Assembly: GCA_040772725.1 (NCBI GenBank)
Contig: JAXGXR010000002.1
Coordinates: 949,223 to 1,013,222 of the forward strand
Length of the DNA: 64,000 nt
Reading direction: 5' to 3'
Origin: Clostridia bacterium
Lineage (GTDB): Bacteria > Bacillota > Clostridia > Saccharofermentanales > UBA5734
In this document: positions 1 through 64,000 of the stretch, piece by piece
Numbering within the stretch: the stretch's first letter is position 1
How the letters are laid out: the number at the start of each line of letters is the position of its first letter
Translations under genes and position numbers: made by a program
The notes under the pieces: generated by a model
What the model saw: only the letters and a program-made list of their open reading frames with translations
Database searches by the model: none
Told to the model about the DNA's origin: nothing

Positions 1-6
1 TACGCG

Positions 7-984
7 ATGCGCTATTACCTTGGCATTGATCTGGGCGGGACCAACACCAAAGCCGGCGTTGTTGATGATCAGGGACGAATCCTGCACAAGGACCGGATCA
101 AGACATTCGCCATGAGGGATCAGTATGAGATTGTCCGGGACATGGGGCTTTTGGGTCAGCGCGTCATCGAGGCCTCCGGCATCCCCCTGTCCGGGATCGC
201 GGCGATTGGGGTCGGTTCACCCGGCACGTCAAACAATGAGACCGGTGAACTGATTTTCACAGGCAATCTGTCGTTCCGGCATATGCCGATCCGGGAAGAA
301 TTCCACAAGATGTTCAATCTGCCGTTTTTCATTGGCAATGACGCGAATGTCGCCGCCCTTGCGGAAAGTGTGTCGGGAGCGGCCAAGGGTTCGCGCAGTT
401 CAGTCACAATCACGCTCGGCACGGGAGTCGGCGGCGGGTTCGTGTTGAGCGACCGCATCTACAGCGGATTCAACCAGGCCGGGTGTGAGATCGGGCACCA
501 TGTGCTGATCGTCGGCGGCGAGCCCTGCACATGCGGGCGCAATGGCTGCTTTGAAGCCTATTCATCGGCTTCGGCCCTGATCCGGGACACCATGCGGGCT
601 GCCGGCGAAAATCCTGATTCCATGCTCAATCGCCTGATCGAAGAAAACGGCGGCAAGGCGGACGGTCGGACAGCGTTCATCGCAAGAGACGCGGGAGACG
701 CGATCGGCGCCGCTGTTGTCGACCGCTATATCGACCTGCTCGCCGAAGGCCTCGCCAATGTGATCAACATGCTGATGCCGGAAGTGATCGCAATCGGTGG
801 CGGCATCTCTCATGAGGGTGAGTCGCTGCTTGAACCCGTGCGTGAAAGAGCCCTGTCACGCGGCTTTCTGGCGGCTGGTGTCGTCAAGCCTCGGATTGTA
901 CTGGCCCAGATGGGGAATGATGCCGGCATCGTCGGGGCAGCCATGATGGCCAGGGGTTGCCTGGAGGACGGTCTGGTTGGCTGA
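7..984 (+). CDS. glcK: ROK-family glucokinase
   Basis: 325-aa ORF. ASKHA phosphate-1 motif GIDLGGTNTK at the N-terminus and ROK zinc motif CTCGRNGCFE. Length is typical of Gram-positive GlcK. Confidence 0.85.
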   Translation: MRYYLGIDLGGTNTKAGVVDDQGRILHKDRIKTFAMRDQYEIVRDMGLLGQRVIEASGIPLSGIAAIGVGSPGTSNNETGELIFTGNLSFRHMPIREEFHKMFNLPFFIGNDANVAALAESVSGAAKGSRSSVTITLGTGVGGGFVLSDRIYSGFNQAGCEIGHHVLIVGGEPCTCGRNGCFEAYSSASALIRDTMRAAGENPDSMLNRLIEENGGKADGRTAFIARDAGDAIGAAVVDRYIDLLAEGLANVINMLMPEVIAIGGGISHEGESLLEPVRERALSRGFLAAGVVKPRIVLAQMGNDAGIVGAAMMARGCLEDGLVG

Positions 985-1816
985 AGGGGTATCCGGAGCC
1001 GTCGGCGGTGTCATCCGGCGGATCGCGCTGCGGACCGAATATGACGGTCGCCGTTTTCACGGCTGGCAGATCCAGGATGGGCAACGGACGGTGCAACAGG
1101 TCCTGACGGACGCGCTCTCAGGCATGGTCGGCCATCCGGTCCGGCTGATCGGATGTAGCCGGACTGACGCGGGCGTGCATGCGCTGGCACACGTTTCCCA
1201 TTTCATGACCACTGCGACCATCCCGGCTGATCGGATCCCCTTCGCGTTGAATGGCCGATTGCCGGAGGATGTGGCGGTCCACGAAGCAGTTGAAGTCGGA
1301 GAGGGATTTCATGCCCGGTACGGTACGGTTGCCAAAACGTACCGTTACCTGATCCACCAGTCCCGCACGCCGTCGCCTTTGCTGGCCGGCCGGGCCGCTT
1401 TCGTGCCCAGACCTCTGGATGTCGCGTCCATGCGGCTGTCAGCCAAAGCACTCGTCGGGGAGCACGATTTCAGTGCCTTCATGGATGCGGGCAGCGAGGT
1501 GGGGACGACGGTCCGACGGATCGACCGATTGACAATCGCGCATGCGGGAAGCCAGGTCATGATCGAAGCCTGTGGAAATGGATTCTTGTACCATATGGTC
1601 AGGATCCTGGCCGGCACCCTGGTCTATGTCGGACTGGGGAAGATCGACCCTGAAGACATGCCTCGTCTGGTCCGGCAGGCTGACCGGCGCCTGACCGGCA
1701 AGACGATGCCGGCCTGCGGGCTTTATCTGACGAAAGTTGACTACGAACCGCAAGTATTCTTGCAAGAACGCAGCTTTAGCCAAGGATGGCTAACGGAGGG
1801 AAACACGAATGTATAG
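977..1816 (+). CDS. truA: tRNA pseudouridine(38-40) synthase TruA
   Basis: 279 aa. RIALRTEYDGRRFHGWQ and the catalytic-Asp motif GCSRTDAGVHA. TTG start at 977 lies 6 nt after GGAGGA and overlaps the glcK stop. Confidence 0.9.
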   Translation: MAEGVSGAVGGVIRRIALRTEYDGRRFHGWQIQDGQRTVQQVLTDALSGMVGHPVRLIGCSRTDAGVHALAHVSHFMTTATIPADRIPFALNGRLPEDVAVHEAVEVGEGFHARYGTVAKTYRYLIHQSRTPSPLLAGRAAFVPRPLDVASMRLSAKALVGEHDFSAFMDAGSEVGTTVRRIDRLTIAHAGSQVMIEACGNGFLYHMVRILAGTLVYVGLGKIDPEDMPRLVRQADRRLTGKTMPACGLYLTKVDYEPQVFLQERSFSQGWLTEGNTNV

Positions 1817-3272
1817 CTTACGATGGACCGACCAGACCAACATGACCATGCTGACGGATTTCTATGAGCTGACCATGTCGAAAGGTTATCTGGACCATGG
1901 GTTCGAGGACATGATCGCCTACTTCGACCTTTTTTTCCGGGCGGTTCCGCAGGATGGCGGATTTGCCATCATGGCCGGTTTGGAGCAGATGATCGACTAT
2001 TTGAAATCGCTCCATTTCAGTGAAGATGACCTTGCCTTCCTGATTGAACGAGGGTCCTTCAATGATCGGTTCATCGACTATCTGCGCAATTTCAAGTTCG
2101 CCTGTGATGTCTGGGCCGTCCCGGAGGGGACCCCCATTTTCCCGAATGAGCCGATTGTCAAAGTCCGCGGTCCGATCATCCAGGCCCAGATGATCGAAAC
2201 GATGCTGCTGGTGACGATCAATCACCAGTCTTTGATCGCCACCAAGACCGCCCGGATCGTCCGGGCCGCCAAAGGCCGTCCGGTCATGGAGTTCGGCGCT
2301 CGCCGGGCGCAAGGCTATGATGCCGCGGTGCTCGGCGCGAGGGCGGCGTATATCGCAGGCGCGGCGGCGACATCGTGCACGATCTGCGGTGAACAGTTCG
2401 GCGTGCCGGTGGCCGGGACGATGGCACACAGCTGGGTGCAGGCCTTCGATACCGAGTATGAGGCGTTCAAGGCTTACGCCGAGTCCTATCCGGACGATAC
2501 CGTGCTCCTGGTGGATACGTACAACACGATCAAGTTTGGTGTGCCAAACGCGATCCGGGTGGCCAAAGAGGTGCTGGAACCGATCGGCAAGCGCTTGAAG
2601 GGGATTCGGATCGACAGCGGCGACCTGACCTATCTGACCCTGAAAGCCCGGGAAATGCTGGACGAAGCCGGAATGACCGACTGTCGCATCACGGTCAGCA
2701 ACGCGCTGGATGAATACATCATTCGTGACCTGATCCAGCAAGGCGCGGCGATCGACTCCTTCGGAGTCGGTGAGCGGCTGATCACAGCCCGGGCTGAGCC
2801 GGTCTTCGGTGGCGTCTACAAATTGTCGGCGATCGAACGGGACGGCCAGGTCATCCCCAAGATGAAATTTTCCGACAATGCGGGCAAGGTCACGAATCCG
2901 GGCAACAAGGAGATCTGGCGGTTCTACGACAAGTCGACCGGCAAGGCGATCGCTGACCTGATCACACTGGCCGGAGAAGAAATCGACGAGAACGCGCCGA
3001 TGGAAATTTTTGATCCGTTACACACCTACAAGCGGAAGACTTTGACCAATTTCACGATCCGAAAGCTGCTGACACCGATCTTTGTCGGCGGCAAACTGAT
3101 CTACGCGCGTGTGCCGATTGATGAAACAAGGGCGCAATGTGCCCGTGAAGTCGACAAACTTTGGGAATCGGTCCGGCGCTTTGAAAACCCCCAGACCTAC
3201 TTTGTCGATTTGTCGCAGAAACTGTGGGATATCAAGGACCAGTTGCTGCGTGACAATGAGCGGAACATTTGA
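1809..3272 (+). CDS. pncB: nicotinate phosphoribosyltransferase
   Basis: 487 aa. N-terminal MLTDFYELTMSKGY motif and overall length are typical of NAPRTase. GGAGGG RBS precedes ATG 1809. Confidence 0.9.
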   Translation: MYSLRWTDQTNMTMLTDFYELTMSKGYLDHGFEDMIAYFDLFFRAVPQDGGFAIMAGLEQMIDYLKSLHFSEDDLAFLIERGSFNDRFIDYLRNFKFACDVWAVPEGTPIFPNEPIVKVRGPIIQAQMIETMLLVTINHQSLIATKTARIVRAAKGRPVMEFGARRAQGYDAAVLGARAAYIAGAAATSCTICGEQFGVPVAGTMAHSWVQAFDTEYEAFKAYAESYPDDTVLLVDTYNTIKFGVPNAIRVAKEVLEPIGKRLKGIRIDSGDLTYLTLKAREMLDEAGMTDCRITVSNALDEYIIRDLIQQGAAIDSFGVGERLITARAEPVFGGVYKLSAIERDGQVIPKMKFSDNAGKVTNPGNKEIWRFYDKSTGKAIADLITLAGEEIDENAPMEIFDPLHTYKRKTLTNFTIRKLLTPIFVGGKLIYARVPIDETRAQCAREVDKLWESVRRFENPQTYFVDLSQKLWDIKDQLLRDNERNI

Positions 3273-3340
3273 ACCGGATTGCCATGGTGTGGTCGATCTG
3301 GGACAATAATCTGATCAGGACACAAAAGGGAGGTGCCTTT

Positions 3341-3835
3341 ATGCAGAAACGATTCGCAACCCTGACCATGGCTGATGGCGGAAAAATCCGCCTTGAACTG
3401 GATCCGGAAGCTGCCCCGATCTCAGTGGACAATTTTGTGAAACTGGCGGAAAAAGGATTCTATGATGGTCTCATTTTTCATCGGGTGATCAAGGGCTTCA
3501 TGATCCAGGGCGGTTGTCCGGATGGTACCGGCATGGGCGGACCGGGTTATCAGATCAAAGGGGAGTTCGCGTCCAATGGTGTGCCGAATCCGATCCGCCA
3601 CAAGCGGGGTGTTCTTTCGATGGCGCGCGCCATGGATCCGAACTCGGCCGGATCGCAATTTTTCATCATGCATCAGGATTCGCCCCATCTGGATGGCCAG
3701 TACGCGGCTTTTGGCAAAGTCATCGAGGGCCTGGACATTGTCGACCGGATCGCCAACGCCAGAACGGGCCGGATGGACCGGCCGGTCGAAGAACAGAAGA
3801 TCGCCTCGATCCAGGTTGATCCGATCACTGACTGA
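3341..3835 (+). CDS. ppiB: cyclophilin-type peptidyl-prolyl cis-trans isomerase
   Basis: Cyclophilin signatures FHRVIKGFMIQGG and GSQFFI. Start moved to ATG 3341, which follows AAGGGAGG; the ORF-track start at 3269 has no RBS. Confidence 0.9.
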   Translation: MQKRFATLTMADGGKIRLELDPEAAPISVDNFVKLAEKGFYDGLIFHRVIKGFMIQGGCPDGTGMGGPGYQIKGEFASNGVPNPIRHKRGVLSMARAMDPNSAGSQFFIMHQDSPHLDGQYAAFGKVIEGLDIVDRIANARTGRMDRPVEEQKIASIQVDPITD

Positions 3836-3875
3836 AAGACGGTTGCCAGCTGATTTGATTTTTGAAAAGGACTGT

Positions 3876-5051
3876 CTACTTGAAGGTGGGCAGTTCTTTC
3901 CGTTCATCCGACAGCAGAGTGATGCCGATGACAGGTGCCGCAAGACCGATCAGGGTGATGACGTAAAAGCCGGCATCCAGTCCGTTTGACTGCATGACAA
4001 AGCCGGCCAGGGTCGGTCCGAGCGTGATGCCCAGGCTGTATAACGCCTGGTAGAAACCCATGGCCGCGGCCTGCTTCTCGTACGGGAAGGGAAGGACGAC
4101 CAGTCCAAGCATCAGGGAAAGGGAAGTGCCTCGCGCGATGCCGTTAAGGAAGACGATGATCAACAGGACCGACCAGGAAGGAGCCAAGGGCTGAAGCCCA
4201 CAGGTGACCGCCTGGATCGCCAGCAGGACGACCAGACTGTTGCGCGCGCCGAAGCGGCTGACGAATGTTCGGGCGGAAAGCAGGGAGAAAAGCGCGCCGC
4301 CCAGGGTGGCTGCCAGTTGGATGAAAGCCAGGAAACTGGGCTGGGCGCCCAGACGCAGGGCAATCTGCGGAGTGAACCCCGAGGTTGTGGCAAAGGACAT
4401 GGTCTGGCTGATGATCGCCATCAGACTGACAGCCAGGACCCATCGTGTCTTGCCGACTGCCAGCAATGTCCCGAACGCCAGTGGTTTTTTACTGACAGCC
4501 TTGTCCTTGAGTGTCAGGCTGATGACCATCGGGATGACAGCGGCCATGGCAGCCAGCAGGAAAGCGGATCGGATGCCGTGAGCTTTGGTCACCGGCATGG
4601 CGAACAGGGATGCGAGCATCTGGCCCATCAGGTTGAAAGCGTTGAGCAGGGTCATGGCCCGAACGGATTCTTTCGGGTCGAAATAGGAATTGAACAGGAC
4701 GGACATGGCGACCCAGACCGAGACCGATACGCCGCTCATGGTGCGGAACAGGATCAGCCATCCGACGCTGGGGGACCAATATAGGCCAATTGCCGCGATG
4801 ATGCCGGCCAGACAGCCTACACGGATGAAAACCCGCCGATTGTTGTATCGGTCGGACAGGATGCCGATCGGGATCCGCAGGGTCAATTGAGCCCAGCCGT
4901 ACGAGCCCAGCATCACGCCGACCAGGGCCGCGTTCGGCGTCATCGTGGTGGCATAGGCTGAGAGATAGGGGACATAAGCGTAGTTGGCGAACCAGAAGAA
5001 CAGGGTCAGGACATAGAAAAGCCAGATGCGTACCTTGTTTGAAATGACCAT
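3876..5051 (-). CDS. MFS transporter
   Basis: About 12 hydrophobic segments and an MFS-like loop motif GILSDRYNNRR. Start trimmed to ATG 5051 (MVISNK...) behind a GGGGG RBS; the upstream 36 codons look non-coding. Confidence 0.8.
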   Translation of the reverse strand: MVISNKVRIWLFYVLTLFFWFANYAYVPYLSAYATTMTPNAALVGVMLGSYGWAQLTLRIPIGILSDRYNNRRVFIRVGCLAGIIAAIGLYWSPSVGWLILFRTMSGVSVSVWVAMSVLFNSYFDPKESVRAMTLLNAFNLMGQMLASLFAMPVTKAHGIRSAFLLAAMAAVIPMVISLTLKDKAVSKKPLAFGTLLAVGKTRWVLAVSLMAIISQTMSFATTSGFTPQIALRLGAQPSFLAFIQLAATLGGALFSLLSARTFVSRFGARNSLVVLLAIQAVTCGLQPLAPSWSVLLIIVFLNGIARGTSLSLMLGLVVLPFPYEKQAAAMGFYQALYSLGITLGPTLAGFVMQSNGLDAGFYVITLIGLAAPVIGITLLSDERKELPTFK

Positions 5052-5182
5052 GACACCCCCTGGGAGCGGGCCTGGCATTGCCTTGCCGAGACGGCCGCAC
5101 ATGAACTGACGACTGTTACAGCATAAGCCACACAGCCGGATTTCACAACGGGTCCGCACAGCCAGGAACGCACCAAGTGGGA

Positions 5183-5827
5183 TTAACGGTTCAGGGCCTT
5201 CCTCACGGTCGCGTCAAGGACCGGGTCCACTTCGATCTGGAGTGTTCGCTTGCCTTTCAGGTCTTTCCGGCGGTCAAGCGAATCTGCCGCTTCGACGATC
5301 CATTTGATGGCCAGTTCGGCTTTAATGTGCCGGGTGTCGATGACCAGGTCAAAGTAGGCCGCGTCGTCCGCCTTGACATTGTAGTAGGTCTGGAGGAAGC
5401 TGCCGCGGATGCGGTCATTCTGATCGACGACCCTTTCGGCATCCTTGCGCTCCTGCAGTTCGAGCGTCATCATGGTGCTGATGATCCGATGCTCGCGGGG
5501 TGCCTTGATCAGGACATTCAGGACATTGTCGTAATCCTGGAGCACCATGTAGCCGCCGCGTCCGCGGATCACGACATTGTCCTGCCTGGCAAACGCTTCG
5601 AGGGTCTTGTCCAGCATCCGGACACTATTGACCTTGTCCGAGTCCAGCCGGTCCCAGATGGAGTGGTCCGCGTCATAGAATTTGCCGAAAGTGACCATGC
5701 CGTATTGTGAAAGGATCGATTCGATCATCGTTTTATCCACAAACGAATAGCCTTTGGCGTTCGCGACCTCTTGGCTGATCAAATCGCCAAGGCTGCCGTA
5801 ATCACGGGAAATGGTGATGATTGCCAT
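5183..5827 (-). CDS. cytidylate kinase-like family protein (AAA/NMP-kinase fold)
   Basis: 214 aa. N-terminal MAIITISRDYGSLG P-loop-like start resembles the cytidylate-kinase-like family common in Clostridia. It is the last gene of the minus-strand GRE1 gene string. Confidence 0.55.
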   Translation of the reverse strand: MAIITISRDYGSLGDLISQEVANAKGYSFVDKTMIESILSQYGMVTFGKFYDADHSIWDRLDSDKVNSVRMLDKTLEAFARQDNVVIRGRGGYMVLQDYDNVLNVLIKAPREHRIISTMMTLELQERKDAERVVDQNDRIRGSFLQTYYNVKADDAAYFDLVIDTRHIKAELAIKWIVEAADSLDRRKDLKGKRTLQIEVDPVLDATVRKALNR

Positions 5828-5889
5828 TGTTTTCTCCTTTCAGCCCTCAGAAGGGACAATAGGGGGCATGAACCAGGCCTGACGGCCAG

Positions 5890-6702
5890 TCATTTGCTGT
5901 TCACGTAATCGACCATCGCCTTTTCCATGACCTCGAAAGGCGCGTCGACACCCGTGTACAATTCAAATTGGCCGCAGGCCTGGTAGAGCAGCATCTTGTA
6001 CCCCTCGATCGCGGTGCAGCCGGCTGCGCGGGCCTCTTTGACGAAGGTTGTCTCGATCGGGATGAACACAGCGTCAAGCACAATGGACCCGGGGCGGAAG
6101 CGATCCCGGGTCAGGATCGTTTCGGTGGTCTTGAAACCGACTGACGTGCAATTGATGAGAATGTCATATTCCGTGCGGCTGTCCAGTAGTTCCGGCTTGC
6201 CGGCGAAAGTGACGCCAAACTGGTCAGCGACACGCTGCCCTTCGTCTTCGAAGATATTGTAGATGGAGATGTCGGTGGTGTATTTTTTCAGTCCCCAGGT
6301 GACCGCTTTGCCGGCTCCGCCAGCGCCGATGATGGCGACTTTTTTGCCCTTCAGGTCGGTGATGCGCGCCAACGCGCGGATCGCGCCCATGTAATCCGTG
6401 TTGTAACCGGTCAGCACACCCTGGTCATTGACCACGGTGTTCACCGCGCCGATCTCGCGGGCCGAGTCATCCAGACGATCGAGATACTGGATGACATCAA
6501 CCTTGAACGGCATGGTCACGCCCATCCCGCGAAACCCGAGGTTGCGGACAGACGCGACAGCCTGCTGCAGGTCGTCCGGCTCGAAAGACACATAGACATA
6601 CTTCAGTCCCAGATGACTGAACGCCGCGTTGTGCATGACGACGCCCATGCCACCGATTGATCCGGCAATCGAGCAGCAGACGACAGGATAACTTTTGGCC
6701 AT
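5890..6702 (-). CDS. shikimate/quinate dehydrogenase family oxidoreductase
   Basis: 270 aa. AroE-like motifs GMGVTMPFK, GAVNTVV and YNTDYMG, plus Rossmann motif IGAGGAGKA. GGGAGG RBS. Confidence 0.75.
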   Translation of the reverse strand: MAKSYPVVCCSIAGSIGGMGVVMHNAAFSHLGLKYVYVSFEPDDLQQAVASVRNLGFRGMGVTMPFKVDVIQYLDRLDDSAREIGAVNTVVNDQGVLTGYNTDYMGAIRALARITDLKGKKVAIIGAGGAGKAVTWGLKKYTTDISIYNIFEDEGQRVADQFGVTFAGKPELLDSRTEYDILINCTSVGFKTTETILTRDRFRPGSIVLDAVFIPIETTFVKEARAAGCTAIEGYKMLLYQACGQFELYTGVDAPFEVMEKAMVDYVNSK

Positions 6703-6728
6703 GGTGAAAACCTCCCTGATTTTCGATT

Positions 6729-7706
6729 TCAGATGTCGCAGGAACAGTTGTCGAACAAGAGCTGCTCCGCGCCGATGATGCCGAAATCGCTTCCGAGCTC
6801 GGCGTACTTGAAATAGACCGGCATGTCTTTCTGTGACTGGTTGAAACGGTCGAAATGATGACGCACTTTGTCGAACAGGAAATCGCCCATCCGGGAAAGT
6901 CCGCCGCCGAAAACGTACAGGTTGATGTTGAACGCCTGATACAGGTTGAATGTCCAGACGCCGAGGTAATAGGCCATTTGATCGACAGCCCGGTTCGCGA
7001 GTCTGTCTCCGGCTTTCGCGGCGTCTTCCAGGATCCTGCCATCGATTGCTTCCGGGTCGCCGCCGGCCATTTCAAGCATGGTGCTCGTTTCTCCCTGCTC
7101 CAGCCAGGCTCGTATGTGGCGGACGATCATCGAACCGGACGAGTAGGACATGAAGCAACCCTGATTGCCACAGCCGCACATCAGACCGGCATCCGGCGTG
7201 ATCAGCATGTGTCCGGTTTCACCGGAAGCGCCATAACTGCCGCGGAAGAGGTTATTGTTGATGATGATCCCGTTGGCGATACCGGTGCTGACGGCACAAT
7301 AGAGCATATGCTTCGCGCCCCGCCCCGCCCCGAACCGATGCTCCGCGATCGCGGCCACGTTGCAGTCGTTGTCCAGCAGGACACGGACACCGAGTTTTTG
7401 TTCAAAGAAAACCTTCGCGTCGCAATTCTGCAGCGTGCAGATGTTGGACGTGCAGAGAATGCGGCCTTTTTCGAAATCAATGTAAGAAGGGAACGCCAGG
7501 CCTACGCCGTCGATATCGGCCATGTCCAGCCCATTGCTTTCCACCAGACTGAAAATGCCGTCCACGATCGACTGGAGAATGTCCTCGCTGGTCCCATCCT
7601 GCCGGGTCGCATGCTTCGAGCGGGCGACAATCGTGTGGTCTTCATCGAACAGACCGTAGGCGACTTTTGTGCCGCCCACATCGACGCCGACGCAATATTT
7701 GCCCAT
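6729..7706 (-). CDS. ROK-family sugar kinase
   Basis: GVDVGGTKVAYG phosphate-1 motif and ROK Cys motif CGCGNQGCFM. Start placed at ATG 7706 (MGKYCVG). An alternative ATG at 7760 forms an ATGA overlap with the Dabb stop codon. Confidence 0.8.
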   Translation of the reverse strand: MGKYCVGVDVGGTKVAYGLFDEDHTIVARSKHATRQDGTSEDILQSIVDGIFSLVESNGLDMADIDGVGLAFPSYIDFEKGRILCTSNICTLQNCDAKVFFEQKLGVRVLLDNDCNVAAIAEHRFGAGRGAKHMLYCAVSTGIANGIIINNNLFRGSYGASGETGHMLITPDAGLMCGCGNQGCFMSYSSGSMIVRHIRAWLEQGETSTMLEMAGGDPEAIDGRILEDAAKAGDRLANRAVDQMAYYLGVWTFNLYQAFNINLYVFGGGLSRMGDFLFDKVRHHFDRFNQSQKDMPVYFKYAELGSDFGIIGAEQLLFDNCSCDI

Positions 7707-7756
7707 AGAATCATCCTTTCGCGTGTGCCCGGCCATTGGACCGGCTGGTTCGAGGG

Positions 7757-8038
7757 TCATTCCAGATAGTCAACGCTGTACGACGCGGCCCGGATCCTCC
7801 GGACTTCCTCCCGGATCAGCTGATGATAGTCACTGGTGTCATAGCGTTTCAGCCCGTCCATGTCCTTGAAATCAAGAATGAAGCAAAAATCACAGGAACT
7901 GTTCAGGTGAGAGATGTCCTCGCCAGCAGAGACGGCAAGAACGTCGGGGATGTGACGGGCGCAGTCCATCACCAGCGCTTGGCAGCGGGTGGCGTCATAG
8001 CCGTTCTTGAGCCGGATCATGACAACGTGCTTCAACAT
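7757..8038 (-). CDS. Dabb (stress-responsive alpha/beta-barrel) domain protein
   Basis: 93 aa. MLKHVVMIRLK ... HIPDV ... FKDMDGLKRYDTSDYHQ pattern is typical of Dabb family proteins. Confidence 0.7.
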   Translation of the reverse strand: MLKHVVMIRLKNGYDATRCQALVMDCARHIPDVLAVSAGEDISHLNSSCDFCFILDFKDMDGLKRYDTSDYHQLIREEVRRIRAASYSVDYLE

Positions 8039-8060
8039 GTCCTGTCCTTCGTGATTCAGG

Positions 8061-8084
8061 CGTCCGGCCAGGCCCGGCCGGACG
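8061..8084 (-). other. GC-rich intercistronic stem-loop between GRE1 and the Dabb gene
   Basis: CGTCCGGCC / GGCCGGACG 9-bp perfect stem with a 6-nt loop and no U-tract. Likely an mRNA processing or stability element rather than a terminator. Confidence 0.4.
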
Positions 8085-8092
8085 GGCGGGCA

Positions 8093-10504
8093 TCAGATCG
8101 AGTGTTCCGTACGTTCGATGATGTCATCCTGGGTTTCGGGCGACAGGACGTTGAAGAAAGCGCTGTAGCCGGCGACCCGAACGATCAGGTTGCGGTATTT
8201 CTGCGGTTCCTTCTTGGCGGCCACGAGGGTGTCGCGCGACACGATGTTGTACTGGACATGGTATCCATGCAGGTCATTGAAGAAAGTCCGGATCATGGCC
8301 ATCAATTTGCCGATGCCGGGTTCATTGGACAGGCTTGTGGGGCTGATCTTCTGATTCAGAAGGACACCGCCCGTGATCCGCCCGGTCGGCAGTTTCGCGA
8401 CGGATTTGTAGACCGCGGTCGGACCGTTGACGTCCGTGCCGTGTGACGGGGAGCACCCTTCCGCCAGCGGCTCTCGGGCTTTGCGACCGTCGGGCATCGC
8501 ACCGACTGTGCTGCCCTGCGGCACGTTGGCCGAGATGGACGACGTGCCGGCGTAGTAGCCGCCGCCGATCGGGCCGCGGCCAAATCGAGTGTTCTTGTAC
8601 GACGCGTAGGTGTCGATGAACTCGTTGTAGGCATCAGCCAGCAGATTGTCGACATAATCGATGTCATTGCCGTACTTGGGAGCCCGGTTGATGAGGGTCT
8701 GGCGGATGCGTTCACCCTCCGGACCTTCGAAGTTGCTCATGATGGCGTCCCACACCTGCTGGCGGGTCAGGACCTTGTCCTCGTAAACCAGTTTCTTGAT
8801 CGCGGCGAGCGAGTTGCCGAGATTGGCAATGCCGACCTGAAGTCCGCTGATGAAGTCATAGACCGCGCCGCCTTCCTTGATTGTCAGCCCGCGCTCGATG
8901 CAGTCGTCAGTCAGGGCAGAACACAGGACGTCCGGCACTTCCTTCTCCAACGCGTAGTCGGCAACCGTGTCCATGATGACTGCCTGGCGGGCAAAATACT
9001 TGACGGTCCTGGACCAGGCATCGAAGACTTCGTCAAAGGTTTCCATCTCGACAAAGTGCTTGCCAACGCCAGGATGGATGCGTTTGCCCGATAGCGGCTC
9101 AATGCCGCTGTTCAGCGAGGACATCAGCACCTTGCCGAAATTCAGGAAGCTCATGCCGGTGCAGCGATAGCCCCATTTGCCGGGAACGGCTGTTTCAACA
9201 CAACCGATGGCGCTGTAATTGTAGGCATCCTCCTTCCGGACCCCGAGCTTCATGAAAGAGGGGATGATGATCTCGTCATTGTTGTAGGCCGGCATGCCGA
9301 AGCCGAGCTTCACCACTTCGATCGTCGCCCGTAAGAATGCGTCGGGTGTGCCCTTGTGATAACGGACGGTCAGGTTCGGCTGCGTGAACCGGATCCGGCC
9401 GACACTCTTGAGCACCAGGATGCTCAAAGGATTGGACGCGTCCCGGCCGTCCGGGGTCTGACCGCCGATGGTCACATTCTGGTAAAGCGGTCCGCCGGCT
9501 GAAAAGCGGGTGTGGGCATAACTGCGGATCTTGTTGATCGTATAGGCTTTGATCCAGAGATATTCCAGAAGTTCGGTCGCCTCTTCTTCCGTGATGCGGC
9601 CGGCGGCAATATCCTTTTCATAATAAGGGTACAGATACTGGTCAAGGCGTCCGAAGGAGGTCGAGTGTCCGTTGGACTCGATCTGCAGGATCAGCTGGAT
9701 GAACCAGGTGCTCTGGACCGCCTCATAGAAGTTGGCCGCGGGATTTTCCGGGACTCGGCGGCAGTTGTAGGCGATACGTGACAATTCCTTCTTGCGGTTT
9801 TCGTCAGGTTCTGTTTCCGACATGGAATCGGCCAGGTCGGCGAACCGGTGGGCGAACGCGATGACCGCGTCGCACATGATCAGCACCGATTGGAGAAAGA
9901 ACTGCTTCTTGAAGTCGTCGAACTGGGCGATGTCAAGGCGGGCCAGACGCTCCTCGGCTTGCTTTCTGACACCGGCGATGCCCTCGCGGAGCACTTTGCC
10001 GAAATCGACGGCGATATGCCCGTCACCGGAGGTGATGTTCCCTTCGGCCTTGATCATGCCGATATCATACAAGAACCGGCCTTCGGGCGTCATGGTCGAA
10101 AGCGCCTTGTCCTTCAGGGTCTTGCCCTTCCACCAGTCACAGATTTCGAGCAGCTCGGGTTTCTTGTCCTCGTCGATATAGAACCGGTCACCCGGCCGTT
10201 TGTCGAATTCGTCGATTTCGTTGACAATCCAGTCGACCGCGTACTCCGGGAAAATCGGGGCCGCCCGGTGGTTGGACGCCTGGTTTCCGACGATCAGTTC
10301 AGACGGGTCGATGAAGATCGGCATTTGCTCAAGGATGGCTTTCATGGCGAGTGCGCGCTTGATGACGACCTGTTTGTCCTCGTTCTGCTTGTAAACTTCA
10401 GTAATGATCCGGGCCCGATCGATGCAGACTGTAGACTTCGTGTCCAGGACCCGATTGCGCATGTCCTGGACTTGTGCGCTTGACTGGCCAAAAAAATCAG
10501 ACAT
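8093..10504 (-). CDS. glycyl radical enzyme, PFL2/glycerol-dehydratase family (GRE1, substrate unknown)
   Basis: 803 aa. C-terminal glycyl motif RVAGYSAFF, Cys loop AIGCVETAVPGK, and SGDGH and ESNGHS motifs resembling B12-independent diol dehydratases. AAGGAGG RBS. No adjacent activase. Confidence 0.9.
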   Translation of the reverse strand: MSDFFGQSSAQVQDMRNRVLDTKSTVCIDRARIITEVYKQNEDKQVVIKRALAMKAILEQMPIFIDPSELIVGNQASNHRAAPIFPEYAVDWIVNEIDEFDKRPGDRFYIDEDKKPELLEICDWWKGKTLKDKALSTMTPEGRFLYDIGMIKAEGNITSGDGHIAVDFGKVLREGIAGVRKQAEERLARLDIAQFDDFKKQFFLQSVLIMCDAVIAFAHRFADLADSMSETEPDENRKKELSRIAYNCRRVPENPAANFYEAVQSTWFIQLILQIESNGHSTSFGRLDQYLYPYYEKDIAAGRITEEEATELLEYLWIKAYTINKIRSYAHTRFSAGGPLYQNVTIGGQTPDGRDASNPLSILVLKSVGRIRFTQPNLTVRYHKGTPDAFLRATIEVVKLGFGMPAYNNDEIIIPSFMKLGVRKEDAYNYSAIGCVETAVPGKWGYRCTGMSFLNFGKVLMSSLNSGIEPLSGKRIHPGVGKHFVEMETFDEVFDAWSRTVKYFARQAVIMDTVADYALEKEVPDVLCSALTDDCIERGLTIKEGGAVYDFISGLQVGIANLGNSLAAIKKLVYEDKVLTRQQVWDAIMSNFEGPEGERIRQTLINRAPKYGNDIDYVDNLLADAYNEFIDTYASYKNTRFGRGPIGGGYYAGTSSISANVPQGSTVGAMPDGRKAREPLAEGCSPSHGTDVNGPTAVYKSVAKLPTGRITGGVLLNQKISPTSLSNEPGIGKLMAMIRTFFNDLHGYHVQYNIVSRDTLVAAKKEPQKYRNLIVRVAGYSAFFNVLSPETQDDIIERTEHSI

Positions 10505-10583
10505 AAAGACCTCCTTGATCCAAAAAGGTATATAATGTTCTTGTAAACAGTTTCATCTTCCAATGCTGCAATGACTCAAATCC

Positions 10584-10612
10584 ATCATATTTTATGAGGC
10601 AGGTTTCGTCAA
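10584..10612 (-). promoter_or_regulatory. putative sigma-70-type promoter for the GRE1 operon
   Basis: On the minus strand: TTGACG, 17 nt spacer, TATGAT. Located in an AT-rich divergent intergenic region about 80 nt upstream of the GRE1 ATG. Confidence 0.4.
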
Positions 10613-10811
10613 GTCTGAATTTTCGAATGAAAGCAAAACGAATGATAAATGAAATATCCTTAAAACCATCTGTTTTTCGACTTATTGAACTAAATATCTT
10701 AATCAGCCGCGTTATTGATCCTTGATGAAGGCATAATGTACAAAATTAAAAGCGCATAATTGTTCAAATAATCTTATTTTGTTTTTTGATCGTCAATCTA
10801 AAGATTTTCTA

Positions 10812-10838
10812 TTGAAAGCCAACATACTTTCGTATAAT
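10812..10838 (+). promoter_or_regulatory. putative promoter for the sugar ABC operon
   Basis: TTGAAA ... TATAAT, but the spacer is only 15 nt. About 100 nt upstream of the SBP start. Confidence 0.3.
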
Positions 10839-10942
10839 ATGCAAATTGTAACAACCGATACGATTCTGAAAGGGGCGAGGAAACAACCGTTTCGACAACT
10901 TCATTTCTGAACTCGACTACAATGCGAAAGAAAAAGGAGAAA

Positions 10943-11941
10943 ATGAACATGAATCTGAAAAAAGTCATCACACTCCTGTTGGCCTTGGCCATGATCATCA
11001 GCCTCGCGGCCTGTGGTTCGACCGCGACCACCACCGCAGCGACCACCGCCGCGACCACTGGCGGCACCACGGCAGCCGGCCTGGTGAAGGCCGCCTTCAT
11101 CGTCGCCGACATGGCGAACGAGTCCCAGGCTTTCTCTTCCAGAGAATTCCAGAAATATGGTGCGGAATACGGCTTCGATGTCACGATCCTTGACGCCAAG
11201 GCTGACACGCAGACCGAGTCCAAACTGGTCACCAACTGCATCGCGCAGGGAATGAAGGTCATCTGGCTCAACCCGAATGACATCAAGGCCATCGTCCCCA
11301 GCCTGATGGAGGCAAAGAAAGCCGGCATCACCATCGGCATGTTCTCATCCGACCTCGGCACTGCCGATCAGCAGTACCGCGACTTCTTCTGCGGGGTCAA
11401 TGACCTGCAGGCCGGCGAAGCGGCTGCCAAAGCCTTCATGGACAAGTTCCCGAACGGCGCCAACATCGTCGAAATCGGCGGCCAGTCCGGCCATGATGCG
11501 CAGATCAAGCGCCATGACGGCTTCAACAAGGTCATCGCCAACACCAACATCAAGGTCATCGACTACCAGGCCCCGACTGCCTGGTCGACCGAGCAGGCCC
11601 AGAAGATAGCCGAAGACATGATCGTCCGCCACGGTGACAAGATCGAAGGCATCTTCTGCCACTGGGACAACGGCGCCACCGGCATCATCCAGGCCCTGAA
11701 GACCGCCAACAAGAGCGGTGTCTTCCTGGTCGGCGTTGATGGCAACAAGGCCGGGTTCGCCCAGGTCAAGGAGGGCACCCAGTCCGTAACCATCTCCCAG
11801 AACTTCACCAACATGACCAAGAAGTCGCTCGAACTGGCCAGGGACAAAATCGCCGGCAAGACAGTCGAGCAGATCAACTTCATCCCGCTCGATGTCATTT
11901 CCCAGGCCAACATCAGCCAGTTCCCGACACCGGAGTGGTGA
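10943..11941 (+). CDS. sugar ABC transporter substrate-binding lipoprotein (ribose/PBP1 type)
   Basis: Signal peptide plus lipobox (IISLAAC), followed by a Thr/Ala-rich linker and a periplasmic-binding-protein type I fold pattern. AAGGAG RBS before ATG 10943. Confidence 0.85.
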   Translation: MNMNLKKVITLLLALAMIISLAACGSTATTTAATTAATTGGTTAAGLVKAAFIVADMANESQAFSSREFQKYGAEYGFDVTILDAKADTQTESKLVTNCIAQGMKVIWLNPNDIKAIVPSLMEAKKAGITIGMFSSDLGTADQQYRDFFCGVNDLQAGEAAAKAFMDKFPNGANIVEIGGQSGHDAQIKRHDGFNKVIANTNIKVIDYQAPTAWSTEQAQKIAEDMIVRHGDKIEGIFCHWDNGATGIIQALKTANKSGVFLVGVDGNKAGFAQVKEGTQSVTISQNFTNMTKKSLELARDKIAGKTVEQINFIPLDVISQANISQFPTPEW

Positions 11942-11966
11942 TTTGCGTCAAACGGTAGACTGCCAA

Positions 11967-12012
11967 GGCAAAGCTCGTTCTGGACGCATTCAGCTCCAGA
12001 ACGGGCTTTGCC
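11967..12012 (+). other. intercistronic stem-loop between the SBP and ATPase genes
   Basis: GGCAAAGC-t-CGTTCTGGA / TCCAGAACG-g-GCTTTGCC gives 17 paired bases with a 10-nt loop and no U-tract. Confidence 0.5.
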
Positions 12013-12042
12013 GATGCATCCAGTGCAAAAGGGGCTAGAGAT

Positions 12043-13563
12043 ATGGCAAACGCAGCATCAGAGTATATCCTTTCGGTCAAGGATGTCAGCAAGACGTTCC
12101 CTGGCGTCAAAGCCCTTGACCAAGTGACGTTTTCCGTCAGGCGAGGAACGGTCCACGGCCTTGTCGGTGAAAACGGCGCAGGCAAATCGACCCTGATGAA
12201 GATCCTGTCAGGCGTCTATGTGAAAGATACAGGCACCGTCATTTTCGACAATGAGGAAGTGGTCAGCACCACACCGATCAAATCCATGCACAGCGGCCTC
12301 AGCATCATTTATCAGGAACTCAACCTGGTCAACACCCTGAGCGTCGGAGAAAACATCTTCCTTGGCCGTTTTGGCGAAATGAAAGGCATGAGCGGCATCC
12401 ACGCGAAAGCGAAGGAACTGCTGGACAGCATCGGCTGCCGTTTTGACTCGCACACCATGGTCGACGACCTGAGCGTGTCTGAAAAGCAGATGGTGGAAAT
12501 CGCCAAGGCCCTTTCTTACAAGTCGAAGCTGATCATCATGGACGAGCCCAGCTCGAGCCTGACAGCTGACGAAATGAAGGAACTCTACAAGATCATCCAT
12601 CAACTGAAGGACCAGGGCATTTCGATCATATTCATCAGCCACAAGCTGGATGAGATCTTCGAGCTTTGTGACGTGGTGACCATCCTGCGCGACGGTCGCG
12701 TCATCGACACCAAGCCAGCCGTGGACCTGACCCGCCAGGAGATGATCGCCAAGATGGTGGGCCGTACAATCGAGAACGAATATCCCGAAAGACCCTGCTG
12801 TATCGGCGAGGTGCTTCTGGAAGTCAAGGATATCAACACCCGAAAGCTCAAGAATGTTTCCTTCAATGTCCGGAAGGGAGAGATCCTCGGCCTGGTTGGC
12901 CTGGTCGGTGCGGGCCGCACGGAGATTGTCAGGGCCCTGTTTGGCGCGGACAAGGCGCATGGCCACGAGGTCCTGGTGGATGGCGTACCGGTTCGGATCA
13001 AAAAGCCGAGCCAGGCGATCAAGGCCGGGTTCGGTTTTGTCCCTGAGGATCGGAAACAGCAAGGGCTGGTCCTGCCGTTTTCTGTCGAATCGAACATCGC
13101 CATGGCCAGCCTGGACAAGATCACAGTCCGTGGGATCCTGCGCAAGTCCATCGAGAAACAGATCGCCGAAAAGCATGTCAAGTCCCTGGGCGTGAAAACC
13201 CCGTCCATCAAGACCAAGGTTGTCAGCCTGTCGGGCGGCAACCAGCAGAAATGCATCATTGGCCGCTGGCTGGAGATCGAACCGAAAATCTTCATCATGG
13301 ACGAGCCAACCCGCGGTATCGATGTCGGCGCCAAATACGAAATCTATGTCCTGATGAAAGAGATTGCCGAACGCGGTGGCGCTGTCATCCTGATTTCGTC
13401 CGAGCTCCCCGAGGTTCTCAACATGAGCAACCGGGTCCTGACCATCTTTGAAGGCAGGATCACTGGTGAATTCGATCCCCAGGCATTCACGCCCGACCAG
13501 ATCATGGCGAGCGCGCTCGGGATGGGCAGTATGGAGGTGGCGCAGCATGCAGGTCAACACTGA
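12043..13563 (+). CDS. sugar ABC transporter ATP-binding protein (duplicated NBD, RbsA/MglA type)
   Basis: 506 aa. Walker A GENGAGKST, signature LSVSEKQ, and a second NBD with GLVGAGRTE and LSGGNQQK. Confidence 0.9.
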   Translation: MANAASEYILSVKDVSKTFPGVKALDQVTFSVRRGTVHGLVGENGAGKSTLMKILSGVYVKDTGTVIFDNEEVVSTTPIKSMHSGLSIIYQELNLVNTLSVGENIFLGRFGEMKGMSGIHAKAKELLDSIGCRFDSHTMVDDLSVSEKQMVEIAKALSYKSKLIIMDEPSSSLTADEMKELYKIIHQLKDQGISIIFISHKLDEIFELCDVVTILRDGRVIDTKPAVDLTRQEMIAKMVGRTIENEYPERPCCIGEVLLEVKDINTRKLKNVSFNVRKGEILGLVGLVGAGRTEIVRALFGADKAHGHEVLVDGVPVRIKKPSQAIKAGFGFVPEDRKQQGLVLPFSVESNIAMASLDKITVRGILRKSIEKQIAEKHVKSLGVKTPSIKTKVVSLSGGNQQKCIIGRWLEIEPKIFIMDEPTRGIDVGAKYEIYVLMKEIAERGGAVILISSELPEVLNMSNRVLTIFEGRITGEFDPQAFTPDQIMASALGMGSMEVAQHAGQH

Positions 13564-14542
13564 TATCCGGCAAGGCAAAAATCCGGTCATGGCGCGGTTC
13601 GGCACGTATGTCAAGGACAACCTTGTCCTCGTGGGCATCATCGTGCTGGTCCTCGTCACGATCATCGTCCAGCCAAACTTCCTGTCCCCGCTGAACATGA
13701 CCAATATCCTGCGCCAGTTCGGCCCCCTGAGCCTGGTGTCACTCGGCATGACTTTCGTCATCCTAGGCGGCTTCATCGATCTTTCCGTCGCGGGCACCTT
13801 CTCGCTGGTGGCGGTCGTCACCATATCATTGATCGATCCGATCGGACAGGTGCCGGCCCTGATCGTCGGCCTGATCATCGGCGCGGCCTGCGGGTATATC
13901 AACAGCCTCCTGTGCCTGACCTCGGGAGCCCTGACACAGGCTGAGGCCCTGTTCATCACTTTCGGCATGCAGCTCGTGTACAGCGCGGTGGCCCTGATCT
14001 ATTGCGGCGGCGCCACCCAGCACATGCGCAATGTCGAAGGTAACAAATCCGTTTTTGAAGCCATTGGATCCGGCATGGTCGGCTTTCTGACGATCACGTT
14101 CATCATTTTCCTGGTCTGTCTCGCGATCCTGTATTTTTTCCAGTCGAAAACCTACATGGGCCGGACGATCAGCCTGACCGGCGGCAACAAGACCGCGGCC
14201 AGGCTTACGGGACTGCCTGTCGAACGCTCGATCATGATCATCTACACCCTGTCAGGACTGATGGCCGGCCTTGGCGGCATCACCCTCTTTTCCCGTGTAA
14301 CCACCGCCTCGCCGGTTCTGGGCGCCGGGTATGAGACAAATGCGATCCTGTCCGTCGTTGTCGGCGGCACGTCCTTGAAAGGTGGCAAAGGCAGTGTCCT
14401 CCGAACCGTTCTCGGCACCCTGCTCATCATCCTCATGTCCAACTGCCTGAATCTGCTGGGTGTCTCACCCTTCATGCAGAACATGGTCAAAGGCTTGATC
14501 CTGGTTGTCGCCATCTGGCTGGACAACCGGAAGCCGCTGTAG
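13547..14542 (+). CDS. sugar ABC transporter permease (RbsC/AraH type)
   Basis: Multi-TM protein. Start placed at ATG 13547 behind GGAGGTGG, overlapping the ATPase gene end. Confidence 0.85.
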   Translation: MQVNTDIRQGKNPVMARFGTYVKDNLVLVGIIVLVLVTIIVQPNFLSPLNMTNILRQFGPLSLVSLGMTFVILGGFIDLSVAGTFSLVAVVTISLIDPIGQVPALIVGLIIGAACGYINSLLCLTSGALTQAEALFITFGMQLVYSAVALIYCGGATQHMRNVEGNKSVFEAIGSGMVGFLTITFIIFLVCLAILYFFQSKTYMGRTISLTGGNKTAARLTGLPVERSIMIIYTLSGLMAGLGGITLFSRVTTASPVLGAGYETNAILSVVVGGTSLKGGKGSVLRTVLGTLLIILMSNCLNLLGVSPFMQNMVKGLILVVAIWLDNRKPL

Positions 14543-14548
14543 GAGGGG

Positions 14549-15520
14549 ATGAGCATGGAAATCAAATCAATGGCCAAGACAGTCGGGAAACTTGCCGTCA
14601 AGCAGAAGGCCACGGTGGCCATCCTCGCCATGCTGGTGCTGATGCTGTTTTTCCCCACCAATTTCTACACAGCCTATAACCTGATCGACCTGCTGAATTC
14701 GTCCGCGATCCTGATCATTCTCGCGGCCGGTGTCAGCATCACGGTCATCGCCGGTGGCTGTGACCTGTCAATCGGCGGTGTCATGGTGACTTCCGGCATC
14801 ATCGCCATCCAGCTGATGCCGAAACTGGGCATGTTCCTGGCGATTCTGATCGCGCTGCTGAGCGGTGTCGTCATCGGATTCGTCAATGGTTTCCTCGTGG
14901 TCCAGCAGAAAACAGAGCCCTTCATCATCACGCTCGGCATGGGCATGCTGCTTAGCGGCTTTGCCCAGCAGCTGACGAACGGGCGGGCTGTCCAAGGCGA
15001 GGTCCCGGCGTACATGCAACTGGCCAACGGACGAATTCTCGGGCAGATCACCAACCTGGTCATCTTCATGATCGTTGTCATTGCCGCCATGCATTACGTG
15101 ATGCGCTACACCACATTCGGTCGCAACTGCTATGCCATCGGTGGTGACTATGAAGTTGCCCGATATTCCGGTATCTCGGTCATTTTCACCAAATGGGCGA
15201 CCTTCCTGATCAGTGGATTCATCGCGGCTTTGGCAGGCGTTCTTCTGTCATCCAAGCTCAATTCGGGATCGTACCTCTACGGTGAGAACATCGCCCTGAT
15301 CGTCAACTGCGGCTGTGTCGTCGGCGGTGTTTCTTTCGCAGGCGGTGTCGGCAGCATTCCGCAGGCTGCGCTGGGCCTCCTGGTGTTCGGCGTCCTGGAG
15401 AATGCCATGAACATGCTGGGCATCAGCTCCTACATCCAGATCCTCCTGAGAGGCATTGTCATCGTCGCGATCATCTGGCTCGACTGCTTTGGCCGGAAAC
15501 GCAAGCGTGAGCTCGTTTAA
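14549..15520 (+). CDS. sugar ABC transporter permease (second RbsC-type subunit)
   Basis: 323 aa, multi-TM, paralogous to the preceding permease. AGGAGGGG RBS. Confidence 0.85.
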   Translation: MSMEIKSMAKTVGKLAVKQKATVAILAMLVLMLFFPTNFYTAYNLIDLLNSSAILIILAAGVSITVIAGGCDLSIGGVMVTSGIIAIQLMPKLGMFLAILIALLSGVVIGFVNGFLVVQQKTEPFIITLGMGMLLSGFAQQLTNGRAVQGEVPAYMQLANGRILGQITNLVIFMIVVIAAMHYVMRYTTFGRNCYAIGGDYEVARYSGISVIFTKWATFLISGFIAALAGVLLSSKLNSGSYLYGENIALIVNCGCVVGGVSFAGGVGSIPQAALGLLVFGVLENAMNMLGISSYIQILLRGIVIVAIIWLDCFGRKRKRELV

Positions 15521-15541
15521 GTCAAAGACAACGGACATTCG

Positions 15542-15576
15542 AAAAAGGCGGCCTTGCGAAAGGCCGCCTTTTATTA
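15542..15576. terminator. bidirectional rho-independent terminator
   Basis: AAAAGGCGGCCTT-gcga-AAGGCCGCCTTTT perfect hairpin flanked by an A-run and a T-run. Lies between the convergent permease and AraC genes. Confidence 0.8.
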
Positions 15577-15606
15577 TTGACTCAGTGTCAAGCCGGCACG
15601 CAGGCT

Positions 15607-16419
15607 TCAGGACGTTTCCGGTTTGTTGGTGAAGGTGACCCGATAGGCCGCTGGCGACAGGGAAGTCATCCGCTTGAAGAGCTTGGCGAAATGCTTGGAA
15701 TCCTCCAGACCGACAAAACTGGAAATGGCGCTGATCTTGCTGTCTGTCTGGACCAGCATTTCCCGTGCGACTTCCATGCGGTACCGGTTCAGATACAGGA
15801 TCGGCGTCGTGCCGAAACGTCGCTTGAACATGCGGTTCAAATAGGAAGGGCTGACGAACATCTCCTGTGAAAGCCGGCCCATGTCGATCGGCTCGGAAAA
15901 ATGCTCCTGGATGAACTGCATGCATTTTTCCGCGATGTTCGCTTTTGGCGCCTGGTATTCATGGGAGATTTTCTGCATCTGGCTGATCAGGAGGTTGATC
16001 AGGTCATTGAGCAACTGCTGCTGATATGGCCCTTCGTGATGGAATTCATGATGGATCTGGCGCATCAGCCAGCGGAGAATCCCCTGTTCATCCTTGAGTT
16101 TGAACAGCCGGTCGAATGGCAACGCGGCCTCGCACGACAAATGCAGGCAGATGACCGCCTGATGGTAACGGGTGTCAAGGTATTCCTGATGCGCCACGTG
16201 AGCCGGATAAACCACCAGTTCAAAGAGCGACAAGGCCATGGTGCGATCCTTGTCCTTGATGTCCGCCTTCCCTTCCAGGAAATAGATCAGCTCGATCAGC
16301 GAATGTTCGTGCCGATTGTAATTCCAGATTCTGCTCTTTTCGTCAAACTGCTCACAGAAGGTGGCCCGGCAGTTGCCGGCATGGAGAGATGCCAGATATG
16401 CGTCAGGCATCTTTGACAT
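15607..16419 (-). CDS. AraC-family transcriptional regulator
   Basis: 270 aa. N-terminal cupin-like sensor and C-terminal double HTH (ISSFVGLEDSKHFAKLFKR). Its start overlaps the upstream gene by 17 nt. Confidence 0.85.
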   Translation of the reverse strand: MSKMPDAYLASLHAGNCRATFCEQFDEKSRIWNYNRHEHSLIELIYFLEGKADIKDKDRTMALSLFELVVYPAHVAHQEYLDTRYHQAVICLHLSCEAALPFDRLFKLKDEQGILRWLMRQIHHEFHHEGPYQQQLLNDLINLLISQMQKISHEYQAPKANIAEKCMQFIQEHFSEPIDMGRLSQEMFVSPSYLNRMFKRRFGTTPILYLNRYRMEVAREMLVQTDSKISAISSFVGLEDSKHFAKLFKRMTSLSPAAYRVTFTNKPETS

Positions 16420-18238
16420 TCCCGAAGTAGATCGCGCCGATCGCCTGGGCGAACTGGGCGACGGTGTAGTCCCTATCGGCCTCCAGCTGTTTCATCAGAC
16501 GAGTATTGGCGATTGACCCGTCGGCGACTTCAAAGACAAGGTCTGGCACGATCGAGCGTGCCCCCTGCTGCATGAGTTCGAAGCAACGCGGATTCTTGAC
16601 CAGACGCCCGAACAGGACCCTCGATTTTGCCTTCGGTTCCAGGATCATCTCCGTCTGCGCGAACGTGACTGCCAGGTATTGCCCGATGTCGATGAAAATC
16701 TGGTCACAGAGTGGATCGTTTTCCCGATCCACCAGGTCCATCAGATACTGCAGAAATGGTTTGCGCTGGTCGATGGGCTCGGTCGGGACCACTCGCTCGA
16801 CCATGCCATCGTGTTCACGAGTGACGATGAAGCCCTTGTCGACCATTTCCCGGTACAAATCAGGCCGCCCCTGCTCGAAATAGCGGATCGCGAGACGGAA
16901 CGCACCGCTCTGGCTGGCGTATTTCTGCAAGGTGCCGGCCAGTCCGGTGTTGAAATTGTTGATACTACGGAGATCGTCACAATGGAACTGTCGCGCGCGA
17001 AAGCTGCCTAGATCGATCACAAAGTTGTACACTTCGAGCGGAATGTCCGGAATCGATCCTGTTTCATCGATCCAGCCGGTTCCCAGTTCCGTGCCGAGCG
17101 TGTGGGCGAACACGCCATCGGCCAACCGGTCGGCCTGATCGGAAAATGCCTGTTCCACGGCTGCAGTGAAGGAGGCCATCGGACCGTCGTTGGTCATACG
17201 GACCTTGCCGTCCGTCTTGCAGAACATCTTCAAGTGGCTGTCCAGATCAGTCAGTTTGGCAAACTCGACTTCATAGTCAATGTCCGGGTTCTCCCGCATG
17301 CCCCGCGTCTTGTACACTTCGCCACCTACGATCTTGTTCTCGACAACGACATCGGGGAAACACAGGCCGATCGCGTCGAAAGCCAGCAGGCGATCGCCGA
17401 GCCTTGATTCGGCATCCAGGATGATTTCTTTCATCCGATCGAGCGGGCACGCTCGTTCCATGGCCTCGTCGAGGACCGGGTCAAGGGACGCTCGCAAGGC
17501 CTGGTCATGAAGATCGAGCTGGGTCAGACGGGCCCGGACGAGCCGAACCAGCAGCAGGATGGGGTCGATCATCTCATGCGCTTCACGGAACTGGGCGGGA
17601 AACCAGTCGTATTCCTTGAAACAGCGGATGTCACGATTGACGCTGGCCGCCACCTTGATGTCCGTTCCGCCGACATCAATGCCAAGAAGAACTTTCCCAT
17701 CAAGGTCGGAGGCTGCGGCGACAAACTTCTGCAAAGCGTTCCCGCTGACTTCATTTCGCGTGGAAGGTGCTTGAAATGCCATTGTCTCCGGCCGTCCCGC
17801 CAGGAAACGGAACCGGTTTCCTCCGTCGGGTCCATGATCGAGATGCTCGAGCATCCGGTCAATGACATTGATGCATTTGCCATAGCCGCTCCGTTTCGCA
17901 CGTGGCTGGTGAATGCAAAACAGTCGGTCCAGCTCGTCAATCAATCCGGAAAGCCAGGGCAGTCGGTCGTCCAGGTCAAGGAATAGCCGGCGCCCACCGA
18001 GGCTGGAAAGGATATTGTAAATGATCGCGCTCACATACGACCGGACAAACAGGACATGCTCCTCTTCAAGGTCCGGATCGCCAGGCAAGGCCAGGTCGAA
18101 CCGCTTGTAACTCCCGTCCAGCCGTTCCAGCGTGAGTGTCAGCATGCTTTGGGGTGACAGACGCGAAAACGCGGCGGCCACATCATGGATGAACACGGGT
18201 TCGTCGGATCTGGCCTTTGCCAGCAAAGAATCGATCAT
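16403..18238 (-). CDS. ASKHA/ROK-like ATPase domain protein with an uncharacterised ~200-aa N-terminal domain
   Basis: LLGIDVGGTDIKVA phosphate-1 motif and GTELGTG phosphate-2-like motif, but no ROK zinc Cys cluster. Start moved to ATG 18238 behind AGGAGG. Confidence 0.6.
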   Translation of the reverse strand: MIDSLLAKARSDEPVFIHDVAAAFSRLSPQSMLTLTLERLDGSYKRFDLALPGDPDLEEEHVLFVRSYVSAIIYNILSSLGGRRLFLDLDDRLPWLSGLIDELDRLFCIHQPRAKRSGYGKCINVIDRMLEHLDHGPDGGNRFRFLAGRPETMAFQAPSTRNEVSGNALQKFVAAASDLDGKVLLGIDVGGTDIKVAASVNRDIRCFKEYDWFPAQFREAHEMIDPILLLVRLVRARLTQLDLHDQALRASLDPVLDEAMERACPLDRMKEIILDAESRLGDRLLAFDAIGLCFPDVVVENKIVGGEVYKTRGMRENPDIDYEVEFAKLTDLDSHLKMFCKTDGKVRMTNDGPMASFTAAVEQAFSDQADRLADGVFAHTLGTELGTGWIDETGSIPDIPLEVYNFVIDLGSFRARQFHCDDLRSINNFNTGLAGTLQKYASQSGAFRLAIRYFEQGRPDLYREMVDKGFIVTREHDGMVERVVPTEPIDQRKPFLQYLMDLVDRENDPLCDQIFIDIGQYLAVTFAQTEMILEPKAKSRVLFGRLVKNPRCFELMQQGARSIVPDLVFEVADGSIANTRLMKQLEADRDYTVAQFAQAIGAIYFGNVKDA

Positions 18239-18522
18239 AGAGCCTGCCTCCTGTACGCATATCCTGGCCTTCGTCCTGATTATCTTCATTCTACCGCACC
18301 GCAGGTGCCTGTGGATAGGATCATTCATTGCCTACAGGTGGACAGAACTGAACTTGCCGACCGTTTTCGGCCCATTTTGAAAGCAGGGGTCGAAACAGGA
18401 CCTTTCTGGTTCAATGGCAGACACCATCAGGCTTTTTTTGGCGGATGACTTCACCACTGGCAGGGGGTAAAATGGAGACAAGGCAATCGGCGCACACCCA
18501 TGGCTTGAACGGAGGGTTTACC

Positions 18523-20916
18523 ATGAAGTCACCTGTCCATTTGAATGATCAGCAAATCGCCAGACTCAACCAGACGCCGCAGACATTGCGGATTGAAACA
18601 TTAAAGCAGAAAATGCTCGATGAGCCACGCTACATGTCGATTGAACAGGCCAGAATCATCACTGCGGTGTATCAGGCCAATCCGGACAAGCCGGTCATCC
18701 TGAAACGCGCGCTTTCTCTTCGGGCTTCGCTCGAGCAGCTTGAGATCGCGATTGAGCCTGAAGAACTGATCGTTGGCAACCGGACACGTGGCGTCCGCGG
18801 CGGTGTCGTGTTCCCGGAGTCGGGCGCTTCCTGGATCGACCGGGAAATCGAAACGTTGCCGACCCGGCCCCAGGACCGGTTCAATGTCCGGCCGGAGGAT
18901 GTGGTCGAGTTCCGTGAAAAGATTTATCCGTACTGGAAAGGCCATTCGCTCGAGGACCGGATTGTCGAGGCGGGTGGGGAAGAGATCAATGCGATCGCCA
19001 AGGTCGTCAAGATCAACCAGAAGGACCACGCGCAGGGTCATATCTGTCCGGATACCGAACTCTGGCTGGAAAAGGGACCGGCCGGCTTGCGCAAACAGGC
19101 TGAAGACCTGATTCAGACCAGTTCGGGCGAGGCGCATGACTTTTACGCCAGTGTCATCGAGGTCCTGACCGGCGCGAGCCGATTCATGGAACGTTACGCT
19201 GAACTGGCGACCGGGATGGCGTCCGATGAAATAAACGCCCCAAACCGGGAAAACCTGCTTGAGGTGGCCAGAATCTGTCATAAATTGGCTTCTGCGCCAC
19301 CGGAGACCTTCCATGAAGCGGTCCAGTCGATGTGGTTCCTGTATGTCATCCTGCACATGGAATCCAATGCCTCGTCATTTTCACCCGGTCGGGCGGACCA
19401 GTACCTTTACCCGTATTATGCGGCGGATCGTGCGTCCGGTCGTCTGGATGACACTCGCGCCCTGGAGATCATCGAGTCCCTCTGGCTGAAATTCAACCAG
19501 ATCGTCTATCTGCGCAATGCGCATAGTGCCAAATACTTCGCTGGTTTCCCCATCGGATTCAACCTGGCGGTCGGCGGACAGCTGGCAGATGGCAACGATG
19601 CGACCAATGAGCTGTCCTACCTGTTCCTGACGGCCCAGGAGCACATCGGTCTGCCACAGCCAAACCTGTCGGCCAGGCTTTACAAGAATTCACCCGAAGC
19701 CTTTGTCCGCCAGTGTGTCCGAGTCGTTGCCAAGGGCAGCGGCATGCCGCAATTCTTCAATGATGAAGCGGTCATACCTGCTCTGATCAATCAGGGGATC
19801 GAGGAGCCGGACGCCAGGGATTATGCCATTGTCGGCTGTGTGGAGTTGACAACCCATGGCAACAACCTCGGCTGGAGCGATGCTGCGATGTTCAACATGC
19901 TCAAGGCTCTGGAACTGACGCTCAACAATGGTGTCTGCCTGGTCAGCGGCGAACGGATCGGACTGCCCCTGGGCGATCTGACCACTTACGCATCCTATGA
20001 AGAGCTGGAAAACGCTTTCCAGAAACAGGTCGACCATTTCATCGACCGGATGGTGAAAAGCTGTGAAGTGGTGGAACGGATGCATCAGGAAGTCCTGCCT
20101 TCACCCTTCTTGTCAACCGTCATTGACGACTGCATGGTGGCCGCGAAGGACGTGACCGCCGGTGGCGCCCAGTACAACCTGTCGGGCATCCAGATCATCC
20201 AGGGTGCCAACATCGCGGACAGTCTGGCAGCTTTGAAAAAACTGGTGTTTGATGAAAACCGCTTTTCGAAAGAGCAGGTGCTGAATGCCCTGCGTGAAAA
20301 CTTTGCCCATGACGAGCCGCTTCGCCTGACCCTGCTCAATCACGCGCCCAAATACGGCAATGACATCGCCTGGGTCGATGATATCGCCAATCACTGGATC
20401 CGCCACTTCAACACCTACCTGAGCCAATATACGAACTACCGTGGCGGTCGCTACCATACGGGTCTCTACACCGTGTCAGCCCATGTCCCGATGGGCCAGA
20501 ACGTCGGCGCCAGCCCGGATGGGCGATTCTCGCGCGAACCGCTGGCCGATGGCGGCATGTCGCCGGTCTATGGTCGTGACATCAAGGGGCCGACCGCCGT
20601 CCTGAAGTCTGTCTCCAAGATCAGCTCCATGTATGGCAGCAATGGGACGTTGCTGAACATGAAGTTCCTGCCGGAATTCTTCACGGAAAGCGGGGTCGAG
20701 AAATTCGCCCTGATGCTGCGGACCTTTGTCGATCTCAAGATCCCGCACATCCAGTTCAATGTCCTGCGTCAGGAGGATCTCCGTGCCGCGCAGAAGGAGC
20801 CGGAGAAATACAGGAACCTCACCGTCCGGGTCGCGGGCTACACCGCCTACTTCACGGAGCTGGCCGGCGATCTTCAGAATGAGATCATCGCCCGCACCAG
20901 CTACGGTGATATCTGA
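18523..20916 (+). CDS. glycyl radical enzyme, PflD/YbiW-like (GRE2)
   Basis: 797 aa. RVAGYTAYF glycyl motif, Cys loop IVGCVELTTHG (Cys codon 19837-19839), and motifs NQKDHAQGH, ESNASSFSPGR, LPQPNL and YTVSAHVPMG. Start at ATG 18523 behind GGAGGG. Confidence 0.9.
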   Translation: MKSPVHLNDQQIARLNQTPQTLRIETLKQKMLDEPRYMSIEQARIITAVYQANPDKPVILKRALSLRASLEQLEIAIEPEELIVGNRTRGVRGGVVFPESGASWIDREIETLPTRPQDRFNVRPEDVVEFREKIYPYWKGHSLEDRIVEAGGEEINAIAKVVKINQKDHAQGHICPDTELWLEKGPAGLRKQAEDLIQTSSGEAHDFYASVIEVLTGASRFMERYAELATGMASDEINAPNRENLLEVARICHKLASAPPETFHEAVQSMWFLYVILHMESNASSFSPGRADQYLYPYYAADRASGRLDDTRALEIIESLWLKFNQIVYLRNAHSAKYFAGFPIGFNLAVGGQLADGNDATNELSYLFLTAQEHIGLPQPNLSARLYKNSPEAFVRQCVRVVAKGSGMPQFFNDEAVIPALINQGIEEPDARDYAIVGCVELTTHGNNLGWSDAAMFNMLKALELTLNNGVCLVSGERIGLPLGDLTTYASYEELENAFQKQVDHFIDRMVKSCEVVERMHQEVLPSPFLSTVIDDCMVAAKDVTAGGAQYNLSGIQIIQGANIADSLAALKKLVFDENRFSKEQVLNALRENFAHDEPLRLTLLNHAPKYGNDIAWVDDIANHWIRHFNTYLSQYTNYRGGRYHTGLYTVSAHVPMGQNVGASPDGRFSREPLADGGMSPVYGRDIKGPTAVLKSVSKISSMYGSNGTLLNMKFLPEFFTESGVEKFALMLRTFVDLKIPHIQFNVLRQEDLRAAQKEPEKYRNLTVRVAGYTAYFTELAGDLQNEIIARTSYGDI

Positions 20917-21944
20917 TGGCAGCCGACCAGGCGGCCAAACCCGTGCAGGAGGCCGGACGGTCCCGGTCGGACATCGACTGGGACCGCCGAGGTCTGGTTT
21001 TTGATATCCGTCGGTTTTCCACGCATGACGGACCCGGCATCCGGACATCGGTTTTCACCAAGGGCTGTCCGCTTCGGTGCCTCTGGTGCCAGAACCCGGA
21101 AGGGATCGAACTGAAGCGCAATTTGTTCTATTTCCGTGAAAAGTGTATCGGCTGCGGGACCTGTGTCGCCCATTGCCCGCAAAAGGCGATCCGGAAAGTG
21201 GACGACAAGATCGCCATCGACCGATCGCTGTGCGATCTGTGCGGCATCTGTGTCGATGTCTGCCCGCCCCAGGCCCTGAGCTTTGATTCGCGGGAGATGA
21301 CGGTACGCGAGGTCGTGAACGAGGTGCTGCTCGACCGGCCGTTCTATCGCGATAACGGTGGATTGACGATCACGGGCGGGGATCCGGTGGTCCAGCATGC
21401 GTTCAATGTCCAGGTCCTCAAGGCGTGCCGGTCTTACGGCATCCACACGGCGATCGAAACGAGCCTTTTTGCGGACCGGAACGTGCTCGAGTCACTTCTG
21501 CCGCACATCAACCTGCTGATCGCGGATTTCAAGGTGTTTGACGAACAGGACCATCTGGCCTGGACCGGCGTGTCCAATGACCGGATCAAGCGCAACTTCG
21601 AATGGATCATTTTGCGTATGAGACAGATGCGGGAGCAGAAAGGACAGCGTGCCGGCCATCAGACACCCGATCCGGAACTGCTGGTCCGGATTCCCATGAT
21701 CCCCGGCCACAACACCACTTTGGAAAACCTTCGTCAGACCGGCGCCTATTTTTACCGGCTTGACCCGACAACCCGGATCGAATTGCTGAATTACAATCCT
21801 CTGGCCATGAACAAATATGTCCTTCTGGAACAGCCCTACCTGTTTGACCAGAATCCCAGAATGTTCACGCAGGAAGAAATGGCTGATTTTGTCCTGGCCT
21901 TGCGGGAAACGGGTGTGGTGGCGTTCGCCGAACCATCCCGTTGA
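20916..21944 (+). CDS. glycyl-radical enzyme activating protein (radical SAM)
   Basis: CPLRCLWC (CX3CX2C) plus two ferredoxin motifs, CIGCGTCVAHCP and CDLCGICVDVCP. ATGA overlap with the GRE2 stop. Confidence 0.9.
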   Translation: MAADQAAKPVQEAGRSRSDIDWDRRGLVFDIRRFSTHDGPGIRTSVFTKGCPLRCLWCQNPEGIELKRNLFYFREKCIGCGTCVAHCPQKAIRKVDDKIAIDRSLCDLCGICVDVCPPQALSFDSREMTVREVVNEVLLDRPFYRDNGGLTITGGDPVVQHAFNVQVLKACRSYGIHTAIETSLFADRNVLESLLPHINLLIADFKVFDEQDHLAWTGVSNDRIKRNFEWIILRMRQMREQKGQRAGHQTPDPELLVRIPMIPGHNTTLENLRQTGAYFYRLDPTTRIELLNYNPLAMNKYVLLEQPYLFDQNPRMFTQEEMADFVLALRETGVVAFAEPSR

Positions 21945-21974
21945 CAGGCAGTTGAAAGGGTGCTGAAGCCCTGG

Positions 21975-22712
21975 TCAGCAGGGAACGGTGATCAACTCGA
22001 TTCCATATCCGCTGATGACTTTGCGTGCGCTTTCCGGGATGCATTCGTCGGTGATGATGACGCTGACCTCGGAGAGAGACAGTTGCTTGGCAACACCCCG
22101 CATGCTGAACTTGCCGGAATCCGTGAGGATGATCGCCTTGTTCGCCCGCTGGGCCATCGCATAGGCGACCTCGGCGCGCTGGAGGTTGATGCAGGTGAAT
22201 CCATCCTCGGAAAAACCATCCGAACCGATGAACACCTTGTCGACAAAAAAGGACTGCAGGGACTGTCGTGTGAGTGGGCCGACGCAAACCTCGGACTCCG
22301 GCTGAAAATCGCCGCCGAGCAGGATGACTTTTGCCCGGGGGTGTTCACGGATGAAACTGGCAATGAAACAGGAGTTGGTGACGATCGTGACATCCTTGCT
22401 CTCGGCGAGTGCCTTGGCAAGCAACGCATTGGTCGAGCCGGACTCGATCAGGATCGTTTCACCCGATTCCACCATCTGGGCTGCCCGTTCCGCGATCCGC
22501 TGCTTGATTTCAAAATTGGAGTGCAATCGATTGGCGACACGTTCAGCCGAGGCGCCACCATGGACTCGCCGGATCAGACCATGCTGCTGCAATGCTTTGA
22601 GGTCACTACGGATCGTCACCTGGGAGACATTGTACTTCAAGGCCAGCTCTGATACAGTTAATTTGTCATTTTCTGACAGGTCCTTGAGGATTTGCATGCG
22701 TCGCTCATTCAT
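21975..22712 (-). CDS. DeoR-family transcriptional regulator
   Basis: 245 aa. N-terminal HTH (LTVSELALKYNVSQVTIRSDLKAL) and a C-terminal DeoR sugar-phosphate-sensor domain. Divergent from GRE3. Confidence 0.9.
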   Translation of the reverse strand: MNERRMQILKDLSENDKLTVSELALKYNVSQVTIRSDLKALQQHGLIRRVHGGASAERVANRLHSNFEIKQRIAERAAQMVESGETILIESGSTNALLAKALAESKDVTIVTNSCFIASFIREHPRAKVILLGGDFQPESEVCVGPLTRQSLQSFFVDKVFIGSDGFSEDGFTCINLQRAEVAYAMAQRANKAIILTDSGKFSMRGVAKQLSLSEVSVIITDECIPESARKVISGYGIELITVPC

Positions 22713-22791
22713 TTGATGTCACACTCCTGTTGATTAACGGATTGAAGACACCCCGTTATGGTTCTTTTGTTTAAAATTATAACTGTTTTTA

Positions 22792-22820
22792 TTGAAAGTG
22801 TATAGCATTTCGATTAAAAT
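22792..22820 (+). promoter_or_regulatory. putative promoter for the GRE3 operon
   Basis: TTGAAA, 17 nt spacer, TAAAAT in an AT-rich divergent region. An AAAATG-N9-CATTTT inverted repeat follows immediately downstream and may be an operator. Confidence 0.45.
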
Positions 22821-22945
22821 CAAAATGACTTATTTGCATTTTAACCCGTGTTGGTTGAAAATGGTCTGCAAACATAGATATCAGGCGTTTCACGATCTGA
22901 AAGCCGCTGTCCCCTGTCTTGTCTTCAAGGGTTGAAGGTGAAAGA

Positions 22946-25297
22946 ATGCTGGAAAGAATCGAAAGTCTCAGAAAATTTGTCATGGAAAGCCCGCGCCAGG
23001 TGTCTCTGGAGCGCGCACTGATCCACAAGGAATCCATGGAGGCCTCCGCCGGTCTGCCGGAGATCATCCGGCGCGCCATGTCATTTGGCCACATGGTGTC
23101 AAAATTCGAGATCGCGATCCATCCCGGTGAACTGATTGTCGGCGGGAGAACGGCCAATCCAAGGGCCGGAGTCGTGTCGGCCGGCCTGGGGGCCGACTGG
23201 CTGATGGAAGAACTGGACACGATCGCGACACGTGCGGTCGATCCGTTCCAGATCAGCCCGGCACAAAAACAGCTTTTCCGTGATGTGCTTTATCCGTATC
23301 ACAAAGGTCATGACATGCGGTCACGGATCGAGGCGGATCTGTCCGATGAGCAGAAAGCGGCCCGGGATGCCGGGATTTTTCGCCTCAACCAGACTGACAA
23401 GGGGCAGGGGCACATCCTGCCCGATTATTCGATTCTCCTGAAGCAGGGGATCGGACAGATGATCGAGGCCATGTCGGCCCTCCTGGGAGACCATCCGGAC
23501 AACACATTCTACAAGGCGACCCTGATCTGCTATCGAGGATTCCAGCACCTGATCGACCGATATGCCCGGCTGGCAGCCGATCAGGCTGATCATGAACCGG
23601 ATCCGGCGCGAAAGGCAGAGCTGAGGACCATCGCCGTCAACCTGAAATCCATCCGGGAAGCGCCGCCGGCAGATTTTCATCAGGCCTTGCAGCTTTTCTG
23701 GCTGACTTGTGTCGCGCTTCAACTCGAGTCCAATGCCAGTTCAATCTCGATCGGCCGTTTTGACCAGTTCATGCTACCCTATTTCCAGAAGGATATCGAA
23801 GAGGACCGGCTGAGTTTCGAACAGGCGCATCTGCTGCTGTCCTGCCTCTGGATCAAGATGAACGAGGTCATCATGATCCGCAGTGAGGACAGCGCCCGCT
23901 ATTTCGGCGGCTTTCCGACCGGATACAACATGGTTCTGGGCGGGATCACCAGCGACGGGTGGGACGGGACCAACGCGCTCAGCTATCTTTGCCTGGAGAT
24001 CACGAATGATCTTCGCCTGCCTCAGCCAAACCTGTCGGTCCGGGTCCACGCGAGCACCCCGACTTCGTTCTTGAAAAAGTCGTCCGAACTGGTGGCACAG
24101 GGATTTGGCATGCCCCAGATTTTCAACGATGATACGATCATCGAGACGCTGGTCAAGGAAGGAGTCAATCGGGAGGACGCCAAAGATTACGCGATTGTCG
24201 GCTGTGTCCAGCTGTCCATACCCGGCAAGATGTATGGCATGCCCGATGTCGCCCTTTTCAACCTGTTGAAATGCCTGGAGCTGGTGATTCACAGGGGGCT
24301 GGATCCGATCACCGGATCCACGATGCCGGTCGAGCTGGTGGATGGCCATGAGAGTCGATTTGAAAACTTCGAACAATCCGTGATGGAAACGGTGCGGCAC
24401 TATGTCCGTCAGGCCTGCCTCGGTGCGAATGTCGTTGACCGGGCACACCAGGACCTGGCCCAGGTGCCGCTGTTGTCGACCCTGATGACGGGATGCGCTG
24501 AAAGCGGCCGGGACATGACAGCAGGCGGGACCCGCTACAACTTCACCGGCCTTCAGCAGACCGGCATCGCCAATCTGGCCGATGCCATGCTCGTGATCCG
24601 CTCCGTGGTGTTTGAACAGCGGCGGATGACACTCGCTCAGTTGAGCCGTATCCTGCTGGACAACTACGCCGGGCATGAATCGATCCGACAGTCATTTATC
24701 GAAGACTACCCCAAGTACGGCAACAACATTGATGCGGTCGACACATTGGCGAACCGTTATCTGAAAAAATTCTGCGAGTTTGTATCGGCCAACACCAATC
24801 CGAGGGGTGGTCGGTTCTCGCCCGGCAGCTACACGGTGTCGGCCCACATCCCGATGGGGAAGAAGGTGGGGGCGACCCCGGATGGCCGCATGACCGGCAC
24901 AAAACTGGCGGATGGGGGACTGGCGCCCAGTGCCGGCCGGGATCTGCTGGGTCCGGTTTCGCTACTCAAGACGGTCAGTCGTCTGGACAGCGAGCTCTTG
25001 TCAAACGGCAGTCTGCTCAACATGCGGTTCAGCCGCGCCTCGTTTGTCGAGGCGGACAGTTTCGACCGATTCTTCCGGCTGATCAAGCTGTTCATCAAAC
25101 TCAAGCTCCTGCATATCCAGTTCAGTGTGGTGGATGAATCGTACCTGCGGGACGCCCAGACGCATCCAGAAAAGTATCCTGAACTCATGGTCAGGGTCGC
25201 CGGGTACACGGCCTATTTCAAGGACCTGGGCCGGGAGGTCCAGGATGACATCATCGACCGTTGCGCGAACAATATGGAGTTGAATGCGGATGAGTGA
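22946..25297 (+). CDS. glycyl radical enzyme, PflD/YbiW-like with a variant Cys loop (GRE3)
   Basis: 783 aa. RVAGYTAYF (Gly codon 25202-25204), and motifs LNQTDKGQGH, LESNASSISIGRFDQ, ARYFGGFPTGY and YTVSAHIPMG. The Cys loop reads IVGCVQLSIPGK, with Gln where the family normally has Glu. Confidence 0.9.
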   Translation: MLERIESLRKFVMESPRQVSLERALIHKESMEASAGLPEIIRRAMSFGHMVSKFEIAIHPGELIVGGRTANPRAGVVSAGLGADWLMEELDTIATRAVDPFQISPAQKQLFRDVLYPYHKGHDMRSRIEADLSDEQKAARDAGIFRLNQTDKGQGHILPDYSILLKQGIGQMIEAMSALLGDHPDNTFYKATLICYRGFQHLIDRYARLAADQADHEPDPARKAELRTIAVNLKSIREAPPADFHQALQLFWLTCVALQLESNASSISIGRFDQFMLPYFQKDIEEDRLSFEQAHLLLSCLWIKMNEVIMIRSEDSARYFGGFPTGYNMVLGGITSDGWDGTNALSYLCLEITNDLRLPQPNLSVRVHASTPTSFLKKSSELVAQGFGMPQIFNDDTIIETLVKEGVNREDAKDYAIVGCVQLSIPGKMYGMPDVALFNLLKCLELVIHRGLDPITGSTMPVELVDGHESRFENFEQSVMETVRHYVRQACLGANVVDRAHQDLAQVPLLSTLMTGCAESGRDMTAGGTRYNFTGLQQTGIANLADAMLVIRSVVFEQRRMTLAQLSRILLDNYAGHESIRQSFIEDYPKYGNNIDAVDTLANRYLKKFCEFVSANTNPRGGRFSPGSYTVSAHIPMGKKVGATPDGRMTGTKLADGGLAPSAGRDLLGPVSLLKTVSRLDSELLSNGSLLNMRFSRASFVEADSFDRFFRLIKLFIKLKLLHIQFSVVDESYLRDAQTHPEKYPELMVRVAGYTAYFKDLGREVQDDIIDRCANNMELNADE

Positions 25298-26234
25298 GTT
25301 GACGCCCGAACAAAGGAACACCTATCTGGCGACACGAGGCATCGTGTTCAATATCCAGCGCTTCAGCATTCACGATGGCCCGGGCATCCGGACAATCGTG
25401 TTCATCAAGGGTTGCCCCCTGCGCTGCCAGTGGTGTTCCAACCCCGAATCACAGGATCCGAAGCCTGTCCTCATGTTCTCACAGAAAAAATGCATCAGCT
25501 GTGGCCTGTGTGAAAAAGCCTGCCCGCTGGACGCGATCTCTTTTGTCGACAGTCCTTATCCGAAAATTGATCGCAGCATTTGCGACAACTGCGGCAAATG
25601 CGCCGAAGTCTGCTGCACGGAAGCGCTCTATATGGAAGGCAAAAGCATGTCGGTCGAGGAGGCCATGACAGAGGTCATGAAGGACAAACCCTTCTATGAC
25701 AATTCGGGCGGCGGACTGACCCTTTCCGGTGGCGAAACCCTTGCCCAGCCAAATTTCGCTCACGCGCTCCTGGCGATCGCCAAAGACCGGGGCCTTCATA
25801 CGGCTGCGGAAACGACCGGCTTTGCCCAGCCGGAGGTCCTGAAAAAAATCGTATCCAAATTGGACTTGGTCCTTTATGACTTCAAGCATGTCGATCCGGT
25901 CCGACACCTCGAAAAGACCGGGGTCGACAATACACAGATTCTTGAAAACCTGAAAATGCTGTGCGAGATGAAAGTCCCTCTGGTCGTGCGCATTCCGATC
26001 ATCCCGGGATTCAATGACGCGCTTTCAGATGCCGCTGAATTCGGTCGCCTGCTCAGTGAACTGAAAGTTGAAGAAGTCAATCTGCTTCCGTTCCACCAGA
26101 TGGGAGAGCACAAATACGAACTGCTTGGCAAACCCTATGCTTACAAGGGTGTCAAGAGCCTGCGCGAAGAGAGCCTTGTCGAGTACCGCCAGATCATGGC
26201 CGATTTTGATCTCGACGTCAAAATTGGTGGCTGA
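25284..26234 (+). CDS. glycyl-radical enzyme activating protein (radical SAM)
   Basis: 316 aa. CPLRCQWC plus CISCGLCEKACP and CDNCGKCAEVC motifs. Overlaps the GRE3 end. Confidence 0.9.
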   Translation: MRMSELTPEQRNTYLATRGIVFNIQRFSIHDGPGIRTIVFIKGCPLRCQWCSNPESQDPKPVLMFSQKKCISCGLCEKACPLDAISFVDSPYPKIDRSICDNCGKCAEVCCTEALYMEGKSMSVEEAMTEVMKDKPFYDNSGGGLTLSGGETLAQPNFAHALLAIAKDRGLHTAAETTGFAQPEVLKKIVSKLDLVLYDFKHVDPVRHLEKTGVDNTQILENLKMLCEMKVPLVVRIPIIPGFNDALSDAAEFGRLLSELKVEEVNLLPFHQMGEHKYELLGKPYAYKGVKSLREESLVEYRQIMADFDLDVKIGG

Positions 26235-26335
26235 ATGAATTTTTTATGAAGAATGGAACTTTTTCCGTGCCATGACGTCTCATAACCAAATACGTGTGAT
26301 GCACCGTATGGATATATGACAGAAAGGTGATGACC

Positions 26336-27055
26336 ATGAAAAAATTATCGATCATAATCCTGGTGCTGGCTGTCCTGACGGCTGTGGCCGGCTGCGGATC
26401 CGCCGCGACCACGACGGCCGCGACCACGACAGCGGCAACAACGACAACTGCAACAACGACGACGGCTGCGACTACCGCGCCGACGACCGCAGGGACAACA
26501 CAGCCGACTACAACCCCGACAACAGCCCCGACCACGCAGCCATCCCAGACGACGACTCCGACGACGACCGTTGAGCCGACCCCGACAACCGTGGTCCATC
26601 CGGTCTACCAGGACACAATCGAGATCGAAGGCATGGAAGAGACGGTCAACTACCGTTTGACAGAGGGCCGTTATGATTATGCGATGCCGATGGATATCGA
26701 CCGCTTCCTGTTCCGCGAAGGGGAGGAGGCCGACTTCTTCCGCAGCATTGCGAACGATTTGGTGTTCCTGACAGTCACCTACATCGAGGACACGGACAAT
26801 CAGACAGAGACCGCGATCCGGACCAATGTCGCCGAGGGGATCACCGCGACGGCCAGCACCGGAAAACTCGGTGAACATGATGCCGCGATTGTCCATGTCA
26901 CCTATGGGGATCAGCCGGACAGCAAGGTCATGGATTTCTTCCTGATCGAGGATGACGGCGGGGTCTATGAGATCAACCTGGTGTATACGATCGCGACTGC
27001 TGAAGGCTTTGGCGCTCGCATGTCAGCCATGGCCGAGGGTTTCGTCATCCGCTGA
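26336..27055 (+). CDS. lipoprotein with a long Thr/Ala/Pro-rich linker, unknown function
   Basis: Signal peptide and lipobox (LTAVAGC), about 75 aa of T/A/P low-complexity linker, then a ~150-aa globular domain with no motif I recognise. Start is ambiguous (GTG 26327, ATG 26330 or ATG 26336). Confidence 0.7.
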   Translation: MKKLSIIILVLAVLTAVAGCGSAATTTAATTTAATTTTATTTTAATTAPTTAGTTQPTTTPTTAPTTQPSQTTTPTTTVEPTPTTVVHPVYQDTIEIEGMEETVNYRLTEGRYDYAMPMDIDRFLFREGEEADFFRSIANDLVFLTVTYIEDTDNQTETAIRTNVAEGITATASTGKLGEHDAAIVHVTYGDQPDSKVMDFFLIEDDGGVYEINLVYTIATAEGFGARMSAMAEGFVIR

Positions 27056-27237
27056 AACCGGCATCCACGCCGATGAAAAAGCCACAACTGAGGGGTTCAC
27101 TGATTTGCAGCCGCCTTTGCTTGTGGCTTTTCGCTGTCTCCAAGGTTTCATATCCAAAAGGGAACGTGTACAATAAGACCGTGCACGTGCATTTGTTCTA
27201 GGCGCACGGGCTGCAGAACAGCTAAAGGGGCAGCCGC

Positions 27238-28392
27238 ATGATCCCATTTCAAAAAGCTTATCGACTTGATCAGGCCGGCCAATTGATCGGGCAGGTCCTG
27301 GATTCCGGGCGGACTGAGGGAGATGGCATCATGTCCGAGCGGTGCCGGACCTGGCTATCATCGAGACTGGGCTCGCCTGATGTCCTGATGATGACCTCGT
27401 GCACCCATGCGCTGGAAGCGGCGGTCCGTTTGATCGGGATCAGGCCGCAGGACGAAGTCATCGTCCCATCATTTTGTTTTCCTTCCGCTGCGAACGCTGT
27501 CCTGCTCGCGGGTGGCACCGTGGTCTATGGAGAGGTGGAACCCGATCATCTGACGCTCGATCCCGACCGGCTTGCCATCCATATCAGCGATCGCACGCGG
27601 GCGGTGATCGTGATGCACTATGGCGGCGCCAGCTGCGATATGTCGAGGATTATGGCTCTCACAGAGCCAAGGGGCATTTTCATCATCGAAGATTGCGCCC
27701 AGAGTTTCCTGACGCGCTATCGTGGCCGATTGACAGGAACAATCGGGCATTTCGGCTGCTTCAGCTTTCACGGAACCAAGGATATCGTGGCCGGAGAAGG
27801 CGGTGCGCTCATGGTCAACGACGCCCGATTTGTGGTGGATGCCCGCCGATTCCGACAAAAAGGCACCAATCGCGATGATTTTTCATCCGGCAAGGTCAAT
27901 CGGTACGAGTGGGTTTCGCCCGGCTCCAGTTACGCGCCAGGCGAACTCCAGATGGCCTTGCTCGCATCGCAGCTGGAATTGAGCGACGAGATCCTTCAGC
28001 AGCGCCGTCATCTTTTCAAGCGTTACCACGATCATTTTTCAAATCAAACACGCGCTTCTCTCTACCATCAGGTCCTGGACAGTTTCAGCAGTCCCCAGCC
28101 GGATGTGGAGGAAAACGGGCACCTGTTCTTTCTACTCTTCCGACAATCGACCATCGCGGACGACCTGGTTTTGCATCTAAAAAACAACGGCATCGATGCG
28201 CGCACGCACTTTGTCCCGTTGCATGAAAGCCGGTACGGCCAATCTTTCGTCCGACCGGAGAATCATTTCACGGTGGAGCACGACATCGGCCGCCGTCTTG
28301 TCCGGCTGCCTTTGTTCCCCTCAATGACCGAATCCGAGCAGGATCAGGTGATGTCGACCATCGATCGATACTTCATGGGATTCCAGCCGTGA
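27238..28392 (+). CDS. DegT/DnrJ/EryC1-family sugar aminotransferase (WecE-like)
   Basis: 384 aa. PLP-Lys region FHGTKDIVAGEGGAL and KGTNRDDFSSGKVNRYEWVSPGSSY resemble dTDP-4-amino-4,6-dideoxygalactose transaminase. Confidence 0.85.
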   Translation: MIPFQKAYRLDQAGQLIGQVLDSGRTEGDGIMSERCRTWLSSRLGSPDVLMMTSCTHALEAAVRLIGIRPQDEVIVPSFCFPSAANAVLLAGGTVVYGEVEPDHLTLDPDRLAIHISDRTRAVIVMHYGGASCDMSRIMALTEPRGIFIIEDCAQSFLTRYRGRLTGTIGHFGCFSFHGTKDIVAGEGGALMVNDARFVVDARRFRQKGTNRDDFSSGKVNRYEWVSPGSSYAPGELQMALLASQLELSDEILQQRRHLFKRYHDHFSNQTRASLYHQVLDSFSSPQPDVEENGHLFFLLFRQSTIADDLVLHLKNNGIDARTHFVPLHESRYGQSFVRPENHFTVEHDIGRRLVRLPLFPSMTESEQDQVMSTIDRYFMGFQP

Positions 28393-29204
28393 AATCTGAA
28401 CTCAAACAGAAAGCTTCATCCAGCGAAAACGAATTTGATGCTGCAGCCGGACTATTGCTGTCGGTTGTCATACCGACTTACGGTCGAGGATCGGTGCTCG
28501 ACAAACATGTGGCACACATTCGGGATGTCCTGTCAGGCGATTCAGTTTACGGTCGTTCATTCGAGCTGATTCTGGTCGACGATCACAGCCCGGATGACAC
28601 CGCGATGGTGATCCGCTCACTTTGTCGCCGCTGGTCGGATGTCAAAGGGATCCTGCTGGCAGAAAATGTTGGACAGCAGAACGCCACCCTGGCCGGCTTG
28701 CGTCGGGCGTCAGGCCATTCCGTTGTCACAATGGACGACGACCTGAAAGATGATCCAAAAGACATCCGGCTCCTGCTGGATCTGCTTGCGGAAGACTACG
28801 ATGTCGTCTACGGGGTGCCGGCCGACATGCGGTCTGCCCGCTTGCACCGCCGATTCGGCACAGCCTTGAAGGAATCGATCATCGACTGGTCCTGTCGCAA
28901 ACCAGAAGGCATCCAGTTGACCGGGTTTCGCGCCATGAACCGACAGACCGCAGACCGGGTGGCCCGGGAAACCCGACAGCATGTCTATGTGTCCGCCACC
29001 ATCCTGCAGGAGCCGGTCCGTGTGGGTCAGGTGCTGGTCCGTGAAGGGCGCGGGGCTTCGCTCGCGTCCGGATACTCCATGACGAAACTGGCCGGGCTGA
29101 TTTTCAGATTGACTGTCCAATATGGCAGATGCCCGGTTTTCAAGCCTTTCAGAAAAGCGGGCAGACAATACGAAATCCGGGAGGTCATTGGATGCGACTC
29201 ATGA
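28389..29204 (+). CDS. family-2 glycosyltransferase, polyprenyl-phosphate sugar transferase type (ArnC/GtrB-like)
   Basis: VVIPTYGR ... LVDDHSPDDT ... MDDDLKDDP (DXD) motifs. 4-nt overlap with the upstream gene. Confidence 0.8.
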   Translation: MKSELKQKASSSENEFDAAAGLLLSVVIPTYGRGSVLDKHVAHIRDVLSGDSVYGRSFELILVDDHSPDDTAMVIRSLCRRWSDVKGILLAENVGQQNATLAGLRRASGHSVVTMDDDLKDDPKDIRLLLDLLAEDYDVVYGVPADMRSARLHRRFGTALKESIIDWSCRKPEGIQLTGFRAMNRQTADRVARETRQHVYVSATILQEPVRVGQVLVREGRGASLASGYSMTKLAGLIFRLTVQYGRCPVFKPFRKAGRQYEIREVIGCDS

Positions 29205-30448
29205 TGCTGGGTGCCGCTCTGGCCCAGTTGCCGGGGATCAAGGCCGCCAAGGACATGAATGTCACCGTCATCACCTGTGACAATCAGCCTGAATCGGTCG
29301 GGCATGCGTTCGCGGATCATGTGGCCTACGCCAGCACATTCGATCCGGATGGTGTTTATCGTGCGGCTCAAATGTATGCGATCGATGGAATCATGACCAT
29401 GGGTTCTGACCAACCGGTCCTGACAGCCGCCCTGGTCGCCCGGAAAATGGGCCTGCCGTCCGCGCTTGATGTGCCAACTGCCCGCTCGGTCACCGACAAG
29501 CGGGTGATGAAGCGACGATTCACCCGGCTGGGCATTCCGACGGTGCCCTACCTGATCTATCGGCAAAACGAAGCGGAGTTGCGCCGCTTTACGTCCTGGC
29601 CGGTTGTCGTCAAGCCGGTCGACTCACAAGGCCAGCGGGGTGTCTTTCTGCTGGATTCGCCGGAAGCGGTCCTCGCACGCGTCAATGATGTGCTTGCTTT
29701 CAGCCGGGTCGATGAGATCCTGGTCGAATCATACTATCCGAGCGATGAGGTCACGGTCAGTGGCTGGGTCCGGGATGGCCAGGCGACGGTGCTGGCGATT
29801 ACAGATCGTGTCACCTTTTCCGAACGGGAACGGATCGGGATCTGTCTGGCCCATGATCTGCCTTCAAAGCATCTGGCCAGGCATGGCGAAGACCTGATCG
29901 CCCTCACACATGATATCGTTTCCGGGTTTGGCATCCGGAACGGACCGGTCTATTTCCAATTCCTGATCGGGGCGGACGGGATCAAGGTCAACGAGATCGC
30001 CTGCCGGATCGGCGGGGCATTCGAGTCCCAATTCCTTCCACAGGTGACGGGTTTTGACCTGACGAAAGTCCAGGTGCAATCCGTACTCGGCATGGCAACG
30101 GGCGTAAACAACTGGGATGCGCTTGGCCGGTTCGATGTCCGGTCCGACCGGCACTTCCTGTCCGTGCAATTGTTTTTTGCTGAGCCGTGCACCATCGGCA
30201 GTCTGACCCCGCTTGAGGAAATCCTGGCTTTGGATGGCGTACTGGACGCTGGATATCATAAAAGCTGCGGACAAACCATCCGGGACATCAGCGACGCGAC
30301 TGCCCGAGTCGGGTACTGCATTGTGACCGGAGATTCGCAAAAACAAGTGGATAGAAGGGTGGACCGGTTATATCAGGTGCTGGCGGTCCGCGACACAGAC
30401 GGCTACAACCGACTGATCCATCAACCACGACGGGAGGTGTCAGCATGA
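29192..30448 (+). CDS. ATP-grasp domain ligase
   Basis: Start at ATG 29192 behind GGGAGG. ATP-grasp-like motifs WPVVVKPVDSQGQRGVF, ILVESYY and VNEIACRIGG. Confidence 0.75.
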   Translation: MRLMMLGAALAQLPGIKAAKDMNVTVITCDNQPESVGHAFADHVAYASTFDPDGVYRAAQMYAIDGIMTMGSDQPVLTAALVARKMGLPSALDVPTARSVTDKRVMKRRFTRLGIPTVPYLIYRQNEAELRRFTSWPVVVKPVDSQGQRGVFLLDSPEAVLARVNDVLAFSRVDEILVESYYPSDEVTVSGWVRDGQATVLAITDRVTFSERERIGICLAHDLPSKHLARHGEDLIALTHDIVSGFGIRNGPVYFQFLIGADGIKVNEIACRIGGAFESQFLPQVTGFDLTKVQVQSVLGMATGVNNWDALGRFDVRSDRHFLSVQLFFAEPCTIGSLTPLEEILALDGVLDAGYHKSCGQTIRDISDATARVGYCIVTGDSQKQVDRRVDRLYQVLAVRDTDGYNRLIHQPRREVSA

Positions 30449-31431
30449 ACGGCAGGCGGTCTTTCATCCCACCGGGAATCCGCATGGCCGTCCTGGCTCT
30501 GCTCGTTTTCGTGACCGCGTTGATTGGTGGATGTGGTCAGCCAGAAGGGGTCGACATCATTGTCGCCGAACAATATGGCCTGGCCTACGCGCCGATTCAG
30601 ATCATGAAGGAGAAGGGCTTTCTGGAGCAGGCGCTTGCCAAGAGGACTGGCGTCAATCAACCGGTGTCCGTCAACTGGGTCAAACTGGCGAACACGGCCG
30701 CGATCCGGGAAGCCATGCTGGCCGATTCACTGGATGTGGCATTCGTCGGGATCCCGCCTTTCCTGATTGGCTTGGACCAGGGCATGCCCTGGAAGATGAT
30801 CACCGGGCTGTCGGAGTGCCCGCTGGACCTGATGGTTCACGAATCGTCCGTGCCTGACTTTCAATCGCTGGTCGGTGCGGGGAAGATCGCACTGCCGCAG
30901 CCGGGCAGCATCCAGCACATCCTGCTGGCGATGGCCGCTGAGAAGCAATTGGGCGATGCCTCGATTTTTGACCGCCAGCTGGTCTCGATGAAGCACCCGG
31001 ACGGGATGCAAGCCCTGCTTTCCGGTCAGGACATTGTGGCACACTTCACCGCGCCGCCGTATAATTTCATGGAATCGGAAACAGTTGGATTTCGATCGGT
31101 TCTGACTGGTGAAGCGGCAATGGGGGAACCATTCAGTTTCATTGTCGGCATCGCTCAGCCCGCTCTTTACGAGGACAAGATCCGAATTGAGGCTTTCATG
31201 GAAGCACTAGACCAATCATTCGCTTTCATCGACGAAAACCGGGACGAAACAGTAGCCTTGCTGGCTGCCAGCTTTGAGCTCAGTCCGGAACAGACCGAGG
31301 AATTTTTGTTCGAACGCGGTATCAGATTCGGACCGGAGATTCGCGGCACGTCCGCATTCAGTACGTTCATGACCCGGACAGGTTACATAGGAAGGCAGTA
31401 CGATGTTGAAGAACTGGTATGGCAAGGATAA
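30445..31431 (+). CDS. ABC substrate-binding lipoprotein, NMT1/THI5 (NitT/TauT) type
   Basis: Signal peptide plus lipobox (LIGGC). SsuA/NMT1-like fold pattern. ATGA-type overlap with the ATP-grasp gene. Confidence 0.7.
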   Translation: MNGRRSFIPPGIRMAVLALLVFVTALIGGCGQPEGVDIIVAEQYGLAYAPIQIMKEKGFLEQALAKRTGVNQPVSVNWVKLANTAAIREAMLADSLDVAFVGIPPFLIGLDQGMPWKMITGLSECPLDLMVHESSVPDFQSLVGAGKIALPQPGSIQHILLAMAAEKQLGDASIFDRQLVSMKHPDGMQALLSGQDIVAHFTAPPYNFMESETVGFRSVLTGEAAMGEPFSFIVGIAQPALYEDKIRIEAFMEALDQSFAFIDENRDETVALLAASFELSPEQTEEFLFERGIRFGPEIRGTSAFSTFMTRTGYIGRQYDVEELVWQG

Positions 31432-32170
31432 CGCGGCAAATCGCAGCGTTGGCCGCCAACTGATCTGGCTGGCCATCATCATCGCAATATGGGAGCTGGC
31501 AGCCAGGCTCAAGCTGGTCAACCCGCTGATCCTGCCGAGCGCGTCAGCGGTCCTTGTCCGGATGGTCACCGGCCTATGGGAAGGCACACTTGCCCTGCAG
31601 CTGCTTCAATCGATCGGCCTTGTCCTGGCCGGACTGGTGGTCGGCAGCCTGATTGGATTCATGTTAGCGTGCCTCGATTATTTCCTGCCATTCACCCGGC
31701 CGCTGATCACTCTGCTCAATGCCATGTTCCATCCGTTGCCGGGTGTCGCGATTCTGCCGTTGGTCCTGGCCATAGCCGGCCTTGGCCTGAAGTCTGTTTT
31801 CATTGTGATCCTGCATGCGGTTGTCTGGTCTACCTATTTGAACCTGTCGACCGGATTTCGCTCCGTCGATCCGGACTACATCGACGCGGCGCTCAATGTC
31901 GGCGTGAACAGTTGGCAGCTGGTCTGGCACATCCTGCTGCCGGTCAGCGGTCATCATGTTGTGACCGGGCTGAAAATCGGCTGGTCACGAGGATGGCGTG
32001 CCCTGATCAGCGCCGAGATGGTGTTCAGCGCGATCGGCGCGCTGGGAGGCATCGGCTGGTACTTGTTTGAAAGACGAGCCTTCATGGACACAACAGGGTT
32101 ATATGCGGGTATCTGCCTGGTCATTCTGACCGGCGTCCTCATGGAAAACATCCTGTTCAATCGCTCCTAG
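31403..32170 (+). CDS. ABC transporter permease, NitT/TauT family
   Basis: 255 aa, 6 TM, with the binding-protein-dependent transport EAA-like region. Overlaps the SBP gene by 29 nt. No ATPase gene follows. Confidence 0.8.
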   Translation: MLKNWYGKDNAANRSVGRQLIWLAIIIAIWELAARLKLVNPLILPSASAVLVRMVTGLWEGTLALQLLQSIGLVLAGLVVGSLIGFMLACLDYFLPFTRPLITLLNAMFHPLPGVAILPLVLAIAGLGLKSVFIVILHAVVWSTYLNLSTGFRSVDPDYIDAALNVGVNSWQLVWHILLPVSGHHVVTGLKIGWSRGWRALISAEMVFSAIGALGGIGWYLFERRAFMDTTGLYAGICLVILTGVLMENILFNRS

Positions 32171-32180
32171 GTCTTGAAAA

Positions 32181-32215
32181 AAAGAAAGCCCGGGGCTGAC
32201 CCGGGCCTTCTTTAT
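32181..32215. terminator. bidirectional terminator hairpin
   Basis: GCCCGGG-gctga-CCCGGGC stem flanked by AAAAAAAGAAA and CTTCTTTAT. Lies between convergent genes. Confidence 0.65.
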
Positions 32216-32245
32216 GTTCCATCAGACAATACCGGATGTGATCTG

Positions 32246-34843
32246 TCAGCCGGTTACCAGCTCGAAGCCGGCGTTGACCCAGCCCTGCGGCGCGTTGGAC
32301 GGCATGCCGGCGCCACCGTTGAGGGAGACGGCGTCGTAGCCGAGCAGGCGCAGGGAGGCGACGGCCTGGCCGGCGGTCTGGCCGGTGTAGCAGTAGACGA
32401 CGATCTTCTTGTCCTTCGGCAGCGCGCTCAGGTCATTGAGCATGGCCTTGCCGAACGGGATGTTGATCGCGCCGGGGATGTGGCCCTTCTGGTAGTCCTC
32501 GGCCTTGCGCACCGACAGGATGACAATGTCTTCCTTGGCGTCGATGGCGGCCTTGAGGTCGGCCTCGGAGATCTTGTAGTTCTTGTACTTGTCGGTGATC
32601 TGGACCATCTTGCCGTAGTAGTCGGCGACGGCCTTGGCGACGTTGGCGTTGACCGGATAGGTCTTGTCCGGCAGGGTGTTGGCTGTCGTCTCGGTGACAT
32701 CGGCGACACCCTCGACCTTGGAGATGCCGAAGTTCCAGCCCAGGTTGACGCTGCGGGCCTTGATGCCGGCGGCGTTCAAGGTGATGACGGCCTGGCCGGC
32801 GGTCTGGCCGGTGTAGCAGTAGACGAAGACGTCCTTGTCCTGCGGGATTTTGGCCAGGTTGTCACTGATGGCCGTGCCCCACGGGATGTTGACGGCGCCC
32901 TTGACATGGCCCTTCTCATAATCGGCGGCGCCGCGGATGTCAAGGATGACCAGGCTTTCGCCGGCCTTGACCTTGTCGACGAATTCCTTCTCCGCGATCT
33001 TGTAGATATGGTCCGGCATGTTGGCGACCAGCGCCTTCACGACCGACTCGACCGAAGCCTCGGCTGTGCCGGTTACCAGCTCGAAGCCGGCATTGACCCA
33101 GCCCTGCGGCGCGTTGGACGGCATGCCGGCGCCACCGTTGAGGGAGACGGCGTCGTAGCCGAGCAGGCGCAGGGAGGCGACGGCCTGGCCGGCGGTCTGG
33201 CCGGTGTAGCAGTAGACGACGATCTTCTTGTCCTTCGGCAGCGCGCTCAGGTCATTGAGCATGGCCTTGCCGAACGGGATGTTGATCGCGCCGGGGATGT
33301 GGCCCTTCTGGTAGTCCTCGGCCTTGCGCACCGACAGGATGACAATGTCTTCCTTGGCGTCGATGGCGGCCTTGAGGTCGGCCTCGGAGATCTTGTAGTT
33401 CTTGTACTTGTCGGTGATCTGGACCATCTTGCCGTAGTAGTCGGCGACGGCCTTGGCGACGTTGGCGTTGACCGGATAGGTCTTGTCCGGCAGGGTGTTG
33501 GCTGTCGTCTCGGTGACATCGGCGACACCCTCGACCTTGGAGATGCCGAAGTTCCAGCCCAGGTTGACGCTGCGGGCCTTGATGCCGGCGGCGTTCAAGG
33601 TGATGACGGCCTGGCCGGCGGTCTGGCCGGTGTAGCAGTAGACGAAGACGTCCTTGTCCTGCGGGATTTTGGCCAGGTTGTCACTGATGGCCGTGCCCCA
33701 CGGGATGTTGACGGCGCCCTTGACATGGCCCTTCTCATAATCGGCGGCGCCGCGGATGTCAAGGATGACCAGGCTTTCGCCGGCCTTGACCTTGTCGACG
33801 AATTCCTTCTCCGCGATCTTGTAGATATGGTCCGGCATGTTGGCGACCAGCGCCTTCACGACCGACTCGACCGAAGCCTCGGCTGTGCCGGTGACCAGCT
33901 CGAAGCCGGCGTTGACCCAGCCCTGCGGCGCGTTGGACGGCATGCCGGCGCCACCGTTGAGGGAGACGGCGTCGTAGCCGAGCAGGCGCAGGGAGGCGAC
34001 GGCCTGGCCGGCGGTCTGGCCGGTGTAGCAGTAGACGACGATCTTCTTGTCCTTCGGCAGCGTGCTCAGGTCATTGAGCATGGCCTTGCCGAACGGGATG
34101 TTGATCGCGCCGGGGATGTGGCCCTTCTGGTAGTCCTCGGCCTTGCGCACCGACAGGATGACAATGTCTTCCTTGGCGTCGATGGCGGCCTTGAGGTCGG
34201 CCTCGGAGATCTTGTAGTTCTTGTACTTGTCGGTGATCTGGACCATCTTGCCGTAGTAGTCGGCGACGGCCTTGGCGACGTTGGCGTTGACCGGATAGGT
34301 CTTGTCCGGCAGGGTGTTGGCTGTCGTCTCGGTGACATCGGCGACACCCTCGACCTTGGAGATGCCGAAGTTCCAGCCCAGGTTGACGCTGCGGGCCTTG
34401 ATGCCGGCGGCGTTCAGGGTGATGACGGCCTGGCCGGCGGTCTGGCCGGTGTAGCAGTAGACGAAGACGTCCTTGTCCTGCGGGATTTTGGCCAGGTTGT
34501 CACTGATGGCCGTGCCCCACGGGATGTTGACGGCGCCCTTGACATGGCCCTTCTCGTAATCGGCGGCGCCGCGGATGTCAAGGATGACCAGGCTTTCGCC
34601 GGCCTTGACCTTGTCGACGAATTCCTTCTCCGCGATCTTGTAGATATGGTCCGGCATGTTGGCGACCAGCGCCTTCACGACCGACTCGACCGAAGCCTCG
34701 GCCGGTTTCGTTGTCGTGGCGGCGGTTGTCGCCGCCGTCGTGTTGGTGGCTGTCATGGTCGGTACACTGGTGGCGGTCTGGCCGCATGCGGCGACGGTCA
34801 GTGCAAGAATAAGCAGGAGCGCTACAAGGGTCAGTTTCTTCAT
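32246..34843 (-). CDS. secreted lipoprotein with six rhodanese domains (3 x tandem double-rhodanese module)
   Basis: Start at ATG 34843 behind AAGGAG. Signal peptide and lipobox (LTVAAC), then a Thr-rich linker. Three 273-aa units follow, each with two GlpE/PspE-like domains carrying the active-site loop VYCYTGQTAGQAV. Confidence 0.85.
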   Translation of the reverse strand: MKKLTLVALLLILALTVAACGQTATSVPTMTATNTTAATTAATTTKPAEASVESVVKALVANMPDHIYKIAEKEFVDKVKAGESLVILDIRGAADYEKGHVKGAVNIPWGTAISDNLAKIPQDKDVFVYCYTGQTAGQAVITLNAAGIKARSVNLGWNFGISKVEGVADVTETTANTLPDKTYPVNANVAKAVADYYGKMVQITDKYKNYKISEADLKAAIDAKEDIVILSVRKAEDYQKGHIPGAINIPFGKAMLNDLSTLPKDKKIVVYCYTGQTAGQAVASLRLLGYDAVSLNGGAGMPSNAPQGWVNAGFELVTGTAEASVESVVKALVANMPDHIYKIAEKEFVDKVKAGESLVILDIRGAADYEKGHVKGAVNIPWGTAISDNLAKIPQDKDVFVYCYTGQTAGQAVITLNAAGIKARSVNLGWNFGISKVEGVADVTETTANTLPDKTYPVNANVAKAVADYYGKMVQITDKYKNYKISEADLKAAIDAKEDIVILSVRKAEDYQKGHIPGAINIPFGKAMLNDLSALPKDKKIVVYCYTGQTAGQAVASLRLLGYDAVSLNGGAGMPSNAPQGWVNAGFELVTGTAEASVESVVKALVANMPDHIYKIAEKEFVDKVKAGESLVILDIRGAADYEKGHVKGAVNIPWGTAISDNLAKIPQDKDVFVYCYTGQTAGQAVITLNAAGIKARSVNLGWNFGISKVEGVADVTETTANTLPDKTYPVNANVAKAVADYYGKMVQITDKYKNYKISEADLKAAIDAKEDIVILSVRKAEDYQKGHIPGAINIPFGKAMLNDLSALPKDKKIVVYCYTGQTAGQAVASLRLLGYDAVSLNGGAGMPSNAPQGWVNAGFELVTG
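32250..34701. repeat. tandem triplication, period 819 bp
   Basis: Units start at 32250, 33069 and 33888. I count 1 difference between units 1 and 2 and 4-5 differences to unit 3, of which only one is non-synonymous (Ala/Thr). Confidence 0.95.
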
Positions 34844-34938
34844 AAACGTTTTCTCCTTCAAATTGGGGATCATATTGGGGATCATATGGATGATTTGACC
34901 GGGATGGCAATCAAGTGGATTATGCTGGTGGGAATCGG

Positions 34939-35871
34939 TTATGACCCATCACCCTGTGTTGGCGCGATGGTTGTCGGAGCGGGTCCCGTCGGCTGGGCCG
35001 GCTGGGTCGGCGTGACAGGGGTCTGGTCGATAGAGGACCATTCGACCCATGCGCCATCGTAAACCTGTACGTTCTTGAATCCGGCTTCTTTGAGCAGCAT
35101 GTAGGTTTGTGTCGCACGGAAAGAAGTCTTGCAGTAGACAATGATGTTGTCATTCAATTTGACACCCTTGTCCATGTAATCCAGCAGGGTGTCATGACCG
35201 GACTTGAACCGTCCGTTATCATAAAGATTGTCGGTGTGCGGATAAAGGATGGCTTTCGGAATGGCGCCTTCCGCGAATTCGGCTTTGGTGCGCACATCGA
35301 TGATGACACCCTTTTCGCGTCCTTCAGTTATAGCCTTGACTTCGTCGATTGTCGCGTAGATGCCTTGATCAAGCGGTTTGGCTGTATATGTCGTGGGCTT
35401 GGGCTCGGTCGCCAGTCCGGTGATGGGCAGACCGGCCAGAACGATGCCGGCTTCGCCGTGATTGACCAGCCAGGCGTTCTCGTGGCCGTACGCCTTTAGC
35501 ACCCACCAGACCCTGCTGGCGTTGACGCCGGCATTGTGGTCGTAGATATACACTTTCGACTGGTTGCTGATGCCCATCCGGCCAAGTTCTTCCTCAACCT
35601 GTGCCTGCGATGCGATCAGGTTGGGGACGGGCTCCTGGACGGACAGCATGGACGGGGGCAGGTTGATCGCGTTTTCCAGGTGTCCAGCGCCATAATTTTC
35701 CGACGGCCGGGCATCGATGACGACGGCATCCGGATCCTTCATCAGTTCCGCCAGGTCAGTTGCCTCAACAAAGTGGATACTGTCGGTGAATTCAGTCTTG
35801 TTGCAAGCCGCAACTGTCAACAGTAAAGCAATCGCCAGCAGACAGAATACAGCCTGTTTCATGAGACGCAT
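34939..35871 (-). CDS. lipoprotein thiosulfate/3-mercaptopyruvate-type sulfurtransferase (two-domain rhodanese)
   Basis: Start at ATG 35871 behind AGGAGG. Lipobox LTVAAC. An inactive N-terminal rhodanese domain plus a C-terminal domain with the loop VYCKTSFRAT, followed by a Pro/Thr-rich C-terminal tail. Confidence 0.85.
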   Translation of the reverse strand: MRLMKQAVFCLLAIALLLTVAACNKTEFTDSIHFVEATDLAELMKDPDAVVIDARPSENYGAGHLENAINLPPSMLSVQEPVPNLIASQAQVEEELGRMGISNQSKVYIYDHNAGVNASRVWWVLKAYGHENAWLVNHGEAGIVLAGLPITGLATEPKPTTYTAKPLDQGIYATIDEVKAITEGREKGVIIDVRTKAEFAEGAIPKAILYPHTDNLYDNGRFKSGHDTLLDYMDKGVKLNDNIIVYCKTSFRATQTYMLLKEAGFKNVQVYDGAWVEWSSIDQTPVTPTQPAQPTGPAPTTIAPTQGDGS

Positions 35872-36089
35872 ATTGTTTGTTCCTCCTGAAAATAGCATAT
35901 GATGGTAACACTGTTCCCATCATATCACAAATCGTTTAATTGTCACCTGTCTCAGTGTTCAATGAGGGGGCAAAATTGCCTAAATAACGTAAACGATTGC
36001 ATCTGTTTTGCGGTCAAGAGAGAAAAGCATGTGTCGTCCTGGTTGCCACGTATGATAAAATCAGGGAAACACAAAAGGCAGGACAGGGT

Positions 36090-37781
36090 GTGAAGGGAAC
36101 AGGAAGCAGGGAACGGCCGCATCGGGATCGATCCGGCAGGATCATCCATTCACAGGCCATCCTCTATGGCCTTGTCTGGACATCGATCCAGGTGATGACC
36201 CTGGACCGCTTCCCGTTCGTCCATTCCGATGAAGCATGGCTGTCCGGGCTGTCGCTGACCATGCTCCGCGCGAGATCCTTCCTGGTGACCGAGCCCTTTT
36301 TCGATGTGTTCCCCCGACAGGCTCACGCATTCAAAATCCTCTTTCATGCGCTTCAATCCGGTTTCATCCAGCTGTTCGGCTATCAGCTGAAGAGTATCAG
36401 GCTGATCAGCCTGATGGCCGCGATGGCCTGCCTCGTCATGTTGCATGTCCATGCCGATCGCCTGTTTTCAGACAAGAAGGCAGCCCTGGGCTTCACGATC
36501 CTGTTCAGTCTCCAGATCCAGTTCCTGTACGCTTCCCATCTGGCCCGCCAGGAAATCCTGCTTCTGCTGGTGCTCATTCTGGCCGGTTTTCTGTATGATC
36601 GATCCACAGCCGGACGATTCTGGGTCATGCCACTCATGATCGGTCTGTCCGCGATGCTGCACCCGAACGCATTCATCATCGCCATGATGATCGGGCTGGT
36701 TGTTCTCAAGGACGCCTGGCGAAAACGCATCCCACGTAACCGTTTGCTGTTGTACACCGGCATCCTGCTTTCATGCATGGTCGCGCTGACATCTGTCAGC
36801 CTGGCCATGACGCCGGATTTCCTGACCAATTATGCCCGATACGGGTCAACATTCGGCATGGATACGGGTCTGATCTCTCGCTGGCAAGGCTTCCTTGCCT
36901 ATTTCATCAAGCTATTTCAGCAGATCAGCGGCTCTTACTGGCTGCCGGACATCCGTTTCTGGCTGATACTAGGCGGAGTGGTCACGCTTGTCTCGATTGC
37001 AGCCCTGCTTTTGGCTGGTCGACGAATTGGAATGGAAACGAGAAACGGTCTCGAAAACGGCCTGTGTGGAATGGGGGGATTTTTGATGGCCACCTTCATC
37101 ATCGGCCGATACAATCCGACCGCCATCCTGTTTGCCTTCTACCCGATTCTACTGCTGACCGGACACCTGCTGAATGCCTTGTGGCAGTCCCGCTCACAAT
37201 GGCTCAGAGGGACGGCGATTGCTGCAGCCGGTGGGCTGATTGCCTTCAGCCTGGTGGGCAGTATCCAGACGATTCGACCGTTCACGATGAAGGTGACGGA
37301 TCCATACGAATTGTATCTGGCTGAAATTCGCGGCCATCTGCCTCAGGACGCCATCGTGCTCGGCAACCTGAGCGCGGGATTTGCCCTGATGGATGTTCCG
37401 TTCTATGACATCCGCAACCTGGACCATGTGGCAAACCTGAATGGCCAGGACAACAATGTTCCGTCAACCAGCATAAGTGACCCGGATAAGCAAATGACAA
37501 CAGCATCTGACATAGAGGCCTATCTGCAAAAAAACGAAATCAACACGGTCATCTGGTATGAGGAATATGACTACATCATCAGAAACCCCATGTGGCGGAT
37601 CCTCTATGAGGAGCAATCCGACAGCACAGCTCCGTCCGACATGCTGATGGCCCTCAAGCAGGTGGTCGAAGAAAGGGGCGACTTGCTCCATACGTTCGAA
37701 TCCAAGGTGTATGGGACCCGGATCGCCCGGTTTATGGACGACTATCCATGGCAGATCAGCTTGTATCGGATCCAGCCTTGA
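36090..37781 (+). CDS. GT-C fold membrane glycosyltransferase (ArnT/PMT-like, GT39/GT83-type)
   Basis: More than 10 TM segments and an acidic HSDEAW motif in the first extracytoplasmic loop, then a ~160-aa soluble C-terminal domain. Start is uncertain (GTG 36090 or ATG 35997). Confidence 0.55.
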   Translation: MKGTGSRERPHRDRSGRIIHSQAILYGLVWTSIQVMTLDRFPFVHSDEAWLSGLSLTMLRARSFLVTEPFFDVFPRQAHAFKILFHALQSGFIQLFGYQLKSIRLISLMAAMACLVMLHVHADRLFSDKKAALGFTILFSLQIQFLYASHLARQEILLLLVLILAGFLYDRSTAGRFWVMPLMIGLSAMLHPNAFIIAMMIGLVVLKDAWRKRIPRNRLLLYTGILLSCMVALTSVSLAMTPDFLTNYARYGSTFGMDTGLISRWQGFLAYFIKLFQQISGSYWLPDIRFWLILGGVVTLVSIAALLLAGRRIGMETRNGLENGLCGMGGFLMATFIIGRYNPTAILFAFYPILLLTGHLLNALWQSRSQWLRGTAIAAAGGLIAFSLVGSIQTIRPFTMKVTDPYELYLAEIRGHLPQDAIVLGNLSAGFALMDVPFYDIRNLDHVANLNGQDNNVPSTSISDPDKQMTTASDIEAYLQKNEINTVIWYEEYDYIIRNPMWRILYEEQSDSTAPSDMLMALKQVVEERGDLLHTFESKVYGTRIARFMDDYPWQISLYRIQP

Positions 37782-37841
37782 TCAGATAAAAGGAGGCTTC
37801 CCGATTGCCGGTCAGCCTCCTGTCAGATGATTTCCGTCGCT

Positions 37842-37874
37842 CTTGACCTTGTCTGTGCTGACAAGGTCAAGTTT
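37842..37874. terminator. hairpin between convergent genes
   Basis: CTTGACCTTGTC-tgtgct-GACAAGGTCAAG perfect 12-bp stem followed by TTTAAA on the plus strand. Confidence 0.5.
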
Positions 37875-37884
37875 AAACCGCCTG

Positions 37885-39609
37885 TTATTTGAAGTTGTAC
37901 TTGGTCACGATCTTGTCGCGACCGGTGACCTGGTCATTGTAGTATTCGTAATAGCAGATGCCCAGATACGATCCGGATATGTTCCTGACATTGCAATACC
38001 CAAGATTGTACAAAGCCTTGACGGCGTTGTAGCTTCTCTGGGAAGACCGGCAATGCATATAGACGGGAATGTCCTGGGGAATTTCGTCTACTCTTTGCCG
38101 AAGCTCGCTGAGCGGGATGTTGATCGCATTGATCAGGTGACCGGCTTCATATTCCCGCTTCTCACGGACATCGACGATGAAGGCATTGCTCTCGACCAGT
38201 TCTCTGACCTCGGACACCTTGACCTGTTCGAAATCGCCGTTCAGCAGATTCAGTCCCACCAGCGCGGCCAGGTTGACAACATCCTTGGCCGTCCCGAACG
38301 GCGGCGCGTAGCACAGTTCGAGCTCTTTCAAGTCTTCAAGGGTACCGCCCATGGTGATCATGGTTGCGATCACGTCGATCCGCTTGTCCACGTTGCCCTT
38401 GCCGATGGCCTGGGCACCCAGGATCGTGCCGGTCGGGACTTCATACACCAGCTTGAAATGCATTGGATTGCTGTCCGGCATCAGGCCGACCTTGTCGCTC
38501 GGGATGATGTAGACGAAATCATGATGAATGCCGGCTTTCTGGGCAGCTTTGACGGTCAGTCCGGTCGAGGCGGCGTTCATGCCGAAGACCTTGATGCAGG
38601 ATGAACCGATGACACCGGTGTAGCGATGGGGTTTGCCGTACATGTGGTCTGCCGCGGCCCGGGCTTGTCTCTGGGCCGGACCGGCCAGGGGCAGCCGAGT
38701 CCGCTGCTTGGTGATCTGATTGTAGGTCTCGATCGCGTCGCCGACGGCATAGATGTTCTTGTCATTCGTCAGATAATTGTGGTCGACCAGAATGCCGCCG
38801 GTTTCTCCCAGTTTCAGGCCGGCATCGACAGCCAGGGAAACTTCCGGCCTGACACCGATGGCCATGACGACCGCTTCAGCCGGTATGGTCTTGCCGGAAT
38901 TGAGTTCGATGGCTTCTTCCCCGACTTTTTTCAAGCCGTCACCCAGAATGAGGTTGACACCCTGGTCCATCATTTCCTTGTGGAGGATCTGTGCCATGTC
39001 GTAATCATAGGGCGCCATGATCTGGTCGAGGGCTTCGACCAGCGTGACATTGAACCCGGCTTCCTTCAGGTTTTCAGCAACTTCCACGCCGATGAAGCCA
39101 CCGCCGATCACGGCGATGTTGTTGACTTCGCACATCTCGACATTGGTCATTTTCGTACGGCTCTTGACGTACTTGTTCAGTTTGTCGATGTCCACGACAT
39201 TTCTGACGACAAAAACGTTGGGGCCGTCAATGCCTTCGATGCTCCTGGGGAGGATCGGGTTTGCACCCGGGGAAAGGAACAGTTTGTCATAGGTCTCTTT
39301 GTATTCTTTTCCGGTGTCGAGTTCCCTGACCGTGACTGTTTTCTTGGCCCGGTTGATTTTGACGACTTCTGACATGACCCGGGCCTGGATGTTGTACTGC
39401 TTCTTGAAAACGATCGGATCCATCAGAACAAGATCCTCGCTGTTTGGAACGATTCCACTCAGATGATAAGGCAAGGAGCAGTTTGAAAAACTGACATTGG
39501 GCCCTCTTTCGAACATGATGATCTCGGCGGTTTCATCGATGCGCCTCACCCTGGCTGCCACGGAAGCGCCGCCGGCGACACCTCCAACGATCAGAATCTT
39601 TTTCCCCAT
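37885..39609 (-). CDS. CoA-disulfide reductase / NAD(P)H persulfide reductase with a C-terminal rhodanese domain
   Basis: 574 aa. FAD motif VGGVAGGAS, redox Cys SFSNCSLPY, NAD motif VIGGGFIGVE, and a C-terminal rhodanese with the loop MHCRSSQRS. Confidence 0.9.
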   Translation of the reverse strand: MGKKILIVGGVAGGASVAARVRRIDETAEIIMFERGPNVSFSNCSLPYHLSGIVPNSEDLVLMDPIVFKKQYNIQARVMSEVVKINRAKKTVTVRELDTGKEYKETYDKLFLSPGANPILPRSIEGIDGPNVFVVRNVVDIDKLNKYVKSRTKMTNVEMCEVNNIAVIGGGFIGVEVAENLKEAGFNVTLVEALDQIMAPYDYDMAQILHKEMMDQGVNLILGDGLKKVGEEAIELNSGKTIPAEAVVMAIGVRPEVSLAVDAGLKLGETGGILVDHNYLTNDKNIYAVGDAIETYNQITKQRTRLPLAGPAQRQARAAADHMYGKPHRYTGVIGSSCIKVFGMNAASTGLTVKAAQKAGIHHDFVYIIPSDKVGLMPDSNPMHFKLVYEVPTGTILGAQAIGKGNVDKRIDVIATMITMGGTLEDLKELELCYAPPFGTAKDVVNLAALVGLNLLNGDFEQVKVSEVRELVESNAFIVDVREKREYEAGHLINAINIPLSELRQRVDEIPQDIPVYMHCRSSQRSYNAVKALYNLGYCNVRNISGSYLGICYYEYYNDQVTGRDKIVTKYNFK

Positions 39610-39738
39610 GGTTTTGATTTCTCCTTTCTTTGATTCCGGACAAATTCAAACATGCCGTTCATGTGGCAAAATATCGATAAATATGTTCGGATATGTCACT
39701 TGACTATCTGAATCGTGATCAAGAACGAGAGAATTCGT

Positions 39739-41010
39739 TCAGCGTTTGGCAAAAATGACTTTTGAGAGCGAATGGCCGATAACCCCGCCAACCACCATGA
39801 AAACCAGGAATACCCATCCGGAAAGCGAGAAATTGGCAATTGGCGTGAACAGGGCGCCGACATTGCAGCCATTGGCCAGTCGAGTGCCAAATCCCATCGT
39901 CAATCCGCCCAACACGAACGTCAGGGCTTCACGGGTGGTGATGTGGATTTCCTCCAGAAAGGTTTCCTTGAAGACGCCGGCTGTCAGCAGGAAAACAGCG
40001 GTCCCCAGCACAATGCCGACGTTCTGGACGGTAATCTGGTTCTGGAACAGCGGCTGTGTGAAACTGCCGGCACTCATGCCGGAGAAGGAAGCCAGCGAAT
40101 CCGCCGACACTCCAAACAGCATCAGGATCTTGCCAAACCAGATTCCATACGGGGTGGAAGCGCCCCAGCCGGCTCGGGTCACGCCCATCATCAATCCGTA
40201 GAAGATGACCAGCAGGACCGCGCCTTGCTGCAGGGTCCACGGCCTGACGAAGAGACGGTCGTATGTGCTGTTGCTCAGCGGTTTGAAGTCCTTGGCGTCC
40301 GGCTCGGCCAGAGCAGCCTGCTTTTTCTCCATGCCGACACCGGTGTATGTGTTGTTCAGCTTGCGGCGCTTTTCGTATAGCGTGGCCAGCCAGACGACCG
40401 CACCGCAAAGGATTGCGGTCATGAGCAGCGCGCCAATATAGCCGCCGGTGCCGTCCCCGCGGAACAGGTCGGGCAGGAAGATGCCATTGTGGTAGGTCGC
40501 CTTGTCCACATCCAGGAAGAACCAGGACCGCTTGACCCAAGCTGCTCCGTTTTGAAGCGGATAACCCAGGAAGACGCCCATCATGAAGAAAATCAGCGTG
40601 ATGAACGCTCGCGGCAGACCTGTCACCAGGTCTGTCATCACACCGGAGGCGCAGCAGGAAGCGAAGGACATGCCGAAACCGAAGAGCAGTCCGCCAAGAA
40701 TCAAGCCCAGATTGATCGGATTGATCCAGAGACTGTAGGTGGTCGCATCCTGTCGGAACAAGAACGCGGTCGTCAGGAGCGCCGCGATGAAGAACATGAA
40801 CATCATGGTTCGCATCAGTTTTGTCGATCCGGTTCTAACAGCCCGGTTGACGCTGCCGGCAAAGCCGGTGTAGGCCCTTGAAAGGGTGTAACCGATTCCG
40901 GTACCGACCAGAAGCCGGAAAAACAGGACATCTGACGCCAACAAAGTCTTGCCCAGGATCATGAGCAGAATAATGCCGATAAAACCAATCACTTTCTCCA
41001 CATTCTTCAT
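39739..41010 (-). CDS. YeeE/YedE family sulfur-compound (thiosulfate-type) transporter
   Basis: 423 aa, multi-TM. Conserved Cys motifs SFASCCASG and RLANGCNVG are typical of YeeE/YedE. Confidence 0.85.
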   Translation of the reverse strand: MKNVEKVIGFIGIILLMILGKTLLASDVLFFRLLVGTGIGYTLSRAYTGFAGSVNRAVRTGSTKLMRTMMFMFFIAALLTTAFLFRQDATTYSLWINPINLGLILGGLLFGFGMSFASCCASGVMTDLVTGLPRAFITLIFFMMGVFLGYPLQNGAAWVKRSWFFLDVDKATYHNGIFLPDLFRGDGTGGYIGALLMTAILCGAVVWLATLYEKRRKLNNTYTGVGMEKKQAALAEPDAKDFKPLSNSTYDRLFVRPWTLQQGAVLLVIFYGLMMGVTRAGWGASTPYGIWFGKILMLFGVSADSLASFSGMSAGSFTQPLFQNQITVQNVGIVLGTAVFLLTAGVFKETFLEEIHITTREALTFVLGGLTMGFGTRLANGCNVGALFTPIANFSLSGWVFLVFMVVGGVIGHSLSKVIFAKR

Positions 41011-41060
41011 AAGTACCCTACCTCTTATTCGTGTGCTTTTGATTAATGGTGTTGACAGTC

Positions 41061-41069
41061 ATTATATCA
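41061..41069 (-). promoter_or_regulatory. extended -10 element upstream of yeeE-like gene
   Basis: Minus strand reads TGATATAAT (TGnTATAAT) about 50 nt upstream of the ATG. No good -35 element. Confidence 0.3.
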
Positions 41070-41127
41070 GTGATTCATGAAAAAGTGCATGTTTTTGACC
41101 AAATGCCGGAAACGATTTCGATACAAT

Positions 41128-41982
41128 TCAACGTTGTCTTTTCACCGGCTCATCTTTGTCCATCCTGACAGTATCTGTATCCATATCTCCGGTGATCATG
41201 ATCAGGATCTCATCTCGTACCTCCATGTATCCTTGCGAATAGCGAACGTGATCCAGTTTGCTATCGCCATTCAGGATTTCATAGGTGAAATGCGTGCGAA
41301 ATTCTTTGATGATCTTGCTTGGCCGTTGCGACATCACTAGAATTCTGGTCCCCAGGGAAAGGGCTTCATCAACATCGTGGGTGATCAATAGGACCGTGCT
41401 CTGTGTTTTCTGCCAGATCTCCCGAGCCAGATTCTGGATATTCTTTCGGGTCAGCGCATCAAGAGCGCCGAAGGGTTCGTCCATCAGCACCATGCGAGGC
41501 TGATTGACCAGTATCCTGGCAAAAGCCGCACGTTGCTTCATTCCACCGGACAATTCATATGGATGATAATTGGCAAAGTCGCTCAACCCGACAGTCTTTA
41601 GACTTTCAGCAGTCAATTCTTCGATCTTTTCCCTGGATACATGCCGCATCTTCAAACCAAATGAAATGTTGTCATGTACATTGAGCCATGGAAAACAAGA
41701 AGGACGCTGGAAGATGACGCCACGATCCCAATCCGGTCCGGTAATCGGCTTATGATCCATTATTGCTTCGCCATCGGTTGGTAGAAGCAAACCGGCGATA
41801 ATCCAAAGCAATGTACTTTTTCCGCACCCTGAAGGACCGAGCAGACAAACGAATTCACCCGCCTCGATATCAAGATTGATATCTTGAAGAACAACCACGT
41901 CACCTTTTGCGCCATGATAGGTCATATGGATATTATTCAGCGAGATGATGTGGTCTTTCGGTCCTGCTGTGGCTGCATTCAT
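41128..41982 (-). CDS. ABC transporter ATP-binding protein, NitT/TauT family (TauB/SsuB-like)
   Basis: Walker A GPSGCGKST, signature LSGGMKQR, Walker B LMDEPFGALD. Confidence 0.9.
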   Translation of the reverse strand: MNAATAGPKDHIISLNNIHMTYHGAKGDVVVLQDINLDIEAGEFVCLLGPSGCGKSTLLWIIAGLLLPTDGEAIMDHKPITGPDWDRGVIFQRPSCFPWLNVHDNISFGLKMRHVSREKIEELTAESLKTVGLSDFANYHPYELSGGMKQRAAFARILVNQPRMVLMDEPFGALDALTRKNIQNLAREIWQKTQSTVLLITHDVDEALSLGTRILVMSQRPSKIIKEFRTHFTYEILNGDSKLDHVRYSQGYMEVRDEILIMITGDMDTDTVRMDKDEPVKRQR

Positions 41983-42001
41983 GCCAACTGCACCTCTCTT
42001 G

Positions 42002-43048
42002 CTATTTTTTCATTTGCTGCACGGCTTGTTCGATATAAAACGAATTGATGGCCGCTTCGAAAACCGATAGTTTCGGTTCGGAGACCAGGCTGTTCTGTTC
42101 ATACAGGAAATCAGCAGTGTCCTTGATGGCGGCTGCCAGATTGCCCCGCTTCTCAGTCGTTCCAAAATAAGCCGTGTCAAGTTGCTCCTCTGCGCGGAGC
42201 CAGATCGATCCGGTCATCTGTTTGAGCGCATCCGCCTCAGTGAGTTCCATGGCCCTCGCAATGGACTTGACGGCTTCCGGCTGGTTTTCCTTGAACAGCG
42301 CCACGCATTCGTCCACCGTTTGGATGTATTTGACGACGATGTCGGGGTACTGCTGGGCAAATTCACGCCGGACAATCTCGACGTTCATGGTGACTATCCC
42401 CTGGTTTGCCAGGTCTTCACTGCTGATGATCATCTTGCCGTCTGTCAGCAGGTTGGACAGGGTCGGTTCCCAGGCATAAGCCGCGTCGATGTCTCCCCTT
42501 TGCCATGCGGCATAAAGGTCGGGCATCTGCATGTCATAGATCTCCACGTCTTTTTCGGCGATGCCGTTCAATTCCAATGCTTTCAACAGGCTGTAGTGGG
42601 CTGTCGATGAAAACGGTGTCGCCACCTTCTTGCCCACCAGGTCCTGGATCGTTTCGATGGAGGATCCGTTTCGGGCAACCAGCTGTTCGGCCAGTCCCAA
42701 GACCTCATGGATCCAGATCAACTCCACGTCAATGCCATTGGCAATGCCGATTGTCGCCGATGATGATCCAAGGTGGGCAAAATCGATGTCCTTGGAAACC
42801 AATGCGTTCCGGATTTCTCCTGCCTGGAATTCAATGATGTTGACCTTGACGCCGAGCGCTTTTTCGAACAGGCCCTTTTCGATGGCAATCCGCTCACCGT
42901 TGGGTATCTGCTGGGTGCCGATATTGACAACGACTGGCAAGGGTGTGCCGGTCGAATCGGATGGTTGTGTTGAATGATTACAACCAGCCAGCAAAACAAG
43001 GGAGATGGTCAATGAGAGAATGATTGAAATGGCCCGTTTGCATTTCAT
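42002..43048 (-). CDS. ABC substrate-binding lipoprotein, taurine/sulfonate (TauA-like)
   Basis: Lipobox LLAGC. The 348-aa NMT1/TauA-like pattern includes the AYAWEP motif. Confidence 0.75.
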   Translation of the reverse strand: MKCKRAISIILSLTISLVLLAGCNHSTQPSDSTGTPLPVVVNIGTQQIPNGERIAIEKGLFEKALGVKVNIIEFQAGEIRNALVSKDIDFAHLGSSSATIGIANGIDVELIWIHEVLGLAEQLVARNGSSIETIQDLVGKKVATPFSSTAHYSLLKALELNGIAEKDVEIYDMQMPDLYAAWQRGDIDAAYAWEPTLSNLLTDGKMIISSEDLANQGIVTMNVEIVRREFAQQYPDIVVKYIQTVDECVALFKENQPEAVKSIARAMELTEADALKQMTGSIWLRAEEQLDTAYFGTTEKRGNLAAAIKDTADFLYEQNSLVSEPKLSVFEAAINSFYIEQAVQQMKK

Positions 43049-43075
43049 AAAGTCCGGTTCCTCCTCAAATGGTTC

Positions 43076-43822
43076 CTAACATTCTTTTCCTTTCCAGGGG
43101 ACTAACTTTCTTTCAATAAAAAGGATGATCCTGTCCAGCATGATTCCTGTGATTCCCATCAGGATGATGCCTAGAAAAATGATGTCGCTGCGCATGTAAC
43201 GACTCGCGTCCAGAACCATCCAGCCGACACCTGACCTCGCCGCAACCATTTCAGCGGATACCAGTGTCGTGTAGCCTACACCCAGTGCAGTCCGGATCCC
43301 GGTGAAAATGTCCGGCAGGCAGGCCGGGAATATGACATGGATGTAGATCTGCCATTTTGTTGCACCAACAATTCGGGCATTGTTGATGTAGTCTTCTCGG
43401 ATTTTTGACACAGCAGAAGCACTCGCGATATATATGGGAGCCATGCAGGCAAGGAACAGAAGGGAGATTTTGGATTCGTTTCCGATGCCCATCCATAGCA
43501 CGAGCAGGGTGTAATAGGCCAGTGGCGGCAGCGGCCGATAAAATTCGATCAGCGGCTCCAGGGCGGCCCGGACCTTCGGGCTGTTGCCGCTGGCCAGACC
43601 CAGTGGGACGGTGATGACAACCGCCGCGAAGAACGCGATCAGCAGGCGTTCAAGACTGGTGCCCAGATGCTGCAGCAGCGTGAAGTTCTTGTAACCATTG
43701 CGAAGAATGTCCACAAAGGCCTTCCAGACGGAGGCCGGTGCCGGGACCAGCTTGGGGTCGACCCATTTGAGGGAGGTGGAAACAAACCATATCGCGAAAA
43801 CACTCGCGATGACAGCGAACAT
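43076..43822 (-). CDS. ABC transporter permease, NitT/TauT family (TauC-like)
   Basis: 248 aa, 6 TM. It is the first gene of the permease-SBP-ATPase string on the minus strand. Confidence 0.85.
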   Translation of the reverse strand: MFAVIASVFAIWFVSTSLKWVDPKLVPAPASVWKAFVDILRNGYKNFTLLQHLGTSLERLLIAFFAAVVITVPLGLASGNSPKVRAALEPLIEFYRPLPPLAYYTLLVLWMGIGNESKISLLFLACMAPIYIASASAVSKIREDYINNARIVGATKWQIYIHVIFPACLPDIFTGIRTALGVGYTTLVSAEMVAARSGVGWMVLDASRYMRSDIIFLGIILMGITGIMLDRIILFIERKLVPWKGKEC

Positions 43823-44086
43823 GATCAGTTTTTCGGTTTTGCTTCTTTTACCCGAAATGATGCATGCCCCCCGCCAGGCTTGTTATATCCGATCTGAACC
43901 CGAATCATGCGGACCAGTCAGATTCGACACCATTGTATCATATCCAACCCCAATGTTTAAAAAGATTGTCAGAATCCTGACAAGACGCTCATAAATTCCT
44001 GACATTTGCGGTTTAGACTGAAGCCATGAACCAGACAAAAAGGCTAGCGGCCAAGCCCGCTACCCAAATAAAAGGAGTTGTGAATC

Positions 44087-44812
44087 ATGAACAGGCAAAT
44101 AAAGACATGGACCTCCAGCCTCCTCGCCGTCGCCATCCTTGGCACCGCCGGAGCCGTCATGGCAGAAGAAAACTCACTCGGGGCGAAAGCCGCCTCGGAA
44201 GACACAAGCTACACCCTGCAGGAAATGCTGACCTACGCGATCGAGGACGAATACATGGCCAAAGCCGAGTACGCAGCGATCATCGACACCTTTGACGTGG
44301 CCAGACCCTTCACCAACATCATGAGAGCCGAGAACACGCACATCGCAGAACTTCTGCCGCTCTTTGAAGCCTACCAGGTTCCGGTGCCCGCCGAGAGCTC
44401 CGTGGCCGGACAGGCCGTGATCCCCGAGACCCTGGCCGATACTTTTGCCATCGGCGTCGAGGCGGAAGAGAAGAATATCGCCATGTATGAAGCCTTCCTC
44501 AAGCAGGATCTGCCGGATGATGTCCGGGAAGTCTTTGAAAACCTGAGGGACGGCTCCATCAACCACCTGGCCGCTTTCGAACGGGGCGTATCCCGAGATG
44601 GGACCCAGACTGGACTAGGCAACCGCGCCGGCGGATCAGCCGATGTCAACGGCAATCGCGGCGGCAAGGCCAATGGGAACAGCCGCTTCGGCAATGATCT
44701 ATCGGAAAGCCGGAATCCGGGCAACCGGCTCGGTGGCATCACGGGGAATCGTGGCAACGGCGGTGGCAGCATTGGCCCCCAAGGTGATCCTGAGAACTGC
44801 ATACTCGGGTAA
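44087..44812 (+). CDS. secreted ferritin-like DUF2202 family protein
   Basis: Signal peptide, then paired ExxH-like ferritin motifs (IEDEYMAKAEY, EEKNIAMYE) and a Gly/Asn/Arg-rich tail. AAGGAG RBS. Confidence 0.65.
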   Translation: MNRQIKTWTSSLLAVAILGTAGAVMAEENSLGAKAASEDTSYTLQEMLTYAIEDEYMAKAEYAAIIDTFDVARPFTNIMRAENTHIAELLPLFEAYQVPVPAESSVAGQAVIPETLADTFAIGVEAEEKNIAMYEAFLKQDLPDDVREVFENLRDGSINHLAAFERGVSRDGTQTGLGNRAGGSADVNGNRGGKANGNSRFGNDLSESRNPGNRLGGITGNRGNGGGSIGPQGDPENCILG

Positions 44813-44862
44813 GATGATCAGTCATCAACAGGCGATTGCCTGAATATCACATAGAAACATAG

Positions 44863-44893
44863 AAAAGACCGCCTTCGAAAAGGTGGTCTTTTT
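44863..44893. terminator. bidirectional rho-independent terminator
   Basis: AAAAGACCGCC-ttcgaaaa-GGTGGTCTTTT hairpin (one G-U pair) with flanking A and T runs. Lies between convergent genes. Confidence 0.7.
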
Positions 44894-44932
44894 CCGTTCA
44901 ACGCGGGGGTCTGGCTCCCAATGATCGCGGGT

Positions 44933-45931
44933 TCACATCGACTTGTCAGACAGTTGGACGACCGTCCTTGGCTTGAGCCAGCCATGCCGAGGTGCCAATC
45001 TGCCATACCAGGCAGCGCCCTGCACCTGCAGGATGAAGGCCAGCGTGACCACCAGTGCGGTCTGGGGCCCGAAAGCGGTTACAGCAATGCCAAGCGCGAT
45101 GGATAAATTGCGCATGACCGTCCCGTATACCAGCGCATAACCATCGGCCGGCTTGAGAGCCCAACGGGCCATCAGGGTGCTGATGATGAAATTGAATCCG
45201 TAAAAGATGGCCAGAAGCAGGAAAACCTGCAGCAGGGCGGAAGGGTCCTGGACGATGCTTTTCGCTTTCATGCCGATGCTGGCAAAAATCAGAACCATGA
45301 GGAACCAGACACTGACTGCCGGAAAAAGAGGCTTGACCTTCTTGAGGTAAACTTCAGGCTCGTACCGATTCTGAAGCAATCGGAAGGTGATGCTGCCGAT
45401 GACCATCGGCAGGACCACGACCAGAAGGATGGTGATGAAGGTCTGGATGATGTCCACCTTGACCAGTTTGCCCACGAGGAAATAAAGATACCATGGGGCC
45501 AGGAACGACCCCAGCAGCAAACTGATGGCCGTGATCTTGATGGCAGCGGCTACGTTGCCTTTGCTCAGCATGGTCCAGGAAATGGTCATGCCACTGGTCG
45601 GGAAAAGGGAGATCATGATCAGCCCGACAAACATTTCAGGCTGCCCTCGCAGCAGCAAGGAACCGAGACTGAAGGCAGCCAGTGGAATCAGGAGGAAATT
45701 GACGCCAAGGGACAGAAGCAGGGGCCGCATATGGGACAGATCGACCGCTTCCTTGATCTTGAATCCGATCATGGTCGGATAGATCATCAAGAAAGTCAGG
45801 ACCAGGATATAGTCCTTGAAAAAGGAAAGGTCGAAATACAGTCCAGCCAGGAATCCAAGGGCCAGGACAACCGGTATCGCGACCACCAGATGGGTTGAGG
45901 GATAGATAAACCATTTTCGCATATGAATCAC
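44933..45931 (-). CDS. BASS/ACR3-superfamily transporter (bile acid:Na+ symporter-like)
   Basis: 332 aa, about 10 TM, SBF-like pattern. It lacks the ACR3 RCIAMV-type motif, so the substrate is unclear. Confidence 0.65.
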   Translation of the reverse strand: MIHMRKWFIYPSTHLVVAIPVVLALGFLAGLYFDLSFFKDYILVLTFLMIYPTMIGFKIKEAVDLSHMRPLLLSLGVNFLLIPLAAFSLGSLLLRGQPEMFVGLIMISLFPTSGMTISWTMLSKGNVAAAIKITAISLLLGSFLAPWYLYFLVGKLVKVDIIQTFITILLVVVLPMVIGSITFRLLQNRYEPEVYLKKVKPLFPAVSVWFLMVLIFASIGMKAKSIVQDPSALLQVFLLLAIFYGFNFIISTLMARWALKPADGYALVYGTVMRNLSIALGIAVTAFGPQTALVVTLAFILQVQGAAWYGRLAPRHGWLKPRTVVQLSDKSM

Positions 45932-46003
45932 ACCTGTTCATTCAAGATAAGGGCATGATAGATAGCGAAAAGGCTAGTTGTCTGTGTAAAAGTTACACTT
46001 CCA

Positions 46004-46183
46004 TCAGTGTGACTGTCTCGATGAAGGTGCCACGAACTCCTCGGCTGACTCGCTTTCCTGGGAAGAAATATCCGGGTCGTTCTGTGTCTTGTACGACAAG
46101 TCGGCCAATTCGTGATATGTGGCAAAATGCAGATGGGGAATCCGGCACAGATGACAGTAATTGTTCGGGCGAATCAGTTCCAT
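46004..46183 (-). CDS. hypothetical small protein (59 aa)
   Basis: ATG 46183 lies 7 nt downstream of a perfect AAGGAGG. Contains a CHLC motif and an acidic tail. No family recognised. Confidence 0.3.
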   Translation of the reverse strand: MELIRPNNYCHLCRIPHLHFATYHELADLSYKTQNDPDISSQESESAEEFVAPSSRQSH

Positions 46184-46256
46184 TTCGTCAACCTCCTTCA
46201 TAAACGGCACATGTTTTGTATGGTTCATGAAACCCGACCGGGATCATTTGCCACCG

Positions 46257-47513
46257 TCAGGGGAAAATGCCCCGAATGTTTTTGGCGCGCACGAGTTTGC
46301 GCAAGGCCACCATGTACGCGGCCGATCGCAAGGTCACGTTCTTTTCCAGATGCAGCGCGTACACTTCATCGATCGCGGACACCATGATCCGGTTCAGCGT
46401 CTTGTTGACCTCATCTTCATCCCAGATCAGGGACTGGATGTTCTGGACCCATTCAAAATAGGAGACGACCACGCCTCCCGCATTGGCCAGGATGTCGGGG
46501 ATGACGATGACACCTCTCTTTTCGAGGATTTCGTCCGCGGCGACTGTTGTCGGTCCGTTTGCCCCTTCGACGATGACCTTTGCCCGAATCCGTTTCGCGA
46601 TTCCCTCGGTGATCTGGTTTTCCATGGCAGCCGGCACCAGCACGTCCACATCGCTCGTCAAGAGTTCTTCGTTGGAAATATGGCTGACCCCTTCAGCCGA
46701 GAATTCTTTCAGGAGATGTCCGCGTACGGAAAGATGTCTGAGGATTTCATCGACTGGCAAGCCTTCCTTTTTGTACACACCTCCGGAGACATCGCTGACC
46801 GCAACGATGGTTGCGCCGGACTCGGAAAGCAGTTTGGCGGAGGTGGAGCCGACATTGCCCATGCCCTGGACCGCCACGGTCACCTGTTCGATCGGCATGC
46901 CCATTTTGGCCAGCACTTCGTGGGTGGTGATCGTGACACCCCGCCCGGTCGCTTCAGCCCGGCCGAGCGAACCGCCGATATCGACGGGCTTGCCGGTGAC
47001 CACGCCGGGAACGGCATACCCCTTGAGCATGCTGTACGAATCCATGATCCAGCCCATCACATCGGCGTTTGTGTTGATGTCAGGAGCGGGTATGTCCTTC
47101 TCAGGGCCGATGATCGGTAGAATCATGGCTGTATAGCGGCGGGTCAGCCTTTCGATTTCACCTCGGGAGAGCTTGGTGGGATCCACTTTGATGGCGCCTT
47201 TGGCTCCGCCAAAGGGAAGCCCGACAACGGCGCACTTGAAGGTCATCCAGGCGGCCAGCGCCTTGACTTCATCAATGTCGGTGTCCTGATGATAGCGGAT
47301 GCCGCCTTTGCATGGCCCTCGCGAACTGGAATGCTGGACGCGGAATCCCTCGAAAATCCGGATACTGCCATCATCCATCTTGACCGGAAAGGACACTTTG
47401 AGTTCCCGTTCCGGATACATGGTGGTAATGTAATCTTTTTCTTTCAAGCCCAGTAAGTCAGCGGCTTTTTTAATCGTCGAAAGTACATTGTCGTAAGGAT
47501 TGTAGGCACTCAT
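46257..47513 (-). CDS. NAD(P)-dependent glutamate dehydrogenase
   Basis: Glu/Leu/Phe/Val dehydrogenase signatures PCKGGIRYH and LPFGGAKGAI, plus Rossmann motif VQGMGNVG. Start placed at ATG 47513. Confidence 0.9.
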   Translation of the reverse strand: MSAYNPYDNVLSTIKKAADLLGLKEKDYITTMYPERELKVSFPVKMDDGSIRIFEGFRVQHSSSRGPCKGGIRYHQDTDIDEVKALAAWMTFKCAVVGLPFGGAKGAIKVDPTKLSRGEIERLTRRYTAMILPIIGPEKDIPAPDINTNADVMGWIMDSYSMLKGYAVPGVVTGKPVDIGGSLGRAEATGRGVTITTHEVLAKMGMPIEQVTVAVQGMGNVGSTSAKLLSESGATIVAVSDVSGGVYKKEGLPVDEILRHLSVRGHLLKEFSAEGVSHISNEELLTSDVDVLVPAAMENQITEGIAKRIRAKVIVEGANGPTTVAADEILEKRGVIVIPDILANAGGVVVSYFEWVQNIQSLIWDEDEVNKTLNRIMVSAIDEVYALHLEKNVTLRSAAYMVALRKLVRAKNIRGIFP

Positions 47514-47660
47514 CCCAACCACCCTTTCACGATATGAAAATCGTACATCCCAATTTCATTGTAGGATGGTTTTGATATATAATCTAATATATAATTATTT
47601 ATAGAATACATATATAAGAAGTTATAGATGTGCTGATTTTCGTTGGCCGGAGTGTGCGGT

Positions 47661-48596
47661 ATGTTCACGAACAAGGAATATGTCTATGAAGTCTATAAAG
47701 TGCGCAGTTTTTCCAAGGCGGCGGAGAAACTTTTCATATCCCAGCCTTCTTTAAGCGCGACCATCAAGCGCATCGAGGAACGGATCGGCGCGGCCCTGTT
47801 CGATCGAAGCGTCTATCCAATCCAGTTGACGGACTGTGGAGTCGAGTACATCAAGTGTGTCGAAAAGATCCAGGATATCGAGAATGGTTTTCACCACTTC
47901 ATGAACGACATGAACGAATCGGTGGCCGGCAGCCTGACAATCGGTGCGACCAGTTTTTTCGCCTCGTTTATCCTGCCACCGATGATTGCCCGGTTTCAGG
48001 AAAAATATCCCCATGTCAAGACAGAACTGATCGAGTCAAGCACGGTCGAACTCGAAAAAATGCTGCGCAGTGGCGATGTCGACCTGATCGTCGATAATTA
48101 TCAATATGATGACACACAATTCATCAAACGACCTTTTTATCAGGAACGACTGGTTTTATCAGTTCCGGAGCGCTTGATCCCGCATGAGCGTTGCCGGCCT
48201 TTTGCCCTCAGCCGACAGGATGTCCTGTCTGACCGTCATCTGGCTGATCAGACACCGGCCATTCCGCTCCAAATGTTCAAGAAGTCGCCCTTTGTCCTGC
48301 TCAAGCGAGGGAATGACACCCGCCTGAGAGCGGACCGGATCTGTGAGGAAAGTGGGATCGAGCCTCGGATCGTCCTGTTGCTGGATCAGCTGTCGACCGC
48401 CTATCAAGTTTCGAGTCACGGCATGGGGATCACATTTGTCAGTGACGCCCTGATCAAGCAGGTCGTTACGGAGCATGAGATCGCCTACTTCAAGATAGAC
48501 AGCCCCCATACGCTTCGCCAGAACTGGTTCATTTACCGGCACAACAAGTATGTGACCCGGACGATGGAAGCGTTTCTGACCATTGCCCAGGTATAG
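47661..48596 (+). CDS. LysR-family transcriptional regulator
   Basis: N-terminal HTH FSKAAEKLFISQPSLSATIKRIEERIG and a C-terminal LysR substrate-binding domain. Divergent from the GDH gene. Confidence 0.85.
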   Translation: MFTNKEYVYEVYKVRSFSKAAEKLFISQPSLSATIKRIEERIGAALFDRSVYPIQLTDCGVEYIKCVEKIQDIENGFHHFMNDMNESVAGSLTIGATSFFASFILPPMIARFQEKYPHVKTELIESSTVELEKMLRSGDVDLIVDNYQYDDTQFIKRPFYQERLVLSVPERLIPHERCRPFALSRQDVLSDRHLADQTPAIPLQMFKKSPFVLLKRGNDTRLRADRICEESGIEPRIVLLLDQLSTAYQVSSHGMGITFVSDALIKQVVTEHEIAYFKIDSPHTLRQNWFIYRHNKYVTRTMEAFLTIAQV

Positions 48597-48638
48597 GGCG
48601 CCATTTGATCGATATCACCCAATCCATGAAAGGATCAC

Positions 48639-49739
48639 TTACGTTTTTTCAGTGCCGGCATTCAGGGCCGCCATCGCTTCACCGATCGTATTGGCTTGCC
48701 CACTGGTCACGATGATCTCCATCTGCTCCAATTTATCCAGCGTCAGAAAATCCTTCCCAAGGTAGCCCTCATATTCCGATGAAAGATTCAACGACAGTTT
48801 ATTCAGGCATTCCAGATTTTCCTTGTTTTGATCATAGACTTTCCGGTACTCCGACTTCAGGCTGCTGACCTCCTCTTCGTGTCTGGCAAGGATTTGCTCC
48901 TTGATCGTCTGACTGGTGACGGTGTCGAAATCGGAGAGCGCGGCTTTTTTCTGCTGCAGCAAATCGTTGATGGACTGCTGCAGGCCCTGGATTTCCTGGT
49001 CAAACGATTCCAGGTCATAAGGGCTGTCGTCTTTGTCCTTCTGGATCTGCCGCCTGATTTTTTTCTGTTTCCTTTTGCTTTCCTGAATCCGTCGACGCAT
49101 TTCACGGACCCGGTCGAGCGCAGCCTGGTGTTTGTACTTTGTTTTCCCCAAAATCAGATACGCACCACCGAAAATGATGATTGTGCATATGTAGCACAAG
49201 GCCAGATAAAGGACACCTTTTTCATCGAACAGCAGTTGGTAGAGACCGAACGGGATGACGAAAAAGACGATGGCCAACGTCAGCGCAATGATCCCCCAAT
49301 CCCCCAGCCCTCTTGGAAAATAAAGCGCGAAAAACAGGCGATTGTTGTACACATGCGGAATGTGCTCCTGCTTGAAAATCGACTTTCCGGTCAAGTGCAG
49401 CTCTTCCGCTTCATTGCGAAAATCAGCGGTTTCGACGTCGATTCGTGAAACAACCGCTTTTTTACGTGACTTCTCCTTGCTGGCCTGTACTTTCTTCAGT
49501 TTTTCAGTCACATGATCGACCTGCTTGTCGATGGTCGATTCGATCTGAAGCCTGCGCTGACGGGTGACTTGCGCGATTTCATCCGCGATCTCGCGCTCTT
49601 TCTTTTCCAGGCTTTTCTCCAGCTGAGTCTCCTGCGTCCCCAGCGACGCTTTCTGCTCGGTGCACTGATTGAATTCCATCACCTTTTGTTTGATGACCTT
49701 GAGCTCTTCAAGACCTCCCAATAGCACGTTTGGTTCCAT
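48639..49739 (-). CDS. coiled-coil / 2-TM / coiled-coil membrane protein, unknown function
   Basis: 366 aa. Heptad-rich, charged N- and C-terminal halves flank two adjacent hydrophobic helices. No motif recognised. Confidence 0.55.
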   Translation of the reverse strand: MEPNVLLGGLEELKVIKQKVMEFNQCTEQKASLGTQETQLEKSLEKKEREIADEIAQVTRQRRLQIESTIDKQVDHVTEKLKKVQASKEKSRKKAVVSRIDVETADFRNEAEELHLTGKSIFKQEHIPHVYNNRLFFALYFPRGLGDWGIIALTLAIVFFVIPFGLYQLLFDEKGVLYLALCYICTIIIFGGAYLILGKTKYKHQAALDRVREMRRRIQESKRKQKKIRRQIQKDKDDSPYDLESFDQEIQGLQQSINDLLQQKKAALSDFDTVTSQTIKEQILARHEEEVSSLKSEYRKVYDQNKENLECLNKLSLNLSSEYEGYLGKDFLTLDKLEQMEIIVTSGQANTIGEAMAALNAGTEKT

Positions 49740-49975
49740 CCTGCACTCCTTTCGAGCCTGCAGCGGATTTGTTCTCCACTGTCATCAACATGACATAAAA
49801 CCTGCGTTTGAAATCAGATGCAATATCTGATTTCATTCAAACAAATCTGCGTCTTCACTTCAAGTTAAAGAAGAAAATTTTGAACTCGCCAATAAAAATT
49901 GAACAGATTGACGGCAAACATCCCACGCACCCTGTTACCGAGAGCCTACGTCAATCAGGTCAAGGATGTCCCTTC

Positions 49976-50008
49976 GAAAAAGAAAAAACCACTGTTTCCA
50001 GTGGTTTT
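49976..50008 (-). terminator. rho-independent terminator of tRNA-Ala
   Basis: Minus strand reads AAAACCACTG-gaaa-CAGTGGTTTT followed by TTCTTTTT, directly after the tRNA CCA end. Confidence 0.85.
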
Positions 50009-50084
50009 TGGTGGAGCATAGGGGATTCGAACCCCTGACCCCAACACTGCCAGTGTTGTGCGCTCCCAACTGCGCTAATGCCCC
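50009..50084 (-). tRNA. tRNA-Ala (anticodon GGC)
   Basis: 76-nt cloverleaf folded by hand. Acceptor GGGGCAT/ATGCTCC has the G3:U70 Ala identity pair. D stem GCGC/GCGC, anticodon loop CU-GGC-AG, T arm AGGGG-TTCGAAT-CCCCT, encoded CCA. Confidence 0.95.
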
Positions 50085-50130
50085 GTGGCCTAAATGATTC
50101 TATTATACAGCCGTATCAATGTCAATAGGA

Positions 50131-51558
50131 CGGCGTACCTTATATAAAATGAGCGCGAAATAGTAATGGTGCCTCACATACTTTTAAGCGCGAAAAAAAT
50201 ATACTTGAAATATGAATAAGGAAGTTGTATCCATGGCATCAAGAATTGAAGTATCTCGGAAACTGAAGACCGCGTATACCCGGGCGACGAAGGGTGAGAA
50301 GTCTGTCATTCTGGACACATTCTGCCAGAGCACCGGATTGAGCAGGTCTTGCGCCCGAGGATACCTGACTTCCAAGACACGGGGCAAGAAGAATGTCGTG
50401 CGCATCGACCGTCGACAAAGTCGACCCACGAAATACAGTACAGCTGCCAAGGAGAAGCTGGTGTGGTTGTGGCGCGTGATGTTCATGCCTTGTGGGAAGT
50501 ATCTCGTAGCGGAACGTGCGCAGTGGATTGCCGCTTTGGAAGCACACGGCGAACTGGTCCTGGGTCAACACGGCTGGACAGACAGTGTGCGTACAGAAGT
50601 GCTGGCCATGAGTGCGGCAACCGTCGACCGTTACCTGAACCCGGAACGAGCGCGGTTAAAGCTCAAGGGCATCAGTACAACCAAGCCTGGCGCACTGCTG
50701 CGCCACTCGATCAAAATCCGCAAGGCCGGCGACGAGTGTGAAGCAGAGCCCGGCTTCATGGAAGTCGATACAGCCGCACACTGCGGCCCAACCCTTAAAG
50801 GCGAGTTTGCCAGGACGCTGACGCTGACGGATGTGTTCACAGGCTGGATCCATCTGGAGGCAATGCGGAACAACGCGCATGTGCACATTCGCTCCGCCTT
50901 GGATGCGGCGATTGACACCATCCCCTACCAAGTCCAGGGATTGGACTGTGACAACGGCAGCGAACTCATCAACTACGATGTCGTCAACTGGGCTGCAGGA
51001 CGGCAGATCTTCTTCACCCGAGCCCGCCCCTACAAAAAGAACGACCAGGCACACGTCGAGTCCAAGAACAACCATGTCGTCCGTCGCTACGGCTTCTATT
51101 ACCGCTATGACACGGAGGCGGAGAGACAGACGCTGGACCAACTGTGGAAGGTGGTCTGTCTTAAAATGAACTTCTTCACCGCCACAAAAAAACCAATCGG
51201 CTGGACGTCGGATGCCGTTGGCCGGCGCAAGCGGCTGTACGACAACCCCAAGACGCCCCTCGAACGTCTGTTGGATGCCGACGTGTTGTCCATCGCCCAA
51301 ATCCAAGAACTCAAAGACCAGCGGGATTCACTCAACCCCGCTTCGCTGAGTCGGGAAATCGTTCGCCTTCAATGTGTCTTAACCAGCTTGGCCAAAGCAA
51401 AAACCGACAGTCTGATGGCCGTGGTCGAAGATGCTAAAAGACGCCGGTTGAAATCCATGCAAGGTGGGCTGAAGGTCAATCCTGGATAGATCTGTTCGCG
51501 CTTAATCTATGTGAGGCACCAATTTATTTTCGCGCTCATATTGACATGAGGCACTACG
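50131..51558 (+). mobile_element. IS element with an rve/DDE-type transposase (IS481- or IS1202/ISNCY-like), 1428 bp
   Basis: About 50-bp imperfect terminal inverted repeats, including ATGAGCGCGAAA...GGTGCCTCACATA at both ends. 5-bp direct repeat TAGGA at 50126-50130 and 51559-51563. The uninterrupted target sequence is seen at 54131-54140. Confidence 0.85.
50212..51489 (+). CDS. DDE (rve integrase-core) transposase
   Basis: 425-aa ORF filling the IS. N-terminal HTH-like region and an rve-like core. The start may instead be ATG 50233. Confidence 0.8.
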   Translation: MNKEVVSMASRIEVSRKLKTAYTRATKGEKSVILDTFCQSTGLSRSCARGYLTSKTRGKKNVVRIDRRQSRPTKYSTAAKEKLVWLWRVMFMPCGKYLVAERAQWIAALEAHGELVLGQHGWTDSVRTEVLAMSAATVDRYLNPERARLKLKGISTTKPGALLRHSIKIRKAGDECEAEPGFMEVDTAAHCGPTLKGEFARTLTLTDVFTGWIHLEAMRNNAHVHIRSALDAAIDTIPYQVQGLDCDNGSELINYDVVNWAAGRQIFFTRARPYKKNDQAHVESKNNHVVRRYGFYYRYDTEAERQTLDQLWKVVCLKMNFFTATKKPIGWTSDAVGRRKRLYDNPKTPLERLLDADVLSIAQIQELKDQRDSLNPASLSREIVRLQCVLTSLAKAKTDSLMAVVEDAKRRRLKSMQGGLKVNPG

Positions 51559-51563
51559 TAGGA

Positions 51564-52099
51564 AATGCAGCCGTTTGTGGCCGTTTCCAATCGCCGGTTA
51601 CATGCACACTGGGCGCCCGGAAGTTAGTTCCGTCGGGTTCCGAAATCCGAAATCGTGCCAGGCGCCCGAACGGAACTCGCATAATCCCACGGCTTGTGAT
51701 GTTACAGGCTCAGTGCTTGCGGGGAGCTTCTTTTAATAAGTACTGAAACGGTGTCTGGCACCGCCCACTTGGCGGTGCCAGACAATATTTCAGAACCAGC
51801 GCGTCGTCACGCCCTGTAATGCTACAGCCGCAGAGGTTTTCAGGGGGACTCGAAAATTGGTAACGAAACGGCAGCTGGCACCCATCCCGGAACCAACGGA
51901 ACTAACGGGCAACGGCACACAAGCTCATGGAACAGGCTTGCTGTGACTTAGTCACGGAAACACCTGAACGCGATTTGTCATAGTGACGCAGACAGGCTAT
52001 CGGGGTTATTGTCCCGGGCAGACTGGCACAAAGCGCATTGATTGAGGGGAGTTTGCCATTCATGTCGCATCCGGAAGGCGCATCCTGTATAATAATCTC
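51564..52099. repeat. 565-bp direct repeat, copy 1 (its first 29 bp are at 50102-50130, split off by the rve-type IS)
   Basis: By eye, identical base-for-base to 54111-54675. Confidence 0.9.
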
Positions 52100-54110
52100 C
52101 CAAGTTTTGCAGCATCATGATCTAGCATAAATCCGGAAACCCAGGTGAGGCCGCGATCCGCGGTTCTTTTTTTATTCATTTTGATGCAATCTTTTTGTTA
52201 CATAGTATTGCATAGTTATGTGGTATAATGCCTATAACCGGAGCGATAGGATGGTGCTGCCATGTACGTCAAGAAAAACAGCTGCAAAAACGGGCGCATT
52301 CTTCTGACTTTTACACATGGTTATCGCGAAAATGGCAAAATCAAGCAGAAAAACATCGAAACAATTGGGTATCTGGACGACCTGGAGAAACTCTACGCCG
52401 ATCCGATCGCCCACTTCCGCAAAATTGCCAAGCAGAAAACGGCCGAGAAAGCGTTTGAATCGGAACCGATCCGTCTCAAACTGGATCCTTCGGCCGAGAT
52501 CGGCCAGCTGGAGATCGGCCTGAAGAATCTGGGCTATGCTGTTTTCGAGAAAATTTACCATGAACTCGGCATTCACACCTTCTTTGCCCGCCACGAGAAC
52601 CGGCTGAACATCGATTTCAATCTCAATGCCATTTTCCGGCTTCTGGTCTATTCGCGGATTCTGGACCCGGGCTCCAAAAAGAAGGCCTATGACAAACAGG
52701 ACCAGTTCTTTGAAACCATGGCGCCATCCCTGGAGTCGGTTTACGCAGCCTGGACTACTTTGACCGGTTCAACCTGGACTTGCAGACTTGGCTTAACGAG
52801 GCGGTCAAGAAACAATACGGCCGGAAACATGAATATGCCTACTACGACGTCACCAACTACTATTTCGAAATCGATGAGGAGGACGAGTTGCGCCGCCGCG
52901 GCCCTTGCAAGGAGCACCGGCCCAACCCCATCGTCCAGATGGGGCTTTTGCTCGATAGCCAAGGCTTGCCCCTGGCTTATCACCTATTCCCGGGCAACCA
53001 GTCCGAAAAACTGTCGCTCAACCCGCTGTTGAACCGCTTGAAAGAGGATTTCGGCTTGGGACGGCTGGTTGTCGTGGCCGATAAAGGCCTTAACTGCGGC
53101 GACAATATCGCCTATCAGCTGGCCCATGGCAATGGCTACATCTACAGCCAGTCCATCCGCGGGGCGGACCAGGAGTTCAAGCAGTATGTCCTGGAGCAGG
53201 GCGGGTACAGGCAAAACGGCGAAAACAGCAAGTGCAAATCCCGCATTTATCCCAAGGAAATCACGTTTACCGACGCTAACGGCAAAAAGAAGAAGATCCG
53301 TGTCGACCAGAAGCAGGTTGTGTTCTTCAGTCAGGACTATGCCGACAAAGCCCGGTACGAACGTAACCGGACCGTGGCCAAGGCCAGGAAATACATCAAG
53401 AACGAATCGGGACTCAAGCAGGCACTGGCCTACAGCGCCGCCAGCTACATCAAGGGTTTGCAGTACGACAAGGATGGCGAAGTCATTGAGACCAAGTCCT
53501 TCTTGTATCTGGATGAAGCCAGGATTCGCGAAGAGGAGCAATTTGACGGTTATTACGCGATTGTCACCAGTGAACTGGATACCAGCGATGCAGACATTAT
53601 CGAGACTTACCACGGCCTTTGGAGAATCGAAGAGACGTTCAAGATCTCCAAATCCGACTTCAGGACCCGGCCGATCTATGTCTCGCTCGAGGCCCATGTC
53701 GAGGCGCACTTCCTGACTTGTTTCACCGCCCTGCTTTTGACGCGGGTTCTCGAACTGCGCATGAACAAGGCTGAGCTGCCGGCTGTTCAAGATCATCCGA
53801 GCAAAGACGGTAAGCGTGTTTTTTCATCGTTTGAACTCATTAGATCCCTGCGCAAATACAAATGCAGTCATGTCAGCGAGAATGTCTACAACTTCCACTA
53901 CTCCGATGAGGTCATCCGCAGCATTGAAAAGGTCTTCAATATTGAATTGAACAAACGATTCCGTAAGCGTGGCGACATTCGAAAATTTATTGCCAGTATG
54001 AAAAAATAGGGCTACTATACTACAATCTACACATGATTCAGAAGAGCCGGGGATCGCTGGCACACAGCACTTTCCGGCTCTTTTTATACTTTTCAACTGC
54101 AAAAGTCAGG
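52100..54110 (+). mobile_element. IS1634-like (IS4 superfamily) insertion sequence, 2011 bp
   Basis: Ends read CCAAGTTTTGCAG ... CTGCAAAAGTCAGG (imperfect IR). The transposase N-terminus MYVKKNSCKNGRILLTF is typical of the IS1634 family. Flanked by 565-bp direct repeats. Confidence 0.8.
52262..54009 (+). pseudogene. IS1634-family transposase, frameshifted
   Basis: The reading frame switches near 52744: frame 1 reads ...SLESVY and the next frame continues RSLDYFDRFNLDLQTWLNE. This is consistent with loss of one C in GTTTAC(C)GCAGC. Confidence 0.8.
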
Positions 54111-54675
54111 ATTATACAGCCGTATCAATGTCAATAGGAAATGCAGCCGTTTGTGGCCGTTTCCAATCGCCGGTTACATGCACACTGGGCGCCCGGAAGT
54201 TAGTTCCGTCGGGTTCCGAAATCCGAAATCGTGCCAGGCGCCCGAACGGAACTCGCATAATCCCACGGCTTGTGATGTTACAGGCTCAGTGCTTGCGGGG
54301 AGCTTCTTTTAATAAGTACTGAAACGGTGTCTGGCACCGCCCACTTGGCGGTGCCAGACAATATTTCAGAACCAGCGCGTCGTCACGCCCTGTAATGCTA
54401 CAGCCGCAGAGGTTTTCAGGGGGACTCGAAAATTGGTAACGAAACGGCAGCTGGCACCCATCCCGGAACCAACGGAACTAACGGGCAACGGCACACAAGC
54501 TCATGGAACAGGCTTGCTGTGACTTAGTCACGGAAACACCTGAACGCGATTTGTCATAGTGACGCAGACAGGCTATCGGGGTTATTGTCCCGGGCAGACT
54601 GGCACAAAGCGCATTGATTGAGGGGAGTTTGCCATTCATGTCGCATCCGGAAGGCGCATCCTGTATAATAATCTC
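54111..54675. repeat. 565-bp direct repeat, copy 2 (intact)
   Basis: Identical to copy 1. Bounded by the 9-bp inverted repeat ATTATACAG ... CTGTATAAT. No ORF longer than 66 codons. Confidence 0.9.
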
Positions 54676-54759
54676 TAACCAATAGAACCATTGGAACGGT
54701 ATTGATTATCAGGCATGGTCCATCGTGACAATTGATCAGATGAAGGTGAGGATAAGCGA

Positions 54760-56469
54760 ATGAAGAACATCCCCTTGTATGATGTCCGGAAAATCAATGA
54801 CCTGCGTGACATGCTCCGCCAAAGTGTGAAACTGTATGGTGATCAGACAGCTTTCTTGGTCAAGACAGAAGCCGGCAGTGACTATACGCCGGTCACTTAC
54901 CATCAGCTTGGCCGTGATGTGGATGGCTTCGGAACCGCTTTGCTTCAACTGGGCCTTTCAAGTGGTCGTGTCGCGATTCTCGCTGAAACCCGCTATGAAT
55001 GGTATGTCTCCTATTTGTCGACCGTCAACGGGGTAGGCACGGTCGTCCCTCTGGACAAGGAATTGCCGCAGGTTGAGATCAAGAATCTGCTGATCCGGTC
55101 CCATGCCGACGTGCTGATCTATTCCAGGTCCAAGCAGAAGGAAGTCCAGGCGATCCGCAAGGAAACGCCCGGTGTCAAGTATTTCATTTGCATGGATGAC
55201 AACCCGGCTGAAGCAGGCGACCTATTGTTCAGCGAGTTGCTGGCGGATGGTCGGATGCGGGTCGAGTCAGGAGACCAGCGTTTCCTCAACGCGCCTGTCG
55301 ATCCGGAAGCGATGCGGATCCTGCTGTTCACATCAGGAACAACATCTGCCTCAAAGGCTGTCATGCTTTCTCACCGCAACATTTGCATCAACCTGCAGGC
55401 CATGTGCTCCATGGTGGACATCAGACCGGACGATGTTTTCCTCTCGGTGCTGCCACTGCACCACACGTACGAATGCACCTGCGGCTTTCTCTGCCCGATT
55501 TACAGAGGATCGTCCGTCGCTGTCTGCGAGGGGCTGCGGCACATCGTGAAAAACCTCCAGGAGTCGCACGCCACCGTGATCCTGGTCGTGCCGCTGATGC
55601 TCGAACTGTTCTACAAGCGGATCATGAAGTCGGCGACATCGGATCCGAAACTCGCCAGGAAGTTCAACTTCGGACGAAAACTGAGCAAATTGCTGATGGC
55701 TGTCGGTGTGGACAAGCGGCGGAAACTGTTTGCCAAAATCCAGGACAATTTCGGCGGCAAGCTTCGACTGATCATAGCAGGGGGAGCGGCGATCGATCCG
55801 GCTGTTCTTTCAGGCATGCAGGAGTTTGGTTTTGGCTGCATCCAGGGCTATGGCCTGACCGAATGCGCGCCGATCCTCGCGCTCAACCGGGATGTCGATT
55901 TCAAGAACGAGTCAGCCGGGCTGCCGTTGCCGGGGATCGAGATACGCATCATCGACAAGGATGAGAATGGAATCGGCGAAATCATCGGCAAAGGGCCGAA
56001 TGTCATGCTCGGCTATTATGAAAACCCGGAGGCGACGGCGGAAGCGATCGACGCGGAAGGATTCTTTCACACAGGCGACCTGGGCTATCTGGACAAGGAT
56101 GGATTTGTCATCATCACCGGCCGCAAGAAAAACGTGATTGTGACGAAAAATGGCAAGAACATCTATCCTGAGGAAATCGAATTCCTGCTTTACAAGAGTG
56201 ATTTGATCCAGGAGTGCCTGGTGTTCGGCGGGACCGACGAGGACGGGGAGATCGTGGTCCGGGCCGAGATTTTCCCGAACATGGAGAAGATAAAGGAAGC
56301 GTATGGGTTTGAATCGGCGATGGGTGACGATGTGCGCCGATTGATCGCTGAAGAAGTGAAAAATGTCAATCACCAGCTTGCTACCTATAAATATATCAGA
56401 AGTTTCACGTTGCGCGATGTGGAGTTTGAGAAGACCACCTCCAAGAAAATCAAGCGCAAATACAATTGA
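54760..56469 (+). CDS. long-chain acyl-CoA synthetase (AMP-binding enzyme)
   Basis: 569 aa. AMP-binding motif FTSGTTSASKAV, YGLTE, and GDLGYLDKDGFVIITGRKKN. Confidence 0.85.
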   Translation: MKNIPLYDVRKINDLRDMLRQSVKLYGDQTAFLVKTEAGSDYTPVTYHQLGRDVDGFGTALLQLGLSSGRVAILAETRYEWYVSYLSTVNGVGTVVPLDKELPQVEIKNLLIRSHADVLIYSRSKQKEVQAIRKETPGVKYFICMDDNPAEAGDLLFSELLADGRMRVESGDQRFLNAPVDPEAMRILLFTSGTTSASKAVMLSHRNICINLQAMCSMVDIRPDDVFLSVLPLHHTYECTCGFLCPIYRGSSVAVCEGLRHIVKNLQESHATVILVVPLMLELFYKRIMKSATSDPKLARKFNFGRKLSKLLMAVGVDKRRKLFAKIQDNFGGKLRLIIAGGAAIDPAVLSGMQEFGFGCIQGYGLTECAPILALNRDVDFKNESAGLPLPGIEIRIIDKDENGIGEIIGKGPNVMLGYYENPEATAEAIDAEGFFHTGDLGYLDKDGFVIITGRKKNVIVTKNGKNIYPEEIEFLLYKSDLIQECLVFGGTDEDGEIVVRAEIFPNMEKIKEAYGFESAMGDDVRRLIAEEVKNVNHQLATYKYIRSFTLRDVEFEKTTSKKIKRKYN

Positions 56470-56559
56470 CCGGACCCGGACAGCAAGACGCTCGTTATGG
56501 CAGCCATTCCGTCCGACTGGCTTGATGGGACCGGCTCATACATCAATAACAGGGAGTGA

Positions 56560-57072
56560 ATGTGTATGCTGAAAACAAGAGCGGCTCAGATTGTCGCGCT
56601 CGTGCTGCTGGTCGCCGTCGTGGCGGTGGGGGCATTGGCCGTGCTCAATGGTGGATTTGACGGATTGTTCGGGCTTGGCGGCAAGAAGGCCGATGACCAG
56701 ACGGACACCAGTGTATATGAACTGGTGGTGAAAGATGGCAGTCAAACGCCTGTCCATCAGCCGATCGACAATTTTTCTGAATGGATCAAAACAACCGATA
56801 AACCTATTTTTGTCGACTTTTGGGCTGACTGGTGCGCGCCTTGCCGGGCTGCTGCGCCTTTCGTCGAATCGCTGGCGACCGAATACGCTGGCAAAGCCCA
56901 TATCGTCAAAATCGATGTAGATGAAGAAACGGCGCTGGCCCGGGCATACAACGCCACCAGCATCCCGTTATTCGTGTTTATCAAGAATGGTGAAATGGTA
57001 AGCAGCATGGCCGGATATTCAAGCGCTCGCGACGACCAGATCCGTGACGTGCTGAACCAGTTGATCGGTTGA
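56560..57072 (+). CDS. membrane-anchored thioredoxin
   Basis: N-terminal TM helix followed by a thioredoxin fold with the active site WADWCAPC. Confidence 0.85.
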   Translation: MCMLKTRAAQIVALVLLVAVVAVGALAVLNGGFDGLFGLGGKKADDQTDTSVYELVVKDGSQTPVHQPIDNFSEWIKTTDKPIFVDFWADWCAPCRAAAPFVESLATEYAGKAHIVKIDVDEETALARAYNATSIPLFVFIKNGEMVSSMAGYSSARDDQIRDVLNQLIG

Positions 57073-57968
57073 CCGTGGAGATCCTGCTGTGGTTTGAGTC
57101 GATACGGACGCCATTTCTCGACACTCTGTTTCTGGTCGTGACTTTCCTGGGTCAGCAGGAACTGCTGATCGGCGGATTTTGCATCCTATACTGGATGGTG
57201 GACAAAAAACTGGCCTATCGCATCGGTGCGTCCGCCTTTGTCGCGATCGGCATGAACCAGTTCATGAAGAACACGTTTGCCGTTGCCCGGCCTTTTGTGC
57301 GATGGCCGGGATTGACACCGGTCGAGTCGGCCTTGCCTGCCGCGACCGGTTACTCCTTGCCAAGCGGGCACACGGCCAATGCGGTTGCTGTCTATGGCAT
57401 GGCCGGGTTCAGTGTGCACGGACCGCTGCGCGTCATCTTGTGGGTTGTACCCTGGCTGGTGGGATTGTCCCGCCTCTACCTCGGCGTCCACACGCTTGTG
57501 GATGTAGTGGTTTCGCTATTGATCGGGATTCCGCTGGCCGCGTCTGTCAGCCTGCTGGCTGACGCTTACGACTCAGACCGGATCAAGCCGTTCATCCTCT
57601 TGCTGGCCGCTCTGGCCGGTGCCATGCTGCTGGCTGTCGCCGGATTCATTGCCCCGGGCAGCATCAATCCTCATGAGTCGATCGATTGCTTCAAAGCGTC
57701 CGGCGCCATTGCCGGATTTGCCTTCGGCTTTTACCTGGAGCAACGGTTCATCAAGCATACGCCGAAGAGCAGTCTGGTCTTGCAGATCCAGAAGCTTGTC
57801 CTGGGCTTCGCCGTGACCATCCTGCTGCTTGTTTCCGCCAAGGTTTTGCTCAACAGCCTGCTTGGGGAGCAGATCGGTTCTTTTGCCCGTTACGGCCTGG
57901 TTTCACTCTGGATTGTCGCAGGTCTTCCGGCTTTCGCCAAACTGCTCGAACCTCGTCGAACCTGCTGA
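57069..57968 (+). CDS. PAP2-family phosphatase (membrane)
   Basis: PAP2 motifs SLPSGHT and SRLYLGVHTLVDV, multi-TM. TTG 57069 overlaps the thioredoxin stop; GTG 57075 is an alternative start. Confidence 0.8.
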   Translation: MTVEILLWFESIRTPFLDTLFLVVTFLGQQELLIGGFCILYWMVDKKLAYRIGASAFVAIGMNQFMKNTFAVARPFVRWPGLTPVESALPAATGYSLPSGHTANAVAVYGMAGFSVHGPLRVILWVVPWLVGLSRLYLGVHTLVDVVVSLLIGIPLAASVSLLADAYDSDRIKPFILLLAALAGAMLLAVAGFIAPGSINPHESIDCFKASGAIAGFAFGFYLEQRFIKHTPKSSLVLQIQKLVLGFAVTILLLVSAKVLLNSLLGEQIGSFARYGLVSLWIVAGLPAFAKLLEPRRTC

Positions 57969-58057
57969 GCAACGAAGCGGTTCATGCTATACTGAATATA
58001 TTATTGACCTTCAGGGATTCATGATCAGTCAATGTTCGCGTCACAGGAGGTCCAGCC

Positions 58058-58195
58058 ATGCGTCGAAGACCCTACCTGATCCCACTGGCCATCGGCCTGG
58101 TCTTGATGGCTATCGGCATCCTGCGCGGTACCGAGCTGCCGCGCCTTCTGGCGAAAGCAACGCACATCTGTCTGGAGTGTATCGGCATTGGCTAG
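58058..58195 (+). CDS. 45-aa membrane CXXC peptide (CD1871A-like)
   Basis: Absent from the ORF track because it is under 60 aa. AGGAGG lies 7 nt upstream. One TM helix and a C-terminal ICLECIGIG. Overlaps the next gene by 8 nt. Confidence 0.6.
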   Translation: MRRRPYLIPLAIGLVLMAIGILRGTELPRLLAKATHICLECIGIG

Positions 58196-59120
58196 TAAGC
58201 AACGCGTCCGCAAACAGGAAAAAAGGCGCCGCCTGATCCAACTCGGCGGTCTGGTGGCCAGCAACAGCTATCTGAAAGGTTTTTTTGAGGGCGGCATCTA
58301 CCAGGGCAAGCTCAAGACTGTCTGTGTGCCCGGTCTCAACTGCTACTCCTGCCCGGGGGCATTGGGGTCCTGTCCGCTTGGCGCGCTGCAGAATTCGATC
58401 GCTGATCCTTCACAGCAGATTTCGTTCTATGTCTTGGGGTTTCTCGTCGCCATCGGTGCTTTGCTGGGCCGAGCGGTCTGTGGATTTCTTTGCCCGTTCG
58501 GACTGTTCCAGGATCTTCTGGGCCGACGCGCGAAAAGGCGGTTCAAGGGAATTGGCGGGATAAGGACAGACCAGCTGCTGCGCTCGGCCAAGACGGTCAT
58601 CCTGGTTGTCTTTGTGGTGGTGCTGCCATTTGCCGGTCTCATGGCCAGCGGCTTCGGATCCCCCATGTTCTGCAAGCTGATCTGCCCGTCCGGCACGCTG
58701 ATGGCCGGATTGCCGCTGATCGCGCTCAACAGCGACCTGAGGGAGATCATCGGTGTCCTGTTTGGCTGGAAGGTGTTTCTCCTGCTGTTCTTCACCGGTC
58801 TTTCCCTGGTCATCTACCGCCCGTTTTGCCGCTATGTGTGCCCTCTTGGCGCGATTTACGGATTTTTCAACCGGATCAGCCTTTACCGGGTAGCGGTCGA
58901 CTACGACCGCTGCACCAATTGCGGAGCCTGCACCCGCATCTGCCCCATGGGCGCGCCCATCCCGGCCCACCCGGACAGCGCGGAATGCATCCGGTGCGGA
59001 GCGTGTGCGGCAGTCTGCCCGGAGGATGCCATTCAATGCGGCTTCCCGAGACGTTCGGACTCGGCGAAGACGAAGTCTCCAGTGATCATCGATACGCAAC
59101 CAGACCACGAGACTTCCTGA
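58188..59120 (+). CDS. membrane 4Fe-4S ferredoxin-type protein (NapH/MauN-like)
   Basis: N-terminal CYSCPGALGSCP motif, 4-5 TM segments, and C-terminal CTNCGACTRICP and CIRCGACAAVCP motifs. TTG start. Confidence 0.75.
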   Translation: MASKQRVRKQEKRRRLIQLGGLVASNSYLKGFFEGGIYQGKLKTVCVPGLNCYSCPGALGSCPLGALQNSIADPSQQISFYVLGFLVAIGALLGRAVCGFLCPFGLFQDLLGRRAKRRFKGIGGIRTDQLLRSAKTVILVVFVVVLPFAGLMASGFGSPMFCKLICPSGTLMAGLPLIALNSDLREIIGVLFGWKVFLLLFFTGLSLVIYRPFCRYVCPLGAIYGFFNRISLYRVAVDYDRCTNCGACTRICPMGAPIPAHPDSAECIRCGACAAVCPEDAIQCGFPRRSDSAKTKSPVIIDTQPDHETS

Positions 59121-59131
59121 AAGGAAAGACT

Positions 59132-60472
59132 GTGAGCCCGACGCGACACCCAGACCGCCAGCTCTGGTACCCACTCGACAACTCGGCCAAGATATTTCCG
59201 GCCATCCGGACGAGCCACATCAGCGCCGTCTTTCGAGTCACAGTGCTCTTGAAACAAGAGATCGACCCGGCTTTGCTGCTTCAAGCATTGAAGGACATCC
59301 TGCCCCGGTTTCCCGGCTTCACCCTTCGTCTGAGACCGGGCTTTTTCTGGTATTACCTGGAGCCCAATCCCAAACCACCAGCCGTCTATCCGGACACGCG
59401 ATTCCCTTGCCGTCGCCTGTACCGCAAGGACAATGAGGGATATTTGTTTCGCGTCCTTTATCACGCCAACCGGATATCAATCGAATTTTTCCACTCACTG
59501 ACCGATGGAAGCGGTGCCATGATTTTCATGAAGACCCTGGCTGCCCGGTACCTGACGTTGCTAGGCATGAAGATCCCGGATGAAGAGGGGATTCTGCCGC
59601 TTCATGAAACACCTCACCCGGAGGAGATGGAAGACAGCGCACGACGATACGCGAAGCCGACCATCCGTTTCAGCAGGCGACAGCCTGCCGCTTTTCATCT
59701 CAAGGGGATTCCGGAACCGTTGGGGCGTGTCCATGTCATCTCTGCGCGCATGCCGGTAGCCGCCATCCGCGAAAAAGCCAAATTGATGGGGGTGTCGATC
59801 AACGACCTTCTCGCGGCTGCCTACATGGATGCCTTCAGTCAGGTCCAGCAAGCAGCCGAACGTCATCCCCAAAAGCCAATCGTCATTGCCATTCCGGTCA
59901 ACCTGAGGCAAATCTACAACAGCCGGACGCTGCGCAACTTTTTTCAACGGATTTACCCAACCCTGATGCCGGGTTATCAGACGCACACCTTTGAAGAGAT
60001 TGTTTCGCTGGTCCATCACTCGGTCCGCCTCGGCATGAACGAAAAAGAACTGAACGCCAAAATGTCTGCCAATCTGCGCCGCGAAAGGCAACTGGCCCTA
60101 AGGCTCATACCGCTCTTTATCAAGAACTGGATCCTCCGGGCCATGTTCCGGATGTATGGTGACAGCCGCTACACCAGCACCTTCAGTAACCTGGGCAGCG
60201 TGAAACTGCCGGAAGCCATGCGCGACCAAGTCGAAGGCTTCGAGGTGCTGTTCGGGCCATCGCTGGACAATGTCGTCAACGCAGGCGTCGTGTCTTACGG
60301 GCAGGATCTGGTCATCACGTTTACAAGGAGAATCAGGGAACCGATTATTGAACGGTTGATGCTGACCCGACTGGTCGGGATGGGAATCCCGGTGACGGTG
60401 GTCAGCAATGCGCCAGAGCAAGGAGGAACGGATCATGGGAACGACCATCGACTCTTTCGGCCTCAATCATGA
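59132..60472 (+). CDS. condensation-domain-like acyltransferase (alcohol acetyltransferase-like)
   Basis: 446 aa from GTG 59132 behind AAAGGAAAG. HxxxDG-type motif FHSLTDGSG. The ORF-track start at 58490 overlaps the ferredoxin gene in another frame. Confidence 0.6.
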   Translation: MSPTRHPDRQLWYPLDNSAKIFPAIRTSHISAVFRVTVLLKQEIDPALLLQALKDILPRFPGFTLRLRPGFFWYYLEPNPKPPAVYPDTRFPCRRLYRKDNEGYLFRVLYHANRISIEFFHSLTDGSGAMIFMKTLAARYLTLLGMKIPDEEGILPLHETPHPEEMEDSARRYAKPTIRFSRRQPAAFHLKGIPEPLGRVHVISARMPVAAIREKAKLMGVSINDLLAAAYMDAFSQVQQAAERHPQKPIVIAIPVNLRQIYNSRTLRNFFQRIYPTLMPGYQTHTFEEIVSLVHHSVRLGMNEKELNAKMSANLRRERQLALRLIPLFIKNWILRAMFRMYGDSRYTSTFSNLGSVKLPEAMRDQVEGFEVLFGPSLDNVVNAGVVSYGQDLVITFTRRIREPIIERLMLTRLVGMGIPVTVVSNAPEQGGTDHGNDHRLFRPQS

Positions 60473-61479
60473 CGGGATACCCGTCCAGCGATTCACCTTG
60501 GACCGGGGTGGCGTCACGGTCAGCCTGATCGAATACGCCGCCGCGATCCAGCAGCTCATTGTACCCGACTCCGAGGGGCGCCCCGCGGACATCGTGCTCG
60601 GGTATGAAACGGTCGAGGGGTATGAAAAAAGGCCGTGGCCAACAGGGCGCGATCATCGGACGACATGCCAACCGGATCGAAAATGCCGAGTTTGAGCTTT
60701 CCGGGAAGACATATCATCTGGCGGCAAACAGCGGGCGGCACAATTCGCACAGCGGCCCGGTCGGGCTTTCCAAGCGACTTTGGTCAGGAGCGGTGATAGC
60801 CGACCCGTCCAGTGACGCCGTGCGCTTCACGATCGAAAGTCCCGATGGGGATCAGGGATTTCCGGGACACCTGACCGTGATGGTGACTTACCGGTTGGAT
60901 GACGAGGGCAGCCTGACCCTTGACTATCAGGCCCATAGTGACCAGGACACGGTGGTCAATCTGACCAACCATGCCTATTTCAATCTGGCCGGGATCGAGA
61001 CGGGATCGATCATGGACCAGACCCTGATGATGCCGGCCGAGTTTTTCACAGTGGTGAACCCGGAAGGCCTTCCCAACGGAGAGATCCGGCGGGTCGATGG
61101 CACCGCCTTCGACTTTCGCGAACCGAAAGCGCTCGGCCGGGACATTGGGGCTGATGAAATCCAGGACAGTCATGGCTATGACCACAACTGGATTGTTCCC
61201 GGACCGATCGGCCAATTGCGCTTGTGCGCGGTCGCGACCGACCCGGTGAGCGGACGCAGGCTGGTCTGCGAGACAACCATGCCGGGTGTGCAGTTTTATA
61301 CCGCGAACACGTTGCCCGAGCAAATCGGAAAGGGTGGTGGCCGGTTCGGCCAGCACGGCGGATTTTGCCTTGAAACGCAGTATTTCCCCAATTCCATGCG
61401 CCACCTCCATTTCCCGTCCCCCATCCTGAAAGCCGGTGAGACATACCATCACCAGACGGTGTTCCGTTTTAAAAATTGA
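60435..61479 (+). pseudogene. galM: aldose 1-epimerase (galactose mutarotase), frameshifted
   Basis: N-terminal part (MGTTIDSFGL...VLGYETVEGYEK) is in one frame and GAIIGRHANRI...NHAYFNL...FCLETQ is in the +1 frame. The switch occurs at the A6 run 60625-60630. Confidence 0.8.
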
Positions 61480-61554
61480 ATGTCTCGCAGCGAACAGTAA
61501 AACGCCGGATTGCTTCAAGCAGCCCGGCGTCATTGTTAATGAGGGGCAGGATGT

Positions 61555-63270
61555 TTATTTCTTCCAGCTGTCCTTCAGGGATACGCTTCGGTTGAACACC
61601 AACGCGTCCGGCCGGCTGTCTTTCGAGTCGAGACAGAAATAGCCCAGTCGCAGGAACTGGCAATTGAGGGGCGCGGATGAGCCGGCCAGACTGGCTTCGA
61701 CATAGGCCTGCTTCAAGACCTCGAGAGAGTCCGGATTCAAATGCTCGAGAAAATCACGCTCGGCGGAATCCGGGTCTTCAACGGCGAACAGATTGTCATA
61801 CAGACGCACTTGCGCCGCGACGGCGGTCTTGCTGTCGACCCAGTGGATCGTGCCCTTGATGCGCCGGCCATCCGGTGCGTTGCCGCCCCGCGTGTCGGGA
61901 TCGTAGGTCGCATAGACGGTCGTGACGTTGCCGTCGGCATCCTTTTCGCAGCCGGTGCAGCGGATGATGTAGGCCGTCTTGAGCCGGACCTCATTGCCTG
62001 GGAAGAGCCGGAAGTAGCCTTTGGCCGGCACTTCGGCGAAATCATCGGCTTCGATCCACAGCTCACGTGAGAACGTGACCGTCCGCGTGCCGTCTTCCGG
62101 CCGTTCCGGATTGTTTTCGACTGTGAAGTCCTCGACCAGGTTTTCCGGATAATTGGTCAGGACGAGCTTGACAGGCCGCAGGACCGCCATGACCCGCCTG
62201 GCGTTGCTGTTCAGGTCCTCGCGCAGGCAATGCTCGAGAAACGCGTAGTCGACCGTGCTGTTGACCTTGGAAACCCCGATCCGGTCGGTGAAATTGCGGA
62301 TCGAGGACGGCGTGTAGCCCCTGCGCCTCAGGCCGCCCAGAGTCGGCATGCGGGGGTCGTCCCAGCCGTCAACCAGGCCGCCCTCCACCAGGCGGCGGAG
62401 TTTGCGTTTGCTCATGACAGTGTAATTGATGCCCAGTCGGGCAAATTCGATCTGCCTCGGCTGGGCCGGCAGGTCGAGGTTGTTGATGACCCAGTCATAA
62501 AGGGGCCGGTGATCCTCGAACTCGAGAGAGCAGAGGGAGTGGGTCACGAGTTCCAGCGCGTCCTCGATCGGATGGGCATAGTCGTACATCGGGTAGATGC
62601 ACCAGTCGTCACCCGTGCGATGGTGATGGATGCGCAGAATCCGGTACAGGACCGGATCACGCATGTTGAAGTTGCCGGAGTTCAGGTCGATCCTGGCTCT
62701 CAGCGTGTACGTTCCGTCGGCGAATTCACCGGCCCGCATACGACGGAACAAGTCGAGATTTTCCTCGACCGGACGATCACGCCAGGGGCTGGGGATGCCC
62801 GGCGTGGTCAGGGTGCCGCGGCTTTCCCGCATCTGTTCCGGCGTCTGCTCGCAGACAAAGGCCAGCCCTTTGCGGATCAGGTCACAGGCAAAGCCATACA
62901 TCTGTTCAAAATAGTCCGACGCATAGTAAAACCGGTCGCCCCAGTCGAAACCGAGCCAATGGATGTCCTCCTTGATGGCCTCGACATACTCGACATCCTC
63001 TTTGCTCGGGTTGGTGTCGTCCATCCGCAGATTGCACAGGCCGCCATACTGCTCGGCGATCCCGAAATCGATGCAGATCGCTTTCGCGTGGCCGATATGA
63101 AGATAGCCGTTTGGCTCGGGCGGAAACCGGGTGTGCACGGCCATGCCGGCAAACCGGCCGCCCTCGGCGATGTCTTCATCGATCAGGTCATGGATGAAAT
63201 GACGGGTCGATGTGTTTGAATCATGTTCCGCCGGAATGTCCGCCGGGTTTTTGTTTTCTTTGTCACGCAT
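61555..63270 (-). CDS. glnS: glutaminyl-tRNA synthetase
   Basis: 571 aa from ATG 63270 behind AGGAG. Class I HIGH motif PEPNGYLHIGHAK and KMSKS-type VMSKR. Confidence 0.9.
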   Translation of the reverse strand: MRDKENKNPADIPAEHDSNTSTRHFIHDLIDEDIAEGGRFAGMAVHTRFPPEPNGYLHIGHAKAICIDFGIAEQYGGLCNLRMDDTNPSKEDVEYVEAIKEDIHWLGFDWGDRFYYASDYFEQMYGFACDLIRKGLAFVCEQTPEQMRESRGTLTTPGIPSPWRDRPVEENLDLFRRMRAGEFADGTYTLRARIDLNSGNFNMRDPVLYRILRIHHHRTGDDWCIYPMYDYAHPIEDALELVTHSLCSLEFEDHRPLYDWVINNLDLPAQPRQIEFARLGINYTVMSKRKLRRLVEGGLVDGWDDPRMPTLGGLRRRGYTPSSIRNFTDRIGVSKVNSTVDYAFLEHCLREDLNSNARRVMAVLRPVKLVLTNYPENLVEDFTVENNPERPEDGTRTVTFSRELWIEADDFAEVPAKGYFRLFPGNEVRLKTAYIIRCTGCEKDADGNVTTVYATYDPDTRGGNAPDGRRIKGTIHWVDSKTAVAAQVRLYDNLFAVEDPDSAERDFLEHLNPDSLEVLKQAYVEASLAGSSAPLNCQFLRLGYFCLDSKDSRPDALVFNRSVSLKDSWKK

Positions 63271-63323
63271 GTTTATCGCTCCTATACTGGCCCAGTGCGG
63301 CCGATTCGCGTTCGATGAGCTGT

Positions 63324-64000
63324 TCAGGCTTGAGCCAGCCGCTGTCGTCCGCTTTCCAGGCGACGCAAGGATTCGGCGCGGCCGACAAGGAACAGCACCT
63401 CGATGGCGCCGCCCGGTGTTACTTCCAGTCCGGAAGCGGCGATCCGCAAAGGCCAGAGCATTTGCCCGGTTTTCATGCCAAGCGGCTCGGCCTGTGCCAT
63501 CAGCGTGTCGTGCAGGCTGCTTCGCGACCACTCAGACAGGGACTCCAGCACCGGAATCAGGGCATTCAGCGCGACGCGGGCCGACTCGAGGGTCGATTTG
63601 CTTTTCTTGTTCTCGAACAAGGACAGCGGGTAGTCCTCGATCCGGTCGATGAAGCGCAGCCGCTCCGGGATCTCCGTCAGCCGGCTGATCCGGGGCTTGA
63701 GCATGTCGACGACCAGCAGCTCCCGCTGCTCGTCCCCGAGGACGGACGCAGGCAGGAACGATCGCGCCCGCTCGATGAAGGCCGAAGGATCCAGCGCTTT
63801 GATGTAGGCGGCATTGAACCAGTCCAGCTTGCCGTAGTCGAAGACTGAAGGCGATTTGCTGATGCCCGTGACATCGAAGTCCCGGCACAGCTCCTCGAGA
63901 GAAAACAGTTCGCGATTGTCCTTCGGGCACCAGCCGAGGAGCGCGATGGCATTGACGATGGCCTCCGGCAGGTAGCCCTCGGTGATCAGGTCGTGGTAGC
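63324..64000 (-). CDS. gltX: glutamyl-tRNA synthetase, C-terminal part (runs off the window)
   Basis: The frame is open to the window edge. It reads ...GYLPEAIVNAIALLGW...SKSPSVFDYGKLDWFNAAYIK..., typical of GltX. Confidence 0.8.
   Translation of the reverse strand, partial: YHDLITEGYLPEAIVNAIALLGWCPKDNRELFSLEELCRDFDVTGISKSPSVFDYGKLDWFNAAYIKALDPSAFIERARSFLPASVLGDEQRELLVVDMLKPRISRLTEIPERLRFIDRIEDYPLSLFENKKSKSTLESARVALNALIPVLESLSEWSRSSLHDTLMAQAEPLGMKTGQMLWPLRIAASGLEVTPGGAIEVLFLVGRAESLRRLESGRQRLAQA

Follow-up and report, generated by a model that had tools for sequence, protein, structure and literature searches.

A PTS-free cluster of three glycyl-radical enzymes in a Clostridia bacterium, most likely an island for anhydro-sugar catabolism

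What would a bacterium do with three glycyl-radical enzymes (GREs) encoded next to sugar kinases and an ABC importer, and on which substrates would they act? We followed up this question for a 22-kb gene cluster located in a 64-kb stretch of DNA from a Clostridia bacterium (the whole stretch analysed, hereafter the window). An initial annotation had listed three PFL2-type GREs, two activases, a ribose-type ABC importer, two ROK/ASKHA kinase-like proteins and regulators of the AraC and DeoR families. All of these were found in the cluster, which confirms the observation. Each GRE has a PFL-like and a Gly_radical domain and carries the C-terminal motif RVAGY[ST]A[FY]F and the Cys loop G-C-V-E/Q described earlier: RVAGYSAFF and GCVE in GRE1, RVAGYTAYF and GCVE in GRE2, and RVAGYTAYF and GCVQ in GRE3. 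The cluster also encodes a stress-responsive alpha/beta barrel (Dabb) protein, a shikimate-dehydrogenase-like (SDH-like) protein and a cytidylate-kinase-like (CMK-like) protein.

The annotation had further noted that some expected partners are missing from the window. In agreement with this, tblastn searches of the window with E. coli PtsA and FrwBCD gave no match, and Pfam scans found neither a shell protein nor an aldehyde dehydrogenase among its ORFs of at least 150 aa. E. coli FsaA/B, GldA and YbiV had no tblastn match anywhere in the 64 kb, and no sugar phosphatase was found there. The locus differs from the canonical GRE neighbourhood: in E. coli, substrates are supplied by a PTS and fsaA, fsaB and gldA lie beside the GRE genes. 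These E. coli genes belong to the “anhydroglycolysis” of Ma et al. (JACS 2024), in which, according to the passages describing it in PMC13450708 and PMC12441222, YbiW is the 1,5-anhydroglucitol-6-P C-O lyase and PflD the 1,5-anhydromannitol-6-P C-O lyase.

GRE1 (8093–10504, minus strand, 803 aa) has YbiW as its best solved relatives (940–949 bits in a phmmer search of the PDB, versus 647 for glycerol dehydratase). The two proteins are 53.7% identical, and every signature segment of the YbiW clade is present in GRE1, including the Cys loop GC[IV]ETAV.GKWGYRCTG. The assignment of GRE1 as a YbiW orthologue, and thus as a predicted ring-opening C-O lyase for 1,5-anhydroglucitol-6-phosphate, is well supported by these comparisons. 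Like YbiW, GRE1 depends on an activase, and an FSA-type aldolase lies near a YbiW-type GRE in one related locus (L040). In contrast to the E. coli ybiW-ybiY/fsaA system, the window has neither a PTS nor an adjacent fsaA or ybiV, GRE1 has no activase gene of its own next to it, and the substrate would presumably arrive through the ABC importer and a ROK kinase.

GRE1 is also co-transcribed with Dabb, SDH-like and CMK-like genes that have no counterparts in the E. coli system. A promoter-like site (TTGACG-17-TATGAT, a consensus match only) lies upstream of it at 10584–10612, minus strand. The minus-strand genes that follow begin with the 93-aa Dabb protein (7757–8038; PF07876, E=3e-13), which holds the equivalent position beside a YbiW-type GRE in L003 and L091. 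Next come the ROK kinase, the SDH-like protein and the CMK-like protein (5183–5827; PF13189). The latter has an N-terminal P-loop without the lysine, and its homologues (43–45% identity) adjoin the DeoR and importer genes in L006–L008. At the end of the string is an MFS transporter (3876–5159, minus strand; PF07690), which we regard as a candidate member of uncertain standing; L003 likewise has an MFS gene at the cluster end.

The SDH-like protein (5890–6702, minus strand; Pfam Shikimate_dh_N and SDH_C) is an NAD(P) oxidoreductase, here called type A, which narrowly passes an NCBIfam cutoff for shikimate dehydrogenase (259 vs. 252). It shares fold and domains with AroE and YdiB. The SDH-like proteins keep the catalytic dyad of Lys and Asp and the Asn, Thr and Gln that bind hydroxyls (aligned with AroE K65, D102, N86, T61 and Q244), whereas S14, S16 and Y215, which bind the carboxylate of shikimate, are replaced by G/G/F in the window and by N/G/P in the type found beside U610, described below. 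These genes lie within GRE/kinase operons, not aro operons, and the SDH-like gene is syntenic with ROK in L003 and L010. Although the passed cutoff counts against it, we propose that the protein interconverts a ring ketone and alcohol on a neutral anhydro-sugar.

How could the substrates be taken up and phosphorylated? The importer spans 10922–15520 on the plus strand and consists of a CUT2-type sugar-binding lipoprotein (10922–11941; Peripla_BP_4, PF13407) whose nearest solved relatives are ribose-binding proteins, an ATPase with two ABC_tran nucleotide-binding domains (12043–13563; PF00005 twice) and two BPD_transp_2 (PF02653) permeases. Permease 1 was listed from 13448 but, judged by start codon and ribosome-binding site, likely starts at 13547 (13547–14542); permease 2 lies at 14549–15520.

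The first kinase candidate (6729–7760, minus strand) is a regular member of the ROK family (PF00480, 198 bits). It has no DNA-binding domain, carries the zinc motif CGCGNQGC and has the glucokinases 3vgk and 2qm1 as its best solved relatives; we propose it as a 1,5-anhydroglucitol 6-kinase. The second, U610 (16403–18238, minus strand, 611 aa), matched no Pfam or NCBIfam model, PF00480 included. Its AlphaFold model (pLDDT 85.5) superposed in Foldseek on ROK glucokinases, GlcNAc kinases and ManNAc kinases (E=2e-11, TM 0.70 on target), and the phosphate-1, catalytic and phosphate-2 motifs (D-x-G-G-T, N-D-G and G-T-E-L-G-T-G) are invariant in the family alignment. U610 differs from these kinases in being about twice as long, with a unique N-terminal domain of ∼170 aa and insertions, and in lacking the ROK zinc motif. 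Both proteins thus have the fold and motifs of a kinase; we propose that U610 feeds GRE2.

A survey of GTDB species representatives links U610 to radical enzymes. A GRE of the GRE2/PflD type with its activase lies directly upstream of U610 in 39 of the 62 loci with enough upstream sequence. Where 8 kb was available on both sides (43 loci), we found a GRE2/PflD-type GRE in 37, the importer (at least 60% identity) in 30, an SDH-like gene in 17 and a YbiW-type GRE in 14. In minimal modules U610 is the sole kinase candidate. A point against this reading is that seven loci have U610 adjoining ROK with no GRE within 10 kb.

GRE2 (plus strand, 797 aa) was listed from 18445 but most likely starts at 18523 (18523–20916), as this start has a GGAGGG ribosome-binding site and gives a length like that of its homologues. 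Its activase AE2 (20916–21944, plus strand; TIGR02494, 279 bits) invariably follows GRE2 in the loci compared. PflD is the best solved relative of GRE2 (661 bits, 44.0% identity) and of GRE3 (742 bits, 45.3%), and all three share the segments QGH, ESNASS, YF.GFP and YTVSAH and are each followed by an activase. The NCBIfam PflD equivalog gives 775 bits for GRE2 and 858 for GRE3, both below its cutoff of 1109; of the three GREs, only GRE1 lies within a characterised clade. GRE2 is part of a widespread and sharply conserved sister clade of PflD with an invariant signature of its own (NQxDHAQGHICP and GCVELTT[HQ]GNxLGWSD), and its usual module is ABC–GRE–activase–U610(–SDH-like) in Spirochaetes, Planctomycetota and Clostridia, with the importer and U610 in place of the Frw PTS of the E. 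coli PflD-PflC branch. As the pocket regions of GRE2 differ from PflD at many positions invariant within each clade, and as both clades occur in Clostridia, the sequences speak against simple orthology and for a change in substrate or binding mode.

The clade signatures of GRE2 and GRE3 both differ from PflD at conserved positions of the pocket region. These differences, and the scores below the equivalog cutoff, could mean that only GRE1 acts on an anhydro-sugar, while GRE2 (with U610 and an SDH-like protein) and GRE3 are dehydratases or lyases for other carbohydrates that the cell imports (cyclitols, deoxy-sugars or polyol phosphates, for example), with products other than 1-deoxyfructose-6-P. 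Carbocyclic polyols are normal substrates of SDH-family enzymes, and some modules add GMC, GFO/IDH/MocA, SDR or Zn-ADH oxidoreductases. However, GRE2-clade genes of cultured Clostridium form GRE-activase-TAL_FSA operons, as pflD is linked to fsaB, and the aldolases carry K85 and the FSA-type Y131, which agrees with 1-deoxy-ketose-6-P as the product. A true PflD-type GRE, 68–69% identical to E. coli PflD, replaces GRE2 in the U610 module of Propionivibrio (L038), and in many loci one importer is common to GRE2 and YbiW-type GREs. We therefore hold this explanation to be unlikely, though worth keeping in mind. The most likely substrate of GRE2 is 1,5-anhydromannitol-6-P or a closely related stereoisomer, from which it would form an FSA-cleavable product; we regard this assignment as moderately supported.

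GRE3 (22946–25297, plus strand) was listed from 22919; from its real start it has 783 aa and is identical to database protein P0001. It belongs to a rare PflD-like clade (among 5.8 billion proteins, 14 clusters reach at least 60% identity) and is followed by activase AE3 (25284–26234, plus strand; TIGR02494), which resembles YbiY (42% identity) more than PflC (35%) and may activate GRE1 as well as GRE3. In every member of the clade, Gln occupies the position of the catalytic Glu in the C-x-E loop, and Pro replaces the His after the loop. The rarity of GRE3, together with pocket regions that apart from this resemble PflD more closely than those of GRE1 and GRE2 do, would suit three isozymes that largely duplicate one another on anhydroglucitol-6-P and anhydromannitol-6-P, with GRE3 as a low-activity or non-catalytic paralogue, for example in a spare or regulatory role. 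We consider this improbable. The clade conserves the Cys, the glycine motif RVAGY and an activase of its own, and down to 60% identity no member departs from the Gln or from ∼24 further substitutions that mark the clade, a sign of purifying selection for a separate function. Moreover, GRE3 stands alone in L092 and L093, with its own importer, DeoR and AraC and with no GRE1 or GRE2 nearby. Every characterised GRE eliminase and isomerase uses the Glu that GRE3 lacks, so GRE3 may catalyse something other than ring opening; it might conceivably act on a third sugar phosphate by a modified mechanism.

Do these genes form one system? L003, L004 and L005 contain GRE1, GRE2 and GRE3, both activases, U610, AraC, DeoR, the importer, ROK, Dabb and the SDH-like gene in varying order, and the GRE2-activase-U610 core is found in dozens of species. 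The co-location is therefore not due to chance. The AraC-family gene (15607–16419, minus strand; PF12833 and PF00165) overlaps the end of U610 by 17 nt and also follows U610 in L003–L008, and the DeoR-family gene (21975–22712, minus strand; PF00455 and PF08220) is divergent from GRE3. A promoter/operator element of the form TATTGAAAG-N9-TTTCG occurs on the plus strand upstream of both the importer operon (10810–10840, overlapping the promoter-like site TTGAAA-17-TAATAT) and GRE3 (22790–22820, overlapping TTGAAA-17-TAAAAT), and is found at orthologous positions in six related loci. Together with the conserved synteny, this promoter element indirectly supports co-regulation of the cluster. An integrase, a transposase and a tRNA lie outside the cluster, at 50–54 kb of the window. 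Mobile genes in the window and the variable gene order could suggest neighbours assembled by chance or by recent shuffling, but in several genomes about 15 gene families stay together although their order has changed, two operons share a conserved promoter element and base composition is uniform over the region. The synteny already contradicts this explanation, which we regard as very improbable.

Taken together, the comparisons support the earlier proposal of radical chemistry on imported sugars or sugar alcohols phosphorylated by a kinase, for which 1,5-anhydroglucitol and 1,5-anhydromannitol had been listed among the candidates: GRE1 points to YbiW, GRE2 and GRE3 point to PflD, and the importer is accompanied by two ROK-fold kinases. 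On balance we find it fairly probable that these genes encode a form of the 2024 anhydroglycolysis that relies on kinases instead of a PTS and has added uncharacterised branches, and that three modules make up this catabolism. The CUT2 importer would take up neutral 1,5-anhydrohexitols and/or 1,5-anhydrofructose, and the SDH-like protein, unable to bind a carboxylate, could reduce, for example, anhydrofructose to anhydroglucitol. Cytoplasmic ROK and U610 would then make the 6-phosphates that E. coli obtains via its PTS. The activated GREs would abstract the hydrogen at C2 and break the C1-O5 bond of the ring to give a 1-deoxy-ketohexose-6-phosphate, with GRE1 acting on 1,5-anhydroglucitol-6-P. 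Cleavage to glyceraldehyde-3-P and hydroxyacetone is assigned to an FSA-type aldolase assumed to be encoded outside the window, because the window holds none of the lower-pathway genes searched for. AraC and DeoR would control the modules, with the importer and GRE3 operons sharing their promoter element. Two of the three radical enzymes and one kinase fall in uncharacterised families, and the cluster as a whole is most likely a PTS-free glycyl-radical island that would combine import, kinase phosphorylation and radical ring opening for the catabolism of anhydro-sugars.

After start codons had been revised from ribosome-binding sites and the lengths of homologues, the cluster resolved into four transcription units within 3.9–26.2 kb of the window. 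The first, on the reverse strand, carries the glycyl radical enzyme (GRE) gene GRE1 (8093–10504), Dabb (7757–8038), a canonical ROK kinase (ROK, 6729–7760), a shikimate-dehydrogenase-like (SDH-like) oxidoreductase (5890–6702), a cytidylate-kinase-like (CMK-like) protein (5183–5827) and perhaps an MFS transporter (3876–5159). Divergent from it, on the forward strand, lie the genes of a CUT2 ABC importer, encoding a binding protein (10922–11941), an ATPase (12043–13563) and two permeases (13547–14542 and 14549–15520). The third unit holds the 611-aa kinase-like protein U610 (16403–18238) and the regulator AraC (15607–16419), both on the reverse strand, and, divergent from these, GRE2 (18523–20916) with its radical-SAM activase AE2 (20916–21944), both on the forward strand. 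In the fourth, the regulator DeoR (21975–22712, reverse strand) is divergent from GRE3 (22946–25297) and its activase AE3 (25284–26234), both on the forward strand. The initial annotation had described the cluster accurately, since the C-terminal motif RVAGY[ST]A[FY]F was found in all three GREs and the Cys loops read GCVE, GCVE and GCVQ (GRE1, GRE2 and GRE3, respectively). No riboswitches or other Rfam families were found in the region, and terminator-like sites showed no excess over shuffled sequences.

In E. coli, the GRE “isomerases” YbiW and PflD open the rings of 1,5-anhydroglucitol-6-P and 1,5-anhydromannitol-6-P, respectively, yielding 1-deoxyfructose-6-P (PMC13450708, PMC12441222, citing Ma et al., JACS 2024). 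The product is cleaved by an aldolase to glyceraldehyde-3-P and hydroxyacetone, and the anhydrohexitol phosphates are themselves made by a PTS (PMC13450708, PMC12441222). In that organism ybiW-ybiY adjoin fsaA and ybiV, and gldA-fsaB-ptsA adjoin frwCB-pflDC-frwD. The window differs from this arrangement in two respects. The PTS is missing, as had been claimed from the sequence (tblastn of E. coli PtsA and FrwB/C/D against the whole window gave no match), and an ABC importer and two ROK-fold kinases stand in its place. Furthermore, the 64 kb contain no fructose-6-phosphate aldolase (FSA) or GldA; FsaA/B, GldA and YbiV of E. coli had no tblastn match anywhere in it. Pfam scans of ORFs of at least 150 aa in the rest of the window likewise bore out the absence of microcompartment shell genes and aldehyde dehydrogenase.

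All three GREs scored 799–972 bits against TIGR01774, the PFL2/glycerol-dehydratase-like GRE subfamily (cutoff 678), and all keep the RVAGY glycine motif and a GC[VI] Cys loop. The cluster has two TIGR02494 activases, neither of which adjoins GRE1. Among all PDB sequences, GRE1 matched YbiW best (940–949 bits), with glycerol dehydratase second (647 bits), and GRE2 and GRE3 both matched PflD best (661 and 742 bits, respectively). Pairwise identities were 53.7% for GRE1 and YbiW, 44.0% for GRE2 and PflD, 45.3% for GRE3 and PflD, and 39.8% for GRE2 and GRE3. Against the PflD equivalog model of NCBIfam (NF007437), GRE2 reached 775 and GRE3 858 bits, both below the cutoff of 1109.

We aligned 100 GREs: the three of the window, YbiW and PflD of E. 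coli, those of related loci from other genomes (L numbers below), and homologues that two database searches had returned. They fell into four groups, inside each of which segments of the pocket region are near-invariant. The signatures are GN.TSGD.H, IESNGHS and GC[IV]E.AVPGKWGYRCTG for the YbiW-type clade, which includes GRE1; NQTDKGQGHII and GCVELSIPGKTYGLHD for PflD proper; NQ.DH[AS]QGHICP, ESNASSFSPGR and GCVELTT[HQ]GN.LGWSD for the GRE2 clade; and GCVQLSIPGKMYGMPD for the GRE3 clade. Because of these signatures and the sub-cutoff PflD equivalog scores, GRE1 is filed as a YbiW orthologue, to which it is the closest match over its full length with the clade segments kept, and is predicted to be an anhydroglucitol-6-P lyase. 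On the same grounds GRE2 and GRE3 are not filed as PflD; they form separate clades with invariant signatures of their own. GRE2 would form 1-deoxyfructose-6-P.

The GRE3 clade is small. Among 5.8 billion proteins searched, no more than 14 clusters had at least 60% identity to GRE3; below the clade the hits fell to 48% identity, and these are PflD proper. In all 14 members the Glu of the Cys loop is replaced by Gln (GCVQ), and a His four residues ahead of a conserved Asp is replaced by Pro. At 25 positions the GRE3 clade and PflD are each fixed yet differ from one another, the changes from PflD including D107Q, Y275F, E295L, E421Q, H432P, G524Q, Y597F and K682R. On balance, acidic and polar side chains have been lost. 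The Gln of the Cys loop is Q422 of GRE3 (Q431 in the 792-aa ORF read from 22919), and E421 of PflD is Glu433 in PDB numbering. A C-x-E motif occurs in all characterised C-O eliminases and in the three isomerases, with its Glu hydrogen-bonded to the substrate; in GRE 1,2-eliminases and isomerases this Glu is the general base, bonded to a substrate hydroxyl (PMC13450708). GRE1 and GRE2 keep the motif as GCVE, and it is absent from GRE3. The glycine motif and the Cys are retained in GRE3, as is an activase dedicated to it, and it is therefore very probably active as a GRE, with a change in either its chemistry or its substrate; any function assigned to it is putative.

The context of GRE3 varies. 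The window and L003–L005 have it together with every other module. In L091 it stands back to back with Dabb and a YbiW-type GRE, and in L092 and L093 its only companions are an ABC importer, AraC, DeoR and a GFO/IDH/MocA oxidoreductase. The oxidoreductase gene beside GRE3 in L092 was considered as an anhydrofructose reductase homologue and set aside, a PDB search having returned only uncharacterised members of the family and a dihydrodiol dehydrogenase.

The two kinase candidates are very different proteins. ROK scored 198 bits against PF00480 and contains the zinc-binding CxCGxxGC motif. U610 had no match in Pfam, PF00480 included, or in NCBIfam, even at E=10. More than 1,300 homologues of U610 were found, every one labelled hypothetical, and at least 347 U610 loci are present in GTDB species representatives. 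Vallitalea longa is a cultured carrier of a U610 homologue. The family has a mean column identity of 57%, and D-[VI]-G-G-T-D-I-K, N-D-G-P-M-A and G-T-E-L-G-T-G-W are invariant in it; we take these to be the phosphate-1, catalytic Asp and phosphate-2 motifs of ROK kinases. In an AlphaFold model (pLDDT 85.5, pTM 0.87) the C-terminal ∼430 residues match ROK-type glucokinases, GlcNAc/ManNAc kinases and hexokinases (Foldseek; best E=2e-11, TM 0.70 on target), preceded by an extra N-terminal domain of ∼170 residues. Judged from this model, U610 resembles ROK kinases in fold only.

Its length and ASKHA fold would also suit a GRE reactivase or chaperone similar to DdrA/GdrA. This role was rejected, since the top 50 Foldseek matches are sugar kinases or ROK-family regulators, the ROK catalytic motifs are invariant, and some U610 loci have no GRE. 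A ROK-type repressor, suggested by Mlc as the second Foldseek match, is less likely given the invariance of the nucleotide-binding motifs; moreover, U610 is the sole kinase candidate in minimal modules, and an AraC or DeoR regulator is on hand in any case. We thus favour a kinase, and both ROK and U610 would phosphorylate anhydrohexitols.

Seven loci from Clostridia MAGs (L025, L041, L042, L051, L061, L062 and L066; mostly at ∼10001) have U610 and no GRE within 10 kb, so U610 is not strictly tied to a GRE. In these, ROK and URO-D-like genes precede U610, and ribosomal protein genes, rpoA and ECF-transporter genes are near. The U610-like protein of L003 is a divergent paralogue that shares no more than 34% identity with that of the window. 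The L003 cluster (13348–15222 and 19738–21256 for these features) also holds a Cof-type HAD phosphatase, comparable to ybiV beside ybiW in E. coli, and a Lyx_isomer cupin, of which homologues with 58–60% identity come after U610 in L063, L073 and L076.

To assess the conservation of the cluster, the window's proteins were compared by tblastn with the 80 best U610 loci. The commonest module consists of the binding protein, ATPase, two permeases, a GRE2-type GRE (60–69% identity), AE2 and U610, in many cases with an SDH-like gene after them, and is carried by Spirochaetes, Planctomycetota, Clostridia, Christensenellales and Propionivibrio. The nearest related loci are from uncultured Oscillospiraceae. 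A GRE and its activase lie directly 5′ of U610 in 39 of the 62 loci with sufficient upstream sequence. Where at least 8 kb was available on each side (43 loci), a GRE2/PflD-type GRE was present in 37, the same importer in 30, an SDH-like gene in 17 and a YbiW-type GRE in 14. Unbiased clustering of all ORFs in the 80 loci brought out no further common partner, nor did any aldolase recur; occasional neighbours were HbpS-like, SDR, Zn-ADH, GMC, GFO and RmlD-like genes. HbpS-like/GlcG-type proteins (PF03928, ∼169 aa) occur in nine GRE2/U610 loci and GMC oxidoreductases in seven (L015, L026, L030, L033, L038, L040, L046, L054 and L076 for this recurrence), and neither has a counterpart in the window.

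The Propionivibrio module (L038) has a GRE of true PflD type that shares 68–69% identity with PflD of E. coli. GRE-activase-TAL_FSA operons of cultured Clostridium (C. beijerinckii CP107022 and others) contain genes of the GRE2 clade, recognisable by its signature, and the aldolases encoded there have the Schiff-base Lys85 and Tyr131. The latter residue sets fructose-6-phosphate aldolases apart from transaldolases. Three such operons, with a GRE2-clade GRE, activase and FSA-type aldolase, lie within 10001–14191 in L088 and 10001–14000 in L089 and L090, with no transporter or kinase nearby. An FSA gene is also located near a YbiW-type GRE in L040. The PflD-type GRE of L038 and the Clostridium FSA operons tie the module to a putative PflD-like chemistry, and the aldolase for the window's pathway would be encoded elsewhere in the genome.

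Two types of SDH-like protein were distinguished. Type A, that of the window, has 61–66% identity to the copies in L009 and L079, and a copy with 62% identity adjoins ROK in L010 (tblastn). Type B is ∼33% identical to type A and adjoins GRE2 or U610. The window's gene might be taken for an ordinary aroE, and it is over one shikimate dehydrogenase equivalog cutoff of NCBIfam, only marginally so. Both types retain the residues aligned with the AroE dyad K65/D102 and with N86, T61 and Q244, and S14/S16/Y215 are replaced by G/G/F (in the window's protein) or N/G/P. In AroE, K65/D102 form the catalytic dyad, and S14/S16/Y215 bind the carboxylate of shikimate. An ordinary aroE was rejected on account of the missing carboxylate binders and the synteny with GRE and kinase loci. 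As S14/S16/Y215 are replaced, shikimate or quinate is an unlikely substrate; the same residues make the SDH-like proteins a good fit for a neutral polyol or ketone with a six-membered ring. The obvious candidate step is the conversion of 1,5-anhydrofructose to anhydroglucitol or anhydromannitol, direction and substrate both being putative.

The promoter regions of the importer and GRE3 have in common the element TATTGAAAG-N9-TTTCG, which overlaps the promoter-like sequences TTGAAA-17-TAATAT (importer) and TTGAAA-17-TAAAAT (GRE3). The pattern was built from these two sites, which makes its significance inside the window circular. In 1.4 Mb of related loci it matched eight times with at most one mismatch, six of these upstream of the importer or GRE3 in orthologous places, which supports co-regulation of the importer and GRE3. 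A DeoR-family gene adjoins five of the six sites, that of L003 being ∼270 bp upstream; DeoR is located just 3′ of the GRE3-activase pair in L004 and L005.

The remainder of the window contains several other features. A third ROK-family protein (7–984) and an aldose 1-epimerase (60559–61479) are both outside the cluster. Directly 3′ of AE3, 26327–32170 encodes a Thr/Ala/Pro-rich lipoprotein, a DegT-type aminotransferase, a GT2 glycosyltransferase, an ATP-grasp L-amino-acid-ligase-like protein, an NMT1-like binding protein and a permease; these genes are perhaps a small, unrelated cluster for biosynthesis or the cell envelope. Overlapping ORFs of 962 aa (forward strand; no Pfam match) and 879 aa (reverse strand) occupy 32174–35062, the most GC-rich stretch of the window (0.63). 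The stretch 34939–43822 begins with sulfur-related genes, for a double-rhodanese protein, a CoA-disulfide-reductase-like fusion of Pyr_redox_2 and rhodanese domains, and a Sulf_transp membrane protein, after which comes an NMT1/OpuAC-type ABC importer. A tRNA-Ala(ggc) gene (50009–50084, reverse strand) is followed by an rve-type integrase (50212–51489) and a DDE transposase (52780–54009), probably a mobile-element insertion beside the tRNA gene.

Taken together, the most economical model is an “anhydroglycolysis” island that works independently of a PTS and in which one branch is orthologous and two are new; the identity of the compounds taken up by the importer, and any function of Dabb and the CMK-like protein, are putative in it. 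It is conceivable, though rather doubtful as a joint claim, that the GRE3 clade carries out radical chemistry without the Glu general base shared by all characterised GRE eliminases and isomerases on an unknown, probably more anionic sugar phosphate, that the U610 proteins make up a new and widespread sugar kinase class whose dedicated role is to supply GREs, and that GRE2 has a substrate other than anhydroglucitol-6-P or anhydromannitol-6-P. As far as PMC13450708 shows, the U610 family, the C-x-Q clade and the signature of the GRE2 clade are uncharacterised. Searches of the available full texts returned nothing relevant on an ABC/kinase variant of the pathway; kinase/ABC neighbourhoods, if described in the supplement of Ma et al. 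2024, would lower part of the novelty.

1,5-Anhydroglucitol occurs in the diet and serves as a clinical marker. To our knowledge, the sole characterised anaerobic route for 1,5-anhydrohexitols is the PTS/YbiW/PflD/FSA pathway of E. coli, from 2024. The loci described here suggest that GRE ring opening, by way of an ABC importer and kinases, reaches far past PTS-bearing gut bacteria, into Spirochaetes, Planctomycetota, Christensenellales, Oscillospiraceae and Propionivibrio. They provide testable function predictions for the U610 family of “hypothetical proteins” and for a large GRE clade found in C. beijerinckii among others, and the compact GRE2-activase-FSA operon makes cultured Clostridium practical test organisms for the GRE2 clade. 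The GRE3 clade, being naturally without the conserved catalytic Glu, offers a ready test of the deprotonation proposed for C-O cleavage by GREs.

Follow-up and report, generated by a model that had tools for sequence, protein, structure and literature searches.

Results

Organization of the locus

The window analysed here, a stretch of 64,000 nucleotides of clostridial DNA, contains an island built around three glycyl radical enzyme (GRE) genes, with the following features.

5890–6702, minus strand: shikimate-dehydrogenase-like (SDH-like) oxidoreductase, of a kind that recurs in such islands
6729–7760, minus strand: ROK-family kinase downstream of GRE1; ROK/YbiW-like pairs recur in other loci
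8093–10504, minus strand: GRE1, a YbiW-clade GRE, 54% identical to Escherichia coli YbiW (bootstrap 100/100)
10922–11941, plus strand: lipoprotein substrate-binding protein, RbsB-like, of a ribose-type (CUT2) ABC importer (family match)
12043–13563, plus strand: ABC ATPase with two ATP-binding domains (family match)
13547–14542, plus strand: permease 1, BPD_transp_2 (start at 13547 or 13589)
14549–15520, plus strand: permease 2, BPD_transp_2 (family match)
15607–16419, minus strand: AraC-family regulator, its first 17 nt shared with the end of X611
16403–18235, minus strand: X611, 611 aa, no Pfam model; ROK-like ASKHA core (DVGGTD, NDGPMA, HTLGTELGTGW); proposed anhydro-sugar kinase
18236–18522, no strand: divergent intergenic region between X611 and GRE2 (287 bp), with weak promoter-like consensus matches only, on each strand
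18523–20916, plus strand: GRE2, 797 aa, with Cys439, Glu441 and Gly772; PflD sister clade
20916–21944, plus strand: AE2, radical-SAM activase of GRE2, with C51x3C55x2C58 and two ferredoxin-type Cys motifs
21975–22712, minus strand: DeoR-family regulator separating the GRE2 module from the GRE3 module (family match)
22946–25297, plus strand: GRE3, a PflD-lineage GRE that shares 44% identity with PflD, Cys-x-Gln replacing Cys-x-Glu
25284–26234, plus strand: AE3, activase of GRE3

The reading frame of GRE2 is intact, and its translation (18445/18523–20916) contains all the motifs quoted in the first-pass annotation, namely NQKDHAQGH, ESNASSFSPGR, LPQPNL, GMPQFFNDE, GCVELTTHG..GWSD and YTVSAHVPMG..SPDGR. 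The start at 18523, called in that annotation, is the correct one, as judged by a GGAGGG 7 nt upstream and by an identical 797-aa database protein (P0001), which carries PF02901 and PF01228. GRE2 passes TIGR01774, the PFL2/glycerol-dehydratase GRE subfamily (822 bits, cut-off 678), and AE2 passes TIGR02494 (279 bits, cut-off 174). The alignment shows no variation in either the Cys439-x-Glu441 motif (GC439VE441) or the RVAG772Y glycyl motif, and C439 and E441 align with C431 and E433 of 8ID0. AE2 starts on the last nucleotide of the GRE2 stop codon (1-nt overlap), and the two genes are predicted to be translationally coupled; promoter and terminator scans gave weak consensus matches only. GRE1 has no adjacent activase.

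The partners of GRE2 are those first described, an ABC importer (10922–15520), an AraC regulator (15607–16419) and a kinase-like gene (16403–18235). The importer has the hallmarks of CUT2 systems, i.e. a Peripla_BP_4-type binding protein, a tandem-domain ATPase and BPD_transp_2 permeases, and copies of the binding protein that are 55–69% identical adjoin GRE2 in relatives. That no aldolase is visible was borne out by tblastn of the window with E. coli FsaA and FsaB and a clostridial Fsa, which returned nothing at E≤1e-3, as did searches with GldA, FrwB/C/D and PtsA at the same threshold; Pfam scans of the other large window ORFs found no TAL_FSA domain.

GRE2 belongs to a sister clade of PflD

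In the accessible account of E. coli 'anhydroglycolysis', PflD/PflC together with FrwCBD, FsaB and GldA constitute the 1,5-anhydromannitol-6-phosphate (AM6P) C–O lyase branch (Ma et al., JACS 2024, PMID 39283600; PDB 8ID0, 8YJO), YbiW/YbiY with FsaA act on 1,5-anhydroglucitol-6-phosphate (AG6P) as a C–O lyase (PDB 8ID7, 8YJN), and the Glu of Cys-x-Glu is described as deprotonating the C2-OH (C431/E433 in 8ID0). The first-pass account of ring opening by PflD and YbiW, with delivery by a PTS and Fsa acting downstream, agrees with this literature.

The best solved relatives of GRE2 are E. coli PflD (8YJO, 661 bits) and its AM6P-bound homologue (8ID0, 618 bits). In a neighbour-joining tree of 138 GREs (bootstrap values out of 100), GRE2 and its relatives form a distinct clade (100/100), which joins PflD, 8ID0 and GRE3 in a superclade (100/100) that includes neither the glycerol dehydratase clade nor that of YbiW; within it, PflD, 8ID0 and GRE3 group together (94/100) with the GRE2 clade as sister. 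The likeness to PflD/YbiW initially proposed, together with the phylogenetic check that accompanied it, thus holds for the PflD superclade, but not for the YbiW clade, in which GRE2 does not fall (37% identity to YbiW, 43% to PflD). Given its own sister clade, the 43% identity and a score of 774.9 bits against the NCBIfam PflD equivalog NF007437 (cut-off 1109), we class GRE2 by sequence as PflD-like and not as PflD proper. GRE3 also falls short of this cut-off (857.9 bits), and matches 8YJO with 742 bits vs 661 for GRE2. The nearest outgroup representative (P0245) lies on a 3.8-kb contig with an uninformative neighbourhood.

GRE2 shares with E. coli PflD the Cys-x-Glu and Gly-radical motifs, an activase encoded directly downstream and the lineage motifs ESNASS, LPQPNL, PQxFNDE, YTVSAHVP and LADGG; the YbiW-type motifs ESNGHS and GC[IV]ETAV.GKWGYRCT are absent from it. 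Unlike PflD, however, the GRE2 clade has a different conserved Cys-loop extension and an invariant pocket signature of its own (KDHAQGH, FPIGFN, GCVELTT[HQ]GNNLGWSD and YHTGLY), distinct from that common to PflD and 8ID0. Among 283 columns conserved in both the GRE2 clade and the PflD group, 75 differ between them; the differences cluster near the Cys loop and affect 8 of the 10 positions after it, so AM6P may not be the substrate. Only candidates emerged from a scan for basic residues specific to the superclade: R87 is kept, and GRE2-clade members have His where PflD has K152. The residue at Cys+7, basic in PflD (R) and YbiW (K) but N in GRE2, was considered as a phosphate ligand and rejected, since glycerol dehydratase, with its phosphate-free substrate, also has Lys there.

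GRE2 scores 585 bits against glycerol dehydratase, nearly as high as against PflD, and keeps the Cys-x-Glu and the His that eliminases share, so that it might be read as an ordinary diol/glycerol-type dehydratase or other eliminase of a small unphosphorylated substrate, with coincidental neighbours. We regard this as highly improbable, considering that the tree places GRE2 with PflD (100/100) and away from the glycerol dehydratase clade, that several phyla conserve the synteny with the kinase-like gene, a sugar importer, a PTS and Fsa, and that no microcompartment or aldehyde-processing genes lie near GRE2.

Two nearly exclusive wirings of the GRE2 clade

We surveyed 92 GRE2-clade loci, of which 26 carry X611 and 66 do not. 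An ABC importer 55–80% identical to that of the window is present at 22 of the 26 X611 loci and at none of the 66 others (Fisher p=1.6e-17), whereas Fsa and/or a Frw-type PTS occur at 28 of the 66 loci lacking X611 and at a single X611 locus (p=1.6e-4). The clade is thus found in two nearly exclusive wirings, either with a Frw-type PTS and Fsa, or with a ribose-type ABC importer and X611, and the latter arrangement is conserved across several bacterial phyla. Since numerous unrelated genomes share this gene set, the association of these genes with GRE2 is far beyond chance. No linked pathway genes were found at 38 'GRE–AE only' loci (e.g. L071).

The linked PTS is of the Frw type, its EIIC being closer to FrwC (52% identity) than to FruA (44%) or FrvB (37%), and its EIIB sharing 65% identity with FrwB. 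A full PTS-type operon (L038) comprises DeoR, SDH-like, PRD regulator, EIIA, EIIC, EIIB, GRE, AE and Fsa genes; at another locus (L051) the order is GRE, AE, ROK kinase, Fsa. The SDH-like gene, present in this operon, is also found at 13 of the 26 X611 loci vs 2 of the 66 others. An AraC gene and a ROK kinase gene each occur at 10 of the 26 X611-type loci, and no ROK gene was found at the remaining 16 (flanks of up to ~10 kb on each side, several loci being shorter). An aldolase is not a conserved member of the 26 X611-type loci, and an Fsa gene is present in one such island (L014). At most X611-type loci the only GRE beside GRE2 is a YbiW-like one, and two or three tandem binding-protein paralogues are found at L011, L016 and L021.

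Active-site and pocket motifs are identical between the two wirings, and the PTS/Fsa subclade is nested inside the ABC/X611 grade. From this we infer that the substrate of the clade is very probably a sugar phosphate, and that the ABC wiring would accordingly need a kinase. The idea, raised at first as one of two options, of a PTS-independent variant of the route is therefore strongly supported, in that GREs of a single clade, sharing their pocket motifs, are served either by a Frw-type PTS with Fsa or by the ABC importer with X611, the predicted fold and motifs of which are those of a sugar kinase.

X611 is a divergent ROK-like protein

X611 matches no Pfam or NCBIfam family at E≤0.01 and no PDB entry by sequence. 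Its structure is predicted confidently (pLDDT 90.7), and the top Foldseek matches of the model are ROK kinases of glucose, GlcNAc and ManNAc (E as low as 8e-12, for 2QM1; TM ~0.7). In agreement, hhalign of X611 against ROK gave a 95% probability, placing NDGPMA on the catalytic ND motif and HTLGTELGTGW on the phosphate-2 motif, and the ATP-binding motifs and catalytic Asp are invariant in 46 homologues. X611 thus resembles the ROK kinases (glucokinase 2QM1, NagK and NanK) in its ASKHA fold and in its DxGGT phosphate-1, ND and GTxxG phosphate-2 motifs. In contrast to them, it is twice as long, with large insertions and an extra N-terminal domain (residues 1–178) for which no structural match was found; it shares only ~15% identity with them, and the zinc motif CxCGxxGC is missing from the 46-sequence alignment, in which C552 is the sole invariant Cys. 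We propose that X611 is a divergent ROK-like putative sugar kinase with intact catalytic motifs. Its family comprises more than 1300 Pfam-less 'hypothetical proteins', and some homologues have no GRE in their vicinity (L020).

ROK-fold proteins can also be regulators. The non-catalytic ROK repressors Mlc and NagC share the fold and are among the structural matches, X611 appears translationally coupled to AraC in the window and carries its large extra domain, and a ROK kinase accompanies it at 10 of 26 loci. X611 might then be a sugar sensor/regulator or have another ATPase role, phosphorylation being left to the ROK kinase at 6729–7760 or to a housekeeping kinase. We nevertheless judge this improbable, for no HTH domain was detected in X611, the invariant ATP-binding motifs and catalytic Asp speak for catalysis, its distribution is complementary to that of the PTS, and 16 of the 26 loci have no ROK gene in the flanks examined.

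Discussion

The analyses presented here lead us to favour, with some confidence, a PTS-independent form of anhydroglycolysis in which GRE2/AE2 act as an oxygen-sensitive, PflD-type glycyl radical C–O lyase ('isomerase') fed by the ABC importer and the X611 kinase. The ribose-type importer would bring in a free 1,5-anhydro-hexitol, which X611 would phosphorylate at the expense of ATP. GRE2, activated by AE2, may then take the C2 hydrogen through Cys439, with Glu441 deprotonating the C2-OH and the ring C–O bond breaking to give a 1-deoxy-ketose-6-phosphate, and an Fsa-type aldolase encoded outside the window could split this product. The most likely substrate of GRE2 is AM6P or a very close analogue; we infer the identity of the sugar, the position phosphorylated and every chemical step from the family memberships, motifs and gene neighbourhoods described above.

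Counterpoints to the AM6P pathway are the presence in the same island of GRE3 as a closer relative of PflD and the lack of an aldolase in the window.

It is possible, if rather unlikely, that the same import, X611 and GRE2 wiring serves a third cyclic-ether sugar phosphate, with GRE1 taking AG6P and GRE3 or another enzyme taking AM6P. Three paralogous GREs share one island, vs two substrates known; it is GRE3, and not GRE2, that groups with characterized PflD and matches it more closely; the pocket loops of the GRE2 clade differ systematically from those of PflD and bear their own invariant signature; and the tandem binding-protein paralogues at three loci would fit such a reading. Against this, the prevalent pairing of GRE2 with only a YbiW-like GRE mirrors the YbiW/PflD pair of E. 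coli, and some clade members are tied to a Frw-type PTS and Fsa as PflD is in E. coli, the D-threo specificity of Fsa limiting the product to a 1-deoxyfructose-6-phosphate-like sugar. Moreover, GRE3 does not have the catalytic Glu and hence may itself be the paralogue that diverged.

Returning to the favoured pathway with AM6P or a close analogue, the window differs from the E. coli pflD locus in having an ABC importer and X611 for the PTS, no adjacent Fsa or GldA, and an AraC regulator; the Frw-type PTS/Fsa linkage of PflD is found at other GRE2-clade loci. The reaction type and pathway proposed for GRE2 are also those of YbiW, and GRE1, next to the ROK kinase, is the true YbiW-clade member of the island; the ROK kinase (6729–7760) is likely to be the 1,5-anhydroglucitol kinase of this YbiW-like module. 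As in other exchanges of a PTS for an ABC importer plus kinase in sugar catabolism, the entry step would be replaced and the downstream chemistry kept; unlike in those, a radical enzyme is fed here, and the kinase comes from an undescribed family. Kinase/ABC neighbourhoods may already be shown by Ma et al. (JACS 2024).

More tentatively, it may be that the island is a multi-substrate anhydro-sugar locus in which at least one of the three GREs acts on a substrate new for GREs (GRE2 by way of its own conserved pocket, or GRE3 with Gln for the general-base Glu), and that X611 is the founding member of a new family of sugar kinases that carry a novel N-terminal domain and are specialized in supplying GREs of this kind.

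Finally, the accessible literature describes anhydroglycolysis in E. coli and gut bacteria, and solely with a PTS as the entry route. If our proposal is correct, conserved ABC-plus-kinase entry would widen the range of the pathway to those Clostridia, Spirochaetia, Planctomycetota and Christensenellaceae in which the PTS version is missing, would provide a testable function for the X611 family, and would draw attention to a large uncharacterized clade, sister to PflD and abundant in metagenomes of the human gut. Given that 1,5-anhydroglucitol is a clinical marker of glycaemia and, in two neutropenias, gives rise to a toxic metabolite, knowing which gut bacteria consume such sugars has some medical relevance.

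RESULTS

Gene content of the island

The window carries three glycyl radical enzymes (GREs) of the PflD/YbiW type rather than one, laid out with their neighbours as follows.

5890–6702, −, shikimate-dehydrogenase-like (SDH-like) gene
6729–7760, −, ROK kinase
8093–10504, −, GRE1
10922–15520, +, ribose-type ABC importer (lipoprotein binding protein, tandem ATPase, two permeases)
15607–16419, −, AraC regulator
16403–18235, −, X611, a kinase-like protein of 611 aa lacking sequence matches in Pfam, NCBIfam and the PDB
18523–20916, +, GRE2
20916–21944, +, AE2, the GRE2 activase
21975–22712, −, DeoR regulator
22946–25297, +, GRE3
25284–26234, +, AE3, the GRE3 activase

All GRE2 motifs quoted in the first-pass annotation are found in the ORF at 18445–20916, and the start at 18523 is correct, with GGAGGG 7 nt upstream and an identical 797-aa protein (P0001) in a public database. 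The absence of an aldolase and a PTS, also remarked there, holds within the window: tblastn gave no match in the 64 kb to E. coli FsaA/FsaB, clostridial Fsa, GldA, FrwB/C/D or PtsA, and the other large ORFs, scanned against Pfam, gave no transaldolase/Fsa domain.

Directly 3' of AE3 is the gene of a lipoprotein (26327–27055, +) that has no match in Pfam and contains a long linker rich in Thr, Ala and Pro, similar to one in the ABC binding protein. Downstream, beyond the island, there are two transposase genes (50212–51489 and 52780–54009; rve integrase core and DDE_Tnp_1). The gene of an 879-aa rhodanese-domain lipoprotein (32246–34885, −) contains three tandem 819-nt copies, 99–100% identical, a triplication that may reflect either recent amplification or faulty assembly; on the other strand, the ORF of 962 aa (32174–35062) is a shadow ORF.

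GRE2 belongs to a sister clade of PflD

GRE2 scores 822 bits on the PFL2/glycerol-dehydratase glycyl-radical subfamily model, above its cut-off of 678, and carries Cys439-Val-Glu441 and the glycine loop RVAG772Y. The AE2 gene, whose start shares one base with the GRE2 stop codon, encodes a GRE activase (TIGR02494, 279 bits, cut-off 174) with C51x3C55x2C58 and two Cys motifs of ferredoxin type. The best solved relatives of GRE2 are E. coli PflD (8YJO, 661 bits) and an AM6P (1,5-anhydromannitol-6-P)-bound PflD homologue (8ID0, 618 bits), compared with 585 bits for glycerol dehydratase and 485 bits for YbiW, and it falls below the cut-off of the PflD equivalog model (775 vs 1109 bits). GRE2 and GRE3 are respectively 43% and 44% identical to PflD and 40% identical to each other.

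A neighbour-joining tree (138 sequences, 100 bootstraps) was built from 125 full-length 50%-identity cluster representatives obtained by searching 1.84 billion proteins, together with all three GREs of the window, five near homologues of GRE2, E. coli PflD and YbiW, 8ID0, glycerol dehydratase and 9RCO. PflD and 8ID0 group at bootstrap 100 (94 once GRE3 joins), GRE2 falls in a clade of its own (100), and together these form a superclade (100) from which the glycerol dehydratase clade stands apart (100). The clustering whose absence, according to the first-pass annotation, would refute its reading is thus recovered at the level of the superclade, and the reading is not refuted; more exactly, GRE2 is a member of a distinct sister clade of PflD, with GRE3 nearer to PflD.

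GRE1, GRE3 and the SDH-like gene

Judged by identity and tree position, GRE3 is the window's closest PflD relative. Its Cys loop (~24199–24216) reads GCVQL, a Gln (CAG) replacing the general-base Glu which, to our knowledge, all characterized eliminase and isomerase GREs have at this position. The Gln is kept in the orthologues of two comparison loci (L004 and L005), and one other case occurs among ~226 GRE homologues with a recognized Cys loop. GRE3 is served by its own activase gene, and GRE1 has no adjoining activase gene in the window. GRE1 lies in the YbiW clade (54% identical to E. coli YbiW, bootstrap 100) and is followed by the ROK kinase. Since such YbiW-like/ROK pairs recur in related islands, a second PTS-independent module is suggested, acting on 1,5-anhydroglucitol, in which GRE1 would borrow AE2 or AE3.

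The SDH-like gene passes the NCBIfam AroE cut-offs, lies near the GRE cluster at 13 of 26 X611 loci vs 2 of 66 others, and also occurs within a PTS-type GRE operon (L038, 5155–5970). Its product is a candidate for acting on the six-membered anhydro-sugar ring (e.g. as anhydrofructose reductase or epimerization partner) or on hydroxyacetone.

X611 resembles ROK kinases

The X611 family has >1300 members, none with a Pfam domain, and all those named are annotated 'hypothetical protein'; an alignment of 46 diverse members (54% mean column identity) has invariant DxGGTD, NDGPMA and HTLGTELGTGW. The AlphaFold model of X611 (pLDDT 90.7, pTM 0.90) matches ROK glucokinase, GlcNAc kinase, ManNAc kinase and Mlc (E down to 8e-12, target TM-scores ~0.7, identity ~15%). 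Profile–profile comparison with ROK proteins (95% probability) places NDGPMA over the catalytic ND motif of ROK, and the GT-rich motif over phosphate-2. Unlike ROK proteins, X611 lacks the zinc motif, and it fails the ROK model. We predict, from sequence and model, that X611 works as a ROK-like kinase outside the ROK family proper. Residues 1–178 are modelled with confidence as a domain (pLDDT 87), for which the PDB gave no structural counterpart (best E 0.24). At 16 of the 26 X611 loci, the DNA examined yielded no ROK gene.

The GRE2 clade is wired in several ways

The closest GRE2 homologues (73–83% identical) lie in islands of matching content, with a YbiW-like GRE, ROK and DeoR genes, the ABC importer immediately 5' of GRE2 and, after it, the activase, a ~615-aa protein without Pfam match and AraC; some also carry GRE3–AE3. 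An X611-seeded scan of species-representative genomes gave 24 loci, 17 of them with GRE2–AE2–X611 together, in Clostridia, Spirochaetia, Planctomycetota, Christensenellaceae and other Bacillota, accompanied in most cases by that ABC importer (55–80% identity). A GRE2-seeded metagenome scan added 80 loci, many from human gut. Pooling all loci with the GRE2 clade's Cys-loop signature (n=92), we found the ABC importer at 22/26 loci with X611 and 0/66 without (Fisher p=1.6e-17), whereas Fsa and/or a Frw-type PTS occurred at 1/26 and 28/66, respectively (Fisher p=1.6e-4).

The linked PTS is Frw-like (EIIC 52% identical to FrwC, 44% to FruA and 37% to FrvB; EIIB 65% to FrwB). The complete gut operon L038 (DeoR, SDH-like, PRD regulator, EIIA, EIIC, EIIB, GRE, activase, Fsa) has the logic of E. 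coli frw-pflDC/fsaB gathered into a single operon. In a third wiring (L051, 255–4969) GRE and activase are followed by a true ROK kinase and then Fsa, and one X611-type island (L014) contains an Fsa gene (17335–17985). In the tree of the clade, loci with PTS/Fsa make up a single derived subclade that arises within the ABC/X611 lineages and is sister to the window's subclade. Both wirings share the pocket segments KDHAQGHICP, ESNASSFSPGR, FAGFPIGFN, GCVELTT[HQ]GNNLGWSD, YNLSGIQ, YHTG[LM]YTVSAHVPMG and GGMSPVYGRD.

DISCUSSION

A PTS delivers phosphorylated sugar only; the substrate of the GRE2 clade is therefore most likely a sugar phosphate, and a kinase would be needed in the ABC wiring. From homology and gene context we infer all steps of the following pathway. 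Free 1,5-anhydro-hexitol would enter through the ABC importer and be phosphorylated by X611; AE2 would place the radical on Gly772 of GRE2, the Cys439 thiyl radical would take H from C2, Glu441 would deprotonate the C2-OH, the ring C1–O5 bond would break, and quenching of the keto radical would yield a 1-deoxy-ketose-6-P, which an aldolase encoded elsewhere would split to glyceraldehyde-3-P and hydroxyacetone.

Most simply, the GRE2 substrate would be AM6P, because GRE2 is accompanied by a YbiW-like GRE in most X611 islands, just as PflD and YbiW occur together in E. coli, because the PTS of the clade is Frw-type, and because Fsa requires the fructose configuration. We word this with caution, since the island holds GRE3, nearer to PflD, and since 75 of the 283 alignment columns conserved in both PflD/8ID0 and the GRE2 clade differ between them. 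These differences cluster in the ten residues past the Cys loop and in K152→H, FPTGYT→FPIGFN and FxPGxY→YHTGLY, segments which, by analogy with other GRE structures, we take to line the pocket. A basic residue at Cys+7 was rejected as phosphate-specific, glycerol dehydratase having one there too.

In sugar catabolism, entry by PTS is often exchanged for entry by ABC importer and kinase or the reverse, so that the interest of the finding is moderate. Neither the chemistry nor the superclade is new: YbiW and PflD are C–O lyases ('GRE isomerases') converting 1,5-anhydroglucitol-6-P and AM6P to 1-deoxyfructose-6-P, subsequently cleaved by aldolases (PMC13450708), and entry is described as PTS-dependent (PMC12441222), in agreement with the first-pass annotation. 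The ABC–X611 entry module, the X611 family and the switching of the PflD-sister clade between PTS/Fsa and ABC/kinase are not described in the accessible literature, although neighbourhood figures in the original PflD/YbiW paper may anticipate part of this; a June 2026 GRE review makes no mention of kinase or ABC entry.

Finally, X611 homologues 46–47% identical occur with no GRE within 10 kb (L015, L018, L019 and L020), sitting in a small group of URO-D-like, ROK and X611 genes with housekeeping genes around it (8019–11836 in L020), and a GRE is therefore not a constant companion of the family. Additionally, a divergent paralogue (34% identical; L005, 7064–8938) stands behind GRE3–AE3 instead of GRE2–AE2, and so the partners of X611-family proteins may come from different GRE lineages.

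Follow-up and report, generated by a model that had tools for sequence, protein, structure and literature searches.

Organization of the GRE3 locus

The window analysed here, a 64-kb stretch of DNA of a Clostridia bacterium, encodes three glycyl radical enzymes (GREs), of which GRE3 is the subject of this work (Table 1). Its reading frame on the forward strand spans positions 22919/22946-25297, and the ATG at 22946 was assigned as the start, as it is preceded by an AAGGTGA ribosome-binding site and the resulting MLERI N-terminus is found likewise in the orthologues. The codons TGT GTC CAG lie in this frame, in agreement with the original prediction that the Cys loop of GRE3 reads GCVQ, while those of GRE1 and GRE2 read GCVE (C435/E437 and C465/E467, respectively). 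The glycyl radical motif, the dedicated activase and the divergently oriented DeoR-family regulator, all noted earlier, are also present, with the radical motif intact. The activase, ACT3, exhibits a CX3CX2C motif (C44/C48/C51) and two CX2CX2C motifs.

Table 1. Features of the GRE3 locus and of the associated genes (positions in the window)
Feature	Position	Strand	Description
Shikimate-dehydrogenase-like oxidoreductase	5890-6702	-	downstream of GRE1
ROK sugar kinase	6729-7760	-	downstream of GRE1
Dabb	7757-8038	-	downstream of GRE1
GRE1	8093-10504	-	YbiW orthologue, GCVE, without own activase; 940 bits to YbiW 8ID7/8YJN
Monosaccharide-type ABC importer	10922-15520	+	binding protein, ATPase, two permeases
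GRE2	18445-20916	+	glycyl radical enzyme, GCVE
DeoR-family regulator	21975-22712	-	divergent from GRE3; Pfam HTH_DeoR and DeoRC
Intergenic region	22713-22945	.	AT-rich; divergent promoter-like hexamers, repeated TTTnGnTTAAAAT elements, GRE3 ribosome-binding site (consensus matches only)
GRE3 CDS	22946-25297	+	783 aa; PFL2/PflD-branch glycyl radical enzyme, GCVQ clade
GRE3 His156	23411-23413	+	motif NQTDKGQGH; equivalent to glycerol dehydratase His164 (alignment to 1R8W); invariant in the clade
GRE3 Cys hairpin	24191-24262	+	residues 416-439: GIVGCVQLSIPGKMYGMPDVALFN
GRE3 Cys loop	24203-24211	+	TGT GTC CAG, Cys420-Val421-Gln422; radical-carrying Cys, Gln at the usual position of the catalytic Glu
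GRE3 glycyl radical fingerprint	25193-25207	+	RVAGY, Arg750-Tyr754; Gly753 at 25202-25204; invariant in 14/14 clade members
ACT3, GRE-activating radical-SAM enzyme	25284-26234	+	start overlaps the GRE3 stop by 14 nt; TIGR02494 358.8 (cut-off 174)

Sequence and predicted structure of GRE3

GRE3 comprises a PFL-like domain (PF02901, 637 bits) and a C-terminal glycyl radical domain (PF01228, 74.5 bits) with the RVxG[FWY] fingerprint, the combination that characterizes the GRE superfamily, and it scores 799.3 bits against the PFL2/glycerol-dehydratase subfamily model TIGR01774, above the cut-off of 678.2. The AlphaFold2 model (pLDDT 87.2, pTM 0.90) predicts the ten-stranded barrel of the GRE fold, and a Foldseek search with this model found the PflD structures 8YJO and 8ID0 to be the closest (TM 0.93-0.95). 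Cys420 aligns with Cys431 of PflD (8ID0) and with Cys433 of glycerol dehydratase (GDH, 1R8W), and Gln422 with Glu433 and Glu435, respectively, so that GRE3, with its Cys420-Val-Gln422, lacks the CXE motif by which the class of GRE 1,2-eliminases and isomerases is recognized.

According to a 2026 review, CXE is kept by all characterized GRE eliminases and isomerases, and its Glu hydrogen-bonds to or deprotonates a hydroxyl group of the substrate (PMC13450708), which supports the earlier description of this residue as a conserved base. The 1,2-eliminases (glycerol and propanediol dehydratases, CutC, HypD, IslA/IseG and HpsG) share with GRE3 the fold, the Cys and Gly loops, the activase system and, as seen in GDH, the equivalents of His164 and Asp447, but all of them have the Glu base where GRE3 has Gln. 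Replacement of this Glu by Gln inactivates CutC and HypD (PMC7079210; PMC13450708). On the other hand, phenylacetate decarboxylase PhdB naturally carries Cys-x-Gln (C482/Q484), its Q484E mutant is dead, and Gln484, which is essential and not replaceable by Glu, has been proposed to act neither as an acid nor as a base, but as a hydrogen-bonding and orienting residue (PMC7079210). Taken together, these precedents suggest that a natural Gln in this position signals a different catalytic strategy. PhdB is the only characterized enzyme with a Gln in the Cys loop that we have found (PMC7079210); it probably belongs, however, to another branch of GREs than GRE3, acts on an aromatic carboxylate and catalyzes decarboxylation. 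GCVQ thus did not prove to be common among the characterized enzymes of the clade of GRE3.

Phylogenetic position and relationship to PflD

The closest characterized relatives of GRE3 are PflD from E. coli (8YJO, 739 bits) and Streptococcus dysgalactiae (8ID0, 701 bits), i.e. the 1,5-anhydromannitol-6-phosphate C-O lyase, a ring-opening "GRE isomerase". The original prediction of a "strongly PflD-like" protein holds as far as the nearest relative is concerned; at about 42-46% identity, however, GRE3 represents a sister clade and not an orthologue. Its score of 858 bits against the PflD equivalog model (NF007437/PRK09983) falls under the cut-off of 1109. In the neighbor-joining tree, the sequences with GCVQ are monophyletic in 100/100 bootstrap replicates, are the exclusive sister group of PflD in 100/100 and are separated by a long stem; PflD by itself forms a monophyletic group, to the exclusion of the GCVQ clade, in 79/100, and GRE3 is not nested in PflD. 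Judging from the sequences, GRE3 belongs to a small sister clade of PflD that had not been described before, and the idea that GCVQ might define a sub-clade with a conserved neighbourhood turned out to be correct.

GRE3 and PflD have in common the motifs NQTDKGQGH (with His156), ESNASSxSxGRFDQ and GSYTVSAH, the Asp at Cys+14 (Asp434, equivalent to GDH Asp447) and the RVAGY Gly loop, as well as an adjoining dedicated activase and, in some loci, DeoR-type regulation. They differ at Cys+2, where PflD has the Glu (Glu433 in 8ID0) that hydrogen-bonds the C2-OH, and in the remainder of the Cys hairpin. The PflD signature GCVE...PGK/R-TYGLHD, whose residues are fixed in 104-105 of 105 PflD sequences, is replaced in GRE3 by GCVQLSIPGKMYGMPD (MYGMP versus TYGLH); with respect to the PflD hairpin AVVGCVELSIPGKTYGLHDIAMFN, the changes are E422Q, T429M, L432M, H433P and I435V, while Asp434 is retained.

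PflD has 293 positions with an invariance of at least 95%; the GCVQ clade keeps the PflD residue at 198 of them and has switched to another one at 20. Five of these 20 fixed switches fall within the 24-residue Cys hairpin (odds ratio 6.2, p=0.0055). The contact of the switched residues with the ligand in 8ID0 is deduced only via alignment to GDH positions, which were checked against the chain sequence of 1R8W. The clade has lost three acidic residues and one His (D107Q, E296L, E422Q and H433P), and K694 is replaced by Arg. A search among the clade-specific changes for a compensating base, i.e. a newly gained acidic residue or His, revealed only S123D.

Fixation of the glutamine

GCVQ is present in 14/14 database cluster representatives that are at least 60% identical to GRE3, and GCVE in 105/105 of the next-closest sequences, which belong to the PflD clade. 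Besides the window, 8 independent assemblies encode the Gln, by either CAG or CAA, and the codons on both sides of it show numerous synonymous differences. GCVQ is carried, for example, by the MAGs CAWHBQ01 and JBAWXZ01. Throughout the GCVQ group, there is no variation in the Gly fingerprint or at Cys420, His156 and Asp434. Pairwise dN/dS values of GRE3 range from 0.05 to 0.15, similar to those of GRE1, GRE2 and ACT3, and are rough estimates owing to saturated dS. The amino acid identity between the window and the related locus L001 amounts to 72% for GRE3 and 89% for GRE1.

The GCVQ clade is rare: exact-pattern scans for the GCVQ...PGKMYGMP hairpin returned only 2 of 185,579 species genomes and one metagenome contig. 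When 1.84 billion representatives clustered at 50% identity were searched with a profile, the GCVQ clade did not appear as a representative of its own, the PflD cluster was seemingly represented by a 566-aa fragment, and no intermediates between the GCVQ clade and PflD were obtained. The best match (867 bits) carries GCVE, and about 80% of the diverged PFL2-type representatives have Glu at Cys+2, with Gln in three unrelated ones. Literature searches returned no match for GCVQ, and none for anhydrofructose together with GRE.

Genomic neighbourhood

The gene for ACT3 adjoins the GCVQ gene in every locus examined, including L013, and is truncated in L014. GRE1 is a conserved partner of the GRE3-ACT3 pair, being adjacent and divergent in L005, L009 and L013/14, and lying within 6-12 kb in L001 and in the window. 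The order of the Dabb, ROK kinase and shikimate-dehydrogenase-like genes (5890-8038 in the window, reverse strand) is the same in L001 and L013/14, a DeoR orthologue is found beside GRE3 or GRE1 in L001, L002/3, L007/8 and L013/14, and the ABC importer immediately precedes the GCVQ gene in L001 and L010 and is found in its vicinity in L002, L007/8 and L013. The core module comprises GRE3 with ACT3, the activase-less GRE1, Dabb, the ROK kinase, the shikimate-dehydrogenase-like oxidoreductase, the DeoR regulator and the ABC importer, and it persists in the 60%-identity subclade. GRE1 is an orthologue of YbiW, the 1,5-anhydroglucitol-6-phosphate C-O lyase, which retains CXE and is only distantly related to GRE3 (423 bits); GRE3 and GRE1 apparently form a functional pair, analogous to the YbiW/PflD pair of E. 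coli.

The typical neighbourhood of the so-called anhydroglycolysis, with uptake by a PTS and an FSA-type aldolase, is absent from the regions of the GCVQ loci that were covered, which contain the ABC importer and the ROK kinase instead; a search of the whole 64-kb window for an aldolase that would act on the expected product gave none. Of the canonical PflD loci, L011 and L012 encode PTS components, and L011 also an FSA aldolase (TAL_FSA). The gene pair has oxidoreductases of the Gfo/Idh/MocA family as neighbours both in L007/8 and in L013, and a canonical PflD locus of Caloramator has such neighbours as well. We considered these genes as candidates for shared 1,5-anhydrofructose reductases and did not retain them as evidence, since those of L007 and L013 are not mutually orthologous; their best matches in the PDB are 2HO5 (L007) and DgpA 7XR9 (L013), and the known reductase 2GLX ranks only in the middle.

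Possible functions of GRE3

The trivial explanation, that GAG was turned into CAG by a mistake in sequencing or assembly or that a single strain is mutated, has only in its favour that one G-to-C change turns Glu into Gln; with Gln in all 14 cluster representatives and in the 8 independent assemblies, which come from different projects and use both codons, its probability is practically nil and sequencing error is effectively ruled out. The other concern raised at the outset, an inactive paralogue, could take the form of a catalytically dead protein that, for example, assists GRE1 in a structural or regulatory role or acts as an activase decoy. The canonical base is indeed missing and GRE3 evolves somewhat faster than GRE1, as judged from their identities between the window and L001. 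However, a decaying gene is incompatible with dN/dS not exceeding 0.15 and with the invariant catalytic motifs, and it is invariably GRE3, rather than GRE1, with which the activase is translationally coupled. Moreover, the replacements in the hairpin are themselves invariant in the clade, which argues for selection for a specific new pocket, and we regard a dead GRE3 as very improbable. Somewhat less remote, but still unlikely, is a PhdB-like or other chemistry on an anionic substrate, such as a sugar acid or an ester with a good leaving group, where Gln would avoid charge repulsion and the reaction would be a decarboxylation or a base-independent beta-elimination. The essential Cys-x-Gln of PhdB, whose substrate is a carboxylate, and the above-mentioned losses of acidic residues and His together with the replacement of K694 by Arg are in line with it, but GRE3 is related to models of decarboxylases other than PhdB at the family level only (353 bits for indoleacetate decarboxylase and 294 bits for HPAD, compared to 858 for PflD), scores that speak against an affiliation with PhdB or the arylacetate decarboxylases, and its neighbourhood suggests uptake of a neutral sugar and its phosphorylation by a sugar kinase, with nothing specific for acids. 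An anionic substrate would be one specific form of the explanation that we favour below.

A further alternative, which we find doubtful and yet deserving serious attention, is that GRE3 is isofunctional with PflD and converts 1,5-anhydromannitol-6-phosphate, or a close epimer, to 1-deoxyfructose-6-phosphate; the Glu base would then not be needed, or its place would be taken by water, Asp434, His156 or the phosphate of the substrate, with an acid "pull" on the ring oxygen being sufficient. This would fit the sister-group relationship in the tree, the many PflD-specific motifs kept in GRE3, the Gfo/Idh/MocA genes, which also occur in the Caloramator locus, and the occurrence of GRE3 and a YbiW orthologue in one module with one activase, which resembles the AG6P/AM6P division of labour between the E. 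coli enzymes (PMC13450708; PMC12441222), a pair that handles C2 epimers. It is at variance, however, with the loss of activity of CutC and HypD upon the same substitution, with the presence of PTS and FSA genes in canonical loci and the lack of both in the GCVQ loci, and with the flanking Gfo/Idh/MocA genes not being orthologous to each other. Furthermore, the GCVQ clade has exchanged all three of the hairpin residues T, L and H, although 104-105 of the 105 PflD sequences, which come from several phyla, keep them unchanged; this points to a changed pocket rather than to a single tolerated swap.

Proposed role of GRE3

The explanation that we favour, to which we assign a slightly better than even chance, is that GRE3 would be a functional GRE of a PflD sister clade, acting on a substrate similar to an anhydro-sugar phosphate with altered chemistry; the clade probably has either a new substrate or a modified radical mechanism. 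In the proposed scheme, the DeoR regulator would control the uptake of a sugar through the neighbouring ABC importer and its phosphorylation by the ROK kinase. ACT3 would place the radical on Gly753 of GRE3, and probably also activate the YbiW-type GRE1, which has no activase of its own. From Gly753 the radical would move to Cys420, which would take a hydrogen atom from the phosphorylated sugar. GRE3 has retained many of the features that set PflD apart from the diol dehydratases, and the changed part (E422Q, T429M, L432M and H433P) is the Cys hairpin that is predicted to contact the reacting carbon; we infer from this that the substrate resembles an anhydro-hexitol-6-phosphate and differs at the reacting end. 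It may possess a group that requires no deprotonation, or a leaving group that is intrinsically good or assisted by an acid, while Gln422 would serve as a hydrogen-bonding and orienting residue instead of a base, as proposed for Gln484 of PhdB.

More tentatively, and at somewhat less than even odds, the GCVQ clade could be the first GRE of the eliminase/isomerase branch to work without the Glu of the Cys loop, catalyzing a type of reaction new for GREs on a phosphorylated anhydro-sugar or a related carbohydrate, as the second enzyme of a sugar pathway with two GREs and one activase in environmental Clostridia. Candidate reactions include, for example, a base-independent radical elimination of a good leaving group, ring opening by acid catalysis only, and radical epimerisation.

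Implications

The Glu of CXE has been regarded as a hallmark of every characterized GRE eliminase and isomerase and is used for prediction of function from sequence. In the GCVQ clade, a Gln in its place is naturally fixed and selectively maintained, in the very branch (YbiW and PflD) that was recently linked to "anhydroglycolysis". GRE3 thus provides a concrete and clonable test case of whether base catalysis is obligatory for radical C-O cleavage and of what else the GRE scaffold can do. It also points to a variant of the anhydro-sugar pathway, with an ABC importer and a ROK kinase, two GREs and one activase, and without a PTS or an FSA aldolase, in Clostridia from sediment and soil, which would extend a chemistry known so far mainly from gut bacteria.

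Gene structure and family assignment of GRE3

Re-reading of the sequence bore out all factual elements of the original prediction on GRE3, one of the three glycyl radical enzymes (GREs) of the window: the codons TGT GTC CAG for Cys420-Val421-Gln422, in frame with the ORF, Gly753 within the glycyl fingerprint RVAGY, the radical-SAM activase gene (ACT3), the divergent DeoR-family regulator gene, and the GCVE loops of GRE1 and GRE2. The likely start of GRE3 is an ATG preceded by AAGGTGA, which gives a product of 783 aa with the MLERI N-terminus common to all orthologues. ACT3 scores 358.8 against TIGR02494 (cut-off 174) and carries a CX3CX2C motif and two ferredoxin-type motifs. The DeoR-GRE3 intergenic region is AT-rich and contains overlapping divergent promoter-like hexamers together with a direct repeat, TTTTGTTTAAAATTATAA / TTTCGATTAAAATCAAAA, possibly the operator of DeoR.

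Features of the window and of related loci (L numbers) from other genomes and metagenomes
Feature	Source	Position	Strand	Remark
Operon GRE1-Dabb-ROK kinase-SDH-like oxidoreductase	window	5890-10504	-	conserved in L001, L009, L013/L014
GRE1	window	8093-10504	-	GCVE, C435/E437
Sugar ABC importer	window	10922-15520	+	adjoins GRE1 operon
614-641-aa protein	window	16403-18328	-
614-641-aa protein	L001	13348-15222
614-641-aa protein	L002	7163-9007
614-641-aa protein	L010	7458-9338
GRE2	window	18445-20916	+	GCVE, C465/E467
GRE2 with its own activase	window	18445-21944	+
DeoR-family regulator	window	21975-22712		divergent from GRE3
DeoR-GRE3 intergenic region	window	22713-22945
Direct repeat	window	22765 and 22808
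Promoter-like hexamers	window	22792-22820; 22804-22776	+; -
GRE3	window	ATG 22946, end 25297
Cys420-Val421-Gln422	window	24203-24211
TVSA, residues 630-633	window	24833-24844
Gly753	window	25202-25204
ACT3, radical-SAM activase	window	25284-26234		begins 14 nt ahead of GRE3 stop
242-aa ORF	window	26327-27055	+	downstream of ACT3
Sulfur-related cluster	window	30445-32170; 34939-35898; 39739-43822	+; -; -
rve-type integrase and DDE transposase	window	50212-51489 and 52780-54009	+
Gfo/Idh/MocA oxidoreductase	L007	10532-11527	-	flanks GRE3+ACT3
Gfo/Idh/MocA oxidoreductase	L013	13528-14571	-	flanks GRE3+ACT3
Gfo/Idh/MocA oxidoreductases	L011	4329-5372, 8940-9986	+	ahead of PflD, Caloramator

GRE3 comprises PFL-like and Gly_radical domains and exceeds the cut-off of the PFL2/glycerol-dehydratase subfamily (799 vs 678 bits). 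Its top model is the equivalog of PflD, the 1,5-anhydromannitol-6-phosphate C-O lyase, yet the score remains under the cut-off (858 vs 1109 bits). The nearest solved structures are PflD of E. coli (8YJO, 739 bits) and of Streptococcus dysgalactiae with 1,5-anhydromannitol-6-phosphate bound (8ID0, 701 bits), and both are also the best matches (TM 0.93-0.95) of an AlphaFold2 model with pLDDT 87 and pTM 0.90. In this model pLDDT drops below 50 at TVSA, on the strand lining GRE active sites, perhaps because ordering of this segment depends on substrate or because the mixed alignment gave conflicting signals.

Fixation of glutamine and phylogeny

When GRE3 was searched against 5.8 billion protein clusters, 14 representatives proved at least 60% identical to it, all 14 with GCVQ followed by PGKMYGMP (Y is replaced by C in one and G by S in another), whereas in the next sequences, at most 48% identical, GCVE is followed by PGKTYGLH in 105 of 105. 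Eight independent assemblies beyond the window encode the Gln by CAG or CAA, with many synonymous differences in the adjoining codons. Comparing GRE3 with its orthologues in pairs gives dN/dS values of 0.05-0.15, a rough estimate since synonymous sites are saturated, but in the range also seen for GRE1, GRE2 and ACT3; the Gly loop, Cys420 and many further positions are invariant in the clade. The fixed motif, its alternative codons, the low dN/dS and the invariant positions rule out a base-call error as well as a pseudogene in decay. Members of the clade are rare: the exact hairpin pattern turned up in two of 185,579 species genomes scanned and in a single contig from metagenomes.

In a neighbour-joining tree, GCVQ sequences are monophyletic, as is the exclusive clade that they form with canonical PflD (100/100 bootstraps each), while PflD is monophyletic with the GCVQ group, which has a long stem, outside it in 79/100. 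The next outgroup is the lineage of GRE2, a third, uncharacterised PflD-like lineage with GCVE, the hairpin THGNNLGWSD and its own activase. With 823 aa, the GRE2 ORF extends about 30 residues further at the N-terminus than its orthologues of 788-797 aa, so translation probably starts at an internal ATG. GRE1 is placed elsewhere and is a clear orthologue of YbiW, the anhydroglucitol-6-phosphate counterpart of PflD (940 bits to 8ID7/8YJN).

Genomic neighbourhood

GCVQ homologues were recovered from an Oscillospiraceae MAG (L001; L004 is the same contig), an Eubacteriales MAG of a lake project (L005), sediment (L006), JGI metagenomes (L007/L008), hydrocarbon-associated metagenomes (L013/L014) and related contigs (L002/L003, L009, L010). 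ACT3 directly follows the GCVQ gene at every locus recovered, and the steadiest partners are YbiW-type GRE1 without its own activase, a small Dabb protein, a ROK sugar kinase, a shikimate-dehydrogenase-like (SDH-like) oxidoreductase, the DeoR regulator and a monosaccharide-type ABC importer. Even in the most distant subclade, at about 60% identity (L005, L009, L013/L014), GRE1-Dabb(-ROK-SDH) lies divergently beside GRE3-ACT3. A second module often found nearby comprises GRE2, its activase, an AraC regulator and, constantly adjoining these, a 614-641-aa protein without detectable family, for which Pfam gave no match and a PDB search nothing meaningful beyond a weak resemblance to designed repeat proteins; this module is not core, since it is missing from L013. 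Gfo/Idh/MocA oxidoreductases flank GRE3-ACT3 at two GCVQ loci; they are mutually non-orthologous, one nearest to the C-glycoside 3-oxidase DgpA (7XR9, 126 bits) and the other to 2HO5.

Canonical Firmicutes PflD loci differ, with PTS components in L011 (Caloramator) and L012 and an FSA-type aldolase in L011, in agreement with the published pathway (PMC12441222). Unlike the 'anhydroglycolysis' loci of E. coli and Caloramator, the GRE1 locus has neither PTS nor FSA-type aldolase, and no aldolase gene was found within the 64-kb window. Together with the lack of an activase of its own for GRE1, these absences point to a variant pathway where GRE1 and GRE3 share one activase. GRE3 should not be classed as PflD, since it falls below the equivalog cut-off and differs in clade placement, hairpin signature, Cys-loop motif and neighbourhood.

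Elsewhere in the window, the 242-aa ORF had no family match and no counterpart among the related loci, and may be lineage-specific or spurious. A sulfur-related cluster comprises SsuA/TauC-like sulfonate ABC components, a rhodanese, a PF04143 sulfur-transport protein and a second ABC system of the NMT1/OpuAC type; it has no relation to the GRE locus but is noteworthy for an anaerobe that encodes three GREs. The integrase and transposase point to insertion sequences in the right half of the window.

Active site and proposed catalytic role of Gln422

Canonical PflD has 293 positions with at least 95% invariance; the GCVQ clade shows the identical residue, fixed, at 198 of them and has switched to another fixed residue at 20. 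Five of these 20 fall within the 24-residue Cys hairpin (E422Q, T429M, L432M, H433P and I435V; odds ratio 6.2, p=0.0055); further switches include D107Q, E296L, A321G, T387F, E396D, S534T, G538Q, L637M, K694R and N727S. Three conserved acidic residues and one His are lost relative to PflD, and only Asp123 is gained. We take the active-site residues of glycerol dehydratase 1R8W to be N156, H164, H281/S282, Y339, C433, E435, D447 and Y640, and the letters of the chain match at all these positions. Alignment to 1R8W maps His164, Asp447 and Tyr640 to retained His156 (in NQTDKGQGH), Asp434 and Tyr629 of GRE3, and the PflD-type motifs ESNASS and GSYTVSAH are present. With these motifs retained and the switches clustered on the Cys hairpin, the pocket, as read from the alignment, looks largely PflD-like, but specifically remodelled around the reacting end.

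Gln422 is aligned to Glu433 of 8ID0. According to a 2026 review (PMC13450708), this Glu is hydrogen-bonded to the C2 hydroxyl and acts as the base triggering ring opening, and the CXE motif (Glu two residues past the radical Cys) is kept in every characterised GRE eliminase (glycerol and propanediol dehydratases, HypD, CutC, IslA/IseG, HpsG) and isomerase (YbiW, PflD, HplG). The substitutions E491Q in CutC and E440Q in HypD abolish activity, while the decarboxylase PhdB has a natural Cys482-x-Gln484, whose replacement (Q484E, Q484A, Q484L) leaves it inactive or nearly so, and whose Gln its authors regard as neither acid nor base (PMC7079210). In view of these precedents, and of the loss of Thr and His and the gain of two Met and a Pro in the hairpin, the fixed Gln in this sister lineage of PflD is best read as an adaptation to a different substrate feature or catalytic strategy, and not as a tolerated neutral change. 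The interpretation of GCVQ in the original prediction, as the loss of a catalytic base, is supported.

Among 150 diverged representatives of PFL2-type GREs (50% identity clusters), about 80% have Glu at this position and about 20% lack it; three, unrelated to PflD and all uncharacterised, have Gln (GCTQ, GCVQ, GCMQ). Sequence space therefore does contain departures from CXE. Within the PflD/YbiW branch no such departure has been described, and searches of the literature for the motif gave no match. Two of the diverged representatives, P0255 and P0250, have RVSTY and RVATW without Gly at the radical site, reminiscent of recently described aminoacyl radical enzymes.

We lean towards a model in which GRE3 acts on an anhydro-hexitol-6-phosphate-like substrate and Gln422 serves in positioning rather than as a base. 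ACT3, which probably activates GRE1 too, would generate the Gly753 radical; the ABC importer and the ROK kinase would provide the sugar phosphate from which Cys420 takes a hydrogen atom. His156 and Asp434 would help the leaving group to depart, and Gln422 would hold the substrate through hydrogen bonding. This substrate would differ from anhydro-hexitol-6-phosphate at the carbon opposite residue 422. PhdB-like chemistry on an anionic substrate, a specific sub-case of this model, seems improbable. That GRE3 is isofunctional with PflD, the base being dispensable or relocated, is a tentative alternative: it is supported by the pairing of GRE1 and GRE3, which resembles that of YbiW and PflD, and weakened by the concerted remodelling of the hairpin and a neighbourhood unlike that of canonical PflD loci. 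The clade-wide conservation leaves a dead paralogue very unlikely and a sequencing error in the Gln codon hardly conceivable. GRE3 probably works as a PflD-type radical lyase or isomerase whose substrate is a related sugar phosphate and in which Gln replaces the base, and it represents a well-defined target for biochemistry.
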